DNA from: an uncultured Acidimicrobiia bacterium | Lineage (GTDB): Bacteria; Actinomycetota; Acidimicrobiia; Spongiisociales; ZC4RG35 | Length of the DNA: 64,000 nt | NCBI GenBank assembly: GCA_963840175.1 | Contig: CAWIXU010000004.1 | Span: 9,288 to 73,287, forward strand | Direction of reading: 5' to 3' | In this document: positions 1 to 64,000 of the stretch, piece by piece | Position numbering within the stretch: the stretch's first letter is position 1 | How the letters are laid out: every line of letters begins with the position of its first letter | The notes under the pieces: generated by a model | Told to the model about the DNA's origin: nothing | Databases searched by the model: none | The model's input: the letters and a program-made list of their open reading frames with translations, nothing else | Translations under genes and position numbers: made by a program

Positions 1-1
1 A

Positions 2-400
2 CTCGACATCTCGATTGACAATGCACCCGGCACCGTGATCATCGCTATGACCCAGGCCGGCAACTCTGGTACGCCTGGTCTGTTGGATACAGGTGACATG
101 ATCCTCATCTACTTCTCTGAGGATGTCGTTGTCGCTCCCGGTGCCACGATCCAGCTTCTCGACCCTGACGGAACCACCGCCACGATCACATGTGGCGTCG
201 AGGCGACTTGCGCCTCCGGTCCTGCCGACCAACTGTTGATCACGATTACGGTTGCACTGCCCACCTCCGGCGGGACCACGCCCGGCATCGAGAATCAAGC
301 CGAGATAACAGCGGTAGGCGGCATCACCGCCTCTGACAACGGCGCTGCGGTCAACACTGCGGATTCGAGCGTTTTCGGCCGCACATTCTTCGACTTCTAG
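2..400 (+). CDS. 3' end of a secreted/surface protein of unknown function (5' part outside window)
   Basis: Frame open from nt 2 (LDISIDNAPGTVIIAMTQ...) to TAG 398-400. Thr/Gly/Ala/Ile-rich composition with no catalytic motif recognised. Directly upstream of two SLH proteins. Confidence 0.3.
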   Translation, partial: LDISIDNAPGTVIIAMTQAGNSGTPGLLDTGDMILIYFSEDVVVAPGATIQLLDPDGTTATITCGVEATCASGPADQLLITITVALPTSGGTTPGIENQAEITAVGGITASDNGAAVNTADSSVFGRTFFDF

Positions 401-441
401 CAGTTGACTCCAACGGGGAACGTGAGCGTCCCCGGCAACGT

Positions 442-1154
442 TTGACACCCATAGTGTCGAGGAAAATTTCGTTTGGGTTGGTGGTCGTTCTGATGGGCCT
501 TCTTGCGTCGCCGGCACAAGCTCATCCGGTTCCGATCGACACCTCGAGCGTCGTGCCCGGCGACCACCCCCAATGCGGGGTTCACCGACATTGGAACCTT
601 CGACGCCACTACTCGGACCGCCATCAACTGCCTGGCGGCCTTCGGGATCGCGCAGGGCACCACTGCTGCGACCTATTCGCCCAACGCCAACGTCGCCCGC
701 TGGCAGATGGCGCTCTTTCTCATTCGTCAGGCCGAGGACCATGGCCTGACCGTACCGGCGCCGGTCGATCAGGGTTTCACTGATATCGGCGGGCAGGCAG
801 CGGCGACGCAGAGACGCGATCAATCAGGTCGCGCAGATGGGGATCAGCAGCGGGACGACTTCGACCACCTTTTCGCCCAACGACACTGTTACTCGCTGGC
901 AGATGGCGCTTTTCCTCTATCGACTCGCCGTTCAGGCCGGGGTGACGGTCACCGACGATCCAACCAGCGATTCCTTTAGCGACATCGGCGGCTACGGCAG
1001 CGAGATTCAAACCGCGATCAACTTCCTCGCGGACGGGCACATCGCGCTCGGAACCAGCGAAGGAATCTTCTCGGGCAACGTAAATGTCACCCGCTGGCAG
1101 ATGGCTCTGTTCATCACCCGGGTGCTGGCGGCCGACGGCATCACGCAGTCGTGA
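442..1154 (+). CDS. SLH-domain cell-surface protein (3 SLH repeats), frameshifted
   Basis: TTG 442 plus signal peptide SRKISFGLVVVLMGLLASPAQA. Three SLH-type repeats: FTDIGTFDATTRTAINCLAAFGIAQG..VARWQMALFLIR; FTDIGG..GISSGTTSTTFSPNDTVTRWQMALFLYR; FSDIGGYGSEIQTAINFLADGHIALG..VTRWQMALFITR. Read-through needs 2 frame changes (ORFs 442-783 -> 503-979 -> 837-1154). Confidence 0.75.
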
Positions 1155-1163
1155 GAGCGTATC

Positions 1164-3255
1164 ATGCGCCGTTTGCTCATCGTTTCGGCAGTTCTTGCGC
1201 TGATTGCGGGCTGATGGCACTGCCCGCCGGAGCGTTGGTTTCGGAGGCCTGTCCTTCCAACCTGCCCGCCGGAGCGCTTCGGTGACCTGGCCGGTTTGAG
1301 CACGGATGCTCTGGATGCCATCGATTGCGTTGCCCATTACAAGATCGCCGCAGGGCACCTCGGCGACGACATTCAGCCCCAATTCTTCTGTGCTTCGCTG
1401 GCAGATGGCCCTGTTCCTCACCAGAACGGTGACGGCTCTGGGAGTCGCCCTTCCCAACGGAGCCGGCCAGGGGTTCACCGACATCGGATCTATGCCGGCG
1501 GCGACCCAGACCGCCATCAATCAGATCCGCCAACTCGGAATCAGCCTGGGGACCTCCGCTACCTCCTTCAATCCGTTGGGCGTGGTGCCTCGCTGGCAAA
1601 TGGCTCTGTTCCTGAGCCGGCTCCTCTCAAGCGGTCGGGGTCTCGCTTCCCAACGGCGCCAGCCAGGGCTTCACCGACATCTCGGCCATGCCGGTCGGCG
1701 ACGCAGGTCGCGATCAACCAACTTCGCCAGCTCGGCGTCGCGCTGGGGACAACCGCAACCAGACCTTCTCGCCGTTCAGCGACGTCTTGCGCTGGCAGAT
1801 GGCGCTCTTCCTGGCCCGGTCGACCGAAACCGCGGGTGGCCTTCCGTTCCGATTGGCGGCGGCGCTGCCAGTCGACCACTCCTCCGACCTCGGGCACTGT
1901 CCCCTTGACAGTCACCGTCCGCAATCCCGACGGAAGCCTGGCCAGCGAACCGGCGAGTGGACGTGTTCGTGGCGGCATCGCTCGACAGCAACGGGCGCTG
2001 CGTGCTCGACAACGATGCTCATGTCAACGGAGGCGATGCCGGCTACCAACAGCAACTGCGTGCTCGACAACAATGATCCGCTCACCAATGGCAGCGGTGT
2101 CGTTACGGTCAACCTCACCCACGATGCGACTCAGGAAGTCGACACGATTTACTCCTGGACCGGCGAGGTCGGTGAAACGTTCGATTTGCAGGACGTCCGA
2201 GGCGAAGCGGCGGTGCAGCTCACCTGGGGTGCGGCTCCAACCGGCCTGACCATTCCAGCAAACGTGAGCGCCGGATTTGCTACGTCAGCGCGCGGTCAGG
2301 GCCCAACTGATCGGGCCCGGGGGCGCGGCAGTGACCCTGTCGGGTCAGAACATCAGGTTCACGGTGCAGCGCGGCAACCAGACGATTCTCACCCAGACGG
2401 TGATGACGGGAGCCGACGGAAGCGCCACTCTGACCTATGTCGGTCCGGCCGATCCTTCGGGAGCAGACGACGCTGCGGTCATCGACAACGTCACGGCGTT
2501 CTGGGACAAGGACCGGGACAACGTCGACGACGGCGCGGCCGAGTTCGACGACAGCGGCACCGTTACTTGGGACGATCTGCTTGCCCCCGGTTACGACCGC
2601 CTCTCTCAGCCAGAGTTCCTTGACGCAATCTGCTCGGCGAGTTCGCTTCGATCTCGGTCACCGTCCGCGACAAGTTCAGTCAGCCGATCGCCAACGCCGA
2701 CGTGACGTTCCAAACCGGACAGGCCGGTCCGACCGTCGCCACCACCAACGCCTCTGGAGTGGCCACTTTCCAGTACACGGTCGTTGGCACGGGCTTGGCG
2801 GACTCCGTCGACGCCAGCGTGGATCTCAATCGAGATGGCGACACCAACGATCCCGGTGACCTGGGCTTTGGTGGCGTCACCAACCTCATTCACTACTGGG
2901 TCGCGACCGCGCCGACGCTGGCCGGGATTGACCGTCGTTCGATGTGATTGCGATCAATGCCGGCGCCAACACGGTCGACGTCGTCCAGATCGGCACCGCC
3001 AACTACTACCGGCTCACCTACGACGCGAATGACCAGTTCAATGTCAACGGGGGTGGCTCGGAGAGCCTGGACCAGTTCGAGTCGGCATTGGTCGGTATGC
3101 TGCTTCCGGATCTCGACGGTCCGGGAGGCCAGGAGCTGATCGACCAATCCCTACTCCACACCTGCCGGCGCCGCCAGCGCGTTCCTGCTGAATACCTAGA
3201 GCACGCTCTGGCTAGCGCCTCGAGCGATTTTTGGGACGCGGAGCCGTCGCCGTAG
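1164..3255 (+). CDS. Large surface protein: signal peptide + 3 SLH repeats + Ig-like beta-rich C-terminal region, heavily frameshifted
   Basis: ATG 1164 MRRLLIVSAVLALIAG. SLH repeats ..SVLRWQMALFLTR, ..VVPRWQMALFLSR, ..SDVLRWQMALFLAR in ORFs 1306-1908, 1296-2249 and 1688-2623. Later fragments (TVTVRNPDGS, GSGVVTVNLTHDATQEVDTIYSW, NIRFTVQRGNQTILTQTVMTGADGSATLTY, NASGVATFQYTVVGTG) look like bacterial Ig-like strands. At least 8 frame changes; 3' end uncertain (3199 or 3255). Confidence 0.55.
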
Positions 3256-4292
3256 GGGCTCGGGATGTCTCCGAGGTCGCTCCCATCCGACTTCGAGCAG
3301 GCGGCGCGCCTCGGCGCCGATCCCGGCACCGGCCGCGACTCGGACCGCGAACGTGCCCATGACCTCGGGGCGTTCGGTCGAGTTGCGGACCACCACCAAG
3401 GGTCGTTTCAAAACCGACACCTCTTCGGCGATCCCTCCCGAATCTGAAATCATCAACGCCGCCTCGGCCTCGAGAGCCAAGAAAGTCGCGATAGCCGATC
3501 GGTTCAACGACCATGAGCTTGTGCGAGCAGAGGCTCCGAGGCCGAACTCCTCGGCCCGGGCGACCGAGCGAGGATGCAACGGCAGCAGGACCGGCAGTGG
3601 CAGCGAGGCGAGCTCGATTCAGAATGGTCGAGTACGTGTCTCGCGTCGTCGACATTCTCGGGTCGATGAAAGGTCGAGAGGATGAAGCGGCCGCTTCCAC
3701 GCCGATACCGAGCCAGAATTTCTCCTACGATCCGTGGGAGCAAGGCGGCGACCGCTTCGACCACCGTGTTGCCTGTCAACGCCACCCGTCCGCCGCGATC
3801 CCCTCGGCGTGCGAGGTTGTCGACCGAAGTTGGCGTCGGGGCGCAACAGAGGTTGCTCAGGTGGTCGGTGACCACCCGGTTGTGCTCCTCGGGCATCCCC
3901 CAGTCGTGGCTCCGCAGCCCCGCCTCGATATGACAGAGGAAGACCGAGCGGGCGTTGGCGGCGAGGGCTCCGGCCGTCACCGAGTTGGTATCCCCTTGAA
4001 CGAGGACGGCACGAGGCTGCTGCTCGGCGAATAGTTCGTCGAGTGAAGCGATGGCCGAACCGATCTGTTGGCCGCGGCTGATCCCGCCGACTTCGAGGAA
4101 GGTGTCAGGGGTTGGGAGGCCGAGGTCGCGGAAGAAGACCTCAGAGAGGTTGGGGTCGTAGTGCTGGCCGGTATGGACGACGAAGGCGGCGTCGCCCAGC
4201 AGATGAATGATGTGGGAGAGCTTGACGATCTCGGGCCGGGTACCCAGCACGACCGCGATTGACTTGGGTGGGAATCCGTACTGGTTGGTCAT
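3196..4292 (-). CDS. wecB: UDP-N-acetylglucosamine 2-epimerase (non-hydrolysing), frameshifted
   Basis: IAVVLGTRPEIVKLSHII, HTGQHYDPNLSEVFF, VLVQGDTNS, IEAGLRS in ORF 3504-4292. C-terminal DSGGIAEEVSVLKRPLVVVRNSTERPE in ORF 3196-3579. Confidence 0.85.
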
Positions 4293-4306
4293 AACCTCGG
4301 CCGGGC

Positions 4307-5477
4307 ATGCTACGGGCTCTCCTCCTTGTTCTTGAGCTGGCCCTCATCGCCCTCATCGCCTACAACCTGCGTTGTCGCTCTGCTTTGGATGGAGAAATCC
4401 CGTGACGAGGGCCAGCGGCAGTCGCGCAGCCACCGCTTCGTCATCGTGATCCCCGCTTACAACGAGGAGCGCGTCGTTGTCGCCCGGCCGGTCGCCGATC
4501 TGACACCACAACTAAGGGAAGGTGACGAGTTGTGGGTGCTCGCCGACCGATGCACCGACGACACGGCCGAGGTGGCGCAGGCGGCCGGAGCGCGCGTCGA
4601 CCGAACGCTCCGAGCGGGCCCGACGGAAAAGGCACCGGCACTGGCATGGTTCGTTGCCAAGCGACCGCTAGTTAGCGACGAGGCGCTCGTCGTGATCGAC
4701 GCCGACAATCGGGTCCCCGGCAAGCTCCTCGATCGGTTCGGCGCCGAACTGACCGACGGGCACTCGGTGCTGCAGGCCTACCTCGATGTGGCCAACCCCG
4801 ACGAGTCGGCGTTGGCGACCGCCTCGGCACTCTCGTATTGGGCTTCGAACCGCATGGTCCAGCTGGCGCGGGCCAACCTGGGTTGGACAGCCGATCTCGG
4901 CGGCACCGGCATGTGTCTGACTTCTCGAGGCGCTGAACGCACGCGGGCGGATTCGGGACATCGTTGGTCGAGGACCAGGACCTCGGAGTTCGCTGCTTTC
5001 TCGCCGGACACCCGGTCCGTTGGCTGCACGACGTTCGAATCGCCGATGAGAAACCTCCCACGGCCACCGTCGCTGTACGCCAACGGTCACGCTGGACAAG
5101 TGGACGTCGTCAGGTCGCTCGCCGTTGGTTGGAGAAGGTTGTCAGCCGAGCGACAGCCGGCGTCGCTTGATCTCGCGCTTGCGTCTGGTGCAACCTTCGC
5201 GGATGGGGATGGCGTTGCTCAGCGCCGCGCTGGCCGTGGCCTCGGCTCTCGGCGCGTCCTCTGCTTGCCCTGGCCGTTGTGGACGGCGGTTGCGCTGGTC
5301 CAGTTGCTCGCCCCGATCCCGTTTCTGATCCGCGACCGGGTGCCGTCTCGCTATCTGAGGAAATATCCGCTGCTGGCGTTGCTCCCACTGCTCAAGATTC
5401 CGGGCACGCTTCGTCGCAACCGGGAGTGGTATCACACGCCCCACGGGTTATCGGACGGTTATCCGACTGGGCCCTGA
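4307..5477 (+). CDS. Membrane glycosyltransferase family 2, frameshifted
   Basis: ATG 4307 gives TM segment MLRALLLVLELALIALIAYNL (frame differs from ORF 4326-5477). GT2 core FVIVIPAYNEE..VVIDADN. EDQDLGVR and QRSRWTSG (Q/RxxRW) motif in ORF 4964-5170. C-terminal TM helices. Confidence 0.7.
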
Positions 5478-6432
5478 CGGCCCGGGGCGAGCGGAGTAGC
5501 CCGCGAACCAAGCCCGACGCCGTAACTCAGGTGCATGATCGCGATTGACCCAATACCTCGAGCAGCCGTCCCCGACTCGCCGAGGGCGAGCACCACGATC
5601 CAGACGACGATCAGGAGAAGCAGCGGCCACCAAATCGTGGTGAGCAGGCCGAAGGCGACCGCGACGACCAGGCCGAGAACCAGGGCTAGCGGAGCCAGCG
5701 GTCGCCATGACGGGAATTCGCCGTTGAGATAGAGCATGTCGGCCTTGCCCAGTCCGTATCGGTAGAACTGGCGCCACAGAGCTGCCGGTGTGGACCGGGG
5801 TCGATAGGTCGTACGGATACTAGGATCGATGAGGATCCGTCCTCCACGTTGGCGAAGTCGATAGAAGAAGTCGGCATCCTCGGCGACACGAGACGGCAGT
5901 GATCTCATCCCGCCGTTGGCGAGGAAAGTCTGCCCGGGTCATGGTTCCGAGATAGACGGTGTCACCTTCGGTTGGCTCCTCGGTGTGATGAAACGGCGCT
6001 GGTCCGATTCCGAACTTTCGAGCGGTAGGCCGCCGCGACCGCCCGGCCAAAAGCGTTGTCGCCTTGCGGACGCATCGGACCGCCGACCGCTGCGGCTCCC
6101 GAAGCGAGGAGTGCTTGCACCGAACGAGTTACGTAAGTCAGGGCCGTAGGTGGTGTGAGCATCGGCTCGGATCAAGACGTCGGCTGCGGTGTTGTCCGCG
6201 GCGAGGTTGAGCGCGTGCGATTGCAGGCGTCGGGGATTGTCGACGACGCGCAACCTTGGTAGGCGAACCAGCCAGCGGGCAAGATGTTCGGGAGTGGCAT
6301 CGGTGGAACCGCCGTCGGCGACAACGAGTTCCCACTCCCCGGCGTAGTCCTGTTCCTCAATGCTCTGCGAGGCATTCGTCGATACTCCCGGCCTCGTTGA
6401 AGACCGGAAGCAACACAGCGACCGAGGGCAGT
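5459..6432 (-). CDS. Glycosyltransferase family 2 with C-terminal TM region, frameshifted
   Basis: PSVAVLLPVFNEAGSIDECL (rc of ~6370-6420), LRVVDNPRRLQSHALNLAADNTAADVLIRADAHTTY (ORF 5939-6253), AEDADFFYRLRQRGGRILIDPSIRTTYRPRST followed by TM helices (ORF 5459-5908). Start codon not resolved. Confidence 0.7.
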
Positions 6433-6450
6433 TGATTACGTTCTATCGCA

Positions 6451-7802
6451 ATGACGGATTCGGCCTGGCGCCAGCGGTTGTTTCTGGCAATGGTGGCGGT
6501 GCTCCCGCTTCATACCGTTTATCTAAGCGCCTGGATTTCGTGGAAGCCGTTCATGGTCCTCCTGGCCGTCCTGGCCCTGTGGGACCTGGGCGACGGCATT
6601 CGGCTCCGGCAGTGGCCATGGCACAAGCGAATCACGCTCGCGTTCCTTCCCTTGATGGTGGCGGTTGCGATCGGGTTCCCAGGTCCTGAGCTATCGCGAA
6701 CGATTCATCCGGCTCGCCTTAGCGCTTGTCGTCGGGTTCGGGGTGCTGGCAGTTACCGAGCGACGACTGCGCGGCGTCAGGAATGGGAGCGCGCACCCTA
6801 CGGGTCATCTTCTGGTCCGCGGCCGCCATGGCGGTGACCGGCCTGATCTTCTCGGTGCTGCTTCTCGGCCTCGGGGGGGACGAAGGAATCGACTACCTCA
6901 CAGGGTCGCGCGGTTACGACCTTCCTCTCCTCGACAAAATTGGCAAGCCCGCCTATCTCTTGTCGGGTTTCCTCGCGCTTTCCAACTGGCATCAGGACCC
7001 GGGCTATGGAGCCGCTTGGGCGGTCCTCTGGGCGACATTGGCCCTCATCGCTTCCCTCCGCGGCCTCGGAACCAAAAGTCCTCTGATCGACGGAGCGATC
7101 ATCGGTGTTCTTTGGTCCGCAGTGGTGATGGGATTCTCCCGCACCGGGTGGGTGGCGCTGGCCGTGTCGTTGGTTCTCGTGGCCTGGAAGGTGACACGGC
7201 GAGGATTGGTCAAACGGATCGTCGCTGCAACCGTTGCCCTGATCTTGTCGATGGGGCTTCTCTTCGTCGCTGATGTCGAGAATGTCGGGGGGGAGCTGCC
7301 ACTTCAGTTCGCCTTTCGGCTCCGTCAGGGCTGGGACCTCCTGGCATCGATCACCGGGCTGTTCGAGTCATCCGCAGCCTTCGAGGACCAGTTCCAGCCA
7401 TCCGAGCAACGGGCCGACGTCTGGCCGGAGTACTGGCAACTGTTCCTCGACCACCCGGTCACCGGGGTGGGCTTCGGGGTTGGCTGGGAAACCAACTCCA
7501 TCGGCCAGGAACCGCACAACTTGTTTCTCGAGCTCGGAGCAGAAACCGGGATCATCGGTCTCGTCGCTTTTGCGTTGTTGTTGGGCTTGATCATTCGCGC
7601 CGGCAGCGGAGTTCTCGGGGCGGTGGCGCTGACCGTGTCGTTCTTGCCTGCGTTCACCCAGACAGTGCTCTTCGAACCAACCTGGTGGTTCGCCGCCGGC
7701 CTGTTCTTGGCCGCGGGAGGGAAGTTCGAGGATGCCGCGGAGATGCCTGTAGAGTCGTCTGACGAGTCAGGGGTTGTCACCCCAAAACAAGCTGCTGCCT
7801 AG
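6451..7802 (+). CDS. O-antigen ligase / polymerase-like (Wzy_C family) polytopic membrane protein, frameshifted near 6.7 kb
   Basis: About 10 hydrophobic segments. Characteristic loop GVGFGVGWETNSIGQEPHNLFLELGAETGIIGLVAFALLLG in ORF 6726-7802. N-terminal TM fragment in ORF 6451-6837. Confidence 0.65.
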
Positions 7803-7816
7803 GGTTTTGGCGCGCC

Positions 7817-9727
7817 TTGCGTCTGCCTGGAAAGCTGGAAGGAGCGATTTTGCGCTCGCCAATCAGACAACTCCTCGCTGTGATTTTGGCCTTCGGGCTT
7901 CTCGGCGCGAACCTGCCCGTCGCCCACGCGCAGACGACCGATCCGACGTTCACCGTCACCGGATCGGGATGGGGTCACATGGTGGGAATGTCCCAATACG
8001 GAGCGAGGGCGCTCGCCGCGAATGGATCTTCGGCTGCCGATATCACCGGCTTCTATTACGCCGGAACCACCGTGCGTCAAACCACGGACGTCGTTTCCAA
8101 CTTCATGGTCACCGATCCCGATCCGCTCTGGATCGGACTGTTGCAGAACCGGTCGACCTTCAACTTCCGCGTCGACGGCGCCGGACCGGTCGGCCTTTGC
8201 AAAGCCAACGACGGCGAGGGCGAATGTCCCACCCAATTCGCCCTCTCGGGAGAAACCTGGGAGTTCCGCGCGTTGGGCGGCGGTGCCTGCCAGTACTTCA
8301 AAGCCGGGGTGGCAGTTGGCAATCCCGGAACCTGTCGCGGGGCCCTGACCTGGGACTTTGGCACGGGAACGAAGATCTTCTCACCCGATAACGGGCGGAC
8401 ATATGCCCGGGGCATCATCCGCTTCCGTCCGGCCGGAGCCGGATTCCATGTGGTTCTCGAAATCAACATGGAGGGATATCTCTATGGGCTGGGGGAGATG
8501 CCCTCGAGCTGGCCGATGGCGGCGATGCAGGCCCAGGCGATCGCGGCGCGCACCTACGCCTTGCGACAGGCATTGCGATACGGGCCGGAAGAGACGCTTG
8601 ACGCCTCCCGGCAGGCGACCTGTTGGTGTCAGCTGGTCTCCACGGTGGCCGATCAGGCGTACGTGGGTTGGGGCAAGGAGGTGGAGTCGCAAGGAAACCG
8701 GTGGGTCGAGGCAGTCAACACCAGTGCCGGCCAAGTGATCACCCACCCCCAAGCACCGGACTCGACAGTGATCGTCGCCTACTACGCCTCCTCCACGGGA
8801 GGCCACACCGATAGGAATGTCGAGGGCTTGGGCCACACCAATCCCTTGCCTTATCTGGTGGCGACGCCCGACCCCTGGTCCGTGTCAGCCGCCGCGGCTA
8901 ACCCTTTCGCGACCTGGACGCGCACGCTGACCGCAGCCGAGATCGCCACGGCCTTCGGGCTGGAATCAGTCACAGGCGTGGAGGTGACCCGACGCAATGG
9001 CTCCGGTACGGTGGCAGAGGTCACCATTGCCGGCACGCTTGGCGGACAGTCGACACTTCTTGTGCGCAGCGGCCGTAGTTTTCGTGATGCGTTTGCGATG
9101 CGTTCCACTGCCTACGCGATCAGCGGCGGGAGCGGGATCGGGACCGCCATCTGTGACGGCGTACCGCCCCCGGCGGGGTTCACCGATGTCGCGGTCGGCA
9201 ACATCCATTCCGAGGGAATCAACTGCCTGGCCGCCCTGGAGATCACCACCGGGACCACCGCCACCACGTTCTCGCCCGCCCAGGCGGTGAGCAGGTGGCA
9301 GATGGCAGTCTTCTTGATCCGCACCGCTCACGCCCTCGGGATTGCGGTGCCGGCACCCGTGCCGCAGGGATTCACGGACCTAACCGGCATGGCTCTCACC
9401 ACCGTCGATGCGATCAACCAGCTCAAACAACTCGGGGTCACCTCGGGAACGACCCCGACGACCTTTGCCCCCAACGCCAGCGTGTCCCGCTGGCAAATGG
9501 CGCATTTCCTCACCCGTCTTTTCGCGATCGCCGGCGGCGCACCGGCCGGAGCTGGCGCAAGCTTCAGTGATCTCAACGGCCTGAGCCCCGAGACGATCGC
9601 GGCGATTGGCCAGCTGGCCGGTCTGGGGATCACGCTCGGGACGGGTCCCGGGACCTTCGGCCCCAACGACGTGGTCACCCGCGAACAGATGGCGACCTTC
9701 CTCACCCGCCTGATCCGGCTCCTTTAG
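7817..9727 (+). CDS. SpoIID/LytB-domain protein fused to 3 C-terminal SLH repeats (intact ORF, 636 aa)
   Basis: Signal sequence. GSGWGHMVGMSQYGARALAANG, EMPSSWPMAAMQAQAIAARTYAL and YYASSTGGHT are SpoIID-type motifs. C-terminal FTDVAVGNIHSEGINCLAALEITTG..VSRWQMAVFLIR, FTDLTG..VSRWQMAHFLTR, FSDLNG..VTREQMATFLTRL are SLH-type. Confidence 0.85.
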   Translation: MRLPGKLEGAILRSPIRQLLAVILAFGLLGANLPVAHAQTTDPTFTVTGSGWGHMVGMSQYGARALAANGSSAADITGFYYAGTTVRQTTDVVSNFMVTDPDPLWIGLLQNRSTFNFRVDGAGPVGLCKANDGEGECPTQFALSGETWEFRALGGGACQYFKAGVAVGNPGTCRGALTWDFGTGTKIFSPDNGRTYARGIIRFRPAGAGFHVVLEINMEGYLYGLGEMPSSWPMAAMQAQAIAARTYALRQALRYGPEETLDASRQATCWCQLVSTVADQAYVGWGKEVESQGNRWVEAVNTSAGQVITHPQAPDSTVIVAYYASSTGGHTDRNVEGLGHTNPLPYLVATPDPWSVSAAAANPFATWTRTLTAAEIATAFGLESVTGVEVTRRNGSGTVAEVTIAGTLGGQSTLLVRSGRSFRDAFAMRSTAYAISGGSGIGTAICDGVPPPAGFTDVAVGNIHSEGINCLAALEITTGTTATTFSPAQAVSRWQMAVFLIRTAHALGIAVPAPVPQGFTDLTGMALTTVDAINQLKQLGVTSGTTPTTFAPNASVSRWQMAHFLTRLFAIAGGAPAGAGASFSDLNGLSPETIAAIGQLAGLGITLGTGPGTFGPNDVVTREQMATFLTRLIRLL

Positions 9728-9775
9728 TCCTATTTCCTCTGTAGGGAGAGTTGGGCGCGGCCGATTGATGACAGG

Positions 9776-11045
9776 ATGGCGGTTGTTGGCAATGGACCCG
9801 AAACAGAGTGCAGGCGTGACGTCGAAGAGCTGGACTCACCGCGGGGCTTCAAGGCACCGGGCACTGCTCGCATGATCGCCGGCTCGCTGGTCGGCGCGGT
9901 GGCGGCCTACCTCTTCCAGGTGCGTCGGCGTGCGCAGCGTCTGGGGACGGAAGCCTTCGCGCCGATCGCCGTCCTGTGGACCGTCTTCTTCATCGTCGCC
10001 ACTGTGATCGTCTGATTCCTCTGGAGCATTTCGTGACCCGCGAGGTGGGGCGAGGACGACGGGTGCTGCGTTCGGATCGAGCGGCGATGATCCTCTGATC
10101 CTCCTCTCACCGGCAACGCTGATCGCGGCTGTTCGTATTATCTGATGCGGGACCGCCTCTTTGCCGGCGAGTCGATCTTTGCGTTCCAGGCCTTCCTTCT
10201 GACGATCGGGTTTGGATTGATGCAGGTCGGCAAAGGCATCCTGGCCGGACATCGGCAGTTTGCTCGTTACGGGGCGCGTCCTGGGCTCGAAGGAATCATA
10301 CGGCTCTTGGCGGCCGTCATCTTCCTCGCGCTGTCGGCCAGCGCCGTCTCGCTCGGTTGGGCCATGGTGGCCGCGCCTCTCGGCGATCTTCTTCGTCACG
10401 ACCCTGGAGCCACGATCGGGAGACCGTCGCCGGAGTCGTCGCGACGCCGGCCCGCGGGTTCTTGTCTTCTTACGTTGCGGGCGCGGCAGCTTCCCAGCTT
10501 CTACTGGCCGGAGCCCCGCTCGCGGTAGCAGCTCTCGGTGGCAACGAGCATCTGCGTAGCGTCATGTTCGTCACCTTCACTCTGTATCGGGCGCCGCTGA
10601 CGCTGATTTACAACCTGCAGGGCCGAGTTCTTTCACTCCTGGTCCGCCTCGAAAACGGCGACGCGATTCGACGTCTGGATCGACCAGGGTGGCGACCTTC
10701 GGAGTCGGCATGATCGCGGTCGCCGGTCTGGTCGGATGGTTGGTCGGGCCGGCCGTCGTCGAGCTGCTTTACGGGCAGGATGCTCGTCCGATCGCACTCG
10801 TCGCAGCTTGTGCGGCGGCCGGCGTTATCGCCGCCTCGATCACGCAGATCCTTTCGCAGGCGCTGGTGGCGGGAGGATCAACCGGCGAGTTGGCCGGCGC
10901 GTGGGTCGGCGGCCTCGTCGTCGGGCTGGGGACGATGGCGCTTCTGGAACGGGCCTCCCGACGTGCGAGTGGCGGTCGGCTTCCTCGCCGGCGGAGGTTG
11001 TTCGCCCTGGCTTTGGCGACTTGGCGCATTCTCCGTCCGCGTTGA
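9776..11045 (+). CDS. Polytopic membrane protein, probable polysaccharide flippase (Wzx/MOP-like), frameshifted
   Basis: Four consecutive hydrophobic fragments (9776-10015, 10145-10528, 10357-10713, 10689-11045), e.g. IFAFQAFLLTIGFGLMQVGKGILAGH, FVTFTLYRAPLTLIYNLQGRVLSLLVR, IAVAGLVGWLVGPAVVELLYGQDARP. Family assigned from composition and context only. Confidence 0.4.
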
Positions 11046-11450
11046 CATCCACTCGATATGCGCTCGCCGCAATGCCGGCGACATTCTCTTGATGGCCCCG
11101 TCATCGAGGGGTTGAATTCGGTCCCGAGCGATGATCACGTTCCCGTCGAGGTGAACGAGCCCGGCTGATAGCAAAGTCGAGAGGTGCAAGGGCCGCCGTA
11201 GGGAGTTGCCGCGGAAACCTGCTTGCACGATGCGCAACAGGTCAGCGATCGCTTCTACGCCCAGAACTGCGGACCAAAATCTCCGGACGTACAGATCGGT
11301 TGGGGCGAACCCGGACTCGCTTTTCATGATGGAGACGAGATAGAGCGGACGGCGGGCGACTGTCGGTCGGAGCGCCTCGTCCGGAAGCGGTGCGGCCAAT
11401 GTTGCATAGGGAGGACATGGCAACGGCTTCCGGGACGAGACACTCCTCAC
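10878..11450 (-). CDS. Hypothetical protein (small helical, possibly winged-helix-like)
   Basis: 190-aa ORF; internal start MKSESGF (11327) is more plausible. APTDLYVRRFWSAVLGVEAIADLLRIV..RRPLHLSTLLSAGLVHLDGNVIIARDRI. 3' end overlaps the preceding gene, so the true stop is uncertain. Confidence 0.3.
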   Translation of the reverse strand: MRSVSSRKPLPCPPYATLAAPLPDEALRPTVARRPLYLVSIMKSESGFAPTDLYVRRFWSAVLGVEAIADLLRIVQAGFRGNSLRRPLHLSTLLSAGLVHLDGNVIIARDRIQPLDDGAIKRMSPALRRAHIEWMSTRTENAPSRQSQGEQPPPARKPTATRTSGGPFQKRHRPQPDDEAADPRAGQLAG

Positions 11451-11561
11451 GCTTACGAAGTATCAAGAACCGTTAACTACCGTCAAGTCCCTTAGAAACC
11501 TTCTTTTCGCGACTTCTGGATGCTTCAGCTTCTCCCCGGAGCGGGGATAGCGCGCGATCGC

Positions 11562-12126
11562 GTTTTCTTCCCCCGGAGGGGGGAGTACCCGAGCGAAGCG
11601 AGGGGGTAGGGGGCGTTTTCTCGAGACCCAGGAGCTCAACCCTCTTCTATTCCCCTCGAAAAGGAACTACTCGTTCAACATGGCCCGACCCCGTCACACC
11701 GACCTCGCCGCGAACGAGAGCACGGGAGCTTCAGAAACGGGATGACCGTCTCAGAGGCGCGGGTGTGGCAGGTGATCCGCGGCGGACAATGCGGCGCCCG
11801 GTTCCGTCGGCAGGTTCCGATCGGACGGTGGATCGTCGACTTCGCCAGTCTGCAAGCCACGACTGGTGCTCGAAATCGATGACGAGTCACACGACTGGCG
11901 TGACGAAACGGAACGCATCGAGTACATCGAAGCGGAGGGTTTTCCGATTTTGCGGCTGACAAACAAATACGTCGCCGAGGACCTCGGCGCCGTTCAGCGA
12001 ACGGTGAGCTTGTGGGTGGCGGAGCTCAAGGCAGGGCGAAGGCCGGAGTAGGGATCGCGTCTGGAGAGAACGCCCCCCTCGTCTGCCTCCTTCGTCGGCA
12101 GACACTCCCCCCTCCGGGGGAGAAAC
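11562..12126 (+). mobile_element. DUF559-nuclease cassette copy 1, bounded by ~60-bp imperfect terminal inverted repeats
   Basis: Left terminus 11562-11622 GTTTTCTTCCCCCGGAGGGGGGAGTACCCGAGCGAAGCGAGGGGGTAGGGGGCGTTTTCTC. Right terminus 12064-12126 GAGAGAACGCCCCCCTCGTCTGCCTCCTTCGTCGGCAGACACTCCCCCCTCCGGGGGAGAAAC. Homologous end-to-end with 41552-42118. Degenerate solo termini at 11530-11550 and 12132-12153. Confidence 0.6.
11680..12051 (+). CDS. DUF559 (Vsr-like PD-(D/E)XK) endonuclease-domain protein, copy 1, two frame changes
   Basis: ATG 11680 MARPRHTDLAA.. Then MTVSEARVWQVIRGGQCGARFRRQVPIGRWIVDFAS.., then ..LEIDDESHDWRDETERIEYIEAEGFPILRLTNKYVAEDLGAVQRTVSLWVAELKAGRRPE (ORF 11866-12051). Paralog of the intact ORF 41675-42043. 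Confidence 0.75.
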
Positions 12127-12175
12127 GGGAGATCCCCTCCGGGGGGAGAAATTCAGGTCTGGGGATGAAACGGAT

Positions 12176-14752
12176 TTAGCCCGAGGGTGGCGCAGGGGCG
12201 GCGGCCTGGCCGACGGTGATGTACACCGGGCTCTTGTACGTCATCGCCGTTCCCGGCCCGGGGGTCTGAGCGAGAACGACATCGACCTGGGCGGGGTCGG
12301 TGACCGGCACGTAGGTCGCGTACACGTCGACCCAGGTCCCAGTTGAGTAGATGAATCGGTTGATCGTTCGGTAGGCCTCGCTGATCGGTAGGCCGATCAC
12401 ACTCGGCAACGCGCCGCCAGGGACCTGGCCGTTCGAGACATATATACGAATCGGAAGCCCGGCTTCGACTTCGGCTCCCGAACCGAGCGACTGGAAAACG
12501 ACGGTGCCCGCGGCCTGCAGCGAGGGAATCGGGGTTCACGTTGGGGATGAGTTTGGCCTCGGTCGCCAACGACACTGCCTCGGCTTCGGTCTTGCCGATG
12601 AGATAGGGAACGATGGTGGTCGGGGGCTTGAGGAACGGCTGGAGCTCCTCTTCGGTCAGGCGTGGAAAGTCGAGTGCTTCGACATCGGTCAGCACCATCC
12701 GCATGAACTCGGCCCAGATCGGAGCCGGGACCGAACCACCGAAGACCCGTTCGTAATACTCACCGTGGATGCGAACGTTGCGCAGGGGAACCTGATCTCG
12801 CTCGTACCCCACCCAGACCGCAGTCGTGTACTGCGGAACGAAACCGACGTACCAGGCGTCGCGATAGTCCTGGTGGGTGCCGGTCTTTCCACCCTGGGGC
12901 CGACCGATGGCGGCTCGCTCGGCCGTTCCTTCCGCGGTCGGCACTTCGAGCAGCGGGATTCGCGCTGCCTCGGCGATCGGCGCGGCGATCACCTGCTGCT
13001 GCTCGACCTGGTGCTGGTAGAGCACCTGGCCGTCCTCGTCGAGGATGCGGTCGATCAGATAGGGCTCGGCGTAGAGGCCGTTGGTGGCGAAGGACGAATA
13101 GGCGGAAGCCATCTCCAAGGTCGAAACTGCACCGGTCCCCAGCACGATCGAAGGCACCGGCTGGCAGCGGTGAGGTGATCCCCATTCGGTGCGCGGTCTC
13201 CACTACCTTCTCCGGCCCTACCTGCAAGGAGAGCTGGGCGTAGATCACATTGATCGATCGAGAGGTGGCTTCCTGGAGGGTGATGCGGCCGGCGCTGGCC
13301 CCGGCATTCGACACGGTCCACTTGTTGGGATCGGGCCCATCCGAGCAGATCGTCGGGCAGGTCAGGATGCGAGGGCTCGACCCGTCATATGTGTTGCCGA
13401 GCGTGATGCCGTTCTCGAGCGCCGCGACCAGACCAAACGGCTTGAACGCCGAACCGGGGTTACGTCGACCCTGGACGGCGAGGTCGAACTGGCTCTGTTC
13501 GAAGGGGAGCCCCGAAGCCATCACCTCGACCGCCCCGGTCTGGTTGTTGACCATCGTCAAAGCTCCAGTTGGTGAGCAAGAGTTGGCCTCGGCGTACGAG
13601 GTCAGGTTCTCGATCGGCTCGCTGGGAAAGATTCTCGTGCAGAGTTGCAGGTTCTCTTCGTAGGAATAGAAGGGGAGCCACTCGAGCAGCATCGCATTCG
13701 CCGCTTGCTGCAAATTGAGATCGATGGTCGTTTCGATGGTCAGGCCCCCGCCACCGACGCAGTTGACATCGTCGGATGGGCAACCGAAGACCGAGATGGC
13801 GCGCTCCTCCAGGGTCTGGCCGAGAAAATCGAACTCGTGACGCGAGAGGTCGGACAGCTGCCGCATCACCTCGGTGCGCACGTGTTCCGCCTCGCCGCGG
13901 AACTCGATGTGCTCGAGCACCCCAAGGGGTCTTGACTTGGCGATCTCCGCCTGAGATTCAGTGGTCCAGTCCTGTTCGAGCATGAGGTCGATGACGTCGT
14001 TGCGCCGATCGAGAACTACCTCTGGATTGTCGCCGAGGGTCGTAGAGCGAAGGGTTGCGGATGAGCACCGCGAGGGTGGCGGCCTGATCCAGGGTCAGCT
14101 CGGACATCTCGCGGTGGAAGAACTCACGGGCCGCGGTCTTGACCCCGTAGGCGCCGGCACCGAAGTAGACCGAGTTCATGTAGAACTCGAGGATCTTGTC
14201 CTTCGAGTGGCGACGCTCGAGCTCGGCGGCGATAAACGCCTCTTTGATCTTCCGCTCGATCGTGACCTCGTCGCCGACGAAGACGTTTTTCACGACCTGC
14301 TGGGTGATGGTCGAACCGCCGCGGGTGTTGCCGCTGCGGAAGTTGTCGAGGGCAGCCGAGGCGATGGCCGGGAACGAGACGCCCTGATGGTCGTAGAAGC
14401 CTTTGTCCTCCGCCGCCAGGATCGCGTGTTGAAGGAGCAACGGCACCTCGTCGATCGGGGCCGGCTCGGAGTTGCGCCCGTCGTGGAGCTCGCCGATGAT
14501 TTCTCCGCTTGCCCATATCCGCGACACCCGTGACAGGTCGGGGAGGGTCAGAGTCAACGTCTCGACTTCAGGGACGTACTCGGCTCTTACCTTGTCGATG
14601 GCGGCATAGGCGGAGTTGGCGCCGAGGAAAGTGAAGAGGCCAACCCAGGTGCTGCCCAGGAGCGCGATCGACAGCAGTCCCGCCAGAGCCGGGAACCAGC
14701 GGCCACGACGCTCGCGCGCTTCCAGTTGGTGGATGAGGGATCGATTGGCCAT
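12176..14752 (-). CDS. ponA: Class A penicillin-binding protein (PBP1A: transglycosylase + transpeptidase + 2 PASTA-like repeats), frameshifted
   Basis: GT51 motifs AILAAEDKGFYDHQGV and RGGSTITQQVVKN. Transpeptidase motifs GSAFKPF (SxxK), VSNAG (SxN) and GGKTGTHQD (KTG). C-terminal VPYLIGKTEAEAVSLATEAKL and MPSVIGLPISEAYRTI. ORFs 13958-14752, 12760-13983, 12153-13157, 12176-12409. Confidence 0.85.
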
Positions 14753-14826
14753 AAATCAACCGGAGCCAAAGTCGAATGGATAGTCCCCGGTAGCATCAAA
14801 GGTTACCTCTCGACGTCAGGTATTCC

Positions 14827-16377
14827 TTGCGCACTCCCAGCGGAATCGAAATCGAGGTTGTCTACGACCAACCCGCCGATCCCGACAAAATCGGCAGTCC
14901 GGGTGAGTATCCGTTCACCCGCGGCCCTCATCCCACGATGTATCGCGGACGGCTCTGGACGATGCGTCAGTACGCCGGCTACGGCACCGCCGACGCCACC
15001 AATCGCCGGTTTCGTGAGCTCCTCGCCGCCGGGCAGACCGGCCTATCGACTGCCTTCGACCTGCCGACGCAGATGGGACTCGACAGCGACCACCCGTTGG
15101 CCGAGGGAGAGGTCGGCAAGGTCGGAGTGGCGATCGACACCCTCGACGACATGCGCCGTCTCTTTCGGGAGATCCCTCTCTCCGAGGTGTCCACCTCGAT
15201 GACGATCAACGCCACGGCTCCGATCCTGCTCCTGCTCTATCAGCTGGTGGCGGAGGAGCAAGGCGTCGATGGCAAGGAAATCCGGGGCACCGTGCAGAAC
15301 GACATCCTCAAGGAGTACGTCGCCCGCGGCACCTACATCTACCCGCCGGGGCCGTCGATGCGGATCGTCACCGACGTCTTCTCGTACGCGGCCAAGGAGC
15401 TCCCGGCCTTCAACCCGATTTCGATCTCCGGCTATCACATCCGCGAAGCCGGCTCCACCGCCGCCCAGGAACTCGCGTTCACGATCGCCCATGGCCTCGC
15501 CTACGTGGATGCCGCCCTGAAAGCCGGCCTCGACATCGACGACTTTGCTCCCCGGCTCTCATTCTTCTGGAACAGCCACAACCTCTTCTTCGAGGAGGTA
15601 GCCAAGTTCCGTGCAGCCCGCCGATTGTGGGCCGACCTGATGCGGAATCGCTTCGGAGCCAAAGACGAGCGGTCGTGGGCGATGCGGTTCCACACCCAGA
15701 CCGCCGGTTCGACTCTGACCGCGCAGCAGACCGGAAACAACGTGGTGCGCACGACCGTCCAGGCCATGGCCGCCATCCTCGGAGGGACGCAATCGCTGCA
15801 CACCAACTCTTTCGACGAGGCCGTTGGACTGCCGACCGACGAATCGGCCCGTCTCGCCTTGCGGACCCAGCAGGTACTCGCCCACGAATCCGGCCTCGCG
15901 GATGACAGTCGATCCGCTGGCCGGCTCCTACTTCGTCGAGGAGCTCACCAACCAGCTCGAAGCCTCGGCCCGCTCACTGCTCGACGCAGATCGAAAGGAT
16001 GGGGGGCGCGGTGGCGGCAATCGAGAGCGGGGTGGACGCAACGTCAGATCGAAGAGGCGGCCTACGAAGAGGCCCGTCGCCAGGAGTCAGGCGAATCGAT
16101 CGTGCTCGGGGTGAACCGATATGTAGTCGGCGATGAGGCTGAGATTCCGGCGTTGAGAATCGACCCTGAGCTGGAGCGCGAGCAAAAGGCGCGCCTCGGC
16201 CAATGGAAGGCAGAGCGCTCGGCAACTGAAGTCGAATCCGCCCTCGACGCCGTCACCATCGCAGCCGGAGACGGGACCAATTTGCTTTATCCCATGAAGG
16301 AAGCGCTTGTCGCCGGTGCAACCTTGGGCGAGTGTTCCGAGGCGATGCGGGCCGTGTTCGGGAGCCACCGACCGTGA
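14827..16377 (+). CDS. Methylmalonyl-CoA mutase-family catalytic subunit (no B12-binding domain in this ORF); contains a hidden out-of-frame segment
   Basis: PGEYPFTRGPHPTMYRGRLWTMRQYAGYGTA, TGLSTAFDLPTQMG, NDILKEYVARGTYIYPP, ISISGYHIREAG. The conserved VDPLAGSYFVEELTNQLEASA lies in another frame (ORF 15824-16114) between ~15.90 and ~16.03 kb. Confidence 0.85.
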   Translation: MRTPSGIEIEVVYDQPADPDKIGSPGEYPFTRGPHPTMYRGRLWTMRQYAGYGTADATNRRFRELLAAGQTGLSTAFDLPTQMGLDSDHPLAEGEVGKVGVAIDTLDDMRRLFREIPLSEVSTSMTINATAPILLLLYQLVAEEQGVDGKEIRGTVQNDILKEYVARGTYIYPPGPSMRIVTDVFSYAAKELPAFNPISISGYHIREAGSTAAQELAFTIAHGLAYVDAALKAGLDIDDFAPRLSFFWNSHNLFFEEVAKFRAARRLWADLMRNRFGAKDERSWAMRFHTQTAGSTLTAQQTGNNVVRTTVQAMAAILGGTQSLHTNSFDEAVGLPTDESARLALRTQQVLAHESGLADDSRSAGRLLLRRGAHQPARSLGPLTARRRSKGWGARWRQSRAGWTQRQIEEAAYEEARRQESGESIVLGVNRYVVGDEAEIPALRIDPELEREQKARLGQWKAERSATEVESALDAVTIAAGDGTNLLYPMKEALVAGATLGECSEAMRAVFGSHRP

Positions 16378-17744
16378 CCACCGACCCCAAGCGAACCCGC
16401 TTTCTGATTATCGGCGCCGGCCCGGCCGGCACCGCCGCCGCCACCAACGCGGCCGCGCTAGGCGCAAAGGTCACTCTGGTCGAGGACCAGATCGTCGGTG
16501 GCGCGGCCCATCTTTGGGATTGCATTCCCTCCAAGACCATGATCGCCACCGCCGTGCGGATCGACTCGATGCGCAACGCCCCCCGGCTCGGGGTGACCGC
16601 CGCGCCCGGGCAGCGTCGACAGCGCCCAACTAGCCGAGCGAATCTCCATCATCTCCGGCGACATCAACCGCAGCTGGGTCGACCTCCTCAGCAGCCAGGC
16701 GGTCGAGATCATCAACGGGAAGGCCCGGCTGACCGGTCCAATCAGGCGATCGTCGAGGGAGATGACGGCGAACAGCACCGATCGAGCTTTGACGTCTGCC
16801 TGCTCTCGACCGGCTCGGCTCCCGCGTGTCCCGGCCTGGGCAGTCATCGACGGAGAACGAATCCTGACGACTCGCGACGCCTACGACCTCGAGCGAGGTG
16901 CCCGAACAGTTGATCGTGATCGGTTCGGGGGTCACCGGAGTCGAGTTCGTGCACATCTTCGAGTCGCTCGGTTCGGACGTCACCCTGGTGGTCAGCCGTC
17001 AGCAGATCCTTCCCCACCGCGATCCCGAGGTCGCAGCGGTGCTGGAAGAGAACTTCCTCGAAAGCGGGAGTGCGTCTGGTCATCGGCGCTCGCGCGATCG
17101 GGATTGATCGAACCGAAGACGGAGTCAGGGTTCGCTGCGACGACGGGCGGGTGGTCGAAGGCACCCACGCCTTGCTGGCGATCGGCTCGGTCCCGAACAC
17201 CGACTGATCTCGGACTGGGCGAGCTCGGCATCAAGGAGAGCGGCGGTTTCATCCAGGTCGACGAGCATCAGCGGACCTCGGTTCCCCACATCTATGCCGC
17301 AGGAGACTGCACCGGCCAGTTGCTGCTTTCCTCGGTGGCTGCAGTGCAGGGCCGGAAGATCGCCCGTCACGCGATGGGCTTGCCGGTCACACCGATCGAC
17401 TACTCCAAGGTGAGCCAGGCGATTTTCACTGAGCCCGAGATCGCCTCGGTCGGCCTTGAGGAGGCCGAGCTGGCCGCGGGAGGTCGCAAGGTGCGCACAA
17501 CCAAAGTGCCCTTTGCCGCCAACGCTCGGGCGGTGCTGCAAGGAAATCCCCGCGGCTTCGTCAAAGTCATGTCGGATCCCGCCACCGGAGTCGTCCTGGG
17601 CGGGAGCATCGTCGGCCACCGCGCCTCGGAGCTGATCGGGATCATGGCCCTCGCGGTCAAAGCGCGGGTCACGGTCAACGTCCTCGTCGACACCCTGATG
17701 GTGCACCCCTCCTCTCGGAAGCGATCAGCGAAGCAGCGGAGTGA
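16374..17744 (+). CDS. lpdA: LpdA-like flavoprotein (NAD(P)H-quinone / pyridine-nucleotide-disulfide oxidoreductase family), frameshifted
   Basis: GTG 16374 overlaps the mutase stop (GTGA). FLIIGAGPAGTAAATNAAALGAKVTLVE..GGAAHLWDCIPSK. Second Rossmann LIVIGSGVTGVEFVHIF (ORF 16898-17107). IYAAGDCTG. The restored C-terminus MVHPSLSEAISEAAE* ends at TGA 17742-17744. Confidence 0.75.
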
Positions 17745-17772
17745 GACGTCAGATCAGACGTCAGACATCAGA
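17743..17772. repeat. Left arm of split CAGACATCAGA-type hairpin element
   Basis: GAGACGTCAGATCAGACGTCAGACATCAGA. Near-identical to the left arm of the intact hairpin at 45427-45459 and complementary to 18622-18654. Confidence 0.8.
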
Positions 17773-18656
17773 ATGTCGTTGTAGCCAACGTTCGTGAACT
17801 GCCGACACACGGTTCCAGAGCGCATCTACGGCGCTCGGAGGTCCGTCGGGGCGAATGGCGAAGACATCTGCCAAGGCGGCGAACCAGTCGCCCGGATTAT
17901 CCAGCGTGGTTGAAGTCGACTCGTGCTCTCGACGTCGGGTGAGGACGCATCCCCGGAGAATGTCGGTCCCGTTCTCGAGTCGAAGCTGGGCGGTGACGAC
18001 TCCGGCAAAGCTCGATTCGGGGGACGTCGACAGGTGCTTGTGCCGTTCGCCGACACGCGTCCATCTCCACCTGGCCTGTCCGAAAGCTCATGCCCGAGAA
18101 GGAGCCGGTGGAATCGTGGGTGAAGTGCCAATCGCCAACCCCATCATCGGTCTCCTCGAAGCGAAAGGTCATTGGGTTCTGGGCATAAGTGCCCGAGATC
18201 ATTGGAAGCGGGTCGTATAGCCCGTCGCCAAGTCCCGCGTCCACCCACCAATCTCCATTCGGGTTCTCAGCCGTTGGGAGGTCATGGGCAACAAGCACCA
18301 GGTGATTCGACAACCACTTGACGTCGGGACCCTCGGGTCCATGTACGCCGCCGATGTGGCGGGTCACGTGATAGCCCAGCGAACCCAACACGAGGGATAA
18401 GGCTCCGTTCATCTGATAGCAGTAGCCGCCGCGGCTGTGGTTGGCGATTCGGTCCAGCGAGGCGGTCGGGTCGATGCTCCAGTTCTCGGACATATGAATC
18501 CACACGGATTCGTAAGGCACCCGTTCGACCCAAGCCCGATGGAGCCGGCTGCAGTGCCTCCGCGGAGGGAGGCTCCACCTCGACCCCGATGCGTCCTAGC
18601 GCCCGAACGACGTCCGGCTCTATCTGATGTCTGAAATCTGATGTCTGATGTCTCAC
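17761..18656 (-). CDS. Arylamine N-acetyltransferase (NAT family), two frame changes; both termini lie inside the inverted-repeat arms
   Basis: RGGYCYQMNGALSLVLGSLGY (catalytic Cys motif) in ORF 17897-18520. N-terminus ..VVRALGRIGVEVEPPSAEALQ then RLHRAWVERVPYESVWIHM. C-terminus in a third frame: ERHKHLSTSPESSFAGVVTAQLRLENGTDILRGCVL..ALWNRVSAVHERWLQRHSDV*. The only in-frame start candidate is GTG 18656-18654, overlapping the upstream TGA. Confidence 0.75.
18622..18654. repeat. Right arm of split CAGACATCAGA-type hairpin element
   Basis: ATCTGATGTCTGAAATCTGATGTCTGATGTCTC. Near-identical to 45470-45502, the right arm of the intact hairpin. Confidence 0.8.
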
Positions 18657-20154
18657 TGGTAGCTCACGTATACCGGTACGGGGTCGAGGGCTAGCACCTC
18701 CGCTGGAGTGGCTCCTCCCCGAGGGGTGTCTTCGTCGTAGAAGTTCTTCCAGCCCCAGAGGAAATTGTCGCCGTTTGCGGTTAGCGCGTCCCACGTGTCG
18801 TATTTGGTGCCGAGCGGTCCCTGTCCGTCCATCTGGATTACAGTCGCCAGCTCAGGATGAGTGACGATCTGGTCGCGGTTCTCGATCATGTCGAGACGGA
18901 ACTGATGGAGCAGGAAGAACTTCTGCGGGCAGCTTGTTCTCGCGGACGAGAGCGGCGAGCCACTCGGAAACCTGGTTGACCTCGGCGGCGTCGACCGATC
19001 CGATTTGGCGGAGATGGACCTGGTCGGGTTCCAGCCGCCACTCCGGGTCGAGGGCGAGACCGACGTGAGGCAAGCCGAGAAATTCTTCGTACGGCCTTGG
19101 CCTGGGTGAGGAAATCGGTGCGACCTGGTTGCAGATCGAGGATCACGTACACATCGTTGGCGGCGGCAACCTCGATCCACGGTCGGATGACGTCGAGGCT
19201 CATCTCTTCGGAGTAGTTGTTGTCGTCGCCCGGGAAGGCGGACGCGACGGTGGCGATGATTTCGAAGCCCAAGACGACTGGAGTCCCGTCGGCGTCATAG
19301 CCGGCGGCGATCTCAGCCGCCCTCGCGACGGCTTCCTCGGGACCCTGCTCGCCGAGGACCCCAAGCGCCGACGTGGTCGGGTTGCCATAGAGCGCCACCA
19401 ACCTTCGACCCGGGAACAGCTTGAGCCCGCCACCGGGGAGCTCTGGGGCGTTGACGAGCGCGCCGCTTTGCCATTCGATGAGCTCGGGATCAAAGCCCCC
19501 GGCGACGAACATCTCCTGCGCGGGGGTCGATCTCACCGACTCGAGCAACGCCTGGTCGCCGAGCATGTTGTGTGGATCGGCAAGGACGACCCGGTCACCC
19601 CGTAAGCCGGCGAGAGCGGTCACGGGAGCGACGAGGTCGGACCTGGTGGCGTCCGCCAGCCAGATATTTTCGCCTTCTGTGTCATCGGTTGGGTTTCTGC
19701 CGGCGGCCGCGATGGCTTCCTGTAGAGCGATCGAGTTGCTGGGAATTCCGGCCACCCCACTAGGGAGGGCGCCCCCAACGACCGAGATCGAGTGTGGTGC
19801 GAGGCGGCGTAGCTCATCTACGACCTCGGCGTCAGTCCCTGCGACCAAAAGCGGTGCCTTGATGGAGGCGGCGTAAGCGCCTGCTGCCTCGAGTTCCGGC
19901 GTCGAACCGCTCGCCACCACGACGTGGTCGGCGCACGCCAGGGTGGCCTTGGAGAGGGCGATCGAGAGCTCGACGGGGTCGGTGCTGGTGAAGATCTGCT
20001 GATCGGGTGCGATTCGACATTCCCGGGCCGTGGTTGTGGTTATCGCCTCAGTCGTGGTCGTCGCCGACGGTATTGACGAAGGCGTGCTCGTGCCACCGGC
20101 CGAAGTGCATGAAGCCAACACCAGCCAGACAATCACGGCCGATTTTTGGTTCAA
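18653..20154 (-). CDS. Secreted lipoprotein of unknown function (conserved block; glycoside-hydrolase-like fold only suspected), frameshifted
   Basis: TTG 20154 overlaps the accA stop (TTGA). [21 protein letters not shown] is lipobox-like, followed by a Thr-rich linker. Conserved C-terminal blocks: LVALYGNP..GFEIIATVASAFPGDDNNYS..VYVILDLQPGRTDFL, GLALDPEWRL, LLHQF..MDGQG. ORFs 18886-20343, 18852-19073, 18653-19180. Confidence 0.4.
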
Positions 20155-21909
20155 CGGATGACGGCCAGCACGGCTCCCAGCGAGACGGTGTCGCCGGCTT
20201 GCACCCGGAGGTCGACGACCTCGCCGGCGCTCGGGGAGCGCACCTCGTTCTCCATCTTCATCGCCTCGAGCACGCAGATCGGCTGGTTCGGCTTCGACCT
20301 TGTCGCCTGCCTTCACATGCACTTTGACGATCGTGCCCTGCATCGGCGCGCGTGACGACTCCGTCGTTGCGCACCCGACGCGGCGGGCCGGTCGAGCTTC
20401 GGCCGAGCTCTCCGCGTCATCCCGGGTCCAGTCGCGGGACCAGCGTCAGGTGACCAGTAGGTGACCGCAAACCGCCGTCCCACCGATCTCGACGGTCATG
20501 TCGCGGCGGGCGAGCTCCTCGTCCTCGGGCAGCGTTGGCTGCGACGAGCGGCGTGGCGTCGGGGAACTTGACCTGATCCTCGAGCCAGCGGGTGTAGTGA
20601 CGGCCTTCGAGAAAGTCGGGATGATCGAGCACAATGAGATGCGCAGGGATGGTTGTCGCCACCCCGGTGATCAGAAATTCCTCGAGGGCGCGACGGCCGC
20701 GTCGGATGGCTGGTCGCGATCGCTACCCCACACGACCAGCTTGGCCATCAGGTTGTCGTAGTACTGGCTCACCCTGGTGGTCGGGCTGGATCCAACCATC
20801 GACGCGCACGCCCGGCCCGGCCGGTTCGCGGTAGTCGGCGACCTGACCTGGCGTCGGCAGAAAGCCGCGCAGCGGATCCTCGGCGTTGATCCGGAATTCG
20901 ATGGCGTGGCCCCGCGGGCGTGACCGAGTCGAAGTCGAGCTTCTCGCCCTGCGGCGATCCGCAGCTGCCACTCCACGAGGTCGAGACCGGTGACCATCTC
21001 GGTGACCGTGTGTTCGACCTGGAGGCGGGTGTTCATCTCGAGGAAGTAGAACTCGCCCGATTCGGGATCGAAGAGAAACTCGACGGTGCCGGCGTTGACG
21101 TATCCGCACGAGCGCCCGGCGGCCAGGGCGGCTTCGCCCAAGAGCGTTGCGCTGTTCGGCGGTCATACCCGGGGACGGGGTTTCTTCGATCAGCTTCTGG
21201 TGTCGTCGTTGCACGGTGCAGTCGCGCTCGCCGAGGAAGACACCGTGGCCGGCTGGGTCGAAGAGGATCTGCGCTTCGACGTGACGCGGGCGCGGCAGGT
21301 ACTTCTCGACGTAGACCTCGGGGTTTCCGAAGTAGGCGTCGGCCTCGCGCCTGGCCCCGTCGAACGCCGCCACCGATCTCGCTCGCGCTGTTGACCACGC
21401 GCATTCCTTTGCCGCCGCCGCCGTGGGCGGCCTTGATCGCGATCGGATAGCCGAACTCTTCGGCGAGGGCGGCGACCGTCTCCACCGATTCGGCCGGTTC
21501 GGAGGTCCCTGGAACCGTCGGCAATCGCCGCCTCGGCGGCATGTCGCCGCGAGGTGATCTTGTCGCCCATCGCCTCGATGGCCGCGGGAGGAGGGCCGAC
21601 CCAGGTGATGCCGGCCCTGGTGACCGCCTCGGCGAACCCGGCGTTCTCGGCGAGAAAGCCGTAGCCGGGATGGATCGCATCGGCCCGAGCGGCCGCGGCG
21701 ACCTGGAGGATCTTTTGGGCGTTCAGATAGGACTCGGCCGCGGGCGCCGGTCCCACGTTCCAGGACTCGTCGGCCAACTGCACGTGCAGCGAGTCGCGAT
21801 CGAGGTCCGAATAGATGGCAATCGTGTGGATGCCCATCTCCTGGGCGGTGCGGATGACCCGCACCGCGATCTCTCCCCGGTTGGCGATGAGGAGGCGGGA
21901 AATGGTCAC
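20151..21909 (-). CDS. accA: Acetyl/propionyl-CoA carboxylase alpha subunit (biotin carboxylase + BCCP), heavily frameshifted
   Basis: GTG 21909 [105 protein letters not shown]. Biotinyl domain [19 protein letters not shown]..(MKM region out of frame). Confidence 0.85.
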
Positions 21910-23462
21910 TAGAGCGGCATGTTCCCATGCTTTTTCTGGGGGAGGTGCTCGCGTTTGGTGCGCAGCATCTCTAGCGCCCGGATGAGCTTGCCGCGGGTCT
22001 CGCGTGGCTCGATCACCTCATCGACCAGACCGAGTTCGGCTGCCCGATAGGGATTGTTGAATTGCTCCTCATAGTCGTGGATCAGCTCGGTTCGCTTTTC
22101 CTGGGCGATCGGTGGCCTCGGCGAGCTCGCGTCGGAAGATCACGTTGACCGCCCCCTGCGCACCCATCACGGCGATCTCGGCCGACGGCCAGGCAAAGAC
22201 CATGTCAGCACGAATGCCGCGGGCATTCATAACGAGGTAGGCCCCTCCGTAGGCCTTGCGCGTGATCACCGTCACCCGCGGCACGGTCGCTTCGCAGTAG
22301 GCGTAGAGGAGCTTGGCGCCGTGGCGAATGATGCCTCCGTGCTCCTGGCCGACGCCGGGAAGGAACCCGGGCACGTCGACGAAGGTGATCGAGAGGAATG
22401 TTGAACGAGTCGCAGAACCGCACGAAACGGGCCCCTTTCTCCGACGCCTCGATGTCGAGCGTCCCCGCCAGATGAGACGGCTGGTTGGCGACGATCCCGA
22501 CCGCCTGGCCATCGAGCCGTCCAAAACCGACGATGAGGTTGCGAGCCCAATGCTCGTGGACCTGAAAGAACTCGCCGTCGTCGACGACCAATTCGATCAG
22601 CGTGACCATGTCGTAGGGCTGGTTGGGCGAGTCGGGGATGATCGTGTCGAGGACATCTTCGAGCCGGTCGCGACTGTCGGTAGGGGGGAAGTAGGGCGGC
22701 ATCTCGAGGTTGTTCTGGGGGAAGAAGCTGAGCATGTAGCGCACCGCGTCGAGAGCGGTGCTTCCGTTCGGGAACACGAAGTGGGTCACGCCGGAAATGC
22801 TGGCGTGGGTGAAGGCACCACCGAGTTCTTCCATCGCTACCTCTTCGCCGGTGACGGCTTTGATGACATCGGGACCGGTGATGAACATGTGCGACGACCC
22901 GTCGACCTGGATGACGAAGTCCGTCATGGCCGGGGAGTACACGGCCCCGCCCGCGCACGGCCCCATGATCACCGAGATCTGCGGGATCACCCCCGAAGCG
23001 CGCACGTTGCGCTCGAAGATGCGGCCGTACCCGTCGAGGGAAGCAGACCCCCTCCTGAATGCGGGCGCCGCCGGAGTCCTTGAGACCGATGATCGGCGCT
23101 CCAACCTCCATCGCCAGATCCATCAGCTTGCAGATCTTGTCGGCCACCGCCCGGCCGAGTGATCCGCCGAAAACCGTGAAGTCCTCCGCGTAGACAAAGA
23201 CGGTCCGTCCGTCGATCGTGCCGTAGCCGGTGACCACCGCGTCCCCCGGGGGGCGCTTTTGCTCGATGCCGAACCCCGATGGACTGGTGACGGACAAACA
23301 TGTCCATCTCCTGAAAGCTGCCCTTGTCGAGCAGGTGGTCGATCCGCTCTCGAGCGGTGAGCTTGCCCTGCTCGTGCTGGCGGTCGACCGCTCGCCGGCT
23401 CCCGGCGTGATGGGCCTCATCTCGAGTTTGCGTAGTTGCTCGATGCGGGCTTCGGTGCCCAC
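21910..23462 (-). CDS. pccB: Acyl-CoA carboxylase beta (carboxyltransferase) subunit, frameshifted
   Basis: [141 protein letters not shown] at 21910-21912 abuts the accA GTG. Confidence 0.85.
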
Positions 23463-23475
23463 CAGCCTCCTCCGT

Positions 23476-24192
23476 ATGCTCTCCAGGGCCGGGATGTCTA
23501 CACCCTATTCGTCCCACGTTTACGAGGAAGTCACCTCGACCCAGGACGTTGCCCGTTCGCTCGGGATCGACAGGTCCGATCCTGGTGATTGCCGCCCGCC
23601 AGACCGAGGGTCGCGGACGGTCGGGCGCGAGCTGGGAAACGGCTCCGCGAGCCCTGGCCGCGAGCCTCCACTTCGCGCCGCGGAGCCTCGGGTGGCCCGC
23701 TGACCGTTGGACGCTGATTCCGCTGGCGACCGGCATCGCCGTCGCACGCTCTTTGCAGCTCAAATCTGAAGTGGCCCAACGATCTCCTGGTCGCGCCGGA
23801 AGAGAAGGTCGGAGGCATCCTGGTCGAGGCGACCGGTCAGACGATGACGATCGGCGTCGGGGTCAATCTCTGGTGGCCGGACCCTCCAGCCGAACGGGCT
23901 GCGACTATGGACCGACGATCCCGGTGCCTGAGGCTCTCACCGCGCCTCGGCGAGACCGTTGGCGAGGCGGTCTGGGAAGAGCTCGGTAACGGCGCCGAGG
24001 CTGGAGCTACGACGACTACTGCCGGGCCTGCTTGACACTCGGCAGCGAAATCACTTGGGGGCGAAAACCGAACGCGGCAACCGATCGCTTCGCGATCGAC
24101 CGCACGGATGGGTCACTCGTAGTCGAGGAATCCGCGTGCGCCGGCGCAAATCCGCAACTGCCGGCGAGTGTGACGCCTCAACCCGTCCGTTA
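23476..24192 (+). CDS. birA: Biotin--[acetyl-CoA-carboxylase] ligase, frameshifted; 3' end uncertain
   Basis: [50 protein letters not shown] (after a frame change) followed by [14 protein letters not shown]. Divergent from pccB-accA. Confidence 0.7.
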
Positions 24193-24940
24193 GCCCAGGT
24201 CCTCGGTGACGGCTGGCGGCAGAGGTGGATCGGAAGAACTCAAGCAAACGGGCGGACATGTCGGCGCCGGCTCCACTGTCGAACTCGGGAGATTCTTCGT
24301 TCCAGAAGTCGTGTCCGGCGCCTTCATAAAGGAGCCAGGTGCCATGCCCGTTGCGATTCTGCGCCTCGTCGACGGTGTCGTTGTCGATCAGCTGGTCGCT
24401 CTCGCCGTAGAGGCCGAGGACCGCGACCGGCAGACTTCCCAGGTAGGTCGGCCACCTGATGCTCGCGCTCCTCGTCGCCCGTAAGCGGGGTGGACGACCA
24501 CGGCCACCGAACCCACCCAGGGTCGCGTGGCGGCCGCGATCAAGGCCGGCCGACCACCGACGTCGATACCGAGCAGCCCAACCTTCTCCGGCAAGCGCCC
24601 AGAAGACGTCGTCGCTCTGGAGGAACTCGTATGTCTCCTCGAGCATCACCATCACCTCTCGATCGCTCGTTTCGGAGTAGGCAGCAAGGGCGTCGTCACC
24701 GGCTACCGCGAACAGTTCCACCACGACGGCTCGCGATCCCGTTGCGGGCCAGATCGCCGGGCAAGGGATTTCTCCCCGGAGGAGAGGCCCCCGAGCCCCG
24801 GGAAAGACGAGAACGACCGGAAAACGTCCCGGCTTCGTCGGGGCGGGAAAGGTACCCCGGCCGATAGCCGCGCTCCGATCGGCACCGCGCTGGGCGCCAT
24901 ACATGATTGAAAAAGTGCCCTCGTGGGGAAGTACTGCCAA
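24113..24940 (-). CDS. Dienelactone hydrolase-family alpha/beta hydrolase, frameshifted
   Basis: FPVVLVFPG. Nucleophile-elbow region KVGLLGIDVGGRPALIAAA sits in a second frame (ORF 24388-24594). LGLYGESDQLID, YEGAGHDFWNE. Confidence 0.6.
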   Translation of the reverse strand: MAVLPHEGTFSIMYGAQRGADRSAAIGRGTFPAPTKPGRFPVVLVFPGARGPLLRGEIPCPAIWPATGSRAVVVELFAVAGDDALAAYSETSDREVMVMLEETYEFLQSDDVFWALAGEGWAARYRRRWSAGLDRGRHATLGGFGGRGRPPRLRATRSASIRWPTYLGSLPVAVLGLYGESDQLIDNDTVDEAQNRNGHGTWLLYEGAGHDFWNEESPEFDSGAGADMSARLLEFFRSTSAASRHRGPGLTDGLRRHTRRQLRICAGARGFLDYE

Positions 24941-25054
24941 AGGTTCTCCGGGTTGGTTTGGAGGAGGCTAGCGATTGTCGAATCCCATTGTCGTGCGCTC
25001 TCCGGGTGCAGATGGAACCGGCGTACCCGTATCATGCGTTCTTAGGGGTATTCG

Positions 25055-26377
25055 ATGACCACTGATCCCGATTCCAGTCCCCGTTTCAACGCGTCCACCC
25101 GCTCCCAACGGCCGCTGGTGGAAGCGCCTGGTGATCGGACTTTCTGGTCCTCGCCAACCTGGCTGTTGGCCTGGTTCTCTTCGCCCTCCACTCGAGCCAG
25201 GCCGCATTTGTCGCCAACGCCACCCAGAACACGGACGTCACTCCCGAACTGACGTTCGGCCCACCGCCAAGTCAGAGCCGCTCACGTTTTTGGTGATCGG
25301 CTCCGACACCCGTGAGGGCCTCGACAGCCTGCAGAACTTCGGCGAGTCGGAGGGGGCGCGCGGCGACGTGATCATGCTGATCAAGCTCTACCCCGATGGC
25401 GGCCGCGCCCAGATCCTCTCGCTTCCCCGGGACCTCCTGGTCGACATTCCCGGCCAGGGCACCGATCGAATCAATGCCGCATACGCCTTCGGTGGCGCTC
25501 CGCTGATGGTCCGCACCGTCGGGCAAGCGACCGGTCTCCCCGATCCACCACTACGTCGAGATCGATTTCGTCGGCTTCCAGTCGCTGGTCGACGAGATCG
25601 GAGGCGTCTACATCGACTTTCCCTACGCGGCCCGTGACGCCAACAGCGGATTGTCCGTCGAAGCGGCCGGCAGCTGCTCGACGGCTCCCAGGCTCTCGCC
25701 TATCGCCCGGTCGCGCCACTACGAGGAATTGCAGGACGACACCTGGGTCAGGTCGACGCCGACGACATCGGCCGCACCCGGCGCCAGCAGAGCCTGATCC
25801 TGGCGATCCTCTCGGAGCGTCAAGACTCCTTCGACCCTGACCGAAGCAGGATCGATCGTGGCGTCTTTGCCCAGCACCTGACTGTCGACTCGGCATTCGC
25901 CCGATCGTCGCTGGTCGAGTTGGCCTTTCGGATGCGTTGCATCTCGGCCGCGACGATGGAGACGGCAACCTTGCCCGGTTTACATCGACGACTACGAAGG
26001 CATGTCAGTCGTGAGCATGAGCCATCCTGAGGCGGACAGCATGATCGTCGCCTTTGCCGAACGGGTCAGCCGCTGCAGCGCCGATGACCGAGGCGCTTCG
26101 TTTGCAGGTCCTCAACGGCAACGGAATCAAGGGCTCTGCCGGGCGATGGGCGACCTCCTCGAGGAACAGGGTTTCGAGGTTGCTTCGGTCGGCGATGCCG
26201 AGCGGAACGACTTCGAGACCACGACCGTCATCGTTCGTCCCGGAGGCCTTCGGCCGGCTCAAGCGCTCGTCGACGCCCTTGGGTTCGGCGAGGTTTCGAC
26301 TGGCAGTCTTGACCGACGGCATCGACGCCGTGGTCATCGTCGGATTGGATGCTGACAGGACGGCCCAGACCGGTTAG
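25055..26377 (+). CDS. LytR-CpsA-Psr (LCP) family glycopolymer transferase with LytR_C domain, frameshifted
   Basis: TM LVIGLLVLANLAVGLVLFAL. LCP core LTFLVIGSDTREG..RGDVIMLIKL..ILSLPRDLLVDIPGQGTDRINAAYAFGG..HHYVEIDFVGFQSLVDEIGGV. C-terminal LRLQVLNGNGIKGSAG..VASVGDAERNDFETTTVIVRPG. Confidence 0.75.
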
Positions 26378-26416
26378 CTTTTCCAAACGGGGCGGTATCG
26401 CAGGGGAGTCAATCGG

Positions 26417-27681
26417 ATGAAAATTTCTGTTATTGGGGCCGGTTACGTCGGTCTTGTGACCGCCGCCGGACTGGCCCGCCTCGGTCATGAAGTGGCTCTG
26501 GGAGAAGCCGATGCCCGATCGTGTGCGTCGTCTCGAGAACGGCGAGGTCCCGATATTCGAGAGTGGGCTTGACGAGCTGATCCACTGGGCCCGCGCGTCC
26601 CGCCGTCTCACCTTCCACGCATCCAATCGATGCAGTCAAAGGCGCCGATTTGGTCTTCCTGTGCCTTCCGACCCCGGCCGGCGAGGACGGCCGCGCCGAT
26701 CTGACGTTCGTCGAGGCGTCGTCGACGAACTGGCGCACTCGTCGAACCCGACACGGTCTTCGTCGTGAAGTCGACGGTCCCGCCGGGGACAGCCAGGTCG
26801 CTTCAGAAACGATCTCCAATCCTCGGAAGTGAGGCAGCGGTCGTCTCTCATCCGGAGTTTCTACGGGAAGGAAGTGCCGTCCGACTTCCTGGATCCGGAC
26901 CGGATCGTGATTGGAGCCGTCGATCCCACATGGCCAAGTCGGTCACCTCGCTCTACGACAGTCTCGACACCGAGGTCGTCACCACCGACCCGACGTCGGC
27001 GGAGATGATCAAATACGCCTCCAACTCCTACCTCGCCACGCGGCTGACGTTTGCCAACACGCTCGCCAATCTTTGCGAGGCGGTCGGGGCGGACATTCTC
27101 GACGTCCTCGAACGGCGTCGGTCTCGATCATCGGATCGGGCCCCACTTCCTCAAGCCCGGCCCTGGCTACGGAGGCTCGTGCTTCCCGAAGGACACGCTC
27201 GCGCTCATCGGCGTCGCCGAGGACGCCGGCTATGACTTCAAGCTCCTCAAGGCGGTAATCGACGCCGACGAGGAACAGCGTCGGCGGGTCGCCAACAAAG
27301 TCAAGGCTGCCGCCGGTGGGGTCTGCGGGGACGTCGGATCGCGATGTGGGGTGTTGCTTTCAAGGCCGGCACCGACGACGTCCGAGAATCACCCGCCACG
27401 CGGATTGCCGCTCCTGATCGAAGGAGGGGCCGAGGTCATGTCCTACGACCCTGAGGCTCACGCTCCGAACATTCGCCATGCCGACTCTGCGCTCGAGGCG
27501 GTCGACGGGGCCGATGTTCTGTTGATCGCCACGGAGTGGCCCGAGTTCGCCAAGGTCGATTTCGACGAGGTGGCAGCGCGGATGCGCGGCCACCGGATCG
27601 TCGATGCCCGCAATCTGCTCGACCCCGGCAGTGCGGGCCGCCGGTCTCGACTACTCGGGCCTGGGACGGCCCAACGCCTAG
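26417..27681 (+). CDS. ugd: UDP-glucose 6-dehydrogenase, frameshifted
   Basis: MKISVIGAGYVGLVTAAGLARLGHEV. GLDHRIGPHFLKPGPGYGGSCFPKDT (catalytic Cys). C-terminal IVDARNLLDP. Confidence 0.85.
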
Positions 27682-27730
27682 CGAACACATATCGGCGCTT
27701 GCCGGTCGCACCAGATCGGTAGCCCGGCCA

Positions 27731-28372
27731 TCACCCCGGGGTAGGAAACGCCCTTATCAACGCGGCCGGGGTGCCAGCAGCCTTGCCGATGGCGAGTTCG
27801 GCGGCCGCGGCCAGCTCGTCGGCGATCGCTATCTCGGTGACCTCGAGCACGCGGCCGTTCATGTCGGGCGTGCCACGAAGGTCGAGGATCGGCAGCATTC
27901 CTGAGACTCCAATCGCCACGTCGACCAGGCCCATGCGCCAGGCCCGACCGAAGGTGTCGGTGACGATGACGGCGATCTCAATCCCAAATTCCCGTTCGAC
28001 GCGGATGCGGATGCGGTGCGCGGACCGGTCGGGATCGGCCGGCAGCAACACCACCTGATCATCGAGCACGTTGGAACGATCGACGCCGGCATTCGCACAG
28101 ACGAATCCGTGCCGGGTCACAGTGATCACCATGGGCGCCCCGTCGACGAAGGATGGACACCGCTTCCCGTTCGACGACGTCCCGATAGTCCTCTTCGGTG
28201 GGGGCGTCGGCCACGGCTCCTTCGGCTTTGGAGACGACCTTTTGCGTTACGACCAGGACGTCGCCGTCGGCTGGACCGAGGGGTCGCAGAGCTTCGATCA
28301 GCAAGCCGGCGCAGGTCATCGCCGGGTCGAACCTCGCCGATGCCGGTCAGCGGGTGAGATCGTGATGATCAT
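27731..28372 (-). CDS. cofE: Coenzyme F420-0:L-glutamate ligase, frameshifted
   Basis: MIITISPLTGIGEVRPGDDL.. LVVTQKVVSKAEG, TRHGFVCANAGVDRSNV, IAVIVTDTFGRAWRMGLVDVAIG, EIAIADELAAAAEL. Confidence 0.8.
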
Positions 28373-29290
28373 CAAGCTTGGCGATCTCGAGGACCCGTGG
28401 GCCAACTTGGTGGAGGCGGCGACGTCATCCATTCGGGTGTTCGCCGTGTGGATCCGCGGCCGTTTGTCGGTGTTCATCCTCGCTGTCGCTTTCGTCGATG
28501 ACGAGGTCGGTGAGGAGTCCCGAGTAGGACGGAGATCGACGCCGGCAGTATCCGCACCGTGACCCATCGACACCAAGCACTCGGTGGGCCGGTCCTTTGA
28601 GCGCGTGCCTCCGATCAGGGGCTCACGCCGATCACCTGCTCATGGCGGCAATCGTGTCGGCCACACCGGGCACGGCCAGGATCGGCCAGATCGATAGGAC
28701 CGGGTTCGAGGGGCCGATGACGACTACGTCGCTCTGCCGGCCAAGGCCTCCATGACCCCGGGCGCCGGCCGGCAGAAACCCGCTCCGCGGAAGCGCACGT
28801 CGCTCACTTCGTCGGCGTGGCGACGGAAGTACGAAATACTCCTGGAAGGAGATCCAGCCTTCACCGGCGAATCCGGACTTCGGTCCGCAGCGGGTCGTCG
28901 GTCACGGGCAGGATGGTGGCCGCGATCCCAAAGGCCGAGGCCAGCGCGGTCGTCACCCAGGTCAGCGACCACCCCGCAAGAAGACGATCCGTGCGAAACA
29001 GGTTGGTGGCAAGGTCGCTGTCTCCGATCCGGAATGTCGTGTCGATCGGCAGAGCGATCGAGGGCCTTCATCGCCGCGAAGGGATCATCGGCCAGGCCCC
29101 AACCGTGCGGCCCCTCGCGCCCCGCCATGGTGTAGATGATCGTGTCGATGTCGGGCGAGACCGCCAAGCCGTAGATGCGGTCGTCGTCGCCGACGTTGGC
29201 GATCACGGTCAATTCGTGGTCGGGCAGAGCCGCAAATCCACGGGCGAGCTTCGCCCCGCCCACTCCTCCTGAAAGCATTGTCACCCGCAC
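28347..29290 (-). CDS. cofD: 2-phospho-L-lactate transferase (F420 biosynthesis), frameshifted
   Basis: VRVTMLSGGVGGAKLARGF, TVIANVGDDDRIYGLAVSPDIDTIIYTMAG, VVIGPSNPVLSIWPILAVPG, VIGVSPLIGG. The end overlaps the cofE start. Confidence 0.8.
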
Positions 29291-29440
29291 AGCGTGCCTC
29301 CCGACCTCGCTGAGAAGCTTGGCAGTCTCGAGAGAGATTGCAGTCGAAGTTAGGCTGCTCCACAATGATCCGGTCCATGAGCAGTCCGCCGCTTTCGTCG
29401 GCCGCTCCTTCCTCTGGCACATCGCAGGCTGTCGCCCGCG

Positions 29441-32039
29441 GTGGCCGTCGCGATCCTGGCCGCTGACGGCATCGATCCCCAGGGAACCCTGCAGGCCCTT
29501 CGCTCGCAAGTTTATGCGCCAACCCAGACTCTGGTCGTGGGCGGTGCCCACTGGTCGGAAAGGGTCGTGCGAGACAGCTCAGACGTGCTCGCGGCACTGG
29601 CACCTGACGTCTCCTTCGTGTGGTGGGTGCACGGCGATACGCGTCCGCGGCCGGACGCTCTGGGCGGGTTGGTCCGCGAGCTCGACCGCACGGAGGCCGC
29701 TGTCGCGGGGTCGAAGATTCTCATCGACGGCGGCAGCGATCGCCTGATTAGTCGGTCGGTGGGGCAACTGACGTCTACGGCGACGTCTACACCGGGCTCG
29801 ATCCCGACGAGCTCGACCTCGAGCAGTACGACGTGGTCCGTGAGGTCTCCTACGTCTCGGCTGTCTCGTTGTTGGTGCGACGCGATCTGTCTGCGCGGCC
29901 TCGGTGGATTCGACCCTGCCCTCGCTCCGCAAGCGTCGAGCATCGACTTTTGTCAGCGGGTGCGTCTCGCAGGAGGAAGAGTCGTCGTGGTTCCGTCCTC
30001 TGAGGTCTTCCACCAGTCTCCTTGCGCGGCCGAGGCTCCCGGGATGGAAGGAGCAAGGCGGTCGCAACAAGGCGATGCTGGTTGCCTATTCGCCGCTGAC
30101 CCTCGCCTGGGTGGTTCCGATCGGGCGCGCTTGTCGGCTTGCTCGATGGGCTGTCGCAACTCGTTCTCGGCAGGTTCCGACCATCTGCTGGCGACGATCG
30201 CCTCGTGGTTTTGGACCCTCGGCCAGGTGCCGTCGGTCATCGCGGCCCGGGCGCGCATGCGCCGGATCAGGGCGGTGGGAGATGAGGAGCTCTTTCGATT
30301 TCAGGTCAGCGGTTCGTCACGTCTGCGGCGCACTTTCTCCGAACTCGGTGATCGCTTCAACACGGCGATTGACGAGGAGGAGAGCGGGTCCTTGGCCGAA
30401 CGAGCTACGAGTGCTTGGCGGCGACCCATCGGCGGGTCTCTCGGCATTGTCTCCGGCCTTGGCGTCCTGGTTGCGTACTCGTTCGATCTGGTTCAGCGGT
30501 CCGCCTGAGGTGGGCTTCGCGCTGCCACCGTCGGGTTTGAGTGGGTTGGTCGCCTCCTACGGCGGCGGACCCAATCCGGCGGGTTTCGGGTCCGATTTGG
30601 TGGTCCCGCCGGTCGTCGGCCTCGGTTCGATCTGCCTATCCTCTTGCTCGGCCGCCGACCGAATCTGGCCTCCGCCCTTTTGCTTGCTGGCCGCGATCGC
30701 CCTCGCCCTCCTGGGCATGGCGCGACTGGCCCGACGGATGGGGGCAGGGTCGCTCGCGGGCGTTCGTCGCCGGCTGGGTCTACGTGGCCGGGGCGACGAC
30801 GGCCGCGGTCGATGCGACCGCCAACTGGCCCGCGCTGATGGCTGTCGGACCCTTGCCCTGGGCGATCGAGGCGATCGTTGCTCCTCCTGTCCAGGGTCGT
30901 CGACGGGTCGGCCGGTTGGCCGCGGCCGGGTTCGCCGCGGGCTTTGTGGCGATCGCTTTTCCGCCGCTTCTCTGGTCGTGGTCGCGCGAGCGGTTTGCTT
31001 TGGGCCGTCGTCGCCCGCCGTTTCGGGGCCGCTGGCCTCGGTCTCGCGGCGACTGCTCTCGGCTGCTCTCTGATCCTCCCCTATGTGTTGGGGGCCGATC
31101 TCAACGACGTGCTCTTTGCCGGCAAGCTCCGCCCCGATATCGCCAACGAGTGGCTCTGGCTGGCGGGGATCGGGCTCGGCTTCGCGGTCGCCGCCCTCTC
31201 TTCGCCGCGGACCCGGCTGCCTCGATCTGGTGGGCGGGAATCATGGCCGCGGCGGGTTATCTCGTTTCGCAGAGTCCCGACGTTGCCCCCGGGGTGGTGG
31301 TCGTGGCGTTGATGGCTGCGCGATTGGGGCCGGCGTGCTTGCGGCCAGTCTCATCGAAGTCGAGGCCGCGACCGAAGCTGCTCGGCGGTCTCGCGGCCGC
31401 GCTTCTCGCTATTGCCAGCCGTCCTCACCATCGCCCAGGGACGCTTTGGACTTCCCGGCCGATCGTTGGACCGACCGGCTCGACTTCGTGACCACGTTGA
31501 GCGCCGACGAGGCCCAGGCCGCGCCCTGCTCATCGGGCCCCGTGGATCTTTGCCTGGCCGTGCTCGGTCTCTGTTCGGGTTCGACTATCGCACGATCGAC
31601 GGGGGCCAGACAACACTGACCCAGGCGTATCTGTCGAGTCCCGGCCCCCTCGATGACGAGCTTGCTGGGTGATCAACGATCATCTACTGGCCGGAGTCGA
31701 TCTCCGACCGGGTGCCGCGCCTGGCCCGGCTCGGCATCGAGTGGCTTGTGCTCGTCCCCGGCTCCGAGTTCCCGACCGAGATCCTCAATCGGCAGATCGA
31801 TCTCGTGGCCCGACCGGTCGACACCGATCTCGCGGTTTATCAGAACCTCTCCTACCGGCCGGCGGACCTCGCTCCGGCGTGGGACGGGGTCGGAGCTGGC
31901 GCGCACGCGCCGGCTGGGGTCGGGGGCCTTGCTCGTCGTGCTCGTCGCGGTCGCCTACTGGGGACGCAACCGGGGCCGGCAAGTTCCGATCGTGGAGCCG
32001 GTCCCGAGCCAGTGGATCGGGCCGGTGAGCGTCGGATGA
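29441..32039 (+). CDS. Large GT2 glycosyltransferase fused to a ~600-codon polytopic membrane region, heavily frameshifted
   Basis: GT2 part: VAILAADG.., WWVHGDTRPRPDAL, AVSLLVRRDL..GGFDPALAPQASSIDFCQRVRLAGGRVVVVPSSEVFH. Then hydrophobic fragments across ORFs 29904-31073, 30541-31491, 30878-31312, 31083-31619, 31412-31672, 31653-32039. Confidence 0.55.
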
Positions 32040-33326
32040 GCGAGCGCGTAGCCCGCTGGGGCATCGTGTTGGTCGTCGTTCGCCGCACTGCTTTTCGGCT
32101 TCTTGCTTCCCGGCCGGCCCGGCGCCGGTCGTCGATCCAGCTGACGATCCCCGGTGACCCGCCCCTATGTGACCTGTGCCGCGGCTCTGGCCGGGTCGGG
32201 ATTCGAATCGACGGTGGGTGTGGTGACCGACTCATCCGTCAGCGGGACGCTCAGCGGGGTGGGGGTCGACAGCCCGGGCGACGACTTCGAACTGAGGGCG
32301 ACGAAAGCTTTCGCTTCGAGGTTGGGAGCGTGGCCGAGCTCGGCGTCACCCCGATCCTGGTTGAACGATTCACCGGTGGCGACCTGGGCGCGGGCGTTCT
32401 AGGGCGAGCAGGTGCGCAGGCGTCGACCGCCGGGTGCCAGCCGGCCAGTTCCGCTCCGGTCGCTTTGCTGGGCATGGCCACAAACGAGGGCGAGCAATCG
32501 ACGGTCGTGCTCGCCAATCCCTTCGCGGTCGAGGCCAGCGGCCGGTTGGTGGGGTCGTCGGAGTTTGGACTGGACATGGTCACCGAGCTCGAGTCCGTGC
32601 GGGTCCCGGCGCATTCGACGCTCACCTTGCCGCTCGGCCAGCTGATGGCCGGGCGTCAGCAGCTCGGCTTCACGCTCTACACCGACGGCGGAGCGATCGT
32701 GGCTGGCATGACCCGCTCGGGCGCAGACATCGCGACCTCGGAGGCGATCGCCGGCGCCCAGCAGTGGTTCGTTCCGCTTCCCGCCTTCGGTGTCCACGGA
32801 CAACTGATCGTTCGCAACCTCGCTTCGGTCGAGGCGACCTATCGCATCGACGCATTGAATCACGAAGGCGTGATCGAGGGCGTTGACAATGGCGCCCTTC
32901 CCCCCGACACCGAGTTCTGGCTTCAACTTCGAGGACCTTGGGGACAAGCGGCGGCTATCTCGTCACTGCCGACGAGCCGGTCGCGGTCGCGCTCGCTTAC
33001 GCGGGCGAGAACACCCGCATCGTTTCGACTGCATCTCCGACTGCCGACCGTCGCCTGGTTGGTACCCGTGTCGAGCAACGCCCCCGATTCCGAGACCGCG
33101 GTCTGGATCCTCAATCCCGAGGAGGCTGCGGTGACGGCGGAGGTGGCCGTCTTCGGCGGTGCCACCACCGAGTTCGAGGTTTCGACCGGGAACGACCTTT
33201 GGCCAGATCGTCCGCTTCAATGGCCGCGGCGGAATGATCACCGCCACCGGCGAGGTTGCGGTCTTCCACGGAGTCCTGAGCGACGGCGGCGCCGCGTCGA
33301 TGACTCTGGCTCATCCGCTCGAATGA
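32036..33326 (+). CDS. Membrane-anchored/secreted protein of unknown function (DUF5719-like by position only), frameshifted
   Basis: ATG 32036 overlaps the preceding stop (ATGA). MSERVARWGIVLVVV anchor. Beta-rich body STVVLANPFAVEASGRLVGSS..VRVPAHSTLTLPLGQL..LIVRNLASVEATYRIDAL..AVWILNPEEAAVTAEVAVFGG. Family name is inferred from synteny, not from a motif. Confidence 0.3.
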
Positions 33327-33680
33327 GCGAGTTCACCCTTCGGCTGCTGGTCCTGGTGGCGCTCGCCGCGCTGGTTGCGGTGGCGGTGTTCTGGCAACGC
33401 CGGATGAAACGAGCGTCGCCCGTACTCCGGTTTTGCGTCCCGATCTCGGTGCCGGGATCCACTTCTTCGCCTCCGCTACCTGCCGACCGTGTCTCGACGC
33501 CCGCAAGGTGTTGACTCAGGCGTACGGCGAGCGGTTCAGTCGAGATCTCCTACGAAGACGATCCGACCCGTTTCGGCGAGCTCGGAATCTCGTCGGTCCC
33601 GACGGTCATGGTCCTTGACGGCGACGGCAACGGCCTCCTCTGGGAGGGCGTTCCCCGCGCCCTCCGATCTCCCCCGCTGA
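33323..33680 (+). CDS. TM-anchored thioredoxin-fold protein (CxxC = CRPC), frameshifted
   Basis: ATG 33323 overlaps the preceding stop (ATGA). MSEFTLRLLVLVALAALVAVAVFW anchor. IHFFASATCRPCLDARKVL, then ISYEDDPTRFGELGISSVPTVMVLDGDGNGLLWEG. Confidence 0.5.
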
Positions 33681-33731
33681 CCGTACGGTCGCTGGTGGAA
33701 AGGCCACAACGAATCCTCCAAGCGTTCTACC

Positions 33732-33959
33732 GTGCTCACGGTGTTCCCCAGCTGTCTCCGCTGTCCGTCACCGGCCTCGGCCGTGATGATGTACTCGTAT
33801 CCCGACCAGCACATGTGGGTCGAGGACCTCGCTGTCACCGACGTTCCTTCCTACGCCCTGTGCAGCGACCATTCCGCCCGTCTCAGCCCGCCGCGCGGTT
33901 GGACCTTGACCGATCGCCGGACCGTCGCCCGGCTCTTCGCCCCGCTCGAAGTGGCCTAG
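33732..33959 (+). CDS. DUF3499-family protein
   Basis: SCLRCPSPASAVMMYSYPDQHMWVEDLA..SYALCSDHSARLSPPRGWTLTDRR has the Cys/His pattern and RGW tail typical of DUF3499 (the Rv3258c-type position next to manB). Confidence 0.55.
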   Translation: MLTVFPSCLRCPSPASAVMMYSYPDQHMWVEDLAVTDVPSYALCSDHSARLSPPRGWTLTDRRTVARLFAPLEVA

Positions 33960-33965
33960 CCGGCC

Positions 33966-34236
33966 TTGGCGCTCGACCGCGACCTGCTTGACGCGGTACG
34001 CGACCTCGATGCACACGATCTGCGCCGGTTGCTGATCCTCACCCAGGCCCAGCTCGAGACGCGACGGGGTCTTCAACTCGGCCAAACGGCCCAAGATCAG
34101 AATGCGGAGCCAAATGGTCAAATGCGGCAAGGCCAGTTGCGCCGCCTGCCCCCATGGCCCCTATTGGTACGCCGTTTGGTGGGAAGACGGCGTCCGCCGA
34201 ACCCGTTACGTCGGGCGCCTGCTCCAAGACGAATAG
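33966..34236 (+). CDS. Small protein: helical N-terminus + CGKxxCxxCxxGPYWY zinc-binding-like C-terminus, one frame change
   Basis: MALDRDLLDAVRDLDAHDLRRLLILTQAQLETRRG.. (ORF 33966-). Then, in the frame of ATG 34102, MRSQMVKCGKASCAACPHGPYWYAVWWEDGVRRTRYVGRLLQDE*. Confidence 0.4.
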
Positions 34237-34322
34237 AACGGCCGCCCAAGCGCACCAATCCAGGCCGGTCGCGGCAGCGAAAACCAGGTAGAAATCCGTC
34301 GTCCGATAGAATCCCCGCCTTC

Positions 34323-34535
34323 ATGGACTGCCCCCAATGTGGCGTCGTCGACGTCATCGAGATCAAGCATCGCCTGCCCGACGGCAGCGAGGTCCAGTTC
34401 TTCTCATGCCACAAGTGCGAGGAGAAGTGGTGGGACCGCTCCGGCGACCAGATCAATCTGACCCAGGTGCTCGAGCTGGTTCGCAAGGTCCCGGTCCTGA
34501 CGCACCTGATGCCGGGGAATCTGCGATGCAGCTAG
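34323..34535 (+). CDS. Small zinc-ribbon protein (CxxC...CxxC)
   Basis: MDCPQCGVVDVIEIKHRLPDGSEVQFFSCHKCEEKWWDRSGDQINLTQVLELV; ATG 34323. Confidence 0.5.
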   Translation: MDCPQCGVVDVIEIKHRLPDGSEVQFFSCHKCEEKWWDRSGDQINLTQVLELVRKVPVLTHLMPGNLRCS

Positions 34536-36923
34536 CCGGACCACCCTCCGGTACAACGCGCCGTTTCATCCCCTTGATCGTGGGCGTGGGTTGCGCTCTT
34601 GGCGATCCTCGCGGTGCTCAACCCCCGGCTCCTCCTCGACGGCCACCACGCCGTCGGGAGGCGACATGGCTGCCCATGTGGCAGTCCCCGCCTATCTCCG
34701 CGATGTTCTGCTCCCGCAGGGCCGAATCCTCGGCTGGTCGCAGGATTGGTTCGCCGGCTATCCGGTCTTCTACTTCTACTTCCCGCTGCCTTCGCTCGTC
34801 ATCGTCCTGCTCGACGTCGTCCTGCCCTACGGCGTCGCCTTCAAAGTCGCCACGATCTCGGGCCTCCTCGCCACCCCGCCAGCCGACTTACTACCTGGCT
34901 CGCAGCCTGCGATTCGGAAGAGCCGGTGTCGACGGTGGCCGCGGCGGGCGGTGCCGCCTTCATCTTCATGGAGAGCTTCACGATCTACGGAGCCAATGTT
35001 CTCTCGACCATGGCGGGCGAGTTCTCGTTCTCGTGGTCGTTGGCCCTCTCGTCTCTTGTATCTCGCTTTTCTGATCCGCTCGATCCGCGACGACCCGAGG
35101 TACGTCCCCTGGCCGGACTCTTTCTGGCCGGCGCGGTCCTCTGCCACATCATCACGATCATCGCTTTCATGGCGGCGAGCCTCGACGGTGCTCCTCTGGA
35201 AAGGGGCCTGCGGCAGGCGCTCAAGGTGTGGGCCATCGGATTCGCCATCAGCCGGGTTCTGGGTGGTCCCGCTGCTTGCCCGTCTCGGGTTCAGCTCCGA
35301 CATGGCGTGGATACCGCTTCGCAGCTGGGATCAGCTGTTCCCGCTCGAGATCTGGCTCCTGCTGCCCGCGCGATCGGCGGAGCCATCTGGGCACTGCGGC
35401 GCACCAACCGCAGGCTTGCCGTTGATGGCGCTGACCCTGCTGCCCGATCATCTACTACCCGCTGCCAATCGTCCTCCCGGACCTGCTCCCCGGGATCTTC
35501 AACGCCCGCTGGAAGCTGTGGAACGGCCGCCTGCTCCCGTTCTGGTATTTCGGGGTCACGTTCTTTGCCGCGATCGGCATCGGCGGCGTTTGCGATGTGG
35601 CTGACGAAGCGCTTCCCCGACCGGGTCTCCGGATTGCTGCCGCGGATCCTGTTCCTCGCAGCCGGGACGGTGGCGGTGATCCTGCTCGCCCGGGAAGAGA
35701 ATGTTCCCAATCCGGTGGTTTGGGCGTGTGGCGATCTGATGCTCGGGGCCTTAGTTGCCTCGATGCTCTGGATGCGAGCCGGTCGATACCCGGTCGTTCC
35801 TGGCCCTGAGCGCAGCCGGGATCCTGGCCTTTGGCGCGCTGGCCGGGATCACGATCATGAACGGATGGGCTCGCTGGAACTACACCGGCTACGAAGGCAA
35901 AGCCAAATGGCCCGAGTACGAGGCGCTGATGACGACAGCGGCCACGACTGGAACCGGGGCGGATTCATTGGGAATACGACGAAGACGATGAACGACTTCG
36001 GCTCGCCGATGGCCCTGATGCTGTTTCCGTACTGGACTCAGGAGGCTTTCGGGTCGATGGAAGGGCTGTTCTTCGAATCGTCGCTCTCGACTCCATTCCA
36101 CTTCCTCAACCAGGCGGAGATGAGCAAGGACCCATCGAGCCCCGATTCCGGGCCTCGACTATCACCGGTTCGACTTCGAACGCGGGCATCCCCCATCTGC
36201 AGATCTTCGGGGTCGACTACTACGTGACCTTCACCCCCGAAGCCACAGGATCTGGCCGACAGCTGGCCGGAACTGACCGAGATCGCCAGCTCACCGGACC
36301 GTTCACCTTCTACGAAGTGGCCGACTCCGCCCTGGTCGAGGCTGCGACTTCCAACCCGCCGTTTACGAAGGCCCCCACAACAGCCTGCCCGGCCCGACTG
36401 GGAGGAGTCGTCGGGATCGGTCCCGGACGAACAGGCGCAACCTTCGAGGAGGTCTCACTCGAGTGGTACGGATGGATGGATCTCCTCGATCGATGGATCA
36501 CCACCGACGGCCCCGCGGATTGGCCGCGGATCACGATCGTCGACCAACTCGGAGCCGGTCTGCTCCGCTGCGGATAACCGAAGCGAAGATCACCGACGTC
36601 GTGATGACCGACGATCGGATCTCGTTCCGCACCGACGCGATCGGGGTGCCCCACCTGGTGAAGGTCTCCTACTTTCCCAACTGGCAGGCCACGGGCGCCG
36701 AAGGGCCCTTCCACGCCGGGCCTTCGCTCATGATCGTGGTTCCGACCAGTCGACGGTGACCCTGCAGTTTGGCAACACGGCCGTCGAGAACCTCGGCTGG
36801 ATTCTGACCATCGCCGGACTGGCCGCCGGCCGGGCTCTGCTGCTGGTCAGGAGCCGGGCGAGCCGCAAGCCGCTCGGACGCGGGCTACGCCGTAGCCGAC
36901 GTCCGGCGGTATCCGCCCGCTGA
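34526..36923 (+). CDS. ~800-aa polytopic membrane protein, putative GT-C-type glycosyltransferase (PTPS-related/YfhO-like), frameshifted
   Basis: GGDMAAHVAVPAYLRDVLLPQGRILGWSQDWFAGYPVFYFYFPLPSLVIVLLDV. Many TM fragments (ORFs 34591-35604, 34599-36227). Extracytoplasmic C-terminus: SLSTPFHFLNQAEMS.., VKVSYFPNWQATGAEGPFHAGPSLMIVVPT, final TM LGWILTIAGLAAG. 3' end uncertain. Confidence 0.45.
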
Positions 36924-37634
36924 GCGTCCACCACCAGCAGTCGGAGCGTGTCGCGGGCCATCTGCCAGAGCATGCCGCCCCGCACCGGCGCCTGCGGAAG
37001 CGCCCGGTCCCAACTCCACCGGCAGTCTCTTTGATTGAAACCCGCCCGCTGGGCCCGAACCAGCATCTCGAGGTCGTAGGCATATCCATCGATCCGCATC
37101 TGGGGAAGACCTGATCGAGGATCGATCGCCGGAAGATCTTGAGCCCGGTCTGGGTCTCGGGCACGGGCAGCCGAAACAGACCCACCGTCGCCAGCGAAAA
37201 CAGCCGGCTCAGCACTCGCCGGATGAACGGGTAGCGGCCCGTCGCCCATCGAGTCGCGCTTGGCACCGACCAGCACGTCGGCTCGCCCATGTCTTCGAGC
37301 AAGGCCGGCAGCTGCTCGGGCGGAAGGTCGAGATCGGCGTCGAGAAAGACGATCAGGTTCGCCGCGTGGCCCGGGCGCCCGTGAACAGCGCCTGGCCTTT
37401 GCCCCGGTTGACCTCGTGACGGAGGACCCGAACTCCCTCGGCATGTCGCGGTGGCCCGCAGCGCTTCGAGCAGCGTGTTGTCGCGTGCTGCCGTCGTCGA
37501 CCACGACGATCTCCACGGGCCCCATCGCCGACAGGACGGACGCGCACCCGCTCGATGTTGGCGGCGATCACCTGCGAACCCAGGTTGGCAGGCGGCAGGA
37601 CGACGGCGACATCGGACGAGAGGACTGTAGCCAT
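36847..37634 (-). CDS. GT2 glycosyltransferase of the polyprenyl-phosphate-sugar synthase type, frameshifted
   Basis: MATVLSSDVAVVLPPANLG.., VEIVVVDDGSTDNT, VRVLRHEVNRGKGQAL, NLIVFLDADLDLPPEQL, PETQTGLKIFRRSILD, DGYAYDLEMLVRAQRAGF. 3' end uncertain. Confidence 0.65.
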
Positions 37635-37728
37635 CGAACGGCGTGGAGTGTAAGCATCGGGTCGAAGCCATACAATCACCGGCGACCTCGACCTCAATCC
37701 GCCGAGCCGCCCTGCAAGGCGGCGCACG

Positions 37729-39069
37729 ATGAGCGGAGTTTTCAAGGCCTACGACATCCGAGGGCGAACCGACATCGGTGAGCTCACCCCGGAGCTGGCC
37801 ACGGCGGTCGGAGCCGCTTTTGCCGACCTCACCGGCGCCGAACCAGATCGCGGTCGGGCGGGATTGTCGAGCGTCGTCACCGGCGATGTCGGAGGCACTG
37901 ATCGATGGGATCACCGGCCAGGGGAGCCTCGGTCCTCGCTCTCGGCGAGGTCGCGACCGACTTCGTCTACTACGTCTCCGGCAGCCGGTCGGTCCCCGGG
38001 GTGATGATCACGGCGTCGCACAACCCGGCCGAATACAACGGGATCAAGCTTTGCCGGGAAGGAGCGGCCCCGGTGGGCGAGGACACCGGCCTCAAGGAGA
38101 TCGAGAGGATGGTGGCCGAACCGTCCATGGCCGAGCGACCGTGCGGGGGCATCGGTCGAGACCCTCGATGCCCGCGAGGGCTACGTCAACCATCTGCTCG
38201 CGATCGTCGACGAAGCGGCAATGTCGCGCTGCGAGGTGGCGGTCGACGGCGGGCAACGGCATGGCCGGGGCGGTGGTCGAGGCAGTCTTCGAGCGCATTC
38301 CTCCCACCATCATCGGGCTCTATCTCGAACCCGATGGGACCTTTCCCAATCATCCCGCCGATCCGCTGCAGCCCGAGAACCTGGTCGATGTCATCGCGCT
38401 GGTCAAGCGCGGAGAATGCCGATCTCGGGGTTGCCTTCGACGGCGACGCCGATCGGGCGGTCTTCATCGACGATCAGGGCGAGCCGCTCTCGGGAAGCAC
38501 CACCACGGCCCTGATCGCCCGGTGGTTCCTGGCCCGCCAGCCCGGGGCCACGATCGTCCACAACCTCATCACCTCACGGGCCGTGCCGGAGATCGTCGAG
38601 CTCGCTCGGCGGCAAACCGGTCCGAACCCGGGTCGGTCACTCCTTCATCAAGCAGGTGATGGCCGAGACCGGAGCCGTCTTCGGTGGCGAGCACTCCGGT
38701 CACTACTACTTCGCCGACAACTTCCGGGCCGACTCCGGGATGCTGGCGATGCTGGTGCTCCTCCAGGTCATCTCCGAGTCGGGGAGGAAGCTGTCGGAGA
38801 TCCGGAGCGAAGTCGAGCCGTACTGCCGCCTCGGGCGAGATCAACATTCAGCGTGGCCGATCAGAAGGCTGCCATGGATCGGGTCGAGGAGGAGTTCGCG
38901 GACGCCGAGCTCGACGATCTCGACGGGCTGACGGTCTCGTGGCCCGACCGCTGGTTCAATCTGCGGGCTTCGAACACCGAACCGTTGCTGCGCCTCAACG
39001 TCGAAGGCCCGGACCGACACAGTCGGTCGAAGAGCTGAGCGCGAAGGTCCAAGCCGTGATCGGAGGTGA
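37729..39069 (+). CDS. manB: Phosphomannomutase/phosphoglucomutase, frameshifted
   Basis: MSGVFKAYDIRG, GVMITASHNPAEYNGIKL (phosphoserine loop), GVAFDGDADR (Mg site), GGEHSGHYYF, WFNLRASNTEPLLRLNVEG. At least 5 frame changes; stop not cleanly resolved. Confidence 0.85.
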
Positions 39070-39073
39070 GCCG

Positions 39074-39283
39074 ATGCCGCTCATTGACCCCGTGCTTGCT
39101 GCGATCATGGTCTGCCCGTTCGATCACGGCGACCTCTTCGAGGACGAGGCCACGTCCCGGCTCGTCTGCGCGGTCTGCGGCCGTGCCTACCCGGTTGACG
39201 ACGGGATACCGATCATGCTCATCGAGGAGGCCGAGCTCCCGGGGGACGGCCCAGCAGAACGGGACGGTCCCGATGCCGGCTGA
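39074..39283 (+). CDS. Trm112-family zinc-ribbon protein
   Basis: MPLIDPVLAAIMVCPFDHGDLFEDEATSRLVCAVCGRAYPVDDGIPIMLIEEA, preceded by GGAGG. Confidence 0.8.
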   Translation: MPLIDPVLAAIMVCPFDHGDLFEDEATSRLVCAVCGRAYPVDDGIPIMLIEEAELPGDGPAERDGPDAG

Positions 39284-40273
39284 GGAAATGGAGAAGATGA
39301 TCGCCGGTCTTGGCGGACAGCTGCGTTGGGCTGCCGAGCCTGACGCACCGCGACCCGATCCCGGTCCCGGGCGGGTCTGATTGTGGCCGGGATGGGCGGC
39401 TCGGGCATCTCGGGCGATTTGGTCGCGGTGCTGGCGGCGGTGCCCGGTAACCGTCCACAAGAGCTACGGGTTGCCAGCTTGGGCGCGAACCGGCCCCCGG
39501 CTCGTGGTCGCGATGTCCTACACCGGCAACACCGAGGAAACGCTGAGCGCCGTCGAAGCGGCGACCGGCCTTGGGCTGACTCCCGGCGGTGGTCACGCTC
39601 GGGAGGGAAGCTCGGGGAGATGGCCGCGGCCAACGGATGGCCGATCGTCACGGTGCCCGGCGGGCTCCAGCCGCGGGCCGCCCTCGGCTACATGCTCGGG
39701 TCGTCTGCTGCACCTGGTCGAGGATGCGGTCGATCTCAAGCCCGGCGATCTGGCGGCGGCGGCCGACCTGGTCGATCGATCACCGAGCGGGCTCGGGCAC
39801 GACCTGGCAGCCGACCTCGCCGCCGGACTCCACGACCGGATCGCGATCGTCTACGGGATCGGCGGTCTCACCGCTCCGATCGCGCAGCGTTGGAAGACCC
39901 AGATCAACGAGAACGCCAAATGGCCCGCGTGGTGCAACGCGATGCCAGAGCTCGATCACAACGAGATCGTTTCCTGGACCTCGTTGTCGGCGGTGACGAG
40001 CCGCCACGTCGGGATCATCAGCCTCAGCGACGACTCCGAGAGCCCCGGATCGATGGACGCTCGATTCCGCCACACCTCCCGGCTCACCGAGCACGATGTG
40101 CCCTGGGTCGGCGAGGTGTGGTCGCAGGGGGTCAGCCGTCTGGAACGGATGGTGAGCCTCTGCGCCATGGGAGACTTGGTCTCCTCGAGCTGGCCCAGGC
40201 CGGAGGCATCGATCCGGTGCCGCGATACCCGAGCTCGAATCGCTCGAAACAGCTACTCGCCAAGGAGTCCTGA
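39273..40273 (+). CDS. SIS-domain bifunctional phosphoglucose/phosphomannose isomerase-like protein, frameshifted
   Basis: VAGMGGSGISGDLVA, VVAMSYTGNTEETLSAVEAA, GGLQPRAALGYMLG, IAQRWKTQINENAKWPAWCNAMPELDHNEIV, GDLVSLELAQAGGIDPVP. Confidence 0.75.
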
Positions 40274-40274
40274 A

Positions 40275-41526
<1,252 letters not shown>

Positions 41527-41551
41527 GCCGAGGCCGGAAGACCAGAAGACC

Positions 41552-42118
41552 GTTTCTGTCTCTCCCCCGGAGGGGGGAGTACCGAAGCGAAGCGGAGGGG
41601 AGGGGGGCGTTATCTCTTAACGACGACGCTCAACCCTCTTCTATCCGGCCCGAAAAGGAACTAGTCGTGAGTGGATGCCAAGACCTGGTCACACCAACCT
41701 CGCCGCGACGAGAGCACGCGACCTTCGAAAGGAAATGACCGTCTCTGAGGCCCGGGTGTGGCAGGTGCTGAAAGGCAGGCAATGCGGGGCCCGGTTTCGC
41801 CGCCAGGTCCCGATCGGTTGTTGGATCGTGGACTTCGCCAGCCTGCGGCCTCGTCTTGTGCTCGAAATTGATGACCAATCACATGACTGGCGCGACGAAA
41901 CGGAGCGCATCGAGTACATCGAGGCGAGGGGCTTTCCGATTCTGCGCCTGACCAATGAATACGTAGCGAAGGATCTAGGTGCTGTTCAGCGAACGATCAG
42001 CTACTGGGTCGCAGACCTCAAAGCAGGACGACGACCGGAATAGGTTTCGAGCTAGAGAAAACGCCCCCCTCGTCTGCCTCCTTCGTCGGCAGCCACTCCC
42101 CCCTCCGGGGGGAGAAAC
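41552..42118 (+). mobile_element. DUF559-nuclease cassette copy 2, bounded by ~60-bp imperfect terminal inverted repeats
   Basis: Left terminus 41552-41616 GTTTCTGTCTCTCCCCCGGAGGGGGGAGTACCGAAGCGAAGCGGAGGGGAGGGGGGCGTTATCTC. Right terminus 42055-42118 GAGAAAACGCCCCCCTCGTCTGCCTCCTTCGTCGGCAGCCACTCCCCCCTCCGGGGGGAGAAAC. Homology with copy 1 stops at these ends. Confidence 0.6.
41675..42043 (+). CDS. DUF559 (Vsr-like PD-(D/E)XK) endonuclease-domain protein, copy 2 (intact, 122 aa)
   Basis: ARDLRKEMTVSEARVWQVLKGRQCGARFRRQVPIGCWIVDFAS..LVLEIDDQSHDWRDETERIEYIEARGFPILRLTNEYV matches the DUF559 pattern (LR..T.aE..LW..LR....FRRQ.piG.yIvDF...viE.DG..H). Confidence 0.8.
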   Translation: MPRPGHTNLAATRARDLRKEMTVSEARVWQVLKGRQCGARFRRQVPIGCWIVDFASLRPRLVLEIDDQSHDWRDETERIEYIEARGFPILRLTNEYVAKDLGAVQRTISYWVADLKAGRRPE

Positions 42119-42170
42119 CGAATTGGGAGACGTGGCCACTCCCCTGCAGGGAGAGCCGAAGGAGAGACAA

Positions 42171-42404
42171 CTAGGCGGTCGACCAGCAGGGGTCGTATTC
42201 GCAGCCGAACTCGAACGGCGGAAGAGTTTGCGGGATCGCCAGCGCCAGCACAACCGTGATTATCGCGAGCACGAGAAAAGCGGTTAAGTCAGTTTTTCGC
42301 GAAGATTGATGGGTGAAGGCACTGAGGTCAGTGCAGACCTTGTACGAAACCAGGGTGATCGCGACCAGATAGAGAACCGTCACCGTGCCCTGCCCCGAGC
42401 CCAC
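42171..42404 (-). CDS. Small two-TM hypothetical protein downstream of P450 (visibly lower GC)
   Basis: 77-aa ORF starting 17 nt after the P450 stop. Two hydrophobic helices (TVTVLYLVAITLVSY, LTAFLVLAIITVVLALAI). No homology recognised. Confidence 0.3.
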   Translation of the reverse strand: MGSGQGTVTVLYLVAITLVSYKVCTDLSAFTHQSSRKTDLTAFLVLAIITVVLALAIPQTLPPFEFGCEYDPCWSTA

Positions 42405-42421
42405 ATGGGGCGATCATAGAA

Positions 42422-43570
42422 CTACGCCTCCCATACAGCGGGAACCGAACGCGGCTTGCGGAACACCAGACCGGTTGGTCCGTCGACTTCCTGGGCCAGG
42501 CGCAGTCCCGGCCAGTGGTCGAGGGCCGCGTCGAGAGCCGCCAGAGTTTCAAGCTTGGCGAGATGGATGCCAATGCACGCATGCGGACCTTCCGCGAACG
42601 CAAGATGAGTTCGAGCGTTGGCGCGATGAATGTCGAATCGGTCGGGATCGACAAAGACGGACGGATCGCGATTCGCGGCTGTCAAAGAAACGATCACCAA
42701 GTCACCCCGGTTGATCTCTGCCCCGGCCAGCTGCACATCTCTTGTCGCATACCGGTCGACGCGTCCTGCCGCTGGCTCCAACCGAAGCGATTCCTCCATC
42801 GCTTGACGGCCGAGCGACCGATCTTCGATGATCATTTGCAGCTGTTCGGGATGGGTGAGGACATGCCAGAAAAGGCTCGTTGTCATTCCCTCGCTGGTCT
42901 CGATGCCACCGAACATCATCACGGCGGCGTTCGAGACCACCTCTTGCTCACCCAGCTGCCCACTCACTTCGGTCAGAAGCCCGTGCTGGCGGGTAGCGCT
43001 TTCCCGAACTGCGCGCCCGAGATCGCCCATTGCCTCGTGGCCAGCTCCAGTGACGTCTTGACCGGCTGAGATTCGATCGACGTCAGCCACGATCCGCTCG
43101 TACCAGCTGAGAACCGTGTCGACGTCCTCATCGACCAGATCGAGGGCTGCAGTCACCACGGCCACTGCCAGAGGACCGGCCAGCTCACGACGAATTTCGG
43201 CTTGGCCGGTGTCCGCCAAACGTTCGGTAAGGCGGCGCGCCTCTTGATGTACTCGATCAACGAATCGCTCCTTGACTTTTGCATGGACCAGCGCTGCCGC
43301 GAAAGGATCTCGATGTCGACGATGCTCTTCCCCGTCGAGTGACAACATGCTCGGACCGACCACCTGGCCAGTCGAGAAACGAGGGTCATCAACCGTGTAG
43401 GTCTGTGCGTCGCGCATCACTTCAACACAGAGGTCACGCCGGGTCACTAACCACCCATCGAGGGCCGGAACCCAACTCACCGGCTCGTGAGCGCGCAACG
43501 CCGCCAGATGCGGATAGGGGTCACCAGCCAGCTGTTCAAGCGTGACGGCCGCGCCGAGCGGGAATGCCAT
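42422..43570 (-). CDS. Cytochrome P450 (intact)
   Basis: Heme-thiolate loop FAEGPHACIGIHLA, EXXR ESLRLEP, I-helix AVMMFGGIETSEG. Homology starts at MAFPLGAAV (ATG 43570; alternative ATG 43600). The 559-aa ORF extension upstream is rejected. Confidence 0.85.
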   Translation of the reverse strand: MAFPLGAAVTLEQLAGDPYPHLAALRAHEPVSWVPALDGWLVTRRDLCVEVMRDAQTYTVDDPRFSTGQVVGPSMLSLDGEEHRRHRDPFAAALVHAKVKERFVDRVHQEARRLTERLADTGQAEIRRELAGPLAVAVVTAALDLVDEDVDTVLSWYERIVADVDRISAGQDVTGAGHEAMGDLGRAVRESATRQHGLLTEVSGQLGEQEVVSNAAVMMFGGIETSEGMTTSLFWHVLTHPEQLQMIIEDRSLGRQAMEESLRLEPAAGRVDRYATRDVQLAGAEINRGDLVIVSLTAANRDPSVFVDPDRFDIHRANARTHLAFAEGPHACIGIHLAKLETLAALDAALDHWPGLRLAQEVDGPTGLVFRKPRSVPAVWEA

Positions 43571-43609
43571 GAAGCCAATCTTGTCACACCGTTCCGTCAT
43601 GGTGAACCG

Positions 43610-44173
43610 ATGCTTTGTGTGGGCTGCGGAAGGTTGGGCGATGACCTCTGTCGCGCCTGCCGGCAAAATCTGGTGGAGGCGCCCGACCGTTTGCTGGCCT
43701 CCGGATTGCTGGTTCGCTCGTGCTTCGAGCACACGGGCGTCGCCAAAACAGTCGTGCACGCCTTCAAATATCAGGGAAGCGATCGCGCAGGGTGGCTGCT
43801 TGCTCGAGCCCTCGCCTGCCTGCTGCCGCCGACGTGGCACTCTGGTGCCGCTACCTCCGCGAGCTGGCGCACCGTCACTTACGGAGTCGACCCCGCTCGT
43901 GAGCTGGCCAAAAAAGTTTCGTTGCTGACCGGCAGACAGATTTGGATGGGTTTGGAGCCACCATTGCACAGCTCCGCCCAGGCCGGACGCGTACGAACCG
44001 AACGCGACCCTCCGGCGTTTACGGTCAGCGAGGAGCCTCCCACCGACTTGATCCTGATCGACGATGTTGTCACCACTGGCCGAACCCTGATGAGCGCCCA
44101 ACGTTCGCTCGGCCAGGGCGACCGTCCAAAACCGGTTCTTTTGGCCCTGTCCGCGACAGCTACCAGTGACTAG
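43610..44173 (+). CDS. comF: ComF-family phosphoribosyltransferase-like protein
   Basis: N-terminal Cys pairs MLCVGCGRLGDDLCRAC. HAFKYQG. PRTase loop LILIDDVVTTGRTL. Conserved position upstream of hpf-secA. Confidence 0.7.
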   Translation: MLCVGCGRLGDDLCRACRQNLVEAPDRLLASGLLVRSCFEHTGVAKTVVHAFKYQGSDRAGWLLARALACLLPPTWHSGAATSASWRTVTYGVDPARELAKKVSLLTGRQIWMGLEPPLHSSAQAGRVRTERDPPAFTVSEEPPTDLILIDDVVTTGRTLMSAQRSLGQGDRPKPVLLALSATATSD

Positions 44174-44228
44174 TCTTTTCTCGGGAGTGTCGATAGTCCA
44201 AGTGCCAAAAGCTCTATTGGGGGAGTGA

Positions 44229-44765
44229 ATGGAAGTTCGTGTTCATACGCGTAACACCAGCATCGACGATCGGGTCAGGGAACTAGCCGCCGAAAAGCTC
44301 GGCCACGCCGCGCGGGTGTTCGAAAGCCAGGTGGCCGACATGGATGTCGAGTTCTCCGAGGAGCACAACCCCCGCCTGGCAGCCGAGCGCTACCGCCTCG
44401 AGGTCACCACGGCGGCAGCTGGCAAGGTGATCCGGGTGGTTTCAACGGCGGCCTCGGCCGAAACGGCCGTTGATCAGGCCGTGGACCGCCTCAACCTCCA
44501 ACTACGGCGTCTTAAAGGGAAATTGATCGAAAAACACCGGAAACACGCCGTCCATGACGGTTTGGTCGAGCCTCCCACAGAACCCACGAACGAGATTGTT
44601 CGTATCAAGCAATTCGTTATGAAGCCGATGACCGTAGAGGAAGCAGTGCTGCAGATGGAGTTGCTTGGTCATGACTTTTTCTTCTTTCACAACGACGGCA
44701 CCCAGCGCCAGAGCGTGCTGTATCGCCGTCGGGACGGTCAATTGGGTTTGATCGAATCAGCGTGA
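44229..44765 (+). CDS. hpf: Ribosome hibernation-promoting factor (long form, intact)
   Basis: N-terminal RaiA/YfiA-type domain. C-terminal IVRIKQFVMKPMTVEEAVLQMELLGHDFFFFHN..SVLYRRRDGQLGLIE. GGGGAG precedes the ATG. Confidence 0.9.
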   Translation: MEVRVHTRNTSIDDRVRELAAEKLGHAARVFESQVADMDVEFSEEHNPRLAAERYRLEVTTAAAGKVIRVVSTAASAETAVDQAVDRLNLQLRRLKGKLIEKHRKHAVHDGLVEPPTEPTNEIVRIKQFVMKPMTVEEAVLQMELLGHDFFFFHNDGTQRQSVLYRRRDGQLGLIESA

Positions 44766-45418
44766 AGAATCCGACTGTTCTTGTTGTCGACGACGCGCCT
44801 ATTTTTCAGGCGGGTTTGGCGGCTGCCCTCAAAGTGGAGGGCTTCGACGTCGTGGCGATTGCCTCCGATGCCCTCACTGCAATTGCTGAAGCCCGCCGTC
44901 ACCGCCCGGCTCTGGTTGTTCTGGACGTGTTGATGCCGGGGATCTCGGGTCTCGATGTCGTTGACAAGATCACCGACGCCTCGCCGGGAACCAAGGTTGT
45001 GCTGCTGACGTCGAGCGACTCCGAGGAGGACTTGCTCACGGCGATCAAGGCAGGAGCTTCCGGCTACATCATCAAAGACACGCCATTCCCCAAGCTGGTG
45101 GCGGCGATGAATGAAGTCGTCAAAGGGGGAGCCGTAGTGTCGCCCAAGCTTGCGGCCCGGCTCTTTGATGTGGTGGCCCATCTGCTGCGCAATCGGGATC
45201 TCAACGCCACCCGCCGGCCCTCTCTCACCGGTCGCGAGGTGGAGATCCTGCAATGGATCGCCGATGGTCGAACCTCGCGCGAGATAGGCGAACAGCTCTA
45301 CATCTCCGAGAACACCGTCAAGAACCACGTCCGCAACATCTTGGACAAGCTGGGGATGCAGTCCCGGCACGAAGCGGTCCGCTACGCCGAACACGCGGGA
45401 CTTCTGAATCGCCGATAG
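44762..45418 (+). CDS. NarL/FixJ (LuxR-type) response regulator (intact), no kinase nearby
   Basis: REC domain VLVVDDAPIFQAGL..VVLDVLMPGISG..VVLLTSS. HTH LTGREVEILQWIADGRTSREIGEQLYISENTVKNHVRNIL. GTG overlaps the hpf stop (GTGA). Confidence 0.85.
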   Translation: MKNPTVLVVDDAPIFQAGLAAALKVEGFDVVAIASDALTAIAEARRHRPALVVLDVLMPGISGLDVVDKITDASPGTKVVLLTSSDSEEDLLTAIKAGASGYIIKDTPFPKLVAAMNEVVKGGAVVSPKLAARLFDVVAHLLRNRDLNATRRPSLTGREVEILQWIADGRTSREIGEQLYISENTVKNHVRNILDKLGMQSRHEAVRYAEHAGLLNRR

Positions 45419-45426
45419 GCGATTCA

Positions 45427-45504
45427 GAGACGTCAGACATCAGACGTCAGACATCAGACTGGGATTCCATCTGAAGTCTGAAATCTGATGTCTGATGTCT
45501 TCTC
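45427..45504. repeat. Intact long imperfect hairpin built from GTCAGACATCAGAC units (terminator-like, between the RR gene and secA)
   Basis: Left arm 45435-45459 pairs with right arm 45476-45500 (about 23 of 25 positions, counting G-T). The 16-nt loop contains TGGGATTCC. Starts 9 nt after TAG 45416-45418. Confidence 0.8.
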
Positions 45505-45528
45505 ACCCCCGATACCATTCCGGCCTGA

Positions 45529-48124
45529 ATGTCCATCTTTTCCAAGCTGCTCAAGGCCGGTGAAGGCAAGACCCTGCGCGAATTCGAGCGTCTCGTCGTC
45601 GAGGTCAATGCCCTCGAACCGACCATCTCAGCGCTGGATGACGCTCAACTAGCCAACCAGACCGTCGAGTTCCGGCGCCGGCTCGACGCCGGGGAGCCGC
45701 TCGATGACCTGGCCGTCGAGGCCTTCGCCACGGTCCGGGAGGCAGCGCAACGAGTCATCGGGGAGCGTCACTTCGACGTCCAGGTGATCGGCGCTTTGGC
45801 ACTCCATCGGGGGATGGTGGCCGAGATGAAGACCGGCGAGGGCAAAACCCTGGTTTCGTCGATGCCCGCCTATCTCAACGCCCTTCCTGGCACCGGCGTG
45901 CACATCGTCACCGTCAACGACTACCTCGCCTCCCGCGACGCCGACTGGATGGGCGCCATCCATCGTTTCCTCGGGCTCAACGTCGGGCTCATCCAAACCG
46001 GTATGGAACCCGGAAAGCGGCAATCCGGCCTACGCCGCCGACATCACCTACGGAACCAACAACGAGTTCGGGTTCGACTATCTGCGTGACAACATGGCGA
46101 TGCGGGCGAGCGACCGTGTCCAGCGCGGCCACGTTTATGCGATCGTCGATGAGGTCGACTCGATCCTGATCGACGAAGCCCGCACCCCGTTGATCATTAG
46201 CGGCCGGCTGTCGGATGCGGCCAAGTGGTATCGAGACTTCGCTCGAATTGCGAACCGGTTACGACGCGATGAGCACTACGAAGTCGATGAAGCCAAGCGA
46301 CAGGTATTGACCACCGAGGAAGGCGTCGGATTCGTCGAAGAGATACTCGGAGTCGAAAACCTCTATGACCACGCCGCGGTCGACTTCGTCCACCATCTCG
46401 AGTCATCGCTGCGAGCCAAGGAGCTCTACCAGCGGGACGTGGAATATCTCGTTGACCAGGGCGAAGTCAAGATCGTTGACGAATTCACCGGGCGCGTACT
46501 CGAAGGTCGTCGTTATTCAGAAGGGCTTCACCAGGCCATCGAGGCGAAGGAAGGGGTGAAGATCAAAGAAGAGAATCAGACCCTCGCCACGATCACTCTC
46601 CAGAACTACTTCCGGCTCTACCAGAAGCTTGCCGGGATGACCGGCACCGCCGAAACCGAAGCGGCCGAGCTGGCGCAGATTTATGGACTCGAAGTGCTGG
46701 TCATCCCGCCGAACCGGACCGTGGCGCGAGCCGACCAACCCGACCTGGTCTTTAAGTCAGAGGATGCCAAGTTCCAAGCAGTCGTCGATGACATCGTCGC
46801 GCGCCATGAGGCGCAACAGCCCATCCTGCTGGGCACCGTCTCGATCGAGAAGTCCGAGCGTCTCTCGAAGATGTTGCAAAAGCGGGGCATCGAGCATGAA
46901 GTGCTCAACGCCAAGAATCATGCCCGGGAGGCTGAAATCATCGCGCAGGCGGGGCGTCCCGGCGCGGTGACCGTGGCCACCAACATGGCCGGGCGGGGAG
47001 TCGACATCAGGCTGGGTGGGAATCCCGAAGGTCTGGCGCGCGTCGAGCTCAAGCGCCAGCAGGTGCCGGAAGAGGAGTTCGAGAAAAAGCTCGCCGAAAC
47101 CACTGCCCGCTACGCCGCCGAGATCGCTCCGATCAAGGAAAAGGTGATCGAAAGCGGTGGGCTTTACGTCGTGGGCACCGAGCGTCACGAATCCCGCCGG
47201 ATCGACAATCAGCTGCGTGGTCGTTCGGGCCGCCAGGGTGATCCGGGCGAGTCCCGGTTCTATTTGTCGCTGGGAGACGACCTGATGCGTCGTTTCTCTG
47301 GGGATCGAGTTTCGTCGTTGATGGATCGGATGAAGATTCCCGACGACGTACCCATCGAGGCCGGCATGGTGACCAAGGCCATCGAACGAGCGCAGAAAAC
47401 GGTGGAAGCACAGAACTTTGAGCTTCGCAAGAACGTCCTCAAATTCGATGAGGTGATGAACAAGCAAAGAGAAGTCATCTACGACTGGCGCGTGGATTTG
47501 CTCGAGGCGTCGGGTGAGGATCTGGTCACAGAATGGATCGAGGTCGTAGTCGCCGATACCGTCGAGGCGGTTTTTCCACCCGAGCTCGCACCGTCGGAAT
47601 GGGATTGGGAATTGCTCAACAAAGAGCTAGTTCAGATTTATCCGTCAACGCTCAAAGAGCCGGGACCGGAAGGATCCTCGCTGGAGGATGTCATCGACGC
47701 GGCCGTCGAAGAGGCCAACGCGGCCTATGCAGCGAAGAGCAAGGAATTGGGGCTCGAGAACATGCGCCAGGTCGAGCGCCAGGTGATTCTGTCGGTGATC
47801 GACAACAAGTGGCGCGAGCACCTATCCGAAATGGACTACCTGCGCGCTGGAATCGGCCTGCGCGCCATGGGCCAACGCGATCCGCTGGTCGAATATCAGC
47901 GCGAGGGCTACTCGATGTTCAGCGAACTGGTCGAATCGGTGAAGCGTGACACCGTTCGCTATTTGTTCCACGTCCAATTGGCGGAGCCCGCCGCCCCGGC
48001 TGCCCCCAAAGTCGTCAACGATGATCAGTCAAAGTCAATTCGAAGCAGCGGCGCCGTGGGCCGCAACGATCCCTGCCCATGTGGCAGTGGCAAGAAATAC
48101 AAACGCTGCCACGGTGCGGCGTAA
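45529..48124 (+). CDS. secA: Preprotein translocase ATPase SecA, one frame change near 46027
   Basis: [21 protein letters not shown], ..[24 protein letters not shown] across the junction, [30 protein letters not shown]-terminal zinc motif [14 protein letters not shown]. Confidence 0.95.
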
Positions 48125-48145
48125 CCAGGTGCTAGAAGTTCGCTC

Positions 48146-49284
48146 ATGACCGTAGAGACGACGGAACCGCACGCTTTGATCGCCGACATCCGCAACCGCC
48201 TGGCTGAGGCCCGGAGGTTTCTTTGACCTTGACCGCAAAGCCACCGAGCTCGCCGAGTTAAAGGAGCAGGCGGCCGATCCCGGCCTGTGGAACGACCCCG
48301 ACCAAGGGCGCCAGGTCACCCAGCGCCTGGCGGCGTTGGAGCGGACCATCGACAGCGTCGCCAAGCTCGAGCGAACTCTGGATGATTCGGAGGTCCTGCT
48401 CGAGCTCTCCGAAGAGGCCGCCGATCCCTCTGTGCGGGCGGAGGTCGTGTCCGAGCTGGCTGCTCTCTATCGCAGCCTGGCCGGTCTCGAACGCGAGTCG
48501 CTCTACTTCGACGAGTACGACGATCACAACGCCATCCTCTCGGTGCACGCCGGCGCCGGCGGCGTCGATGCGCAGGATTGGGCGGAGATCCTCGTCCGCA
48601 TGTACCAGCGCTTTCTCGAGGAGAACCGGTTCTCGGTAATCGTCGAGGAGATCAGCGAAGGGGAGGAGGCGGGCGTGAAGTCGGTGACCATGACGGTGCG
48701 GGGGGAACACGCCTATGGAACGCTCGAGTCCGAAAGGGGAACCCACCGCTTGGTGCGGATCAGTCCCTTCGACTCGAACTCCCGGCGGCACACCTCCTTT
48801 GCGGGTGTCGATGTGGTGCCCGAACTCGCCGACGAGGAGGGGATGGAGATCGATCCCGATGATCTCCGCATCGACACCTATCGGTCACAGGGAGCAGGCG
48901 GTCAGCATGTGAACAAGACCGACTCGGCCGTGCGGATCACCCACCTTCCCACGGGGATCGTGGTTCAGTGCCAGAACGAGCGGAGTCAACTGCAAAACCG
49001 GACCCGGGCCATGGCGATTCTGAAGGCGCGGCTCCACGAACTCGCTCGTCAGCAACGGATCACCGCAAATCGATGAGATCCGCGGTGAGCAAGGCGCAGC
49101 CGCCTGGGGCCAGCAGATTCGCAGCTATGTCATGCAGCCCTATCAAATGGTCAAAGACCTCCGCACCGATGTCGAGGTCGGCAACATCTCAGGCGTGCTC
49201 GACGGCGATCTCGACGAGTTCATCGACGGCTACCTCCGCTGGCGCCGCCTCCAGCACGAGGAATTGCGAACCCAGGGTTCGTAG
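48146..49284 (+). CDS. prfB: Peptide chain release factor 2 with programmed +1 frameshift at codon 27, plus one apparent error frameshift near 49067
   Basis: ORF0 [29 protein letters not shown]. The +1 frame continues [28 protein letters not shown]... SPF tripeptide (RISPFDS), GGQ motif ([17 protein letters not shown]). Tail [30 protein letters not shown] in a third frame, ending at TAG 49282-49284. Confidence 0.9.
48213..48227 (+). promoter_or_regulatory. prfB programmed +1 ribosomal frameshift site
   Basis: GGAGG (48213-17), TTT spacer, CTT TGA C (48221-27). Same architecture as the E. coli AGGGGG-UAU-CUU-UGA-C site. Confidence 0.85.
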
Positions 49285-49393
49285 GTGCGTTGGACGTCTC
49301 TAACGGCCCACAGAACGGACGGAAGTTCGGTTTCGCACTCTGAGCCGGTTACCCTGAACCGGCCATCCGGGCATTCACGATGGGTCAGGACCA

Positions 49394-50111
49394 ATGATTC
49401 GGCTGCGTGACGTCACCAAGGTTTATGAGGGCGGAGTTGTGGCCGTCCGTGACATCAATCTCGACATCCAAAAAGGGCGCTTTCGTCTTCCTGGTCGGCC
49501 CCTCGGGGTCGGGCAAGTCGACGCTGATCCGGCTGTTGCTCCGTCAGGACACCGTGACCCGGGGCACGATCTGGGTCGCAGGCAAAGACATCACCCAGCT
49601 GCCCGCCTGGAAGGTGCCATTCCTCCGTCGTTCGGTCGGCACCGTCTTCCAGGACTTCAAGCTCCTGCCCAATAAGACGGTGAGTGAGAACGTCGCTTTC
49701 GCTCTCGAAGTCCTCGGCAAGCCCCGGGCAGTGATCGGTCCACAGGTCCAGCAAGTGCTCGAACTGGTCGGGCTCAAGGACAAGGCCGATCGCTATCCCC
49801 GCCAGCTGTCCGGTGGCGAACAGCAGCGAGTCTCGATTGCTCGTGCTTTCGTCAACCGGCCACCGATCCTCCTCTGCGATGAGCCCACGGGCAACCTCGA
49901 CCCGGCGACGTCGGTGGGGATCATGCGTTTGCTCGATCGGATCAACCGCTCGGGGACGACGGTCGCGATGGCGACTCATGACCACGCCATCGTCGATGCC
50001 ATGCAACGACGAGTGGTGCAGCTGGAGAACGGACGGATCATCCGCGACGAGCAGGCCGGGCGTTATGAAGAGCAGGTCGCCGAAGTCAGCGACGGGAGTG
50101 TCGCCCCGTGA
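49394..50111 (+). CDS. ftsE: Cell-division ABC ATPase FtsE, one frame change at 49470-49477
   Basis: [14 protein letters not shown].. Walker [10 protein letters not shown], signature LSGGEQQRV, Walker [13 protein letters not shown]. Confidence 0.9.
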
Positions 50112-51050
50112 ATCGTTTCGGCTTCCTGGCGCGCGAGGCTTTCATCAACCTGCGTCGCAACCTTTTGGTGGTGATGGGAGCGGTGCTCGCGGTGTTCATC
50201 TCGCTGGCCCTTGCCTTCGGAGCCCTGGTCATCAACCAGATGCTGCGGATCAACACGCTCGCCTGGCAAGACGGAGTGCACATCATCGCCTTCCTTCATG
50301 ACGAAGGTCTGCCCGGAATCCCCACGGGCGCCCATGACGCACTTGTGGCCGAGGTTGCGAGTTGGGAGGAAGTCGCTCAACGTCAGCTACATCGACAAGG
50401 CCGAGGCTTACGTCGAGTTCCAGCAGATTTTCGCCGACCGTCCCGAGTATTTGGAGAATGTCGATCCGACTGTGTTGCCGGCGTCGGTTCGGATCGAGTT
50501 AACGGATCTCGAGCTCTACCGAGATGTTCAGTTCCGGCTGGCGAGCGAAAGCCAATTGATCTTTCGGGTAGCGACCTTCGGCGAGCAGATCGAACAACTC
50601 TCTTCACTGTCGACCGTACTCAATCTGCTCGGACTGGGTCTCGCCCTTGTGCTCGGCGTCTCGGCAGTGATCCTTATCGCCAACACCATCCGCATGGCCA
50701 TCTACGCCCGACGCGACGAGGTGGCGATCATGAAATTGGTTGGCGCCTCCAACTGGTTTGTCCGCGTCCCCTTCATCCTCGAAGGGATGATCGAAGGACT
50801 GATCGGGGCGGGTCTGGCGGTCGCCGCGGTGTGGGTGGCTTTCCGCAATCTTCGGTCCCTCGGTGACTCGATCGAGATCGTCTCGTTTGCGGTGCCCGAC
50901 CGGTTCTTCCTCACCTGGTCGATTGTGATTCTTCTCTTCGGAGCGGCAGCAGGAGTGCTGGGCAGCGTGCTGGGGCTCAGCCGATACCTGAAAGACGACG
51001 AGGGGAGCCGGCCGGTTGCGGTCGGTGCGCGGGTCTTAGAGCCGCTGTGA
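50108..51050 (+). CDS. ftsX: Cell-division permease FtsX, one frame change near 50370
   Basis: [29 protein letters not shown]. Periplasmic domain [16 protein letters not shown]-terminal [41 protein letters not shown]. Confidence 0.85.
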
Positions 51051-52243
51051 AGTCCGCACGGCTCGCCGTGCTTTTCGTCGCCCTCGTCCTCTTCTTTGGG
51101 GCGGCTTCACCTGTGGTGGCGCAAGATCCGGCGGCCGAGCTCCGCGAGGTCCAGAACGAGCTCAACCGGGTCGAACAGGCAATCAGAGCCGCTCGCACCG
51201 AAGCCAGTTCAGTCGGCCAGCAGGTTGTCGCCGCCCAAGCCGCCATGGCTGCTGCACTCGACACCTACAACGCCGCCCAGGCCCGGGTCGAGGAACTGAT
51301 TCGCGCCGTTCAACGGACAGCGGCGCAGGTGGTTTCCCTCAAGGGACAGGTGGCGACGCTCGAACGCCTCCTGGCGAAGACTGCGGTCGAGCTCTCGAAC
51401 ACCAAGGAACGACTCGAACAGACCGCGGTCAACCTCTATATGACCGCTAGCGCCGTGCCCGGAGCCGACCTCTTTAGTCGGGCATCCGTCGCCGAGGCCG
51501 CTACTGCTCTGGCTTATTCGTCGGTGCTCTTCGATCAGGACACCGATGTCTTCACTGCGTTCGAGCTACTCCAGCGCGAAGAGGAAAGGCAACGCACACA
51601 GATCGTCGGGATGAAGACTGAAACCGAAGGCGAACTGGCGCGTCTTGGTGAGGAACGAGCGAATCTCGAGATTGAGCGCGACCTTGCCGCCGCCGCCCTG
51701 GCGGAAGCGCAAACCCAAGCCGCCAAGGTGCAGACGCTGCTCGACTCGATCCGCAACCAGATCGCCGCGGCGGAAGAACACAAGGACGGTCTCGAAGCCG
51801 ATGCAGCGGCGCTTGAAGCTGAGATCGACCGACTCGCTACCAAAGAGGGAACTGCGCCCTCGGTCTTGTCGTGGCCGGTCAACGGCGCGGTGAGCTCGCC
51901 GTTCGGCTATCGGGTTCATCCCATTCTCGGAGTGAAAAAGCTTCATACCGGCGTCGACATCAACGGCGCGAGTGGCGCGCCGATCGTCGCGTCCGGTGCA
52001 GGCACCGTGATCCTCGCTCAGACTTATGGGGGTTACGGTCGTGCCGTCGTGATCGACCACGGCGGCGGGTTGACGACTCTTTACGCCCATCAGTCGCAGA
52101 TGGCGGTGTCGGTAGGGGAGGAGGTGAGCCGGGGCGAAGTTATCGGTTACGTCGGTTGCAGTGGAAGCTGCACCGGCCCGCATCTCCATTTCGAGGTTCG
52201 GGTGAGTGGCGTTCCGGTCGATCCGCTTGGCTATCTCCGATGA
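51047..52243 (+). CDS. M23 peptidase with N-terminal coiled coil (EnvC-like, intact)
   Basis: Signal peptide and a long Ala/Glu/Gln coiled coil. M23 core HTGVDINGASGAPIVASGAGTV..GGYGRAVVIDHGGGLTTLYAHQS..GPHLHFEV. Confidence 0.85.
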   Translation: MKSARLAVLFVALVLFFGAASPVVAQDPAAELREVQNELNRVEQAIRAARTEASSVGQQVVAAQAAMAAALDTYNAAQARVEELIRAVQRTAAQVVSLKGQVATLERLLAKTAVELSNTKERLEQTAVNLYMTASAVPGADLFSRASVAEAATALAYSSVLFDQDTDVFTAFELLQREEERQRTQIVGMKTETEGELARLGEERANLEIERDLAAAALAEAQTQAAKVQTLLDSIRNQIAAAEEHKDGLEADAAALEAEIDRLATKEGTAPSVLSWPVNGAVSSPFGYRVHPILGVKKLHTGVDINGASGAPIVASGAGTVILAQTYGGYGRAVVIDHGGGLTTLYAHQSQMAVSVGEEVSRGEVIGYVGCSGSCTGPHLHFEVRVSGVPVDPLGYLR

Positions 52244-52704
52244 AGAAACCCGAAGGCGTCAAGGTCATCGCCTCGAACCGGCGGGCGCGCCACGACTACG
52301 AGATCCTCGATACTTTCGAAGCCGGCCTCGTCCTCATCGGCTCGGAGGTAAAGAGCTTGCGGGAGGGCCAAGGGCAGCTCAAGGACAGCTTCGCCCATAT
52401 TCGCGACGGCGAGATCTTTTTGGTCGGTTGTTATATCGCTCCCTACGTCTTCTCCCGGGCTGGCGGCCATGAACCGGAGCGAACCCGGAAGCTTTTGATG
52501 CACCGTCGCCAGATCGATCGCCTGGCGTCCGAGCTGGCCGAAAAGGGGCTCACCCTGGTTCCGCTTCAGCTCTACTTCAAAGAGGGCAAGGCCAAGGTTG
52601 AGCTGGGGCTGGCACGGGGAAAGCGCACCATCGACAAGCGAGAGACCGTCAAGAAGAGGGAGCAGGAGCGAGAGATGGAGCGCGCGCTCCGGCGTCGGCC
52701 CTAG
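52240..52704 (+). CDS. smpB: SsrA-binding protein SmpB (intact)
   Basis: IASNRRARHDYEILDTFEAGLVLIGSEVKSLREG..LLMHRRQIDRL..GLTLVPLQLYFKEGKAKVELGLARGK. ATG overlaps the M23 stop (ATGA). Confidence 0.95.
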   Translation: MKKPEGVKVIASNRRARHDYEILDTFEAGLVLIGSEVKSLREGQGQLKDSFAHIRDGEIFLVGCYIAPYVFSRAGGHEPERTRKLLMHRRQIDRLASELAEKGLTLVPLQLYFKEGKAKVELGLARGKRTIDKRETVKKREQEREMERALRRRP

Positions 52705-52742
52705 GTCTTGGCAGCGAACAGGTGTTCGACTAGGCTGTCGGA

Positions 52743-53670
52743 GTGGCGGAGTTTCGGTGGAGCCAGCTGGCGACCTCGCAGGACGGTCTCTTCGAGCAAG
52801 TCACGCCGGGTCGTCGGTCGTGGCGAGTACAAGGGACTGACCTTCCACGAGATCGAGGCTCGCTCGATCATCAGCAAAGCCCCTCCCTCGACCCCGTGGT
52901 TCGGCTACTCGATCAACGCCTACAGGGGATGCTCCCATGCTTGTGAATTACTGCTTCGCTCGGCCTACCCATGAATACCTCGGGTTCAACATGGGCGAGG
53001 ACTTCGAACAGCAGATCGTCGTCAAGACCAATGCGGTCGAGTTGTGTCGCGCCGAGACCGAGCCTGCGCGCTGGGCTGGCGATTCGATCGCGATGGGAAC
53101 GAACACCGATCCGTATCAAGCCGCCGAGGGCAAGTACAAGCTCACCAAGGGGATCATCGAGGTGCTTGGCCGAGCGTGGCAACGGATTCTCGATCCTCAC
53201 CAAGTCACCGCTGGTCCTTCGGGATCTCGACCTGATCGCAGAGGCTGCCAAGACGAGCGCAGGTCTCGGTCTCGTTTTCGGTGGCGACTCTCGACGAGGA
53301 CGTCTGGCGTCGAACCGAGCCCGGTGCACCGCATCCCCGCAAACGACTCGATGCCCTCGCCAAGCTGCGGGAGGCGGGTGTCAGCGGAGGCGTCATGGTG
53401 GCGCCGGTTCTGCCCGGCATCTCTGACAGTCCAGAGCAGGTGGCCGCCGTGAAGAAAGCGGCGCGGGAGGCTGGCGCCGAATGGGTCAACGAGGTGCAAG
53501 CTCCACCTGCGCGGTGTCCGCCCACACTTCCTGAAATGGCTGGCCCAGGACAGCCCGAATCTGGTTGCCAATTATGAGGCAAGCTATCCAGAGCGGCGGC
53601 CCACGCGAGCCCAAGCGAGCCCGACGCAGCTTCTCTCCCCGACCAACTTCGGCTCGGCCGTTCTTCGTAA
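52743..53670 (+). CDS. Radical SAM protein of the Rv2578c/SplB-like (COG1533) family, frameshifted
   Basis: FHEIEARSIISKAP..WFGYSINAYRGCSHAC then (next frame) YCFARPTHEYLGFNMGEDFEQQIVVKTN. GTNTDPYQAAEGKYKLTKGII, FSILTKSPLVLRDL, VMVAPVLPGISDS. 3' end uncertain; it abuts the tmRNA 3' end. Confidence 0.7.
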
Positions 53671-53673
53671 TCG

Positions 53674-54023
53674 TGGAGGCGGCGGGAATCGGACCCGCGT
53701 CCCATGAGTCGTCAGCGCCGGCATCTCCGAGCGCAGCCGTCGGCGAGCTTGTCGGCAAGAAGGACCCCAACGGCGGGCTTCCCACTCGCTTATCCGGAGT
53801 TGATCTTTGCCCTCCGGTCCCGGATCCCGGAGGACGCATCCTGCATTGCGACGCCCGATTCCGGCGAGGCAGGCGCCCACCGGGCGGACGGGCTGCGTTA
53901 TTTAGGCAGCCAGTGCGAAGTTGTCTTCGGCACTTGTGTTTGTTTCCGGCTCTTTAACGAGGTTCCGGAGACCTCGGCTCGCTTCCGACGCATCAACACT
54001 CATGGTCGAAACCATTTCGCCCC
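53674..54023 (-). ncRNA. ssrA: tmRNA (SsrA), about 350 nt
   Basis: 5' GGGGGCGAAATGGTTTCGACC (rc of 54003-54023). 3' GGACGCGGGTCCGATTCCCGCCGCCTCCA (rc of 53674-53702). Internal tag ORF ..GCC GAA GAC AAC TTC GCA CTG GCT GCC TAA ATAA = (A)EDNFALAA*. Confidence 0.9.
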
Positions 54024-54085
54024 CATGGGCTGATCGCAATTCTACGGGTATTCAGAGAATCCGTGTTCGCCTATCTTCTGCGGAA

Positions 54086-55226
54086 ATGACGATCTACGAC
54101 AACGAGGATCTCGAGGCGATTCGCCAGCAAACCCGGCGCTTCGTCGAGGAGAAAGTCATTCCGGAGGCGGACAAATGGGAGGAGGCCGGTCGGGTCCCCC
54201 GTGAGATCCTCGACGAGATGGCCAGGATCGGCTTCTTCGGTCTGCGGGTCCCGGAGGAGTACGGGGGAGTCGGTTTCGGACCCCTCGCCACCGTCGCCTA
54301 TGCCGAGGAGCTCGGGCGTTCGACCTACGGCGGCTTCGCCATCACCGCCCTGGTCCACACCGAGCTCGCCATGCCGTACCTCTTCAACTTCGGCTCGGAA
54401 GAGCAGAAGCAGCGCTGGCTCCCGGCCATGGTCAACGGCGAGATCATCACCGCCATCGCGGTCACCGAGCCCGACGCCGGTTCGGATGTCGCCAACATTC
54501 GCACGAAGGCGGTGCGCGACGGTGACGGCTGGCGGATCAACGGCTCCAAACTCTTCATCACCAACGGGGGAATCGCCGACCTGGTCTTCGTCGCGGTCAA
54601 GACCAATCCCGAAGCGAAAGGGTCGAGGGGCATATCGATTCTCGCCGTCCCAAAGGACGCTGAGGGATTCAGTGTGAGCCGGGCGCTAACGAAGATGGGA
54701 TGGCACTCCTCGGACACAGCTGAGCTCTCGTTCAACGATTGCTGGGTTCCCGCCGACCACCTCGTCGGCGACGAGAACCGCGGCTTCTACTACATCATGA
54801 CCAACTTCCAGAACGAGCGGCTCGCCATCGCCGCGCAGGCAATCGGCGAGGCGAGCGAGAGCGATCGAGCTCACGCTCGAATACACAAAACAGCGCAAAG
54901 CGTTCGGCAAACCGCTTTTCGACAAGCAGGCCATTCGTCAGCGCCTGGCTATGGCCTCCACCGAGGTCGAGGCTGCCCGACTACTGGTCTATCACGCGGC
55001 ATGGTTGATGGAGCAGGGCGAGGATGCCGTCAAGGAAGTGTCGATGGTGAAGGCGCTAGTCGGCGAGCTCGTCAACGACGTGCTCTACGAATGCGTCCAG
55101 TTCCACGGGGGCATGGGATACATCGCTGAGACCGCGGTGGAACGCCTCTATCGCGACGTTCGCATCCACTCGATCGGCGGTGGTGCCACCGAGGTGATGC
55201 TCGACGAGGTCGCCAAGCGCCTCTAG
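54086..55226 (+). CDS. Acyl-CoA dehydrogenase, one frame change near 54860
   Basis: MTIYDNEDLEAIRQQTRRFVEEKVIP, AIAVTEPDAGSDVANIRT, WRINGSKLFITNG, then QRKAFGKPLFDKQAIRQRLA..FHGGMGYIAETAVERLYRDVRIHSIGGGATEVM. Confidence 0.85.
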
Positions 55227-56077
55227 CGGATCCACTGCGTCGACTCGATGCGAGCGGCCTCGACGGCAGATCCGGACTGCCGCCTCGACATGCGTCGGAG
55301 GACCCTTGGCGCGACCGCCATACCGATGACCGCCCAGCCGGCGAGGACAGCCACCGTCTGCAGGGTGCGCCAGGACCCGCCGATCTCCAAAGCGGCCGCC
55401 GCTTCCGGTAGGAACGCCGAGCGCATACCGAGCCCCAGCCAATACATCGGAAAGACCTGGGCCACCCCCTCCAGCCAATCCCACAGATCTTGGATTGGAT
55501 AGAAGATTCCCGATATGCCGAGGAGCACCAGGATCGGCAGCATTCCCCAGGTTCCGACCTTCTGCACGCCCGGAACCGTCGCCCCGATGATGATCCCGAT
55601 CGGCAGGGTCGCAAGCAGACCGAGCACGACAACCCAGGCGAACGTGAGCCAGCCGTTGAGACCGTTGTACATGAAGTTGTCGAACAAGAAAGAAGCGGGG
55701 ATCAGAATCACGGCGAGCGAGGGGAGCAAGCCAAGTGCGTTTCCGAAGATGTGGGCCGACATGTATCCGACGATTCCGTACGGTGCCGCCTTCGATCTCA
55801 GCACGGTTCCGTCCTCACGCTCCATTGCCAATGAATACGCGGGTCCGACGACCAGGCCGAAGGCGATCATGGCCCCCAGGAGGCTCGGCATGGCCAAGGT
55901 CGGGTAGGACAGAGTGGTTCCTTCCACTTCGGTGTTTCGACGAAGGAATAGGTAGCCCAGAGTTGCCAGGGCCATGAACAGGAAGAAACCCTGGTCCTGG
56001 GGACTCTTGAGGCTCAGGACGAATTCCGTCCAGCCTCGCTTGAGGCCGTTGCGAACCGCATGCAGACGGGGATTCAT
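55223..56077 (-). CDS. ABC-2 type exporter permease (intact)
   Basis: 284 aa with 6 predicted TM segments. ATG overlaps the ATPase stop (ATGA). Confidence 0.7.
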   Translation of the reverse strand: MNPRLHAVRNGLKRGWTEFVLSLKSPQDQGFFLFMALATLGYLFLRRNTEVEGTTLSYPTLAMPSLLGAMIAFGLVVGPAYSLAMEREDGTVLRSKAAPYGIVGYMSAHIFGNALGLLPSLAVILIPASFLFDNFMYNGLNGWLTFAWVVVLGLLATLPIGIIIGATVPGVQKVGTWGMLPILVLLGISGIFYPIQDLWDWLEGVAQVFPMYWLGLGMRSAFLPEAAAALEIGGSWRTLQTVAVLAGWAVIGMAVAPRVLRRMSRRQSGSAVEAARIESTQWIR

Positions 56078-56992
56078 TTCTCGACCTCCTCAAATCCGGT
56101 CGTACTCGCTTCACCAGCCACTTCGAATTGCTGGACCATCGCTAGATAGGTGTCTTCGAGAGTTGCCCGTCTTACCTCGAGTTCTTCGACCGCATCGCCA
56201 TGTTCGTTCAACAGCGACCGGACGAAACGGCGTCGCGTCCGGCGTGGTTTCGACATGGCGCTCACCGTCGAGCCGCCACCGGACCTCGGAATCGCGCGTC
56301 ACCCTTCGCGCCAGGTCCTCGACTGTGCCGTCCGCCACGATCCGGCCGCCGGCGAGGATCAGAATTCGATCGGCAAGCTTGTCGGCCTCGTCCAAATCGT
56401 GAGTGGTCAAGAGAATCGTTGTGTCCTCAAGCTGGGAGAGCTGAAGAACGAGCCCGTGAAAGTCGCGCTTGGCTTGCGGGTCGAATCCGGCGGTGGGCTC
56501 GTCGAGAAATAGCAGCTCGGGCCTTCCGACGATCCCGATGGCGACGTCGAGTCGACGTCGCTGTCCACCAGAAAGCGTGCGGATCTTCTGGTGGGCCTGC
56601 CCCTCGAGACCGATCATGGAGATCAGTTCCTCAGGCGGGTAGGGGCGGCGCCGTTCCGGTGTCGAGTAAGGCTCGTAGTAGCGGCCGAGATGCTCGAGCA
56701 AACCGAGCGGCGTCCAGCGGGCGTGGTCGCGCCAAGATTGCAGCACCACCCCCACCCGGGCTCGCCAATCCTCGGGGGCATCTTGCGGATTCGTGCCGAG
56801 CACATCGACCCGACCGGCCGAAGGAGATCGAAAACCTTCCAGGATCTCAATCGTGGTGGTCTTGCCCGCGCCATTGGGACCCAGCAACGTCACGACCTCG
56901 CCTCTGCGCACCTCGAAATCGACGCCGTTGAGTACATCGACGTCGCCGTAGCGCATCCGCAAGCCTTCGACTTCGATGACAGGCTGGTCCAT
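56074..56992 (-). CDS. ABC transporter ATP-binding protein (DrrA-like), one frame change near 56265
   Basis: Walker A GPNGAGKTT, signature LSGGQRRRL, Walker B LLFLDEPTAGFD. C-terminal tail in ORF 56074-56265. Confidence 0.85.
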
Positions 56993-57018
56993 GGGCGCAA
57001 ATATTCCTACGGGGCACT

Positions 57019-57420
57019 TTACGAAGCCGTTAGTCGGGACTGAGCGCGCCGGATCTCCTCCTCTTCGAGCGGGTGGACGTAGAGGTCATAAGCCATCCAC
57101 AACGACCGTGCCCAGGGGTAGAAGAACAGCGGCACCAGACCGGTGAACGAGACGACGACAATCGTGAGCCACGTCCATGGGACATCCGGCCAGGTCAAGG
57201 CGAGAAAGAGGCCGAAGGACAGAAACATCGCCAAGATGGCCAGGATCGTGTTGAAGATCACCGCGCCCACCCAGTAGCCCGGCTCGCGTTCGAAGCGATG
57301 CCCGCAGCGGGGGCAGAAATCAGCTAGCGCCCACCAGCGGAAGATTCCTCCCTGCCCGCAATGGGGGCACTGGCGGCGGAAGCCGCGGGCCAACTGAACA
57401 GTGAGCTTCGGCCGGGTCAT
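57019..57420 (-). CDS. DUF983-type zinc-ribbon membrane protein
   Basis: MTRPKLTVQLARGFRRQCPHCGQGGIFRWWALADFCPRCGHRFEREPGYWVGAVIF followed by 2 TM helices. Confidence 0.6.
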   Translation of the reverse strand: MTRPKLTVQLARGFRRQCPHCGQGGIFRWWALADFCPRCGHRFEREPGYWVGAVIFNTILAILAMFLSFGLFLALTWPDVPWTWLTIVVVSFTGLVPLFFYPWARSLWMAYDLYVHPLEEEEIRRAQSRLTAS

Positions 57421-57448
57421 GTCACTCAGGCTAAGTACCGTGCTGGAC

Positions 57449-58078
57449 ATGAGGCCGCCCCGAATCGAGTACGAGAGCGCCCCGCTCGATCTGATCGACC
57501 TTGACCCCGACCCTTTCGCCCAGTTCTCCCGCTGGCTCGACGACGCCTTCGCCGCCGAAGTGCCCGAACCGGAGGCCTTCGTCCTCTCGACAGTCAGTGC
57601 AGGCGGCAGTCCTTCCTCGCGCACTGTTCTCCTGAAGCAATTCGATCAGGACGGCATCGTGTTCTACTCGAACTACCGCAGTGCCAAAGCAGTCGACCTC
57701 AGCGGCGAGCCGCGAGTGGCCGCTTTGTTCCTGTGGCTGCCAATCCACCGCCAGGTCCGGGTCGAGGGCCGGGCGGAAAAGGTCGAGGCGGAACTCTCCG
57801 ATGCATACTTTGCCACTCGCCCTCCCGAGGCCCGGCTGGCCTCGGCCGCTTCCCCGCAAAGCCAGGTGGTCGTTAGTCGGGAGGAGCTCGATGGAATGCT
57901 CGAGCTCCTAACCCGCCAATATCCCGACGGCAATGTTCCCCGCCCCGCCCATTGGGGCGGCTACCGCATCAAGCCCACGCTGTTCGAGTTCTGGCAGGGG
58001 AGGCGGGCACGATTTCACGACCGTTTCCGCTTCCGACTCGACAAGGAGCGCTGGCTGATCGATCGGTTGGCGCCATGA
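57449..58078 (+). CDS. pdxH: Pyridoxamine 5'-phosphate oxidase
   Basis: DPFAQFSRWLDDA..PEAFVLSTV..PSSRTVLLKQFDQDGIVFYSNYRSAK..RQVRVEGRAEKV..YFATRP..HWGGYRI..FEFWQGR..R.HDRFRF. Confidence 0.9.
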   Translation: MRPPRIEYESAPLDLIDLDPDPFAQFSRWLDDAFAAEVPEPEAFVLSTVSAGGSPSSRTVLLKQFDQDGIVFYSNYRSAKAVDLSGEPRVAALFLWLPIHRQVRVEGRAEKVEAELSDAYFATRPPEARLASAASPQSQVVVSREELDGMLELLTRQYPDGNVPRPAHWGGYRIKPTLFEFWQGRRARFHDRFRFRLDKERWLIDRLAP

Positions 58079-58809
58079 AGCTGGATGTCGTCGGTTCCTC
58101 GGGCACCTATCCCACCCGTGGCCGCCCCGCCGCCGGCTATCTGATTTCTCAGGGCGAAACTCGGATCTGGTGCGACACCGGGCCTGGAACTTTCGTCACG
58201 TTGCCACTCGAGATCGACCTCGTGAGCGCGATCGTGATCTCACACGAACATCCCGATCACTGGCTCGACCTGGTCACCGCCTATCACGCGATTTGCTACG
58301 GACCGAACCCCCGCCAGGGGATCCCAGTCTTCGCTCCCCAGGCGACAATCGAGCACATGTTGAAGATCGGCGGGGAAGACGAATACGAAGGAACCTTCGA
58401 CTTCAAAGCGGTGGCAGGAGGCGACTCGATCGAGATCGGCGGGATCGACGTCACTTTCGCCTGGTCGGATCACTCGGTTCCCACCGTCGCTTCGCGCTGG
58501 GAAGCCAACGGTCGGGTCCTCGCCTACAGCGCTGACACCGGCCCCGGCGGTGACTGGGAGAAAGTGGCCGCGGAAGCTGACCTTTTTCTCTGCGAGGCGA
58601 GCTATCAGGGCGACATCGCCGACTATGCCTATCAGCACCATCTCACCGCGTCTCTCGCCGGATCGATTGCCCGCCGCCAGGGAGCCAAAAAGCTGATGCT
58701 CACTCACATCCCCCCACATCTCGATCCGACGCTTTCCATCAATGAAGCCGAGACTTCCTTCGATCGACCGGTGGAGCTTGCCGTCCCCGGGCTGAGCCGG
58801 AAGATCTAG
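58075..58809 (+). CDS. MBL-fold metallo-hydrolase
   Basis: MKLDVVGSSG..ISHEHPDHWLDL (HxHxDH motif). ATG overlaps the pdxH stop (ATGA). Conserved position upstream of rph-rdgB. Confidence 0.75.
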   Translation: MKLDVVGSSGTYPTRGRPAAGYLISQGETRIWCDTGPGTFVTLPLEIDLVSAIVISHEHPDHWLDLVTAYHAICYGPNPRQGIPVFAPQATIEHMLKIGGEDEYEGTFDFKAVAGGDSIEIGGIDVTFAWSDHSVPTVASRWEANGRVLAYSADTGPGGDWEKVAAEADLFLCEASYQGDIADYAYQHHLTASLAGSIARRQGAKKLMLTHIPPHLDPTLSINEAETSFDRPVELAVPGLSRKI

Positions 58810-58814
58810 CGCGC

Positions 58815-59519
58815 ATGCCCCGGGCCCGGCCGTTCGACGAGATCCGTCCCCTGCGGATGCATCTGGGGTTCACCGACATGACCCCGGGGTCGGTGCTGAT
58901 CGAGATGGGCCGCACCCGGGTCCTTTGCACCGCGGTCATCGAGCTCGAGGTTCCGCGCTGGATGCGCGACAGCGGCAAAGGCTGGGTGACCGCCGAGTAC
59001 GGGATGCTGCCCGGATCGTCATCCGAAAGAATCGGGCGCGACCAGTACCAGAAAGGTCGCGCGCTCGAAATCTCCCGCCTCATCGGGCGAGCTTTGCGCT
59101 CGGTCGTCGACCCCACGGCGATGGGGGAGCTGATGGTGCGAGTCGATTGCGATGTCATCCAGGCTGACGGCGGCACCCGCACCGCGGCGATCACGGGTGC
59201 CTGGGTCGCTCTCCACCAGGCTTTCAGCGAGGCAATCGCCAAGGGTCGACTGGCCAGGAATCCGATCGTCGATCAAGTTGCCGCCATCTCGGTGGGGCTG
59301 GTCGAGGGGGAACTGTTGCTCGACCTCGAATACGAGGATGACGCCCGCGCCGAGGTCGATTTCAACGTGGTGATGTCGGGCCGGGGACTCCTCGTCGAAG
59401 TGCAGGGTTCCGCCGAAGGCGCCCCCTACACGCGGGAGGATCTCGACCGCATCCTCGATCTCTCCACTCTCGGCATCAACGTGTTGCTCGATGCCCAGAA
59501 ACAGGCGGTTGCCGAATAG
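58815..59519 (+). CDS. rph: Ribonuclease PH (intact)
   Basis: GSVLIEMGRTRVLCTA..GWVTAEYGMLPGSS..GRALEISRLIGRALR..DCDVIQADGGTRTAAITGAWVAL. Confidence 0.9.
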   Translation: MPRARPFDEIRPLRMHLGFTDMTPGSVLIEMGRTRVLCTAVIELEVPRWMRDSGKGWVTAEYGMLPGSSSERIGRDQYQKGRALEISRLIGRALRSVVDPTAMGELMVRVDCDVIQADGGTRTAAITGAWVALHQAFSEAIAKGRLARNPIVDQVAAISVGLVEGELLLDLEYEDDARAEVDFNVVMSGRGLLVEVQGSAEGAPYTREDLDRILDLSTLGINVLLDAQKQAVAE

Positions 59520-59529
59520 GGATCGACCA

Positions 59530-60112
59530 GTGATCGAGCGGCTCAAAATCGATCGAGCTGGTCGTCGCTTCGAAGAACCCCGACAAGATCGCCGAGATCG
59601 AAGCCGTGCTGGTTGCCACTGGCGCGGTGGGCGAGATCGTGCAGGGTCTCGACTGGCCCGACGTCGAGGAGACCGAGGACACTCTCGAAGGCAATGCGCG
59701 CCTGAAGGCACAAGCGGTCTACGACGCGACCGGCTTGCCGGCGTTGGCCGACGACACCGGTCTTTTCGTCGACGCCCTCGGCGGTCTGCCCGGAGTGAAC
59801 ACCGCTCGTTACGCCGGTCCCCACGCGAGCTATACCGACAACGTCGCCCTCCTGCTCCAGACTTTGGGCGACCGGGACGACCGTCAAGCAGTCTTTCGCA
59901 CGGTGATGGTGATAGTCGGAGCCGGCAGGAGCCTGGTCGCCACCGGCGAGCTCAACGGCCAGATTGCGTTCGGACCGAGAGGCGCCAACGGGTTTGGCTA
60001 CGACCCGATCTTCGAAGTCGAGGGCCGCACCCTCGCCGAGATGTCCGAAGATGAGAAGAACGAGATGTCGCACCGCGCCCGCGCTATTCGGGCACTGGTC
60101 GCGCTGCTCTAG
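59530..60112 (+). CDS. rdgB: Non-canonical purine NTP pyrophosphatase (RdgB/HAM1), one frame change near 59555
   Basis: LVVASKNPDKIAEIEAVL, EETEDTLEGNARLKA, ALADDTGLFVDALGGLPGVNTARYAG, GANGFGYDPIF, EKNEMSHRARA. Confidence 0.85.
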
Positions 60113-61039
60113 CCCTTGGTCGCTCCGGCGGTGAGGGCGCCGATGATCTGTTTCTGGGCGATCAGGAACACCGCCACGATCGGGAGCGCACCCAGCAGCG
60201 CCGTCGCCGCCAGCAGACCCCACTTGGCGTTGTAGCCCTCACCGAGGAAGGCCTGCAGGCCGACCGGGAGCGTGAACTGCTCGGTTCCCTGCAAGAGGAA
60301 CGACGCCAGGATGAACTCGTTGAAGATTCCGACGAAGCTGATGATGAAGATCACCGCGAGCATCGGGCGAGCCAGGGGCAGGATGATGCGCGAGAAGATT
60401 CCGAACTCGGTCGCACCGTCGATCACCGCCGCCTCGTCGAGGGAGGCCGGGATCGAGTCCAGGTAACCCTTGATCAAGAAGGCGTTGAAGCCGGCCGCGC
60501 CACCGAGATAGACCAGGATCAGGTAAAGGTGGGTGTTGAGCCCGACGGCGGGGACGATGCCGCCGATCTGCTGCGCCAGACACAAAGAAGGCGATGAATC
60601 CCAGGAATTGCGGGAAGATCTGCAGCACCAGGAGCAACGTCAGCAATCCCCGCCGTCCTCGGAACCGAAGGCGAGAGAAGGCGTACGCGGCGAACGACGC
60701 GATGATCACGTTGAGCCCGGCCGCGACCAGCGCCACCTTGAAGCTGTTGAAGAGCCACGTCGGGACTGGGGCGACCGTGCTGCGGAAGAGCTGGACGAAG
60801 TTGTCGAGCGTGACCTGCTGGGGGATGAGCCGCGAGGCACCCAGGTTGTCGACGGCGTTGAACGAGGCCGAGATGATCCACACCACCGGAAACAGCGCGA
60901 ACAGGGCGGCAATGATGGCGACCAGGTGCCGCCAGCCGCGCAGCTGGAACCCGCGCTTGTAGTGCGCCCAGCGAGCCTCCCGGGTTGTCTCCGCTGGCCT
61001 GGAGGCGGTGCCGACGACAACGCTCGAATCACCCGCCAT
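60109..61039 (-). CDS. Carbohydrate ABC transporter permease (MalG-like), one frame change near 60580
   Basis: EAA loop DEAAVIDGATEFGIFSRIILPLARP with 6 TM segments. ORFs 60239-61039 and 60109-60585. Confidence 0.8.
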
Positions 61040-62679
61040 AGATCTCCTCCAGTCGCTTGGTGAGTCGGAAGCTCGTGGCCGACGAGACGGCGAGGATCAC
61101 GAAGATGATCACGATGACCGCCGAGGCGAGGGCGAATTGATTGCCGCGTCCCGCTCCTTGGGCCAGGTTGAAGGTGAAGGAGATCAGCAGGTCCGACGCC
61201 CCCACCGGGACGTCGTAGCCGCTCAGAGGCGGCCCACCTCCGGAGAGCAAGAAGATCAGGACGAAGTTGTTGAAGTTGAAGGCGAAGGCCCCGATCAGAA
61301 GCGGCGCAGTCGACACCAGCAGAAGCGGCAACGTGACCGATCGAAACACCTTGAACGGGTTGGCACCGTCCACCCGAGCTGCTTCCTGCAATTCGACCGG
61401 AACTGAGGTCAGAGCGCCGGATGAGATCAAGAACATATAGGGGAAACCGAGCCACAAGTTGACAATGAAGATGGCAACGAGGACCCACCATGGGTTCCCG
61501 AGCCAGTCGACTCCCGGTATCCCGAACGTTTCGAGGATGCCGTTGACCTTTCCAAACCGATCATTGAGCAAGCCGCGCCAGATCAGGATCGAGAGGAAAC
61601 CCTGGGATGGCATAGGGGATGATGTAGATCGACCGGTAAAACGCCCGGCCCTTCATCGCCTTCGTCTTGGAGGGCAATGGCCAGGACAAGACCCAAACGC
61701 GAAGTTGAGGATCACCGAGCCGAATGCGAAGACGATGTTCCACGTAAAGACTCGTAGAAAGGGGCCGCGGATTCGTTCGTTGGTGAGAATGTTGGCGTAG
61801 TTGTCAAAGCCAACCACCGAGCGCCAGCCGATGAAGCGGCTCTCGATCGCCGAGGTGGGAACCTGATTGCACACCCCACCAGAACAGGTGATGCTCGTCT
61901 CCGTTGCCGCGATCGCGGTTCGGGCAACGTCCTCTTCGGGCACTCCGTCGCAGAGGAAGTTGCCCGTGCCGGCCACACAGACGCGTTGGGTCTGGTTATC
62001 GGTGAGGGTGTCGGTGGCCGGGTCATAGCTAAAGCGCTGCCCGACGTTGCGGACATTGACGCTGGAAAGCGTCTCGAGAGCTGCCTGCCGGCCATCGGGC
62101 AAGTCGAGGATCAGGTCCTGCAAGGTCCCTGACATCCCGGCCAGACGCAAACGGGGAATCAACGTGTAATCGCCCAGCGTTTCGGGGGGAGCGGCAGGAT
62201 CGATCGCGGCGTCCCCGGTGTTGAGGTGCGAATCGGTTATCGGATCAGAATCGCTCGGCCGCGGAGTGCCAAAGAACGGCTCGGCTTCGCCGCCACCGAT
62301 CAGGAAGGCGAGCTGGCCGTCGTCAGTGGTGTAGACGGACAGCGGCAGAGTTTGATCGGTGCCGTCGCTTGCCATCGGGATCGCCTCGAGGGCGCTGATG
62401 GCCTGCGGCTTGGAGAGGAAGTTGCCAGTTCGCCAGTTGGTCAGCGAAACGTAGAAGGTATAGAAGACCGGGTAGACGACGAAGATCGCCATCAGGATCA
62501 GGCCGGGAGTCAACCAACGCGAAGCCGAGGCTCGCGGGCTCAGATAGGCCCAGTTGACGAGCACCGCGGCCCCAATCAGAAATCCGAACAAGGGTCCAGG
62601 ATTGATTGGCAACGAGCTGGGGGATCGCAAAGATGATCAGCGCGTCGAAGATCGCGACCGCGATGGTGCGAATCCACAT
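61029..62679 (-). CDS. Carbohydrate ABC transporter permease (MalF-like) with a ~240-aa extracytoplasmic insert, frameshifted
   Basis: ATG 62679 (AAGGA upstream) MWIRTIAVAIFDALIIFAIPQLV. Large loop in ORF 61653-62630. EAA loop QEAARVDGANPFKVFRSVTLPLL in ORF 61029-61613. Confidence 0.8.
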
Positions 62680-62755
62680 TCCTTTCGCGGTTCGCTGCAA
62701 ACCGCGGTCCCACGCCACCTGTTCCTCCTCCCACCAGGCGTTCGAGTTGTGGAGC

Positions 62756-62781
62756 GAGCCCACCACCGAAGTGGTGGGCTC
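62756..62781 (-). promoter_or_regulatory. Intercistronic stem-loop with UUCG tetraloop between the binding-protein and permease genes
   Basis: Transcript sense is GAGCCCACCAC-UUCG-GUGGUGGGCUC, a perfect 11-bp stem. It lies 12 nt after the binding-protein stop and has no U-tract. Confidence 0.6.
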
Positions 62782-62792
62782 ACTCGGATGGA

Positions 62793-64000
62793 TCAGCCTC
62801 CGGCGATAGCCGAGCGGACTGCTTCGGCCGCCGTCGTCATCGCTTCGTCCGCGGCGATTTCGCCGTTGCGAATCAGCAGCATGTTGTCGCCAAGGGGACC
62901 CCACACCGAGGCCATCTCGGGCACGTTGGGCATCGGAATCCCGTTGCCTGCCGCCTCGGCGAAGGTCTGCGACTTGTGGATCGGAGCTCAAGCCGTCCTG
63001 CACCGCCTGCCAGGCCGTCCCGCGGGGATCGGCGTCGTACATTGCCTGCATGACTTCATCGGTGGCGATGAAATCGAGCAGGAAGGTCTGGGCCAGGAGC
63101 TTCTGCTCGGAGAAGGCCGAGATGAAGAAACCCTGTGCTCCCACGAACGGCTGGGTCGGCTGGTCACCGATCTGGGGAATCACCGCCACATCCCAGTTGA
63201 CCGTGGTCTGCTCGCGCAGGGCGCCGAGTTCCCAGGGCCCGGTGATCCAGAACGCCGAGGACCCCTCGAGGAAGAGGTTCTTGGCGGTGTCATAGTCGGT
63301 CGACGCAACAACTCCCGCCGACACCTGGTCGGCCAGATATTGCGCTCCCTGGATCGCCTCGGGAGTGTCGAGACGGACTTCGCTCGGGTCGTAGCTCCCG
63401 GTCTCAGGGTCGTAGGCGAAGATCGAGCCGCCATAGGCGGAGACGAACGGGTAGTTGTGGTAGGCGTCGGTGGCTGCGCCGCCGCCGGGGATGCCGAGGC
63501 AGGTATCGACCGCGGCGGCTTCGCAGGCTGCCGCCACCTCGTCGAAGGTCGCCGGGGCCGTGGGGACCAGGTCGGTGTTGTAGTAGAGGGCGATGGTTTC
63601 GGTGACATAGGGCACCGCATAGGTCTGACCCTCGAAACCGAAGGCATTGACCGCAACGGGTACGAAGCTGTCGGCCTTGGCGCCGAGATCGATCGGATCG
63701 ATGACGCCGTTGGCGACGAGCTCGCCGGTCCAGTCGTGGGCACCGACGAAGATGTCCGGACCCTCACCGGCGGGGCCGGCGGTCGAGACCTGGTCACGGA
63801 TCTCGCCGAACGGCACCAACTCGACGATTACCTCGACTCCGGTCGCCTCGGTGAAGGCGGGAGCGATGGCCTGGAGCGGCTCGACCCGCCGTTCGTCCGC
63901 CCAGATCACCAGCGCTTCACCGGCCGCGGCCGCGGTGGTTTCGGCGGCCGCAGAGGTAGTCGTTTCCTCGACCCCGGCGGTAGTGGTCGTTGCCAGATCG
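62793..64000 (-). CDS. Carbohydrate ABC transporter substrate-binding protein (MalE-like), 5' end beyond window, frameshifted near 62.95 kb
   Basis: LVIWADERRVEPLQAIAPAFTEATGVEVIVELVPFGEIRDQV, FVGAHDWTGELVANG, FWITGPWELGAL. The Thr/Ala-rich linker at the window edge implies an upstream lipoprotein signal. Confidence 0.8.

Follow-up and report, generated by a model that had tools for sequence, protein, structure and literature searches.

Frame-changing indels in a contig of an uncultured Acidimicrobiia bacterium are an artefact, very probably of long-read consensus, and not gene decay

Among the closest described systems to the locus analysed here are the gene-fragmenting indels of long-read assemblies, nanopore and PacBio CLR, with their 'IDEEL'-type truncated-ORF signal (PMC9262707, PMC12007338). 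Such consensus indels split gene calls, and polishing is required for low-coverage bins (PMC9262707); in the textbook form homopolymer-length errors dominate, and these are often deletions. A related artefact was described in Trypanosoma brucei, where collapsed divergent alleles bring INDEL errors near allelic variants, and apparent frameshifts appear where these nearby variants disturb read alignment (PMC8445201). Frame changes of biological origin include the programmed +1 frameshift of release factor 2 (prfB), with its canonical CTT TGA C and Shine-Dalgarno-like GGAGG. Reductive evolution of the Mycobacterium leprae type leaves nonsense codons, larger deletions and relaxed dN/dS, and spares essential genes.

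The window, which is the whole stretch of DNA that was analysed, is 64 kb long and belongs to a contig of 73,689 bp, deposited in NCBI and ENA, from an uncultured Acidimicrobiia bacterium. No accurate assembly of the same strain turned up in the collections searched, where the closest relatives are contig_4077 and contig_49612. These two are 99% identical to each other, belong to neighbouring ENA analyses and have names whose style suggests assembly with Flye. Frame changes were called by frameshift-aware protein-to-DNA alignment against the proteins of these two relatives, which are error-prone themselves and are the sole close references for 1-34 kb. The 64 gene segments aligned in this way cover 58.7 kb of coding sequence and contain 261 frame changes of one or two bases (about 4.4 per kb), divided into 174 of type +1, 24 of +2, 51 of −1 and 12 of −2, so that extra bases make up about three quarters of the events and exceed missing ones three to one. 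At least one frame change is present in 45 of the 64 segments, and 42 of the 54 segments with at least 100 codons are broken, which means that the original prediction, that most genes need frame changes, was if anything an understatement. The effect is far above the noise of the method, since pairs of Illumina MAGs at 86-88% nucleotide identity, treated with the identical pipeline as a control, gave 0-0.2 events per kb. The junctions in secA, prfB, ftsE, ftsX and the acyl-CoA dehydrogenase gene also recur when the window is compared with independent Illumina MAGs. The features of the window, with their frame changes (shifts), are the following:

451-1151 and 1492-3196, plus strand: two surface protein genes (SLH/Big-like, names that are Pfam labels); 2 and 11 shifts, every one extra base(s)
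3198-4292, minus: UDP-GlcNAc 2-epimerase; 5 shifts
4307-5496, plus: GT2 glycosyltransferase; 12 shifts
5467-6416, minus: GT2 glycosyltransferase; 7 shifts
6451-7799, plus: Wzy_C-like gene; 2 shifts
7850-9724, plus: SpoIID/SLH gene; intact, 0 shifts; 98% amino acid identity to relatives
12179-14752, minus: PBP1A (transglycosylase, transpeptidase, PASTA); 3 extra bases, near 14026, 13158 and 12533; dN/dS 0.07, 96% amino acid identity with an intact 857-aa orthologue
14827-16374, plus: methylmalonyl-CoA mutase; 3 isolated extra bases, C 15899, C 15985 and A 16026
16374-17741, plus: dihydrolipoyl-dehydrogenase-like flavoprotein; 7 shifts
20154-21909, minus: biotin carboxylase/BCCP (accA-like); 12 shifts, dN/dS 0.05
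21912-23462, minus: carboxyltransferase (pccB); 5 shifts, dN/dS 0.08
23476-29290: biotin ligase, 6 shifts; dienelactone hydrolase, 10; LytR_cpsA_psr, 14; UDP-glucose dehydrogenase, 10; CofE, 3; CofD, 11
29377-33674, plus: 877-aa membrane protein gene, 23 shifts; DUF5719 gene, 13
34526-36885, plus: 789-aa conserved membrane protein gene; 25 shifts, dN/dS 0.11; after frame correction, a 781-aa product that matches 780-790-aa proteins of many Acidimicrobiia over its full length
36850-41523: GT2 glycosyltransferase (minus), 12 shifts; manB, 9; Trm112p, 0; PGI, 9
40275-41523: ahcY; 6 shifts, dN/dS 0.07
42425-45415: low-error block with P450 (minus), hpf and a response regulator (100% amino acid identity to relatives), 0 shifts each; a 187-aa ORF with a +1/−1 pair at 43834/43858
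45529-48121, plus: secA; a lone extra base at 46019-46021 gives two ORFs, of 186 aa and 676 aa; 97% amino acid identity to the intact 864-aa SecA in contig_4077
48147-49281, plus: prfB; programmed +1 site and one artefactual extra base, 49062-49064, in the 3' part
49394-51047, plus: ftsE, extra G in GGG 49475-49477, and ftsX, isolated extra G 50375; 99.7-100% amino acid identity to relatives after correction
51047-52701, plus: M23 peptidase and smpB; both intact
52743-53658, plus: radical-SAM gene region; 5 shifts
53671-54024, minus: tmRNA, tag AEDNFALAA; error-free here, 99.4% identity to contig_4077 with no gaps
54086-56992: acyl-CoA dehydrogenase, isolated extra G 54855; ABC-2 permease, 0 shifts; ABC ATPase, extra C 56229-56230
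57022-60109: small ORFs and PNPOx; metallo-beta-lactamase-fold gene, one base missing near 58484; RNase PH, 0 shifts; Ham1, 1 shift at 59557
60112-63999, minus: sugar ABC transporter permeases and solute-binding protein; 13 shifts, with fewer extra than missing bases, unlike the overall bias

These genes include a cell-envelope polysaccharide cluster, F420 genes, acyl-CoA carboxylase and an hpf-secA-prfB-ftsEX-smpB-ssrA block in the actinobacterial arrangement. The shifts are spread unevenly, with an about ten-fold range in density over the contig (from 0.9 per kb at 41.6-60 kb to 8.7 at 24-41.6 kb) and a maximum of about 1 per 100 nt, which is unusually high for a deposited contig. In common with the known long-read artefacts, they are one-base, non-3n indels that leave a conserved gene as neighbouring ORFs in separate frames, their rate is tied to consensus quality, relatives assembled from Illumina reads are free of the problem, and the truncated proteins have spread into databases. 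From the sequence comparisons described below, the frame changes are very probably consensus errors of a long-read metagenome assembly and not mutations of the organism; the apparent pseudogenes, with most genes broken by about 260 assembly errors, would then be an artefact and not biology.

Genuine massive pseudogenisation, by reductive evolution or in a dying lineage, would be in keeping with the several disruptions per gene seen in many genes, as in degraded genomes, and the window does resemble Mycobacterium leprae type pseudogenes in its many frameshift-interrupted genes, but none of the other marks of decay is present. The broken genes keep dN/dS values of 0.01-0.3, except for two short or poorly conserved ORFs, and this holds even for genes with 10-25 shifts; substitutions relative to the relatives amount to 1103, 674 and 4113 at codon positions 1, 2 and 3. 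Only 2 in-frame stops occur among about 19,500 aligned codons, against the 261 shifts, large deletions are absent, and gene lengths and gene order are conserved. In an independent three-way DNA alignment, 270 of the 281 coding indels private to the window are non-3n and 11 are 3n, while coding and non-coding DNA have 3.77 and 2.96 one-base insertions per kb, respectively, a similarity which indicates that selection has not acted on the insertions. Essential single-copy genes are not spared: as had been predicted, there are shifts in secA, the 3' part of prfB, ftsE and ftsX (1 each), PBP1A (3), accA (12), pccB (5), manB (9) and ahcY (6). In addition, the two sister assemblies are broken in different genes despite their 99% identity, with secA (864 aa) and prfB whole and manB, smpB and PBP1A split in contig_4077, and secA in four pieces (9 shifts), prfB in two, and manB, smpB and PBP1A whole in contig_49612. 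All genes can be read through at full length once corrected, with 76-100% amino acid identity to relatives, and their strong purifying selection indicates that the genes underlying the shifts are intact and functional. We consider pseudogenisation highly improbable, and the earlier attribution to consensus error and not decay is borne out. Persistent selection on proteins that are encoded out of frame would also fit biological recoding, in which the extra bases are real and the cell bypasses them through programmed frameshifting on a wide scale, transcriptional slippage or RNA editing; about 75% of the genes of a living population would then be out of frame. The prfB gene does contain one true site for a programmed +1 shift (CTT TGA C at 48222-48228 with GGAGG upstream; whole signal 48213-48228), but it explains one frame change only, and the prfB base at 49062-49064 and the other ~260 events have no such signal. 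No slippery motif or common context is shared among the 261 sites, which are not conserved in relatives at 83-96% nucleotide identity and differ at dozens of positions even within the 99%-identical pair, and non-coding DNA carries comparable indels. We know of no pervasive frameshifting or RNA-level deletion-editing system of this kind in bacteria. The probability of recoding is practically negligible, and the same applies to a population living in such a state.

Within the reading of the indels as consensus errors, their sequence context was not the one anticipated. The original prediction placed the junctions in runs of 2-5 identical bases, which implies classical homopolymer-length miscalls of nanopore or 454 type, the residual error that is best known from the literature (PMC9262707, PMC8812927). 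However, homopolymers are depleted, not enriched: among 138 resolved one-base insertions, 108 are isolated and 18, 9 and 3 lie in runs of two, three and four, so that isolated insertions make up 78% vs 49% expected from random insertion (p = 2e-12), with 22% vs 51% expected in runs of at least two and 9% vs 22% in runs of at least three. This depletion is stable under identity filters, and simulations showed that indel localisation is unbiased and that simulated homopolymer insertions are recovered correctly. A minority of events do extend runs, namely GGG 49475-49477 in ftsE, in agreement with the predicted junction, CCCC near 12533 and GGG near 5515. Of the other predicted junctions, the mutase one is an isolated A at 16026, which lies beside a GGGG run and not inside it, the dihydrolipoyl-dehydrogenase-like one is an isolated G missing near 17711, and those in secA (46019-46021) and prfB (49062-49064) are ambiguous between a two-base run and an isolated base. 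The excess of extra bases over missing ones also speaks against homopolymer-length miscalls, which are very improbable as the main source. The inserted bases are G or C in 84% of resolved cases, vs 63% from composition (p = 8e-8). Isolated G/C insertions with homopolymers spared are not the textbook residual error of nanopore or PacBio, which leaves the exact generating step uncertain. The accompanying rule, that a lack of homopolymer enrichment would point to genuine pseudogenisation, gives the wrong answer here and would have misled, because the indels are depleted in homopolymers and error is nevertheless supported.

Two further observations bear on the origin of the errors. In 72 of 107 insertions, the extra base would make a synonymous codon if it took the place of a neighbouring base, compared with 51.8 ± 4.8 under a context-matched null and with no value as high as 72 in 2000 shuffles, which is indirect support for indels at variable sites; the deletions provide a weak test, with codon position 3 affected in 15 of 23, given that the method by itself yields 39-45%. 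Shifts per kb follow pS to the relatives (rho 0.79; partial rho 0.66 given GC), with divergence to relatives standing as a proxy for within-sample diversity, and the corresponding pN correlation may come partly from misaligned codons adjoining shift sites. The expectation that GC-rich stretches break more holds as a raw correlation (Spearman rho 0.62 for shifts per gene; partial rho 0.30), which is mostly collinear with local divergence from relatives, but the breaks are denser than the 'every few hundred bp' proposed (median spacing 83 nt at 24.2-41.6 kb). The lower-GC genes named as intact are indeed so (P450, hpf, response regulator, M23 and smpB, 0 shifts), with a single break in secA. The adjacency to synonymous sites and the tracking of pS suggest a consensus derived from heterogeneous or thinly covered reads. 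Indels would arise where the reads entering the consensus disagree, owing to co-assembled strain variants and/or thin coverage, and at a variable site, mostly a synonymous, G/C-rich third codon position, the polisher would retain both alleles side by side, or drop a base. Retention of both alleles would account for the isolated G/C insertions, their adjacency to synonymous sites and the link between indel density and local synonymous divergence, but for part of the insertions only, as about 20 of the 107 are in excess of the null expectation. The pattern is similar to that of Trypanosoma brucei, in that the insertions adjoin synonymous, presumably variable, sites more often than chance and the indels become denser where local divergence is higher; that case concerned a diploid eukaryote, with verification by phased reads, whereas the bacterial strain heterogeneity proposed here is deduced from sequence statistics only. 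An alternative that is possible, if somewhat doubtful, is that a contig with thin coverage has simply kept random read errors, with no part played by strain heterogeneity and an indel density that follows local depth. It would agree with the ten-fold variation in density, with the known persistence of indels in low-coverage long-read bins (PMC9262707) and with the clustering of private substitutions and indels in local patches of the sister contigs, such as secA of contig_49612, a contig in which private substitutions are less third-position-biased (40/27/94), a hint of some plain error. It does not predict the synonymous-alternative insertions, the homopolymer depletion of insertions or the tight link to synonymous divergence after control for GC, and the errors probably stem from the polishing of heterogeneous reads.

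These results carry a warning on data quality, as no pseudogene, gene-loss or completeness claim is safe from this contig or its sister assemblies, and truncated products such as the 676-aa 'SecA' already represent public protein clusters. Homopolymer context is unsafe for separating error from decay, because the errors here avoid homopolymers; robust tests are dN/dS, the nonsense-to-frameshift ratio, coding vs non-coding indel density and the comparison of sister assemblies. The signature of isolated G/C bases by synonymous sites, with a density that tracks divergence, is useful when re-polishing third-party long-read assemblies. Tentatively, the positions of the consensus indels may even mark true strain-variable sites, in which case the error maps of unpolished long-read contigs would hold recoverable information on microdiversity. 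The frame-changing indels are an artefact and not a real biological feature, and the biology underneath is ordinary, that of a normal segment of an Acidimicrobiia chromosome.

To count the frame changes in the window, we aligned to it all annotated proteins of its two nearest relatives in the collections searched, the sister assemblies contig_4077 (ERZ25039586; 131,907 bp) and contig_49612 (ERZ25039588; 312,145 bp), each put together from overlapping pieces spanning the entire window, using a purpose-written local protein-to-DNA aligner that permits 1- and 2-nt frame changes, picks segments greedily and was checked on a synthetic case. The resulting 64 gene segments cover 58.7 kb and require 261 frame changes: 174 with one extra base (+1) and 24 with two (+2), 51 with one missing base (−1) and 12 with two (−2). 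At least one change is needed in 45 of the 64 segments (42 of the 54 with at least 100 codons), and once corrected the products align nearly end to end at 76-100% amino acid identity, with two in-frame stops. The event rate, 4.4 per kb for the whole window, is 0.9 per kb at 41.6-60.1 kb and 8.7 per kb at 24.2-41.6 kb, where the median spacing is 83 nt. Pairs of control loci from Illumina metagenome-assembled genomes (MAGs; L001, L002 and L003), with pair identities of 86-88% (nucleotide) and 88-91% (amino acid), gave 0-0.2 events per kb in the identical pipeline. An independent three-way MAFFT DNA alignment agrees: in coding DNA it shows 180 1-nt insertions private to the window. Comparison with two Illumina MAGs gives the same junctions in secA, prfB, ftsE, ftsX and the acyl-CoA dehydrogenase gene, which are therefore independent of error-prone references. 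Every gene that the original prediction listed as broken is broken in this frameshift-aware alignment, a check it had itself suggested, and the P450, hpf, response regulator, M23 and smpB genes, described there as intact, carry no breaks.

This reference-based alignment was used because a GC3 frame plot and a GC1/2/3 ORF filter gave frame calls too noisy at the G+C content of the window (64%). A tblastn search with stop-to-stop ORFs of 80 GTDB loci was informative for 34-60 kb only; off-frame and antisense ORFs also matched, so the annotated genes of close relatives were taken as queries. At 60100-64000, the sugar ABC transporter region, eight −1 events stand against four +1, the opposite of the remaining window; the polarity there is uncertain, contig_49612 being the only close reference and itself badly broken.

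The frame changes could reflect gene decay or errors in the consensus. The window differs from its relatives by 1103, 674 and 4113 substitutions at codon positions 1, 2 and 3, and dN/dS per gene is 0.01-0.3, except in two short or poorly conserved ORFs; it stays low despite 12 shifts in the accA-like gene (0.05), 25 in the gene of a 789-aa membrane protein (0.11) and 6 in ahcY (0.07). There are two nonsense codons to 261 frameshifts, and the window-private coding indels comprise 270 non-multiples and 11 multiples of three. The density of 1-nt insertions is similar in coding (3.77 per kb) and non-coding DNA (2.96 per kb), which indicates that selection never acted on them. Once its frames are corrected, the product of 34526-36885 aligns full length with proteins of 780-790 aa from across the class. 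The sister assemblies are each broken as well, but in different genes: contig_4077 has an intact SecA (864 aa) and RF2 (the prfB product) and a split manB, smpB and PBP1A, and in contig_49612 SecA is broken into four pieces (9 shifts against contig_4077) and RF2 into two, with manB, smpB and PBP1A intact. Both sisters carry frameshift errors of their own, at 0.75-1.08 relative events per kb (pieces L084/L089 of contig_49612 and L081/L082/L085/L088 of contig_4077). On these five lines of sequence evidence (dN/dS, nonsense count, indel type and density, sister-assembly breaks and the full-length 34526-36885 product) we reject decay, and the reading of the frame changes as an assembly artefact appears very secure, bearing out the proposal of consensus error rather than gene decay.

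In contig_49612 the sugar ABC transporter and alpha-amylase genes are also shattered. The sole RNA gene of the window was considered as a non-coding probe of error:

53671-54024, minus strand, tmRNA

The window copy is clean, and so uninformative, and the copy in contig_49612 has 4 gaps. A 109-aa 'gene' annotated in contig_4077 (L085 18922-19251, corresponding to window 53704-54030) overlies the tmRNA on the opposite strand; this ORF is spurious, because it is the conserved RNA gene that makes its 'protein' 99% identical to the window.

The original prediction placed the junctions in runs of 2-5 identical bases. Each +1 event was located by the single-base removal that best restores reference identity over 8 codons on each side, a placement that is unbiased, since simulated homopolymer-extending and random insertions were both recovered. 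The location was resolved to one run for 138 events: in 108 the extra base is isolated, and the others fall in runs of two (18), three (9) or four (3) bases. If insertion were random at matching base frequencies, 49% would be isolated (p = 2e-12) and 22% would lie in runs of at least 3 (p = 7e-5). Isolated bases are thus commoner than chance predicts and runs rarer, so that the placement in runs fails; the excess of isolated bases persists when the identity filters are tightened and when the thirds of the window are taken one by one. The inserted base is G or C in 84% of cases, against 63% from composition (p = 8e-8). Among the five junctions cited in support of runs, only that in ftsE is clearly a run event, those in secA and prfB are ambiguous, and two involve isolated bases:

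49475-49477, ftsE junction, extra G in GGG
16026, mutase junction, isolated A adjoining a G run
lpdA-like junction, isolated G missing

Gene-fragmenting indels are a well-known problem of long-read assemblies, and those of the window are of the same kind, but they are unusually dense and biased towards insertions and G/C, with homopolymers spared. The rule that a lack of homopolymer enrichment would point to real pseudogenisation would mislead here, because the resolved insertions show no such enrichment although the genes are not decayed.

The source of the errors was considered in the light of divergence. The sister contigs are 99% identical to each other, and the identity of the window to both varies between 83 and 96% in mosaic fashion, being near 83% at 24-41.6 kb and near 95% at 42-60 kb. 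Synonymous divergence from them (pS) is 0.3-0.5 over the cell-envelope/F420/sugar-metabolism block (24000-41600) and 0.08-0.25 over the hpf-secA-prfB-ftsEX-smpB block (42000-60000), a mosaic pointing to recombination, or to an envelope island that is hypervariable, in this population. The association of breaks with GC noted in the original prediction holds per gene (rho 0.62), though it is weaker than that with pS (rho 0.79); the partial correlation of shift density is 0.66 with pS (controlling for GC) and 0.30 with GC (controlling for pS). When the isolated inserted base is read as an alternative allele of its neighbour, the change is synonymous in 72 of 107 cases, against 51.8 ± 4.8 in a null matched for trinucleotide context (0 of 2000 shuffles reach 72) and 46% in simulations with third-position-biased divergence. 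Of 23 uniquely placed deletions, 15 fall at codon position 3, which is nominally significant, but the method alone yields 39-45% in simulation, and we therefore regard this pattern as weak support for errors at variable sites. Together, the density, insertion and deletion patterns would fit a consensus built from reads disagreeing at variable sites, through co-assembled strains and/or thin coverage, with both alleles sometimes retained side by side. A comparable effect has been described for a diploid genome, whose collapsed assembly has INDEL errors close to allelic variants (PMC8445201), and long-read bins of low coverage are known to need polishing (PMC9262707). The divergent patches of contig_49612 gave no direct sign of strain mixing between these lineages: they differ by alleles found in that contig alone, not by window-like ones.

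We infer from their names alone, which are in Flye style, that both sister contigs are long-read metagenome assemblies. By exact look-up, window ORFs are recorded from a 73,689-bp contig in NCBI and ENA, and the 90%-identity clusters of these ORFs also include proteins of both sister contigs. The best GTDB relatives of the SecA fragment are uncultured Acidimicrobiia MAGs (80% amino acid identity). The search for a same-strain short-read-based assembly found none, cluster members from Logan, JGI and ENA being no nearer than the two contigs, and the literature searched gave no match to the ENA analysis accessions of the assemblies. The search with UDP-glucose dehydrogenase returned no close relative, yet one of 84% identity is present in the reference alignments.

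Two direct copies of a sequence about 560 bp long (11569-12126 and 41563-42118), 81% identical, encode a DUF559-type ORF. At the matching places contig_4077 lacks the stretches in which the copies lie, and contig_49612 has a related copy (L083 13695-14255). The repeat resembles a small mobile or repeated element. Between the response regulator gene and secA, the spacer contains a near-perfect 74-nt palindrome (45428-45500, 84% self-complementary), possibly a terminator or a hairpin with a regulatory role.

The programmed +1 frameshift of prfB is genuine, and is the sole real frame change in the window. The gene starts with ATG at 48147 and after 25 more codons reaches CTT TGA C at 48222-48228, which is preceded by a Shine-Dalgarno-like GGAGG at 48213-48217; the artefactual shift of prfB, at 49062-49064, is separate from this site. 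The CTTTGAC heptamer occurs 12 times window-wide on both strands (5.1 ± 2.2 in shuffles), an excess for which codon usage probably accounts; of these copies, the one at 48221 alone is the RF2 site.

The public protein collection already contains truncated products of the window, from 46094-48124 and from further fragmentary ORFs, and several are representatives of 90% clusters, namely the SecA (676 aa), RF2 (246 aa) and mutase (516 aa) fragments. Homopolymer context is an unreliable discriminator of error from decay. The frame changes are not a biological feature, and the value of the result is that of a data-quality warning, of low biological interest.

Follow-up and report, generated by a model that had tools for sequence, protein, structure and literature searches.

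The window, by which we mean the whole 64,000-nt stretch of DNA analysed here, probably represents the right-hand part, holding most of the cluster, of a conserved Acidimicrobiia cell-surface locus in which secreted SLH proteins are encoded among glycan-assembly genes (Table 1). The reading we favour, by analogy with Bacillus anthracis and Paenibacillus alvei, is that these SLH proteins are held on a wall polymer with pyruvylated ManNAc supplied by the cassette. The genome had been termed actinobacterial in a first-pass annotation, which is right but too broad; it belongs more narrowly to an uncultured Acidimicrobiia bacterium.

Table 1. Features of the SLH locus and of its neighbours in the window
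Feature	Position	Strand	Support
Predicted fourth SLH protein, C-terminal 132 codons	2..397	+	SLH triplet in N-terminus, left of window
Gene A, small secreted protein of ~235 aa: signal peptide, three SLH repeats	442..1154	+	PF00395
Gene B, secreted protein of ~670 aa: signal peptide, three N-terminal SLH repeats (1278-1837), Ig-like Big_1 region(s)	1164..3199	+	
wecB/mnaA, non-hydrolysing UDP-GlcNAc 2-epimerase (makes UDP-ManNAc), frameshifted	3207..4292	-	PF02350
GT2a, family-2 glycosyltransferase	4326..5477	+	PF13641, PF00535; EpsU-like below cut-off (NCBIfam)
GT2b, family-2 glycosyltransferase, C-terminal transmembrane helices, frameshifted	5510..6446	-	PF00535 (E 5e-15), PF13632, tblastn
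Wzy_C protein, ~445 aa, polymerase or ligase of Wzy/WaaL clan	6463..7802	+	PF04932 (72.5 bits, E 4e-20)
SpoIID/LytB peptidoglycan-remodelling enzyme, signal peptide, C-terminal SLH triplet (9176-9718)	7850..9727	+	Intact ORF
Predicted Wzx-type (MOP superfamily) flippase, ~410 aa, 12 helices, 2 frame changes	9776..11045	+	Fold match
Conserved protein of 170-190 aa, no assigned family, downstream of flippase	10884..11450	-	64% identity to 189-aa ORF of L001
Class A penicillin-binding protein (transglycosylase, transpeptidase, PASTA), 3 frame changes	12206..14752	-	PF00912, PF00905, PF03793
LCP (LytR-CpsA-Psr) glycopolymer ligase with LytR_C domain	25138..26292	+	PF03816 (93.8 bits), PF13399
Nucleotide-sugar dehydrogenase, UDP-glucose 6-dehydrogenase type	26469..27629	+	PF00984, PF03720, PF03721

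Nine SLH repeats, arranged as three triplets in three genes, stand well above chance at these sites. Scoring with the PF00395 HMM, a check proposed with the first-pass annotation, bore out its claim of SLH triplets in three genes within 10 kb, as gene A (62.6 bits, E 3e-17, on the reconstructed translation), gene B from 1164 (29.6 bits, beside PF02369 at 37.5 bits) and 7817-9727 (81.4 bits, E 4.5e-23) all exceeded the Pfam gathering score of 20.8 bits. An HMM made from the repeats located them at 578-745, 801-941 and 972-1139 in gene A, at 1278-1443, 1471-1629 and 1695-1837 in gene B and at 9176-9340, 9368-9535 and 9560-9718 in the SpoIID-SLH gene, and detected no further SLH repeats in the whole 64 kb. 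The triplets thus lay where they had been placed, but homology corrected two gene bounds: gene B ends at 3199 rather than 3255 (alignment to L006, P0123 and P0127), and the SpoIID-SLH gene starts at 7850 rather than 7817.

The AF2 model of the SLH triplet of the SpoIID protein (pLDDT 93.8) gave 15 significant PDB matches, all of them Sap and SpaA SLH trimers, including complexes with 4,6-Pyr-ManNAc. The top match was Sap 3PYW (TM 0.79/0.84), followed by SpaA. In a separate alignment the triplet matched Sap 3PYW across all three repeats (E 2e-7). Profile and predicted fold together indicate that the repeats are bona fide SLH domains. Regarding the residues with ligand roles (PMC6081394), SLH-Arg43 is present in all nine window repeats and invariant in 13-15 homologues down to 39% identity, and the SLH-Gly29 position is occupied by Gly in 9/9 window repeats and in nearly all homologue repeats. 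None of the nine repeats has SLH-Trp13, the residue that in SpaA stacks on ManNAc, and the window has an unusual RW-type motif, TRWQ in place of TRAE, which is also used by the related loci L172 and L170.

The reading frame at 2-397 matches the C-terminus of a 567-aa SLH protein of L006 (82% nt and 74% aa identity; PF00395 47 bits for the L006 protein) and is assigned by this homology to a fourth SLH protein cut by the left window edge. Orthologs of gene B are intact (664-689 aa, 44-88% identity) in many Acidimicrobiia contigs, and its product is possibly an S-layer or other surface protein. The SpoIID-SLH protein (PF08486 60.6 bits; TIGR02669 145 bits; 91% identity to P0001) is encoded between the Wzy_C and Wzx genes.

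Profile and fold also supported the wecB, two GT2, Wzy/ligase-like and flippase-like genes that had been described as interleaved with the SLH genes. The wecB gene matched PF02350 Epimerase_2 (E 5e-54) and showed colinear tblastn matches in shifted frames, and its intact ortholog in L004 scored 260 bits with TIGR00236 (cut-off 210). GT2a has a compensated internal double frameshift at ~4943-5161, where an alternative-frame HSP reached 67-70% identity. The Wzy_C gene has two frame changes near its 5' end, and its orthologs are of 432-452 aa. The product of 9776-11045 had no Pfam or NCBIfam match; the AF2 model of its ortholog P0242 (pLDDT 87.3) had WzxE 9g9p as best Foldseek match (TM 0.73), followed by MATE and MurJ, which identifies it by predicted fold as flippase-like, of Wzx type. 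Its orthologs are named ‘O-antigen/teichoic acid export membrane protein’ by JGI.

The full order wecB(-), GT2, GT2(-), Wzy_C, SpoIID-SLH, Wzx was found in L004, L006, L008, L171 and L172, and was partly kept in L001, L002, L003, L009, L010, L014 and L170. Among relatives the Wzy_C-SpoIID/SLH-Wzx core is constant and the upstream sugar genes vary (L002, L003, L007). The penicillin-binding protein is the conserved right-hand neighbour of the cassette (synteny in L001-L006, L009, L012, L171 and L172). For the product of 10884-11450 no family match was found; a short minus-strand ORF (158-189 aa) occupies the same position in L001, L008 and L171. The LCP and ugd genes, previously listed at 25-27.7 kb as part of the picture, are both present but form a separate gene block with no specific tie to the SLH locus. 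The dehydrogenase (TIGR03026 207.8 bits, cut-off 189.8) is closer by profile to UDP-glucose 6-dehydrogenase (TuaD-like, 230 bits) than to UDP-ManNAc dehydrogenase (82 bits).

As the first-pass annotation had remarked, no csaB-like pyruvyltransferase is visible in the window: PF04230 was found nowhere in the 64 kb, with ~80% of the sequence covered by Pfam scans or visual recognition, and within the same scope neither TagA/WecG nor a TagO/MraY-type or Bac_transf priming enzyme was found. No csaB was found within 10 kb of the locus in L001-L008; in the closest relative, L006 (~91% nt identity), the 10 kb examined end ~1.5 kb short of the csaB position in L172. The latter locus is colinear with window positions 1395-13837 (68-75% nt identity) and reads csaB, PIN, FAD oxidoreductase, GH26/SLH, methyltransferase, ABC2, ABC_tran, SLH, gene B ortholog, wecB and onward. 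TIGR03609 was the best family for the CsaB-like genes of both L172 (137.9 bits, E 4e-40, for the N-terminus, on 238 of 483 aa of a partial sequence) and L170 (196.4 bits, E 7e-58, for a CsaB-GT1 fusion at the equivalent position), one match being partial and the other a fusion and both below the equivalog cut-off of 213 bits. In these two loci the gene lies at the upstream end of the SLH island, near an ABC-2 exporter. In more distant loci, a PF04230 fusion adjoins SLH islands (L017, L018, L022) or a CsaB-like gene adjoins a wecB-like gene and two SLH proteins (L030), and in a sister clade 22 of the 28 metagenome contigs with a pyruvyl-transferase gene carry SLH repeats. A csaB-type gene, whose absence had been named as an argument against the polymer-plus-anchor proposal, is therefore present in the lineage, in L172 and L170. 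Because of synteny with these relatives, csaB of the window's own genome is expected roughly 9-12 kb left of base 1, beyond the window edge.

We infer from these data that the genome specifies a ligand-making pathway for a polymer with pyruvylated ManNAc, csaB included, and that the SLH domains bind this ligand. The secreted set would comprise the SLH-only protein, the ~670-aa protein with SLH and Ig-like regions, the SpoIID/LytB enzyme and the fourth SLH protein, each with an SLH trimer that would anchor it non-covalently to a secondary wall polymer linked to peptidoglycan, where the conserved arginine in every repeat would grip the anionic pyruvate-ketal-modified ManNAc. WecB would supply UDP-ManNAc, the two GT2 enzymes would build a lipid-linked repeat, the Wzx-type flippase would export it and the Wzy_C protein would polymerise or ligate it. 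CsaB, whose gene would mark the upstream limit of the same SLH island beside the ABC-2 exporter, would act as pyruvyl transferase, and an LCP enzyme, from the window or elsewhere in the genome, would attach the polymer to peptidoglycan. The proposal of a system analogous to that of Firmicutes is thus supported by genomics, namely SLH profiles, fold, neighbouring genes and csaB in relatives. The island of relatives also encodes an ABC-2 exporter, a methyltransferase and in some cases sulfotransferase and PAPS genes, and therefore the ligand may be another polymer or otherwise modified; the ABC-type exporter moreover provides more than one candidate pathway for it.

A protein O-glycosylation cluster is a less probable alternative. 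In this case the Wzy_C protein would be an O-oligosaccharyltransferase that transfers a ManNAc-containing glycan to the adjacent SLH proteins, and the SLH ligand would be another polymer, whose synthesis would depend on csaB and the ABC-2 exporter at the opposite end of the island. The model for this reading is provided by the S-layer glycosylation clusters of Paenibacillus and Geobacillus. S-layer glycosylation clusters adjoin S-layer genes, as the surface-protein genes directly adjoin the cassette here, and the P. alvei S-layer glycan has ManNAc. Wzy_C is common to polymerases, ligases and O-oligosaccharyltransferases, the sole NCBIfam match of a Wzy_C ortholog was the O-OTase TfpM (weak, E 1e-7, far below cut-off), and csaB in L170 and L172 is located beside the ABC-2 exporter and not the Wzx/Wzy cassette. 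On the other hand, the constant core with varying upstream sugar genes and adjoining PBP1 fits a wall polymer, the ~445-aa protein has the size of Wzy, WaaL and WpaA/B and not of the larger S-layer O-OTases, and the cassette misses a priming transferase under both readings.

It is rather unlikely that the co-localisation reflects only a general envelope neighbourhood, with the cassette product being a capsule, an exopolysaccharide or a polymer of teichuronic type that has nothing to do with SLH anchoring, and the RW-type SLH domains binding something other than pyruvylated ManNAc, such as peptidoglycan itself or a differently modified glycan. The missing SLH-Trp13, the change of TRAE to TRWQ, the lack of csaB in the window and within 10 kb in L001-L008 and the differing upstream sugar genes are compatible with this idea, and for Negativicutes the literature reports SLH domains that bind cadaverinated peptidoglycan, a ligand that is not pyruvylated. 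Several findings speak against it: in L170 and L172, whose SLH repeats have the same motif type, csaB belongs to this very island; throughout the clade the Wzy and Wzx genes flank an SLH gene; Arg43 and Gly29 are retained; and the only significant fold matches are SLH trimers that bind pyruvyl-ManNAc.

Genes A and B are not intact ORFs in the current assembly, with two and at least seven frame changes, respectively, and breaks also affect wecB, the two GT2 genes, Wzy and the flippase. Single-nucleotide indels occur throughout the window and are almost certainly assembly errors; the first 11 kb alone contain 18 or more frame changes, and two SLH genes and most neighbours read frameshifted. That the frameshifts are genuine and the locus is decaying, with SLH genes A and B, wecB, the GT2s, Wzy and Wzx as pseudogenes and no functional system, is very improbable even though these breaks stand beside an intact SpoIID-SLH gene, since their density is equal window-wide (including secA, PBP1, acyl-CoA carboxylase and ftsX), they are colinear single-base indels in otherwise conserved protein sequence with in-frame stops absent, orthologs are intact in the short-read assemblies L001, L002 and L004, and the 98 gaps in ~12 kb against L006, almost all of 1 nt, do not fit coding-sequence evolution at 91% identity.

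The favoured reading, anchoring on a pyruvylated wall polymer, is less off-textbook for this lineage than had been implied, as SLH and CsaB are already tabulated for the Acidimicrobiia member Ca. Microthrix parvicella. A survey of CsaB/SLH co-occurrence across Terrabacteria included ‘a few’ Actinobacteria that keep both together, among them Ca. Microthrix parvicella RN1 with >12 SLH proteins and two CsaB homologues (PF04230), whereas its table scores the cultured genomes of Acidimicrobium and Ilumatobacter as negative (Witwinowski et al., bioRxiv 10.1101/2021.05.31.446380). That survey records presence and absence only; it describes neither the conserved gene cluster nor the RW-type motif, nor an SLH-tagged SpoIID encoded between Wzy and Wzx.

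Compared with the Wzx/Wzy-dependent ECA system of E. coli, the window locus is without a WecA-type primer, WecG, WecC and a chain-length regulator, and flippase-WzxE sequence identity is only ~16%; common to both are the wecB equivalog, the Wzy_C protein and a flippase, the nearest PDB structure to the modelled one being WzxE, which flips lipid III in the ManNAcA-containing ECA pathway. The spaA-slhA / csaB-tagA-tagO SCWP locus of P. alvei, in which CsaB pyruvylates the lipid-linked ManNAc repeat, differs in that mnaA lies elsewhere and csaB-tagA-tagO form one operon, whereas in our case the locus itself includes wecB, and csaB of the relatives lies at a distance of ~9 kb, next to an ABC exporter; the stacking residue Trp13 is also not conserved in the window. 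As in P. alvei, SLH genes physically adjoin wall-polymer genes, ManNAc would be supplied by MnaA/WecB, and the window triplet has the SpaA SLH trimer (6CWC, 7SV3) among its best structural matches; in SLH3 of SpaA the motif reads TRAQ. In the B. anthracis S-layer/BSL model (Sap, EA1, BslO; csaAB) the SCWP is made via MnaA, TagO/TagA, a MOP-type flippase, WpaA/WpaB (Wzy/WaaL clan) and LCP. Here the host is a high-GC actinobacterium, GT2 enzymes take the place of a TagO/TagA homologue, which is absent from the window and the related loci examined, csaB is predicted for the window genome by synteny with relatives, TRWQ replaces TRAE with SLH-Trp13 missing, and the relatives' island has an ABC-2 exporter and a methyltransferase. 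Both systems nevertheless share tandem triple SLH domains, borne both by a large surface protein with Ig-like regions and by a peptidoglycan hydrolase, a UDP-GlcNAc 2-epimerase, a MOP flippase, a Wzy/WaaL-clan protein and LCP (all in the window) as well as, in the syntenic locus of relatives, a CsaB-like gene. The locus would thus not reveal a new anchoring scheme but show one that is already known in a lineage that has been little studied.

SLH-like repeats were readable directly in three forward frames, and the matches of a nine-repeat HMM across the 64 kb were confined to gene A (a small SLH-only protein), gene B (SLH repeats plus Big_1) and the gene of a SpoIID protein with a C-terminal SLH triplet. 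The first-pass annotation had reported SLH triplets in three genes within 10 kb and had proposed scoring them with the PF00395 HMM. With this HMM, gene A, gene B and the SpoIID protein reached 62.6, 29.6 and 81.4 bits, respectively, all above the gathering score of 20.8 bits, which confirmed the three genes. Their extents had to be corrected at two points: gene B ends at 3199 instead of 3255, and the SpoIID gene starts at 7850 instead of 7817. By inspection, all three complete SLH proteins have a signal-peptide-like start. In gene B, the signal peptide and three SLH repeats are combined with an Ig-like Big_1 match, an architecture conserved across the clade, and its product is possibly a candidate S-layer protein. 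The fragment at the left edge matches, at 74% identity, the C-terminal end of an SLH protein (567 aa) in the closest relative locus, L006, and therefore appears to be a fourth SLH gene cut by the window edge.

Coordinates of the features discussed in the text (base 1 is the left edge of the window)
Feature	Position	Strand	Matches and remarks
SLH protein fragment	2-397		
Gene A	442-1154		
Gene B	1164-3199		
wecB	3207-4292	-	PF02350, E 5e-54; ortholog TIGR00236 260 bits (cut-off 210)
GT2a	4326-5477		GT2
GT2b	5510-6446	-	GT2; C-terminal transmembrane helices
Wzy_C protein	6463-7802		PF04932 72.5 bits (cut-off 31.7)
SpoIID protein	7850-9727		intact ORF, 625 aa
Flippase-like protein	9776-11045		12 helices
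Direct repeat, first copy	11569-12126		DUF559-type (endonuclease-like) gene fragment
PBP1	12206-14752		split gene
Conserved 550-aa protein	18656-20139	-	between pyridine-nucleotide oxidoreductase and acyl-CoA carboxylase
Acyl-CoA carboxylase	20953-23273		split gene
LCP and UDP-glucose-dehydrogenase-type genes	25.1-27.6 kb		
Second envelope-glycan block	28876-37365		GT2, DUF5719 protein, large multi-pass membrane protein, GT2(-)
Multi-pass membrane protein	34.6-36.8 kb		no family match
Direct repeat, second copy	41563-42118		DUF559-type (endonuclease-like) gene fragment
secA	45529-48124		split gene

The first-pass annotation had described wecB, two GT2 genes, a Wzy/O-antigen-ligase-like gene and a flippase-like gene as interleaved with the SLH genes. 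The profile matches listed in the table bore out the first four, and a WzxE-like predicted fold supported the last. According to its matches, wecB is predicted to encode the enzyme of UDP-ManNAc supply (MnaA/WecB), and the Wzy_C protein may be a polymerase, a ligase or an O-OTase. The flippase-like protein had no Pfam or NCBIfam match; its orthologs carry the JGI name 'O-antigen/teichoic acid export membrane protein'. For ortholog P0242, the best PDB match of the AlphaFold model (pLDDT 87.3) was the E. coli lipid III flippase WzxE (9g9p; TM 0.73, 416 columns, 16% identity), followed by MATE and MurJ. This match justified the label "flippase-like", and the predicted fold would place the protein among the Wzx flippases of the MOP superfamily. 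Comparison by hhalign of a 4-sequence flippase alignment with the MurJ-annotated protein of L007 gave a probability of 0.1, these profiles being too shallow. No polyprenyl-phosphate priming glycosyl-phosphate transferase was found in the window, and a Bac_transf gene occurred only in L007 and L017, whose loci have a different organisation. For TagO and TagA, neither PF00953 nor PF03808 was present in the window segments scanned or in the Pfam lists of the relatives' loci L001-L008 and L169-L172; the GT2 enzymes may take their place, or the genes may lie elsewhere.

To assess conservation of the locus, ortholog neighbourhoods were compared and 88 loci were surveyed by tblastn. Throughout the clade, at identities of at least 50%, the genes follow the order Wzy_C - SpoIID/SLH - Wzx - (small ORF) - PBP1 - methylmalonyl-CoA mutase. 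Directly upstream, wecB(-) - GT2 - GT2(-) was found in the window, L004, L006, L008, L171 and L172, and with insertions in L170; other sugar genes replace it in L002 and L003. The island of SLH genes upstream of wecB varies, with up to five SLH-bearing genes or fragments in L006 and two to three in L007, L170 and L172; ahead of it come an ABC-2 (Wzm/Wzt-like) exporter and a methyltransferase. On genomic grounds, functional coupling is best supported by the position of an SLH-tagged wall enzyme inside the glycan-assembly genes. We propose that the four secreted proteins would be anchored through their SLH trimers to a ManNAc-containing wall polymer that CsaB would pyruvylate and the genes of the locus would supply. 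Judged from the sequences, this anchoring is probable.

The pyruvyl transferase CsaB itself was sought as PF04230. In agreement with the first-pass annotation, none was found in the window by Pfam (on ~80% of it as coding segments) or by motif search and jackhmmer over six frames. PF04230 was also absent from the 10 kb around the L001-L008 orthologs, as well as from L169 and L171. Among these ortholog neighbourhoods it was seen only in L170 and L172, whose neighbourhoods reach further upstream and which share the architecture of the window and its RW motif (SLH repeats with TRWQ in place of TRAE). L172, a 458-kb contig, is colinear with window positions 1395-13837 (68-75% nucleotide identity) and shows the order csaB(-) - PIN - FAD oxidoreductase(-) - GH26/SLH - methyltransferase(-) - ABC2 - ABC_tran - SLH - gene B ortholog - wecB onward. 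The N-terminal 238 of the 483 residues of its CsaB contain GYYGFGNTGDEAIL and GGGGLIQD, and the partial protein matched TIGR03609 with 137.9 bits (E 4e-40, model positions 1-209 of 301). At the equivalent position, L170 encodes a CsaB-GT1 fusion (TIGR03609 196.4 bits, E 7e-58; cut-off 213.1). L006 ends within the FAD-oxidoreductase gene, ~1.5 kb short of the csaB position in L172. From synteny with L172 and L170 we infer that the genome of the window is expected to carry csaB ~9-12 kb left of base 1.

Further transferases were found by motif search and jackhmmer in other loci. In L030 (an Actinomycetota MAG) a CsaB-like gene (TIGR03609 185 bits) has as its neighbours a wecB-like gene and genes for S8-SLH and SpoIID-SLH proteins. 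Three Acidimicrobiia MAGs encode fusions of ~780-800 aa with an N-terminal GT2 and a C-terminal PS_pyruv_trans domain (PF04230 82 bits; L017 1-2349(-), L018 2010-5867(-), L022 3-2174(-)), and the L017 fusion adjoins five SLH proteins in a row. The SLH islands beside these fusions, which belong to a sister Acidimicrobiia clade, comprise as many as five SLH-fused enzymes (S8 peptidase, CAP, GSDH, M15 peptidase, SpoIID). A metagenome scan with the L017-type transferase yielded 28 contigs (L089-L116, at least 38% identity), 22 of them with SLH repeats; the remaining six were all short. Since all SLH motifs on these contigs were of the RG/RA types (other variants at the same site) and none was of the RW type, this linkage of transferase and SLH proteins is shown for the sister clade and is not direct evidence for the clade of the window. 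With csaB and the ABC exporter at one end of the island, the ligand might also come from this end and the Wzx/Wzy_C cassette might instead glycosylate the SLH proteins. This division of labour, which an O-OTase role of the Wzy_C protein would suit, is rather unlikely.

All three repeats of the SLH triplet in the SpoIID protein could be aligned with B. anthracis Sap (SLH domain, 3PYW; E 2e-7). An AF2 model of 9149-9724 based on 13 homologues had a pLDDT of 93.8 and a pTM of 0.89. The 15 Foldseek matches in the PDB at E of 0.001 or lower were all SLH trimers of Sap or P. alvei SpaA (TM 0.64-0.84; best 0.79/0.84), several of them solved with 4,6-pyruvyl-ManNAc ligands; no other PDB match had an E below 3.7. 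The model thereby points to a three-pronged-spindle trimer for the SpoIID protein, to which the fold test was applied; for genes A and B the judgement was based on sequence. The contact residues SLH-Arg43, SLH-Gly29 and SLH-Trp13 were compared following Blackler et al. All nine window repeats have SLH-Arg43 (S/T-R-W-Q or T-R-E-Q), which has a role in ligand binding (PMC6081394) and does not vary in the homologue alignments A3 and A4. Position SLH-Gly29 of the GIIxG motif, where the backbone flips upon ligand binding (PMC6081394), is also Gly in nine of nine repeats (G-I/V-x-x-G-T); the 13 homologues all have this Gly in repeat 2 and nearly all in repeat 3, and a few carry another residue in repeat 1. 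SLH-Trp13, which in SpaA stacks on the ManNAc ring, occurs in none of the nine window repeats, and there is no Trp anywhere in that loop; the residues opposite the Sap Trp in the SpoIID triplet are Ile, Ala and Pro. A Trp occupies position 3 of the TRAE motif in eight repeats (S/T-R-W-Q-M-A), the ninth reading T-R-E-Q. This RW-type motif is common to the close clade (L001-L014, L170-L172), and the sister clade has RG/RA-type motifs.

The loss of Trp13 is a difference in ligand contact and leaves membership in the SLH domain family unaffected. Because this Trp is lost and a new one lies within the TRAE motif, there is a small chance that RW-type SLH domains have a shifted binding geometry or specificity and recognise an epitope other than terminal 4,6-pyruvyl-ManNAc. 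Such an epitope could be a glycan that has a methylated or sulfated cap or bears uronic acid and leaves the cell through the island's ABC-2 system; the Wzx/Wzy cassette, including the SpoIID-SLH gene inside it, would then be a separate wall-growth module. Taken as an explanation of the locus, a different SLH ligand or an incidental neighbourhood, the latter set against a gene order shared by the whole clade, is improbable. The TRWQ-bearing, Trp13-less SLH domain is a natural variant for probing what the conserved residues give to ligand recognition.

The G+C content of the window is 63-65%. The top database matches of the SpoIID protein showed 91%, then 83% and then lower identity, and all were SpoIID/LytB + SLH proteins of uncultured Acidimicrobiia MAGs or metagenome contigs. 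Among GTDB species representatives, the scan with this protein found close relatives only in 'Acidimicrobiia bacterium' MAGs (at most 72% identity). These matches place the source in an uncultured lineage of Acidimicrobiia for which a close reference genome is lacking. Two of the three SLH genes (A and B) are not open reading frames as assembled. Codon-bias segmentation showed that almost all genes above 1 kb fall into 2-8 pieces in differing frames, including secA, the class A PBP (PBP1), acyl-CoA carboxylase and ftsX. In tblastn, intact short-read orthologs gave colinear HSPs in which the frame alone changed (PBP1 residues 1-239, 231-530, 531-739 and 741-848 in frames -1, -2, -3 and -1, respectively), and the SLH region switched frames in the same way as the rest. 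Comparison with L006 (~91% nucleotide identity) revealed 98 gaps in ~12 kb, of which nearly all measure 1 nt and no more than about one third fall in homopolymer context; over the whole window, single-base indels amount to ~1.3 per kb. The window looks like an unpolished long-read assembly. The pattern of 1-nt gaps in essential genes indicates indel errors of the assembly, so that the gene models are conceptual translations across the frame changes; an ORF-based annotation would come out badly fragmented. Real pseudogenisation of the locus, which the broken SLH frames might suggest, is very improbable and was rejected, since essential genes carry frameshifts to the same degree. Within GT2a, at 4943-5161, another frame fits the orthologs better (67-70% versus ~47% identity) with the ORF still open, which indicates a compensated indel pair and a partly mistranslated, apparently intact 383-aa ORF.

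The LCP ligase and ugd reported at 25-27.7 kb by the earlier annotation are both present. Assignment of ugd as WecC (UDP-ManNAc dehydrogenase) was rejected, as NCBIfam gave 230 bits for UDP-glucose dehydrogenase versus 82. Their neighbours are cofE/cofD, DUF5719, GT2, phosphomannomutase, SIS-type isomerase and adenosylhomocysteinase genes, and the order of this block resembles one common in Actinobacteria. LCP and ugd are plausible as possible helpers and were not counted as specific support for the SLH locus. The two copies of a 560-nt direct repeat (81% identity) flank ~29 kb including the LCP/ugd/cofDE/manB block, and a DUF559 gene occupies the position of the first copy in L004, L005 and L006. 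Downstream of cofE/cofD lies a second envelope-glycan block, apart from the SLH locus, whose multi-pass membrane protein is possibly GT-C-like by eye. The conserved 550-aa protein may be another wall-binding module; the CWB2 (PF04122) match of its L004 ortholog, 22 bits against a threshold of 24.9, was not used.

Sulfotransferase-like genes were observed by the SLH/glycan loci of L007 (18001-18948) and L008 (11707-16025), both on the same 2.93-Mb contig, as well as of L170 (2249-3019) and L002 (1-673). L008 has in addition a full PAPS supply (ATP sulfurylase/APS kinase, CysQ-like phosphatase, sulfate permease-like protein). These genes hint that some members sulfate a wall glycan. A SpoIID + triple-SLH protein with 34% identity to that of the window is encoded on L015 (CAZYQG010000035.1), a contig of 4.3 kb assigned to 'Candidatus Woesearchaeota archaeon'; the contig is probably bacterial and was placed in the wrong bin.

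Members of Acidimicrobiia abound in soils, waters and sponges; almost none are in culture, and there is essentially no description of their envelope. The locus overturns nothing established. It is a conserved architecture with an SLH motif variant in an uncultured actinobacterial class, and it provides a concrete, testable model for surface-protein display, possibly of an S-layer, in which wall-remodelling enzymes (SpoIID here, amidase or peptidases in relatives) would be targeted alike. The polymer-plus-anchor reading of the first-pass annotation stands at the genomic level, with the SLH fold, the glycan genes and csaB in relatives, but the system is less off-textbook than that annotation implied, the pairing being already known in a few Actinobacteria. 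CsaB and SLH proteins co-occur across Terrabacteria, 'in a few examples within Actinobacteria' (Witwinowski et al., bioRxiv 10.1101/2021.05.31.446380), and in the supplementary table of this survey Ca. Microthrix parvicella, a member of Acidimicrobiia, appears with more than 12 SLH and two PF04230 proteins. The SLH/CsaB pairing is an old and widespread trait of Terrabacteria. The B. anthracis model comprises MnaA, TagO/TagA, a MOP-type flippase, the Wzy/WaaL-clan proteins WpaA/WpaB and LCP; in P. alvei, csaB-tagA-tagO adjoin spaA and slhA. Similar to B. anthracis, the window has counterparts of MnaA, the flippase, the Wzy/WaaL-clan protein and, at a distance, LCP, with CsaB in relatives. In contrast to both systems, this locus is without TagO and TagA, adds an ABC-2 exporter and a methyltransferase, and has a modified set of SLH contact residues.

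Follow-up and report, generated by a model that had tools for sequence, protein, structure and literature searches.

G/C-rich foldable repeats described as BoxC, PIT elements or triplex motifs have been known in E. coli since the 1990s and occur in more than 260 genomes (Holder et al. 2015, NAR, PMC4666352; earlier work by Bachellier and by Hoyne & Maher as cited there). They carry a C-block, a complementary G-block and a mirror-image G-block on one strand, are intergenic and multi-copy, occur as singles and as inverted pairs made of two subtypes, and are associated with local rearrangement. The most thorough study found no transposase or integrase near them, reported no associated protein and left their 'mechanism and evolutionary origins' open (PMC4666352). 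In contrast, REP/REPIN repeats, which are also short, palindromic and intergenic, are partnered by RAYT (TnpA_REP) transposases. DUF559 (PF04480) is a widespread family whose standalone members mostly have no known role; it includes NGO0050 (PDB 3hrl), E. coli YcjD and Caulobacter VsrA, and shares its catalytic domain with the EDxHD homing endonuclease I-Bth0305I (PDB 3r3p).

Here we analyzed a window of 64,000 nucleotides from an uncultured Acidimicrobiia bacterium (GCA_963840175.1, contig CAWIXU010000004.1, positions 9,288 to 73,287), in which two small DUF559 genes each sit between an inverted pair of repeats of the BoxC/triplex-motif kind. The same pairing recurs in several phyla, including at E. 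coli ycjD, which tentatively suggests that this nuclease family is the missing protein partner of the repeats.

Results

Two DUF559 units bounded by inverted modules

A preliminary description of the window, made from sequence alone, reported two DUF559 genes packaged as ~565-bp units with terminal inverted repeats, and this observation was confirmed at the positions given. The units are 80.9% identical (462 of 571 columns), homology stops at the GTTTC...GAAAC ends, and the flanks are unrelated. The components are as follows (+, forward strand; -, reverse strand;., no strand assigned):

11562..12126 (+), DUF559 unit, copy 1: left module, leader, ORF, tail and right module, aligning end to end with copy 2
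11563..11613 (+), left terminal module of copy 1: (G)TTTTC, hairpin A CTTCCCCC-GGA-GGGGGGAG, hairpin B around GCGAAGC, then a G-run (37.4 bits, E 2e-9)
11614..11679 (+), leader of copy 1, with the block CAACCCTCTTCTAT...GAAAAGGAAC (RBS-like) shared with copy 2
11680..12051 (+), DUF559 ORF of copy 1, reading as 122 aa once three single-base insertions are removed
12073..12126 (-), right terminal module of copy 1, inverted, with hairpin B GTCTGCC...GGCAGAC (37.8 bits, E 1.6e-9)
11530..11550 (.), hairpin-A-like palindrome (TCTCCCCGGAGCGGGGAT) outside the left end, a possible module remnant with three mismatches to the core motif
12132..12153 (.), hairpin-A-like palindrome (ATCCCCTCCGGGGGGAGAAA) outside the right end, a possible module remnant found in two pairs (I3 and I5) of the repeat search (9.3 bits, E 1.4)
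41552..42118 (+), DUF559 unit, copy 2, between the ahcY stop (41526) and the 3' end of a P450 gene
41558..41607 (+), left terminal module of copy 2, with the outer GTTTCT at 41552-41557 and an odd end, GTTTCTGTCTCTCCCCC (39.4 bits, E 5e-10)
41675..42043 (+), intact DUF559 / EDxHD Vsr-like nuclease gene, 122 aa
42064..42118 (-), right terminal module of copy 2, inverted (44.5 bits, E 1.3e-11)
42137..42155 (.), degenerate hairpin-A-like palindrome (CTCCCCTGCAGGGAG) just outside copy 2 (partial match, 8.5 bits, E 2.5)

Bit scores refer to a covariance model of the terminal module, R1. When run over the whole window with filters off, R1 found exactly four significant matches, namely the four termini (E 1e-9 to 1e-11; next full-length match E 1.4), and a generic triplex-motif detector (k=8, at most 1 mismatch) likewise found these four and nothing else. 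The fragments that had been described as solo termini beside copy 1 are short C-run/G-run palindromes that are not significant on their own, although similar hairpin-only remnants sit beside units elsewhere, both at 42137-42155 and at L122, the syntenic locus of a related MAG.

To confirm the family assignment, for which a PF04480 profile had been proposed as the check, we searched both copies. Copy 2 matches PF04480 at 87 bits against a cutoff of 20.6 and this is its only Pfam hit, whereas the C-terminal fragment of copy 1 scores 20.4 bits, with HMM hits in two frames. The copy 2 protein also matches NF007294 (YcjD) at E 2e-16, below its equivalog cutoff, and PDB 3hrl at E 3e-12. Among 31 homologues E64, D66 and H70 are invariant and D53 is nearly invariant, and the motif reads LEIDDQSHD. 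An AF2 model (pLDDT 88) is predicted to adopt a Vsr-like restriction-endonuclease fold, with Foldseek top hits to 3hrl (E 2e-8, TM 0.92 on the target) and 3r3p (prob 1.0) and only weak hits to Vsr itself (1cw0/1vsr); nuclease activity was not assayed. A search against PADLOC defence-system models gave no hit.

The copy 1 ORF is interrupted by single-base insertions near 11713, 11733 and 11854. With these removed it is 85% identical to copy 2 at the amino acid level, differences by codon position are 15/5/48, and there are 38 synonymous against 18 non-synonymous codon changes, and therefore the gene has been under purifying selection. The window has local indel noise, with 43 gap openings in 3 kb against a syntenic MAG whose ORFs are intact, and ahcY and PBP1A are also frame-broken. 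We therefore rejected a pseudogene reading of copy 1 as unproven.

No transposase or integrase lies in the unit, which holds a single 122-aa ORF, and no target-site duplication was found at 21 unit or doublet boundaries. At the gathering score the only Rfam match in the window is the tmRNA, and a search of copy 2 at an E-value threshold added only a sub-threshold CRISPR-DR58 (18 bits against 38, E 1.1). A promoter and terminator scan of copy 2 returned nothing.

The modules are a structural variant of triplex motifs

The module consists of GTTTC, hairpin A (C-run, GNA loop, G-run), hairpin B (variable stem, GNA loop) and a G-run that mirrors the first G-run, and it occurs as single modules, tandem arrays, inverted doublets and inverted doublets that enclose a DUF559 gene. 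MAFFT with RNAalifold on 62 modules recovered hairpin A but could not align the variable hairpin B, and the covariance model was therefore built from 25 gap-free 47-mers with a structure that we supplied. In 137 distinct module copies 98.7% of cells are paired, with 150 double-sided changes against 34.5 in shuffles and 7-17 in slid controls, though the alignment was fitted to the model and related copies inflate the counts. The position of the A/T interruption co-varies across all three blocks: CCTCCCCC / GGGGGAGG goes with GGAGGGGG in 12 of 12 parsed cases, and never with the other type (0 of 67). Folding energy alone is weak evidence, since as single-stranded DNA only the right-end modules beat shuffles (copy 1, -15.4 kcal/mol, z -3.6; copy 2, z -2.2) while the left-end modules do not (z about -0.2), so that covariation carries the argument. 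Hairpins are predicted by ViennaRNA, which models hairpins only; triplex formation as a single strand was not measured.

A one-sided association between gene and repeat

We next examined how modules and DUF559 genes are distributed. More than 119 module-bearing stretches turned up in mostly Acidimicrobiia MAGs, of which only 3 of 119 carry a DUF559, so that about 97% lack the gene; whole genomes were not checked for a copy elsewhere. Conversely, all DUF559 homologue loci fetched by protein are flanked by modules (loci L001, L003, L005, L006, L009 and L010, and L158, L159 and L161), as are DUF559 genes met by chance in L030, L044 and L052, and in about 130 kb of their flanks there are no other modules. 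Inward-facing module pairs enclose either 0-80 bp (about 14 cases) or 413-459 bp (7 cases, all DUF559). L-type and R-type ends differ in hairpin B, and the two window copies share module subtypes. Modules also cluster and nest within one another (L001, L009, L047), and repeats of this family often end contigs.

ORF-less doublets look like units with the ORF removed: they equal units minus the RBS-to-stop segment, related leader remnants and the tail are retained, some keep an AGGAA box, and L122 keeps the last ~15 codons.

The preliminary description had taken the units for minimal selfish cassettes whose only cargo is a nuclease, and this interpretation is only partly supported. The recurrent, duplicated unit of about 500-565 bp is real, it lacks a transposase and a target-site duplication, and we found no formal description of it, nor of the gene-repeat pairing, in literature searches on DUF559 (COG2852, ycjD), EDxHD enzymes, RAYT/REPIN and endonucleases, Vsr-like transposable elements, and very short patch with extragenic palindromes, which did not extend to subscription-only papers. 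However, the termini are not private to the gene: they are copies of a dispersed intergenic repeat family with the known BoxC/PIT/triplex-motif architecture. That description had named in advance, as a ground for rejecting its reading, a general REP-like intergenic element distributed independently of DUF559, and our counts fulfil this in letter but not in spirit: repeats often lack the gene, but the gene essentially never lacks the repeats. An element independent of DUF559 was therefore rejected in that form.

Inversion and decay at the ahcY site

Vertical inheritance with no empty-site polymorphism had likewise been set beforehand as a condition that would count against the reading, and it is partly fulfilled. 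At the ahcY site L122 carries the same insertion, inverted, decayed and ORF-deleted, which indicates vertical inheritance; the window and L122 share the odd outer end but have opposite interiors. About ten more distant relatives have this site empty. These also lack the neighbouring P450 gene, so a unit-only insertion has not been isolated, and the comparison of occupied and empty alleles, in which cleavage of the site was not assayed, leaves undecided whether the gene behaves as a homing endonuclease gene. L003 and L005 also occupy the same site in opposite orientations.

The pairing recurs in other phyla

To test generality, we chose 11 unrelated plasmid or chromid DUF559 loci from PLSDB by protein alone. 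Of these, 7 have a triplex motif within 250 nt, and 16 of 22 motifs lie in about 13% of the sequence (P 2e-10; per locus 3e-7); three loci have no adjacent motif, and a fourth (Neisseria) has motifs only 300-900 nt away. In E. coli, TM_ECO no. 9, one of the 23 K-12 copies, lies 168 nt downstream of ycjD, which is single-copy, yet 38% of complete E. coli genomes lack ycjD and all keep triplex motifs. The pairing recurs with lineage-specific repeat sequences in Actinomycetota, Alphaproteobacteria, Deinococcota, a cyanobacterium and E. coli. DUF559 proteins are also 14-fold enriched among inverted-repeat-flanked 'programmed inversion' targets (PMC9881135).

Discussion

Our preferred explanation, held with moderate confidence, is that each unit is the protein-coding member of a family of BoxC/PIT-like triplex-motif repeats, in a REPIN/RAYT-like partnership built on a Vsr-fold nuclease. 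What the data demonstrate directly is the module architecture and its covariation, the one-sided association, the bimodal content of inward-facing doublets (nothing, or DUF559), the retention of leader and tail in ORF-less doublets, the inversion and decay at an orthologous site, and the recurrence of the pairing in other phyla, each with its own repeat sequence. The mechanism, on the other hand, is our inference: the small EDxHD nuclease would recognise its own flanking modules, probably as a folded hairpin/triplex or as a cruciform, and nick or cut there, after which host repair or recombination would copy, invert, delete or multiply modules, with ORF-less doublets as non-autonomous derivatives. 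All support is comparative and no biochemical data exist. PD-(D/E)XK/Vsr enzymes hydrolyse DNA and cannot carry out strand transfer, and with no target-site duplication, how a module would reach a new site is unexplained. The module-bearing stretches without DUF559, the E. coli genomes without ycjD, the plasmid loci without adjacent motifs and the vertical inheritance at the one orthologous site examined also weigh against this view.

A broader and more tentative possibility is that the YcjD/DUF559 clade is the long-missing protein partner of these repeats across bacteria, recognising the folded hairpin/triplex form of its flanking modules and driving their copying, inversion and decay. This would be a second, independently evolved REPIN-RAYT-like system, based on a hydrolytic nuclease and a non-B DNA structure, and could also be the cause of the genomic instability reported at these motifs.

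Two alternatives are unlikely, to a similar degree. In the first, the repeats spread by other means and DUF559 is a free-standing homing endonuclease that cuts the centre of ORF-less inverted doublets and is then copied into them by double-strand-break repair, using the ~50-bp modules as homology arms. The exact central position of the ORF, the constant inner length, the lack of a target-site duplication, the shared module subtypes of the two window copies, and the fold match to I-Bth0305I, which cuts a pseudopalindromic site as a dimer (PMC3239194), are consistent with this. However, the leader sequence with an RBS-like AGGAA in ORF-less doublets and the last codons in L122 point to deletion derivatives rather than virgin targets, the 122-aa protein lacks the N-terminal DNA-binding region of I-Bth0305I, and in the window genome no empty doublets are seen in 64 kb. 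In the second, DUF559 is a host-serving repair or structure-specific nuclease that processes hairpin/triplex structures formed by the repeats at stalled forks, the repeats around the gene are regulatory or by-products of local repair, and nothing is selfishly mobile. Vsr and Caulobacter VsrA, a DUF559 protein, are repair enzymes (PMC12907096), TM loci are rearrangement-prone in E. coli (PMC4666352), and the vertical inheritance at ahcY, the single-copy ycjD and the purifying selection on both copies fit this view. It does not explain why the whole unit, leader included, is duplicated at two unrelated sites with homology ending at the module ends, or why the gene lies precisely between inward-facing modules in many lineages, and no promoter-like or terminator-like signal was found in the modules.

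It is very unlikely that DUF559 is a bystander, a short horizontally acquired gene that merely happens to lie where repeats tend to insert next to one another or into particular intergenic islands; clustering and nesting of modules and the many modules with no DUF559 nearby allow this, but the pairing recurs with lineage-specific repeats, holds for every homologue of the clade examined, has a fixed geometry and is enriched per locus. An assembly artefact (a collapsed or duplicated repeat, or a chimeric join) is effectively refuted despite the local indel errors and the repeats at contig ends, because the copies differ at 19% of positions in a codon-position pattern typical of real divergence and the same unit is found in independent assemblies.

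A specific, geometrically fixed pairing seen from Acidimicrobiia to E. coli K-12 gives both orphans, the repeats and the nuclease family, a hypothesis that can be tested directly in a model organism. If it holds, it would add a nuclease-based counterpart to the REP-RAYT paradigm and a natural enzyme that reads a hairpin/triplex DNA shape. There are also practical consequences, as these repeats break assemblies, inflate DUF559 gene calls, which read through the repeats, and probably underlie the reported enrichment of DUF559 among predicted 'programmed inversions'.

Comparison with known systems

The modules share with BoxC/PIT/triplex motifs the three consecutive blocks on one strand, the intergenic and multi-copy distribution (although the window itself holds only four copies), the inverted pairs of two subtypes, the association with local rearrangement and the absence of a nearby transposase or integrase; the Bacteroidota hits of our scan are canonical (GGGGGAG-TTA-GAGGGGG). 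They differ in the second loop, which is not the 1-6 nt of the ITxF definition but a whole extra hairpin of 12-25 nt with a GNA triloop (loop 1 is 3-4 nt), making the Acidimicrobiia version a structural variant rather than a canonical motif, as well as in the fixed GTTTC tag and in the recurrent DUF559 cargo.

With EDxHD homing endonucleases and other DUF559 proteins the gene product shares the catalytic domain and the conserved E/D/H/D residues, and this fold has a selfish-gene precedent. The gene is, however, intergenic and not in an intron or intein, its single-domain protein has no N-terminal NUMOD/HTH region, and it is flanked by structured inverted repeats that also exist without it. With MITEs and their autonomous transposons and with IS200/IS605 elements the units share terminal inverted, hairpin-forming ends and short ORF-less derivatives that keep both ends, and they lack a target-site duplication as IS200/IS605 elements do, but there is no DDE, HUH, serine or tyrosine recombinase, and the ends themselves occur as free single modules and in tandem arrays.

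As in REP/REPIN-RAYT systems, short palindromic intergenic repeats are dispersed as singles and as inverted doublets, one small gene is flanked by inverted copies of the repeat, the gene is usually low-copy and largely vertically inherited, and repeat sequences are lineage-specific. In our view the units would work like this system without being members of it: the protein is a predicted Vsr-fold PD-(D/E)XK/EDxHD hydrolase and not an HUH Y1 transposase (PF01797), no covalent-intermediate chemistry is available for strand transfer, the tag is GTTTC and not GTAG or CGTC, and the module has two hairpins plus a third mirror block.

Two diverged DUF559 units share their boundaries

Alignment of the two loci confirmed the preliminary description of a pair of DUF559 units in this sequence, and the observation itself stands. 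The units are 80.9% identical (462 of 571 columns), similarity starts and stops at GTTTC...GAAAC, and the flanks are unrelated. The features discussed here are as follows.

11562-12126, DUF559 unit, copy 1, with its ATG at 11680
12073-12126, right-end module of copy 1
41552-42118, DUF559 unit, copy 2
41675-42043, intact 122-aa ORF of copy 2
42064-42118, right-end module of copy 2
42171-43700 (-), cytochrome P450 gene, plus a small 77-aa ORF
53671-54024 (-), tmRNA gene

A profile search, which had been proposed as confirmation of the gene, matched the copy 2 ORF to PF04480/DUF559 at 87 bits against a cutoff of 20.6. Copy 1 is interrupted by three single-base insertions, and with these removed it encodes a full-length protein 85% identical to copy 2. 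Differences fall 15/5/48 on codon positions 1/2/3, with 38 synonymous and 18 non-synonymous codon changes, and both copies have therefore evolved under purifying selection. We do not call copy 1 a pseudogene, because the window has patches of indel error (38580-41616, 12153-14752 and 40348-41526): there are 43 gap openings in 3 kb relative to the syntenic locus L122 of a related MAG, whose ORFs are intact, while ahcY has compensating frameshifts and PBP1A is split over three frames, which looks like long-read homopolymer or low-coverage error and not gene decay. The right-end modules of the two copies are about 97% identical while the ORFs are 81% identical, pointing to strong constraint or gene conversion on that module.

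The termini have a triplex-motif architecture

Each terminus is a module of about 50 nt with four parts: GTTTC; hairpin A, consisting of CTCCCCCC, a GNA loop and then GGGGGGAG; hairpin B, a stem of variable sequence, usually with a GNA triloop; and a G-run (GAGGGGGG) that is the mirror image of the 3' arm of hairpin A. We built a covariance model from 25 gap-free copies and ran it over the whole window with filters off, which recovered the four termini at E 1e-9 to 1e-11. No other full-length module scores below E 1.4, and the next entries are hairpin-A-only matches on the opposite strand of the termini themselves (E 0.0035 and 0.7). The only Rfam match in the window at gathering score is the tmRNA gene (RF00023, 157.7 bits). 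Across 137 distinct copies from many genomes, 98.7% of cells are paired, with 150 double-sided changes against 34.5 in column shuffles and 7-17 when partners are slid, although that alignment was fitted to the model, so these counts lean towards the structure. The position of the single interruption co-varies in all three blocks: CCTCCCCC / GGGGGAGG is always followed by GGAGGGGG (12 of 12 parsed cases), whereas the other type never is (0 of 67).

The succession of C-block, complementary G-block and mirror G-block is the definition of the intrastrand triplex motif (TM), formerly called BoxC or PIT element, for which the E. coli consensus is CCCTCNCCC-N3-6-GGGNGAGGG-N3-GGGNGAGGG. That motif forms a triplex in vitro, occurs in more than 260 genomes, is found as singles and as inverted pairs of two subtypes, and marks rearrangement-prone loci, and for these motifs 'we never found... 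remnants of transposases or integrases' (PMC4666352). The Acidimicrobiia module differs in having a whole hairpin in place of the 3-nt second loop. In contrast, Bacteroidota and CPR genomes in our scan (tiles L016, L018, L020, L025, L035-L037, L045, L050, L057, L059, L068, L090, L091 and L105) carry a canonical triplex motif with the same GTTTC prefix (GTTTCTCCCCC-loop-GGGGGAG-TTA/TCA-GAGGGGG), the Bacteroidota hits having the canonical TTA loop. A second C/G palindrome is often nearby, and no DUF559 of this clade was detected in those 8-kb tiles.

Modules are dispersed, but the gene is almost always within them

The preliminary description had set out in advance that the terminal repeats might prove to be a general intergenic element distributed independently of DUF559 genes. 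A scan of one genome per species for GTTTCTCCCCC-N3-5-GGGGGAGT returned at least 119 stretches, most of them from Acidimicrobiia MAGs, of which only 3 of the 119 retrieved contain a DUF559, by tblastn and by a clade HMM on six-frame translations. The termini are therefore a dispersed intergenic repeat, often at contig ends. The reverse relation is almost absolute: every DUF559 homologue locus fetched by protein identity alone is flanked by modules, as are the three DUF559 genes met by chance, and in about 130 kb of sequence flanking these genes no other module occurs. Among these loci, L044 has two right-type modules, while L009 has lost its left module and has on the right, downstream of the gene, an array of at least seven modules about 1 kb long (10330-11300), much of which is called as part of a 490-aa ORF with no Pfam hit that is probably spurious. 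A nested composite also recurs in four different genomes (L001 3845-3960, L047 4250-4345, L054 2796-2960 and L031 729-830), in which a right-type module sits inside the loop of hairpin B of a left-type module, suggesting either a preferred insertion point or a conserved compound form.

Next, we examined the geometry of neighbouring modules. Inward-facing pairs enclose either 0-80 bp (about 14 cases) or 413-459 bp (7 cases); every one of the long class contains DUF559, and no other cargo was seen. ORF-less doublets from the related MAG MFD09206 align with the window units across four segments, namely the left module, a leader-like stretch (some keep an AGGAA box), the tail ...GAGAAAACGCCCCCCTC, and the right module, with the gap running from the RBS to just past the stop codon. 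No target-site duplication was found at 21 boundaries. In several Acidimicrobiia, seven-nucleotide tandem repeats (GAAGACC, CGTCTCC, CGCGATC, GGAAGGCG-like, CTGGAGA, CAAGTCG) sit just after stop codons and next to modules (window 41533-41551 and loci L143, L146, L140, L154, L095, L014 and L015), and the repeat unit differs between genomes at the same ahcY-downstream position.

The unit has been inverted and has decayed at the ahcY site

L122 (MAG MFD09206.bin.1.94) is syntenic with window 38580-46971 at 85-94% identity, and downstream of ahcY it has a unit of about 215 bp that keeps only the last ~15 codons of DUF559, in the opposite orientation. The ahcY-proximal outer end has the same peculiar sequence, GTTTCYGTCTCTCCCCC, in both genomes, and the insertion is therefore ancestral to both. 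The interior was flipped, most simply by recombination between the inverted modules, and it then decayed in one lineage. A second pair of relatives (loci L003 and L005) also has the unit at one site in opposite orientations.

Whether relatives have this position empty had been posed beforehand as a test, and we scanned metagenomes for the ahcY 3' end. In about ten more distant relatives, ahcY is followed directly by a comF-like gene, with no unit and no module. Those genomes also lack the P450 gene, so a unit-only insertion event has not been isolated. In the window and in L122 the P450 gene lies between the DUF559 unit and a comF-like gene, and it may have arrived together with the unit or separately.

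The gene-repeat pairing recurs in other lineages

More distant homologues (39-49% identity) from a Rhodospirillales MAG and from other contigs are flanked by different, lineage-specific C-run/G-run repeats. We then took 11 DUF559 loci from PLSDB plasmids and chromids, chosen by tblastn only, and ran a generic three-block detector over 6.3 kb around each. Seven of the 11 have a motif within 250 nt of the gene (Sphingomonas, Synechocystis, Sinorhizobium, Azospirillum, Qipengyuania, Deinococcus and Methylobacterium), and Qipengyuania has an inward-facing pair that forms a 551-bp unit. Two cyanobacterial loci and one Novosphingobium locus have no adjacent motif, and Neisseria gonorrhoeae, whose NGO0050 is the gene of PDB 3hrl, has three near-identical triplex motifs 300-900 nt away, at a ~280-nt period downstream of the gene (L173 3588-4181; the record is a whole chromosome filed as a plasmid in PLSDB). 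Overall, 16 of 22 motifs lie in the ~13% of sequence next to the gene (binomial P 2e-10; per locus 3e-7). Annotated DUF559 CDSs are over-extended through the flanking repeats, for example in Sphingomonas (L163 2857-3393) and at the C-terminus of protein P0045, with tails such as ...FPSPLVGEG, and repeat-derived peptide tails in this family are likely annotation artefacts.

In E. coli K-12 (NC_000913.3, 1351039-1351830), ycjD, a DUF559 gene, is followed by a partial inverted BoxC/TM over its stop codon, a duplicated fragment of the gene's own 3' end, and TM_ECO no. 9, which lies 168 nt downstream, while a perfect 17-bp AT-rich inverted repeat lies just upstream. ycjD is present in 3378 of 5426 complete E. 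coli genomes (62%), where it occupies the fabI-sapF site that holds the eefRABCD operon in other phylogroups (PMC12817139), whereas triplex motifs are present in all 5426 genomes. A survey of inverted-repeat-flanked 'programmed inversions' listed DUF559 proteins as 14-fold enriched, without comment (PMC9881135).

The protein is a bare catalytic domain

In the DUF559 protein, residues E64, D66 and H70 are invariant and D53 is nearly invariant (IVDF...LEIDDQSHD). The sequence matches PDB 3hrl at E 3e-12. For the AF2 model (pLDDT 88) the top Foldseek hits are 3hrl and 3r3p (I-Bth0305I), and Vsr itself is a weak match. I-Bth0305I cuts a pseudopalindromic site as a dimer (PMC3239194), and the protein here is a bare catalytic domain with a short N-terminal helix.

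Interpretation and relation to known systems

Our comparisons establish the module and its structural constraint, the one-sided gene-repeat association, the fixed geometry, the derivation of at least some ORF-less doublets from units, inversion and decay at an orthologous site, and recurrence across phyla. That the nuclease acts on its own modules, and that the resulting nicks or breaks, repaired by the host, generate copying, inversion, deletion and arrays, is our inference from these patterns. This model has weak points: a hydrolase cannot perform strand transfer, so colonisation of a new site is unexplained, many genomes or stretches have repeats without the gene, and no fresh insertion was caught. 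The main rivals are a homing-type gene that invades pre-existing doublets and a host repair nuclease for structures formed by the repeats, and they differ from the favoured model mainly in who benefits.

The interpretation offered in the preliminary description, a cassette bounded by its own terminal repeats, is supported in part: it was roughly the right kind of conclusion, but the termini are not private to the cassette, which makes the finding broader rather than weaker. The pairing of DUF559 with BoxC/PIT-type repeats, and the TIR-bounded unit, were not described in any of the literature that we could search, whereas the gene family, the repeat class and the REP-RAYT concept are all known. 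In the favoured model, the nuclease would do for its modules what a RAYT does for REPINs, with different chemistry.

Follow-up and report, generated by a model that had tools for sequence, protein, structure and literature searches.

An arylamine N-acetyltransferase gene between the separated arms of a heptanucleotide hairpin in Acidimicrobiia

In a 64-kb stretch of DNA from an uncultured Acidimicrobiia bacterium (64,000 nucleotides, below called the window), a gene for arylamine N-acetyltransferase (NAT) lies between two arms of a hairpin made of AGACRTC heptamers, at the junction of two convergent genes. Judging from the genomes compared, the insertion of NAT is old and its site is changeable, and there is no proof of a new gene-cassette system. 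With modest confidence we favour the reading that NAT entered a bidirectional hairpin at an early date, that its translation is coupled there to that of the preceding gene, and that it was then inherited vertically. The positions of the features are given in Table 1.

Table 1. Features of the window, numbered from its first nucleotide
Feature	Position	Strand	Remarks
lpdA-like flavoprotein disulfide oxidoreductase gene	16401-17744	+	Pfam Pyr_redox_2 + Pyr_redox_dim; converges on NAT
Arm A	17742-17772	+	TGAGACGTCAGATCAGACGTCAGACATCAGA; opens with the lpdA stop codon; resembles left arm of hairpin C
NAT, arylamine N-acetyltransferase gene	17761-18656	-	PF00797; true length 894 nt (297 codons + stop)
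Arm B	18622-18656	-	minus-strand read GTGAGACATCAGACATCAGATTTCAGACATCAGAT; resembles right arm of hairpin C
Secreted/lipoprotein-like conserved gene	18653-20154	-	no Pfam family; adjoins NAT upstream; frame-shifted in the window
Hairpin C, intact, AGACRTC heptamers	45427-45501	both	arms of about 33 nt, 9-nt loop

The arms and the gene between them

The 14-mer GTCAGACATCAGAC occurs nine times in the window with at most two mismatches, always within 17753-17773, 18622-18656 or 45432-45496. The mean number in shuffled sequences is 0.43, and none of 100 shuffles reaches nine. Within the 64 kb, period-7 tandem arrays are confined to the sites of arm A, arm B and hairpin C, and TRF gives period 7 with 4.4-4.6 copies in each of the four arms. 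Aligned with hairpin C, arm A is the same as the left arm except for a 2-nt deletion, and arm B the same as the right arm except for one mismatch and a 2-nt indel; the irregular unit GTCTGAAATCTGATG is common to arm B and the right arm. The alignments and repeat statistics bear out the near-identity noted in the sequence-only reading of this DNA. They also support the complementarity that it saw between the two arms across 850 nt, which is 90% over the 20-nt cores (17753-17772 against 18623-18642). Taken as terminal inverted repeats, as would be expected of a MITE or a transposon, arms A and B have a length of 20-33 nt and are 85-94% complementary. The inverted repeat continues outward as AGTGAGAC and GTCTCACT at 17740-17753 and 18644-18657.

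The outermost TGAGAC...GTCTCA of the arms contributes the stop codons of both neighbouring genes. Arm B starts, as had been proposed, at the lipoprotein TGA (18655-18653), and this codon is overlapped by the NAT start GTG (18656-18654) in the tetranucleotide GTGA. The corresponding proposal that arm A starts at the lpdA TGA (17742-17744) holds only after correction of a 1-nt deletion near 17712, by which the last ten codons are lost. The tblastn pieces of this gene fall into frames +3 and +1, and its orthologues terminate in ...SEAISEAAE followed by the stop. The minus strand of arm B is stop-free apart from the lipoprotein TGA and encodes NAT residues 1-11 (VRHQTSDFRHQ). The minus strand of arm A has TGA in all three frames and gives the last three codons of NAT (SDV) and its stop. 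The N- and C-terminal codons of NAT are indeed repeat-derived.

The frame-corrected NAT protein matches most of the PF00797 profile (positions 3-234 of 240, E = 5.1e-35, 121.8 bits with a cutoff of 22.8) and has 1107 homologues, the top identities being 93% and 84%. It shares the motifs RGGYCYQ, NHLVLV and VDAGLGD with all aligned homologues. By inspection, these motifs carry the putative residues of the Cys-His-Asp catalytic triad.

It had been claimed that the insert is exactly one NAT gene with an in-frame start and stop. The boundaries agree with those of the intact 297-aa orthologues (L121, P0241), but the frame is broken in the window. The span of 896 nt is no multiple of three, the GTG and the TGA (17763-17761) are in different frames, and the three-frame translations switch frame twice, so that the window copy is no intact ORF and the claim is literally false in this point. 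Aligned with L120, L121 and L122, the window copy has two insertions of 1 nt, close to 18551 and 18053. The six genes from accD to lpdA all change frame when compared with relatives, and thus the indels are most likely assembly errors, although the window copy may be a true pseudogene. The broken NAT is also what the deposited record contains (P0051, a 198-aa fragment with 100% identity). On the other hand, the orthologues P0002 and P0241 are intact, with 297 aa and the N-terminus MRHQTSDFRHQ, and L121, an independent Illumina assembly, has an unbroken gene of 297 codons. The pervasive indels and the fragment P0051 could point to a misassembled long-read metagenome bin as the source of the split arrangement, or of NAT itself. 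The chance of this is negligible: L121 has the same order with an intact ORF, P0241 implies the same arrangement, and the gene order is kept in L120 and L122. As far as the arrangement is concerned, these comparisons already effectively refute an artefact.

The junction in related genomes

The lipoprotein-like gene is the final conserved gene of the accD-accA operon, with synteny in L120, L122 and L205-L208, and the neighbours of the junction are housekeeping genes (accD, accA, lpdA and a mutase). In eight related genomes the junction shows six states: the stop codons abut; an intact hairpin of another heptamer is present; NAT is flanked by split arms, by degenerate arms, or by arms of which one has been replaced; or other cargo lies between two other hairpins.

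L121 repeats the order of the window (lipoprotein, arm B, NAT, arm A, lpdA). L120 and L121 have the same arm B, with the overlap ATGA, and L120 has lost most of arm A. In L122 arm A is reduced to about three degenerate units and arm B is unrecognisable, with 14 of 35 nt identical. Stop and start overlap as NTGA at all four sequenced junctions (the window, L120, L121 and L122). P0241, encoded on a 312-kb contig, has the same repeat-derived N- and C-termini as the window NAT; P0003 and P0243 have shorter heptamer-derived ends with a different peptide sequence. Since both L120 and L122 keep NAT, the arms are dispensable.

NAT is accessory at this junction, as the earlier reading implied: it is missing there in L206, L207 and L208. 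In L206 and L207 the convergent stops are 2 and 1 nt apart, with neither NAT, scar nor hairpin between them. In the outgroup L208 the two genes share an intact, heptamer-periodic hairpin of 73 nt, which reaches from the one stop codon to the other (-42.9 kcal/mol, z = -5.4); its heptamer is GCAGTAR, not AGACRTC. Empty sites were thus found, but none of them has an AGACRTC hairpin, and the direct pre-insertion state, such a hairpin at this junction without NAT, was seen in none of the relatives examined. The idea that the two neighbours would share one hairpin if the insert were removed fits L208, but with a different heptamer. L205 has different cargo between two copies of another hairpin, 2112 nt apart.

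NAT genes that lie in other contexts, with 65-67% identity, are free of arms, and all arm-bearing NATs with flanking DNA read are at this one junction (P0241, P0243, P0245 and P0003 are outside this count). Because NAT genes elsewhere are without arms, the arms appear from these comparisons to belong to the lipoprotein/lpdA junction and not to NAT.

A single origin is favoured by the NJ tree, in which the junction NATs form one clade, and by the divergence between the window and L122, which is similar for NAT (69%) and for the adjacent lipoprotein (66-67%). In a tree of housekeeping genes rooted with L208, NAT-bearing L122 groups with NAT-less L206 and L207 (97% bootstrap). If NAT was gained only once, it must therefore have been cleanly lost or replaced twice; otherwise it passed laterally between lineages. 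Also in favour of a single origin, arm A of L122 aligns as a shortened homologue of that of L121, both having the outer TCTGTC-CTA, which dates arm A back to the ancestor that the NAT-bearing lineages share.

One explanation, which we consider quite unlikely, is that of a mobile cassette: the arms would serve a hairpin-based system as terminal inverted repeats or as sites of recombination, and NAT and its arms would have moved together into a junction that had no arms. Precise exit would require a trans-acting, hairpin-specific recombinase or transposase, and the element without its cargo would be the short intact hairpin. The scarless sites of L206 and L207 fit this, the more so as their sister relation to L122 implies clean insertion or excision at the outer arm edges, where TGAGAC...GTCTCA provides both neighbours' stops. 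The cargo of L205 resembles a Campbell-type integration at a hairpin. On the Acutalibacteraceae (Firmicutes) contig L036, AGACRTC arrays in inverted orientation bound an element of about 300 nt, and in related Oscillospiraceae assemblies they stand at contig ends. REP palindromes are targets of IS elements, and repeat-rich intergenic sites mark strain-specific segments (PMC1525189). However, neither a recombinase nor a transposase is among the called neighbours in L120 and L205-L208, and there is no target-site duplication at arms A/B (GGAG/TGAGAC...GTCTCA/CTGG) or at hairpin C (TTCA/GAGAC...TTCTC/ACCC). No second split pair and no other AGACRTC-flanked cargo were found, the former in about 25 high-GC hairpin loci. 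The occurrence of NAT elsewhere without arms, the confinement of arm-bearing NATs to one junction, and a NAT divergence that tracks that of the lipoprotein argue in the same direction. The unrecognised cassette mechanism suggested earlier has no positive evidence. A wider conjecture, that stop-anchored heptamer hairpins of Acidimicrobiia, and perhaps of Gemmatimonadota, are docking sites of a trans-acting, hairpin-specific recombination system that inserts single promoter-less ORFs at gene ends and removes them cleanly, is very doubtful. If it were true, the arms would give a coupled start (NTGA) and a three-frame stop, that is, a minimal expression-ready gene-cassette slot, and the scarless empty sites, the L205 cargo and the patchy distribution of NAT would be traces of repeated insertion and excision.

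The hairpin family and the origin of the arrangement

AGACRTC hairpins were found in several Acidimicrobiia and Gemmatimonadota genomes, and related heptamer arrays are present across many phyla. The matches listed include several copies per genome in other Acidimicrobiia assemblies; the 64-kb window has one intact and one split copy. The wider search proposed earlier yields intact hairpins elsewhere and, among about 25 high-GC hairpin loci, no other split pair. The element is palindromic and extragenic. Next to eight of nine automatically called hairpins (Acidimicrobiia and Gemmatimonadota loci) an ORF of at least 100 codons ends no more than 10 nt from the outer edge, and the stop codon usually overlaps the first unit (TAG/AC, TGA/GAC). 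In L094, copies follow a tuf-like gene and an rplK-like gene. The arm nearer to the incoming gene is stop-free, and TGA stands in each of the three frames of the farther arm; as seven is not a multiple of three, a stop-containing heptamer unit blocks all frames. We regard the AGACRTC hairpin as one of a class of intergenic hairpins that is spread through the lineage and set directly on stop codons.

As noted earlier, the intact hairpin C stands just after a stop codon: it is 8 nt past the TAG (45416-45418) of a LuxR-type response-regulator gene, and 27 nt ahead of secA (start 45529). It folds with -50 kcal/mol (z = -8.2) on the plus strand and -49.6 kcal/mol (z = -6.5) on the minus strand, and the distal arm of each strand has TGA in three frames. 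AGACRTC hairpins are probably factor-independent terminators or 3'-end stabilisers, acting in both directions. However, no U-rich tract follows the stem on the plus strand (CACCCCCGAUACC) or the minus strand (GAAUCGCC), and a consensus terminator scan gave no terminator at arms A or B, so the role in termination is one that we only infer. Bidirectional intrinsic terminators are similar in that one stable hairpin, with equal stability on the two strands, stands between converging stops, as the AGACRTC hairpins do in L004, L038, L044 and L111 and the other hairpin in L208. The AGACRTC hairpins differ from them in the lack of a U/A-tract, in their 7-nt units, in starting on the stop codon itself and in the putative nature of termination, and the one split in the window is interrupted by 850 nt.

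It is unlikely that the arms grew in place. In that case NAT would have been inserted, or would have been ancestral, without a hairpin, and each flanking gene would later have gained a stop-anchored array by slippage or conversion, the arrays being mutually inverted only since the genes converge. Among the longer simple repeats of bacteria, heptanucleotide arrays form the commonest class, and they presumably grow by slippage (PMC4679880). Each arm has the same orientation to its own gene (gene-TGA-GACRTCAGAC), as throughout the family; L122 has NAT with a short arm A and without arm B; the unit counts differ in the alignment of the window and L121; and the other heptamer of the L208 junction indicates that such hairpins turn over in situ. 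On the other hand, the arms agree with hairpin C, and with hairpins from other genomes, down to irregular units, such as ATTTCAGA in arm B, the right arm of hairpin C and the rplK hairpin of L094. One-armed arrays in the Acidimicrobiia loci inspected always have a degenerate local partner, two independent expansions would have to end exactly at the NAT coding boundary, and arm A of L122, being homologous to that of L121, is ancestral to the NAT-bearing lineages.

Insertion into the loop of a terminator hairpin, as suggested in the sequence-only reading, agrees with an accessory NAT and with the matching arms, but no empty AGACRTC hairpin was found at the junction in the relatives examined, and the terminator role is presumptive. 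On the reading that we favour, a NAT coding segment would have been placed between the two hairpin arms at the convergent lipoprotein/lpdA junction in the ancestor of the clade. Our guess as to the route of entry is breakage of the hairpin tip with end-joining capture, or another illegitimate event. The arm beside the upstream gene, stop-free on that strand, would leave the insert readable. As this arm starts with NTGA, a GTG or ATG start would overlap the lipoprotein stop, making termination-reinitiation coupling possible, and the far arm, with TGA in three frames, would halt translation whatever the frame. Later deletions probably pared the insert to a bare ORF, so that the first 11 codons of NAT, and likewise its end, would be encoded by the repeat. 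Vertical inheritance would have followed; in some lineages the arms would have decayed or been replaced, or the whole insert would have been lost.

The ends of the NAT mRNA had been supposed to pair as a panhandle of about 30 bp. Such a structure does form in silico: a predicted panhandle of about 33 bp encloses the NAT ORF, and the minimum-energy fold of the 931-nt RNA contains it in both the window and L121. The duplex energies are -45.7 kcal/mol for the window and -49.7 kcal/mol for L121; shuffled sequences average -9.6 and -13.4. The lipoprotein stop and the NAT start fall inside the predicted duplex, and complementarity runs a few bases past the arms (GAGCCGG with CTGGCTC). These features would be expected if the arms were retained because the long-range pairing acts, a present function compatible with any origin. 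The pairing could give RNase III a processing stem, by which the NAT segment would be released or destroyed; it could shield both convergent transcripts at their 3' ends; or it could hide the NAT start, so that NAT translation would strictly depend on ribosomes completing the lipoprotein ORF. The heptamer periodicity, kept in DNA though the peptides differ (MRHQTSDFRHQ, MSDFRDQISDQ, MSDFRNRIDAN), speaks for this as well. However, the numbers of long-range pairs predicted in L120 and L122 are 0 and 4, NAT being apparently functional in both; as L120 keeps NAT without arm A, the panhandle is dispensable. The window and L121 agree at 32 of 35 positions in arm B; this is not significantly higher than the value for the NAT core (82.5%), and thus selection on the arms is unproven. 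The differences between these two genomes, the only ones with DNA for both arms, form no clear compensatory pattern. Besides, selection on NAT alone would purge 7-nt slippage in frame and so preserve the arms anyway. On balance, a functional role of the pairing is improbable.

Comparison with known systems

In rRNA operons, RNase III stems are formed by long-range complementary sequences that bracket a gene. The likeness consists in a predicted stem of about 30 bp around a segment of about 0.9 kb. However, the NAT panhandle, a structure known from prediction, encloses a protein-coding ORF, has the start codon in the stem and is missing in L120 and L122.

IS1397, ISKpn1, IS621 and ISPpu9/10 in REP/BIME similarly split an intergenic palindrome, the halves of which flank the insert. 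However, they are autonomous and encode a transposase that chooses the target, whereas the NAT insert is a bare metabolic ORF without a transposase, inverted repeats of its own or target duplication. No RAYT (Y1 transposase) gene is among the annotated neighbours in L120 and L205-L208. As for MITEs and transposons, the arm-bearing NATs with flanking DNA read showed no second locus for the same element with its cargo, and neither a transposase nor an autonomous relative was seen. The arms consist of AGACRTC units without the GTTRRRY core of integron attC sites, and there is no integrase or cassette array among the neighbours.

MIRU elements of mycobacteria lie between operon genes, whose stop and start codons overlap the element ends. 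They are, however, direct repeats of 40-100 bp not split by genes, whereas the hairpin of the window is split by NAT. Rickettsia palindromic elements (RPE) are palindromic repeats that are translated within a protein; these elements insert into genes, whereas here the gene sits within the repeat.

The cyanobacterial STRR are intergenic tandem repeats of heptanucleotides, and the AGACRTC arrays, with their tandem intergenic 7-nt units, are heptanucleotide simple sequence repeats as well. The TAACTGA repeats of Beggiatoaceae are intergenic 7-nt arrays that may overlap gene ends by a few bases (PMC4679880). They form direct arrays, mostly just upstream of start codons, whereas the AGACRTC arrays form an inverted pair and a long stop-anchored hairpin with stops in the distal arm only.

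Heptamer arms around the NAT gene

The arms flanking the NAT gene and the intact hairpin are built from the same repeat. The motif GTCAGACATCAGAC, with at most two mismatches, has nine matches in 64 kb, all of them in three period-7 arrays, whereas 100 dinucleotide-preserving shuffles gave a mean of 0.43 matches and never as many as nine. Tandem Repeats Finder confined period-7 arrays in the 64-kb window to the same three segments. The inner parts of the two arms form an inverted repeat, and complementarity continues outwards through AGTGAGAC and GTCTCACT. When compared directly, arm A (TGAGACGTCAGATCAGACGTCAGACATCAGA) equals the left arm of the intact hairpin minus 2 nt. Arm B (ATCTGATGTCTGAAATCTGATGTCTGATGTCTC) differs from the right arm by one mismatch and a 2-nt indel, and the irregular unit GTCTGAAATCTGATG is common to both. 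The heptamer repeat, noticed from sequence alone, is genuine and far above chance. No Rfam family matched the arms; a tmRNA gene was the sole family above the threshold in the window.

Coordinates of features in the window and in loci of other genomes (L-numbers), each in its own numbering
Feature	Sequence	Coordinates	Remarks
Arm A	window	17742-17772	
Arm B	window	18622-18656	
Intact hairpin	window	45427-45501	neighbours: LuxR-type response-regulator gene and secA
Period-7 arrays	window	17753-17773, 18622-18656, 45432-45496	
Inner inverted repeat	window	17753-17772, 18623-18642	90% complementary, spacing 850 nt
Outward continuation	window	17740-17753, 18644-18657	
Single-base insertions in NAT	window	near 18551, near 18053	
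Pervasive frame-shifting indels	window	12000-24000, 45529-48124	each affected gene uses at least two frames
Predicted pairing beyond the arms	window	18606-18621 with 17790-17800	
tmRNA gene	window	53671-54024 (-)	RF00023, 157.7 bits
NAT-lpdA spacer	L120	6832-7092	about 270 nt
Direct hairpin copies	L205	5459-5516, 7571-7633	2112 nt apart
Stop-rich arms at the junction	L208	5654-5732	TAG or TAA in all three frames on the gene-proximal arm, both sides
Interrupted left arm	L094	5000-5100	
Mixed heptamer array	L053	6575-6680	

Reading frame and expression of the NAT gene

The segment between the arms is indeed a NAT gene, as its frame-corrected protein matches PF00797 (E = 5e-35). The gene boundaries are correct as well: the intact 297-residue proteins of L121, an Illumina-assembled relative, and of P0241, a homologous NAT, begin with MRHQTSDFRHQ and end with SDV. 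The sequence-only reading described a real arrangement, but it erred in placing the start and stop of 17761-18656 in one frame. This segment is 896 nt long, its GTG (18656) is out of frame with its TGA (17763-17761), and the sequence passes through all three frames; alignment with three relatives revealed two single-base insertions.

The lpdA-like gene meets the TGA at 17742 once a 1-nt deletion is repaired. All of accD, accA, the lipoprotein gene, NAT and lpdA are frame-switched compared to relatives, and secA is split too. Frame-shifting indels are pervasive in two parts of the window. The broken NAT is already present in the deposited record (P0051). These breaks look like indel errors of a long-read assembly rather than gene decay, and ORF-based readings of the window require frame correction. 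Arm A has a TGA in every frame, which is why the indels did not keep the stop from looking in-frame.

The acc-lipoprotein operon ends with NAT. At each of the four junctions sequenced, the NAT start and the lipoprotein stop share an NTGA overlap. This overlap suggests termination-reinitiation coupling, by which the 11 arm-encoded codons would be translated. Translation would end in arm A, where a TGA would be met in any frame. The case of NAT illustrates how a hairpin can turn a coding fragment with neither start nor stop into the expressed final gene of an operon.

A panhandle in the NAT mRNA, proposed earlier, is predicted in the window and L121 and is absent from L122 and L120, two other relatives carrying NAT. 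The predicted arm duplex in the NAT-sense RNA has energy -45.7 kcal/mol in the window and -49.7 kcal/mol in L121 (shuffle means -9.6 and -13.4, respectively), and the minimum-energy folds of the 931-nt RNA retain 46 and 43 arm pairs. The corresponding numbers are 4 pairs in L122 and 0 in L120. A functional panhandle is possible but unproven, as two NAT-bearing relatives lack the pairing. The predicted pairing runs past the arms into the coding sequence in the window and at the equivalent positions of L121. There, YTGGCT, within the conserved codons for ERWL, is the partner of GAGCCGG near the NAT N-terminus, which may be due to chance.

Arm B is identical in the window and L121 at 32 of 35 positions, compared to 82.5% identity of the NAT core. 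The three differences versus approximately six expected from the core are not significant as an indication of selection on arm B, and maintenance of the reading frame would by itself also disfavour 7-nt slippage in the arms. Differences between the arms are uninformative about covariation of arms A and B (two genomes with both arms in DNA).

The junction in related genomes

Three relatives (L120, L121 and L122), found by NAT search and context look-ups, have the gene order accD-accA-lipoprotein-NAT converging on lpdA-mutase. The NAT of L121 (84% identity to that of the window) has both arms, an intact ORF and an ATG overlapping the lipoprotein TGA; its arm A consists of three TCTGACG units followed by TCTGATGGTCTGTCT and extends as far as the lpdA TAG. 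In L120 (93%), arm B and an ATGA overlap are kept and arm A has shrunk to TGAGACGTCAG. The spacer between its NAT and lpdA contains a MITE-like element of approximately 190 nt, whose inverted ends measure 23 nt (GTTTCTCCCCCCGGAGGGGGGAG ... CTCCCCCCTCCGGGGGAGAAAC). This rearrangement is strain-specific, since P0241, from the 90% cluster of the L120 NAT, keeps the full arm-derived C-terminus. The NAT of L122 (69%) starts with a GTGA overlap and has an equally long N-terminal extension. Its arm B is unrecognisable. A gap of 6 nt separates the NAT and lpdA stops, and arm A has shrunk to about three degenerate units, which align to the inner and outer units of arm A in L121. The NAT homologues with 65-67% identity occur in unrelated contexts and have no arms. 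Expansion of the arms in place after the insertion of NAT, an alternative to a pre-existing hairpin, seems unlikely to us.

Empty and alternative states of the junction were retrieved by lipoprotein search. In L206 and L207, gaps of 2 and 1 nt, respectively, separate the convergent stops, and neither NAT nor a hairpin is present. The outgroup L208 also lacks NAT, and a 73-nt hairpin of GCAGTAR heptamers spans exactly the region from the lipoprotein TAG to the lpdA stop (-42.9 kcal/mol, z = -5.4). The expectation that without NAT the convergent genes would share one bidirectional hairpin is thus realised in L208, although the heptamer there is another one. Hairpins that are rich in stops and have a heptamer period therefore seem to recur as a design and not to form a single sequence family. 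The L208 arms are rich in TAG and TAA. In L205 the junction is occupied by 2.1 kb of inserted DNA, which carries an alpha/beta-hydrolase gene and the remnant of an amino-acid permease. A 50-nt hairpin of unrelated sequence (GCGCATCAAACGCAACC...GGTTGCGTTTGATGCGC) flanks this insert as two direct copies. The outer arms of these copies match each other best, which is what integration at a hairpin would be expected to leave. A search of metagenome contigs with the lipoprotein alignment yielded 80 loci (37-70% identity), none with NAT or lpdA nearby, and so no empty sites. In total, six junction states were observed across eight related genomes, so that this one site offers a compact natural illustration of how genes are gained and lost at terminators.

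Five flanking proteins (1263 complete columns) gave, with L208 as the root, the tree ((L205,(WIN,L120)),(L122,(L206,L207))), where WIN is the window; the group of L122, L206 and L207 has 97% bootstrap support. The junction NATs form a single clade in the neighbor-joining tree. Between the window and L122, NAT and the adjacent lipoprotein show similar identities (69% and 66-67%, respectively). The simplest reading is a single old acquisition of NAT in the ingroup ancestor, with arm A already there, followed by clean loss in the L206/L207 lineage and replacement in L205. Palindromes stimulate deletion, and clean loss of a segment bounded by inverted repeats is mechanistically plausible. Alternatively, the NAT-bearing allele could have spread laterally between lineages.

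The comparative evidence supports insertion into a terminator-type hairpin, although a direct intermediate was not found in the relatives examined. On balance we lean towards a single illegitimate event in or beside the hairpin loop, followed by deletional trimming. The other suggestion of the sequence-only reading, a cassette mechanism, did not gain support. No recombinase was seen among the junction neighbours in relatives, no target duplication is visible at the arms or the intact hairpin, and no second split pair occurs among the hairpin loci sampled, so that we consider a mobile cassette with the arms as its ends quite improbable. Should the arms turn out to serve recombination, they would constitute a new cassette system. 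Integron attC sites and Xer/dif-type modules were also considered and rejected, as core sites are absent and the junction neighbours include no recombinase. Palindromic repeats split by insertion sequences that target REPs have been described (PMC1525189); there the insert is an IS element, whereas here it is a bare ORF. The NAT arrangement varies on known themes: palindromic repeats and heptamer repeats between genes, and DNA inserted within them.

The family of heptamer hairpins

The intact hairpin is stable on both strands (plus, -50 kcal/mol, z = -8.2; minus, -49.6 kcal/mol, z = -6.5) and has no U-tract. Read along either strand, the first arm contains no stop codon except that of the gene itself, and the second presents TGA in every frame.

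A scan of one genome per species with AGACRTCAGACRTCAGA produced at least 119 loci. The matches listed include AGACRTC heptamers from several assemblies of Acidimicrobiia and Gemmatimonadota, some built from Illumina and others from long reads. For eight of nine automatically delimited AGACRTC hairpins in the high-GC loci listed, an ORF of at least 100 codons ends within 10 nt of the outer edge, and the first unit usually includes the stop codon (TAG|AC, TGA|GAC). In L004, L038, L044 and L111, one hairpin lies between two convergent ORFs, one ending on each edge. In L094, such hairpins are located 3' of tuf-like and rplK-like genes (identified by eye). Position and stability suggest a role in termination or 3'-end protection. 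For high-GC uncultured lineages, whose terminators are poorly understood, the family is a concrete candidate for such a signal. Intergenic heptanucleotide arrays with three-frame stops are already known, e.g. TAACTGA in Beggiatoaceae (PMC4679880). A literature search with the AGACRTC repeat strings gave no paper, and no description of a stop-anchored hairpin family with a 7-nt period, common to convergent genes, was found in the searchable literature. This family and the highly changeable junction are the parts most worthwhile to pursue.

Two candidate split pairs were rejected: L008, with arms 2.4 kb apart, contains two separate complete hairpins, and L094 contains three separate hairpins.

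The AGACRTC heptamer recurs in unrelated phyla. In Gemmatimonadota (L001, L004, L038, L061, L081, L111), it forms hairpins abutting stop codons. In Firmicutes (Oscillospiraceae/Acutalibacteraceae; L036, L021, L060, L092, L099, L112), the arrays adjoin canonical terminators with a GC stem and a T-run, and AGACRTC also bounds, in inverted orientation, an element of about 300 nt. The heptamer is often found at contig ends, mixed with CAGTGCA and GGAGCTT heptamer arrays. In L053, a GGACGAC heptamer array directly adjoins an AGACRTC-type half hairpin and lies next to the apparent 3' end of a tRNA gene. Finally, the left arm of one L094 hairpin is broken twice by the same 22-nt GC-rich palindrome CGCCGGGCTGGCGCCCGGCTGT, directly after CAGAT both times; the NAT segment of the window likewise starts directly after the CAGAT of arm B.
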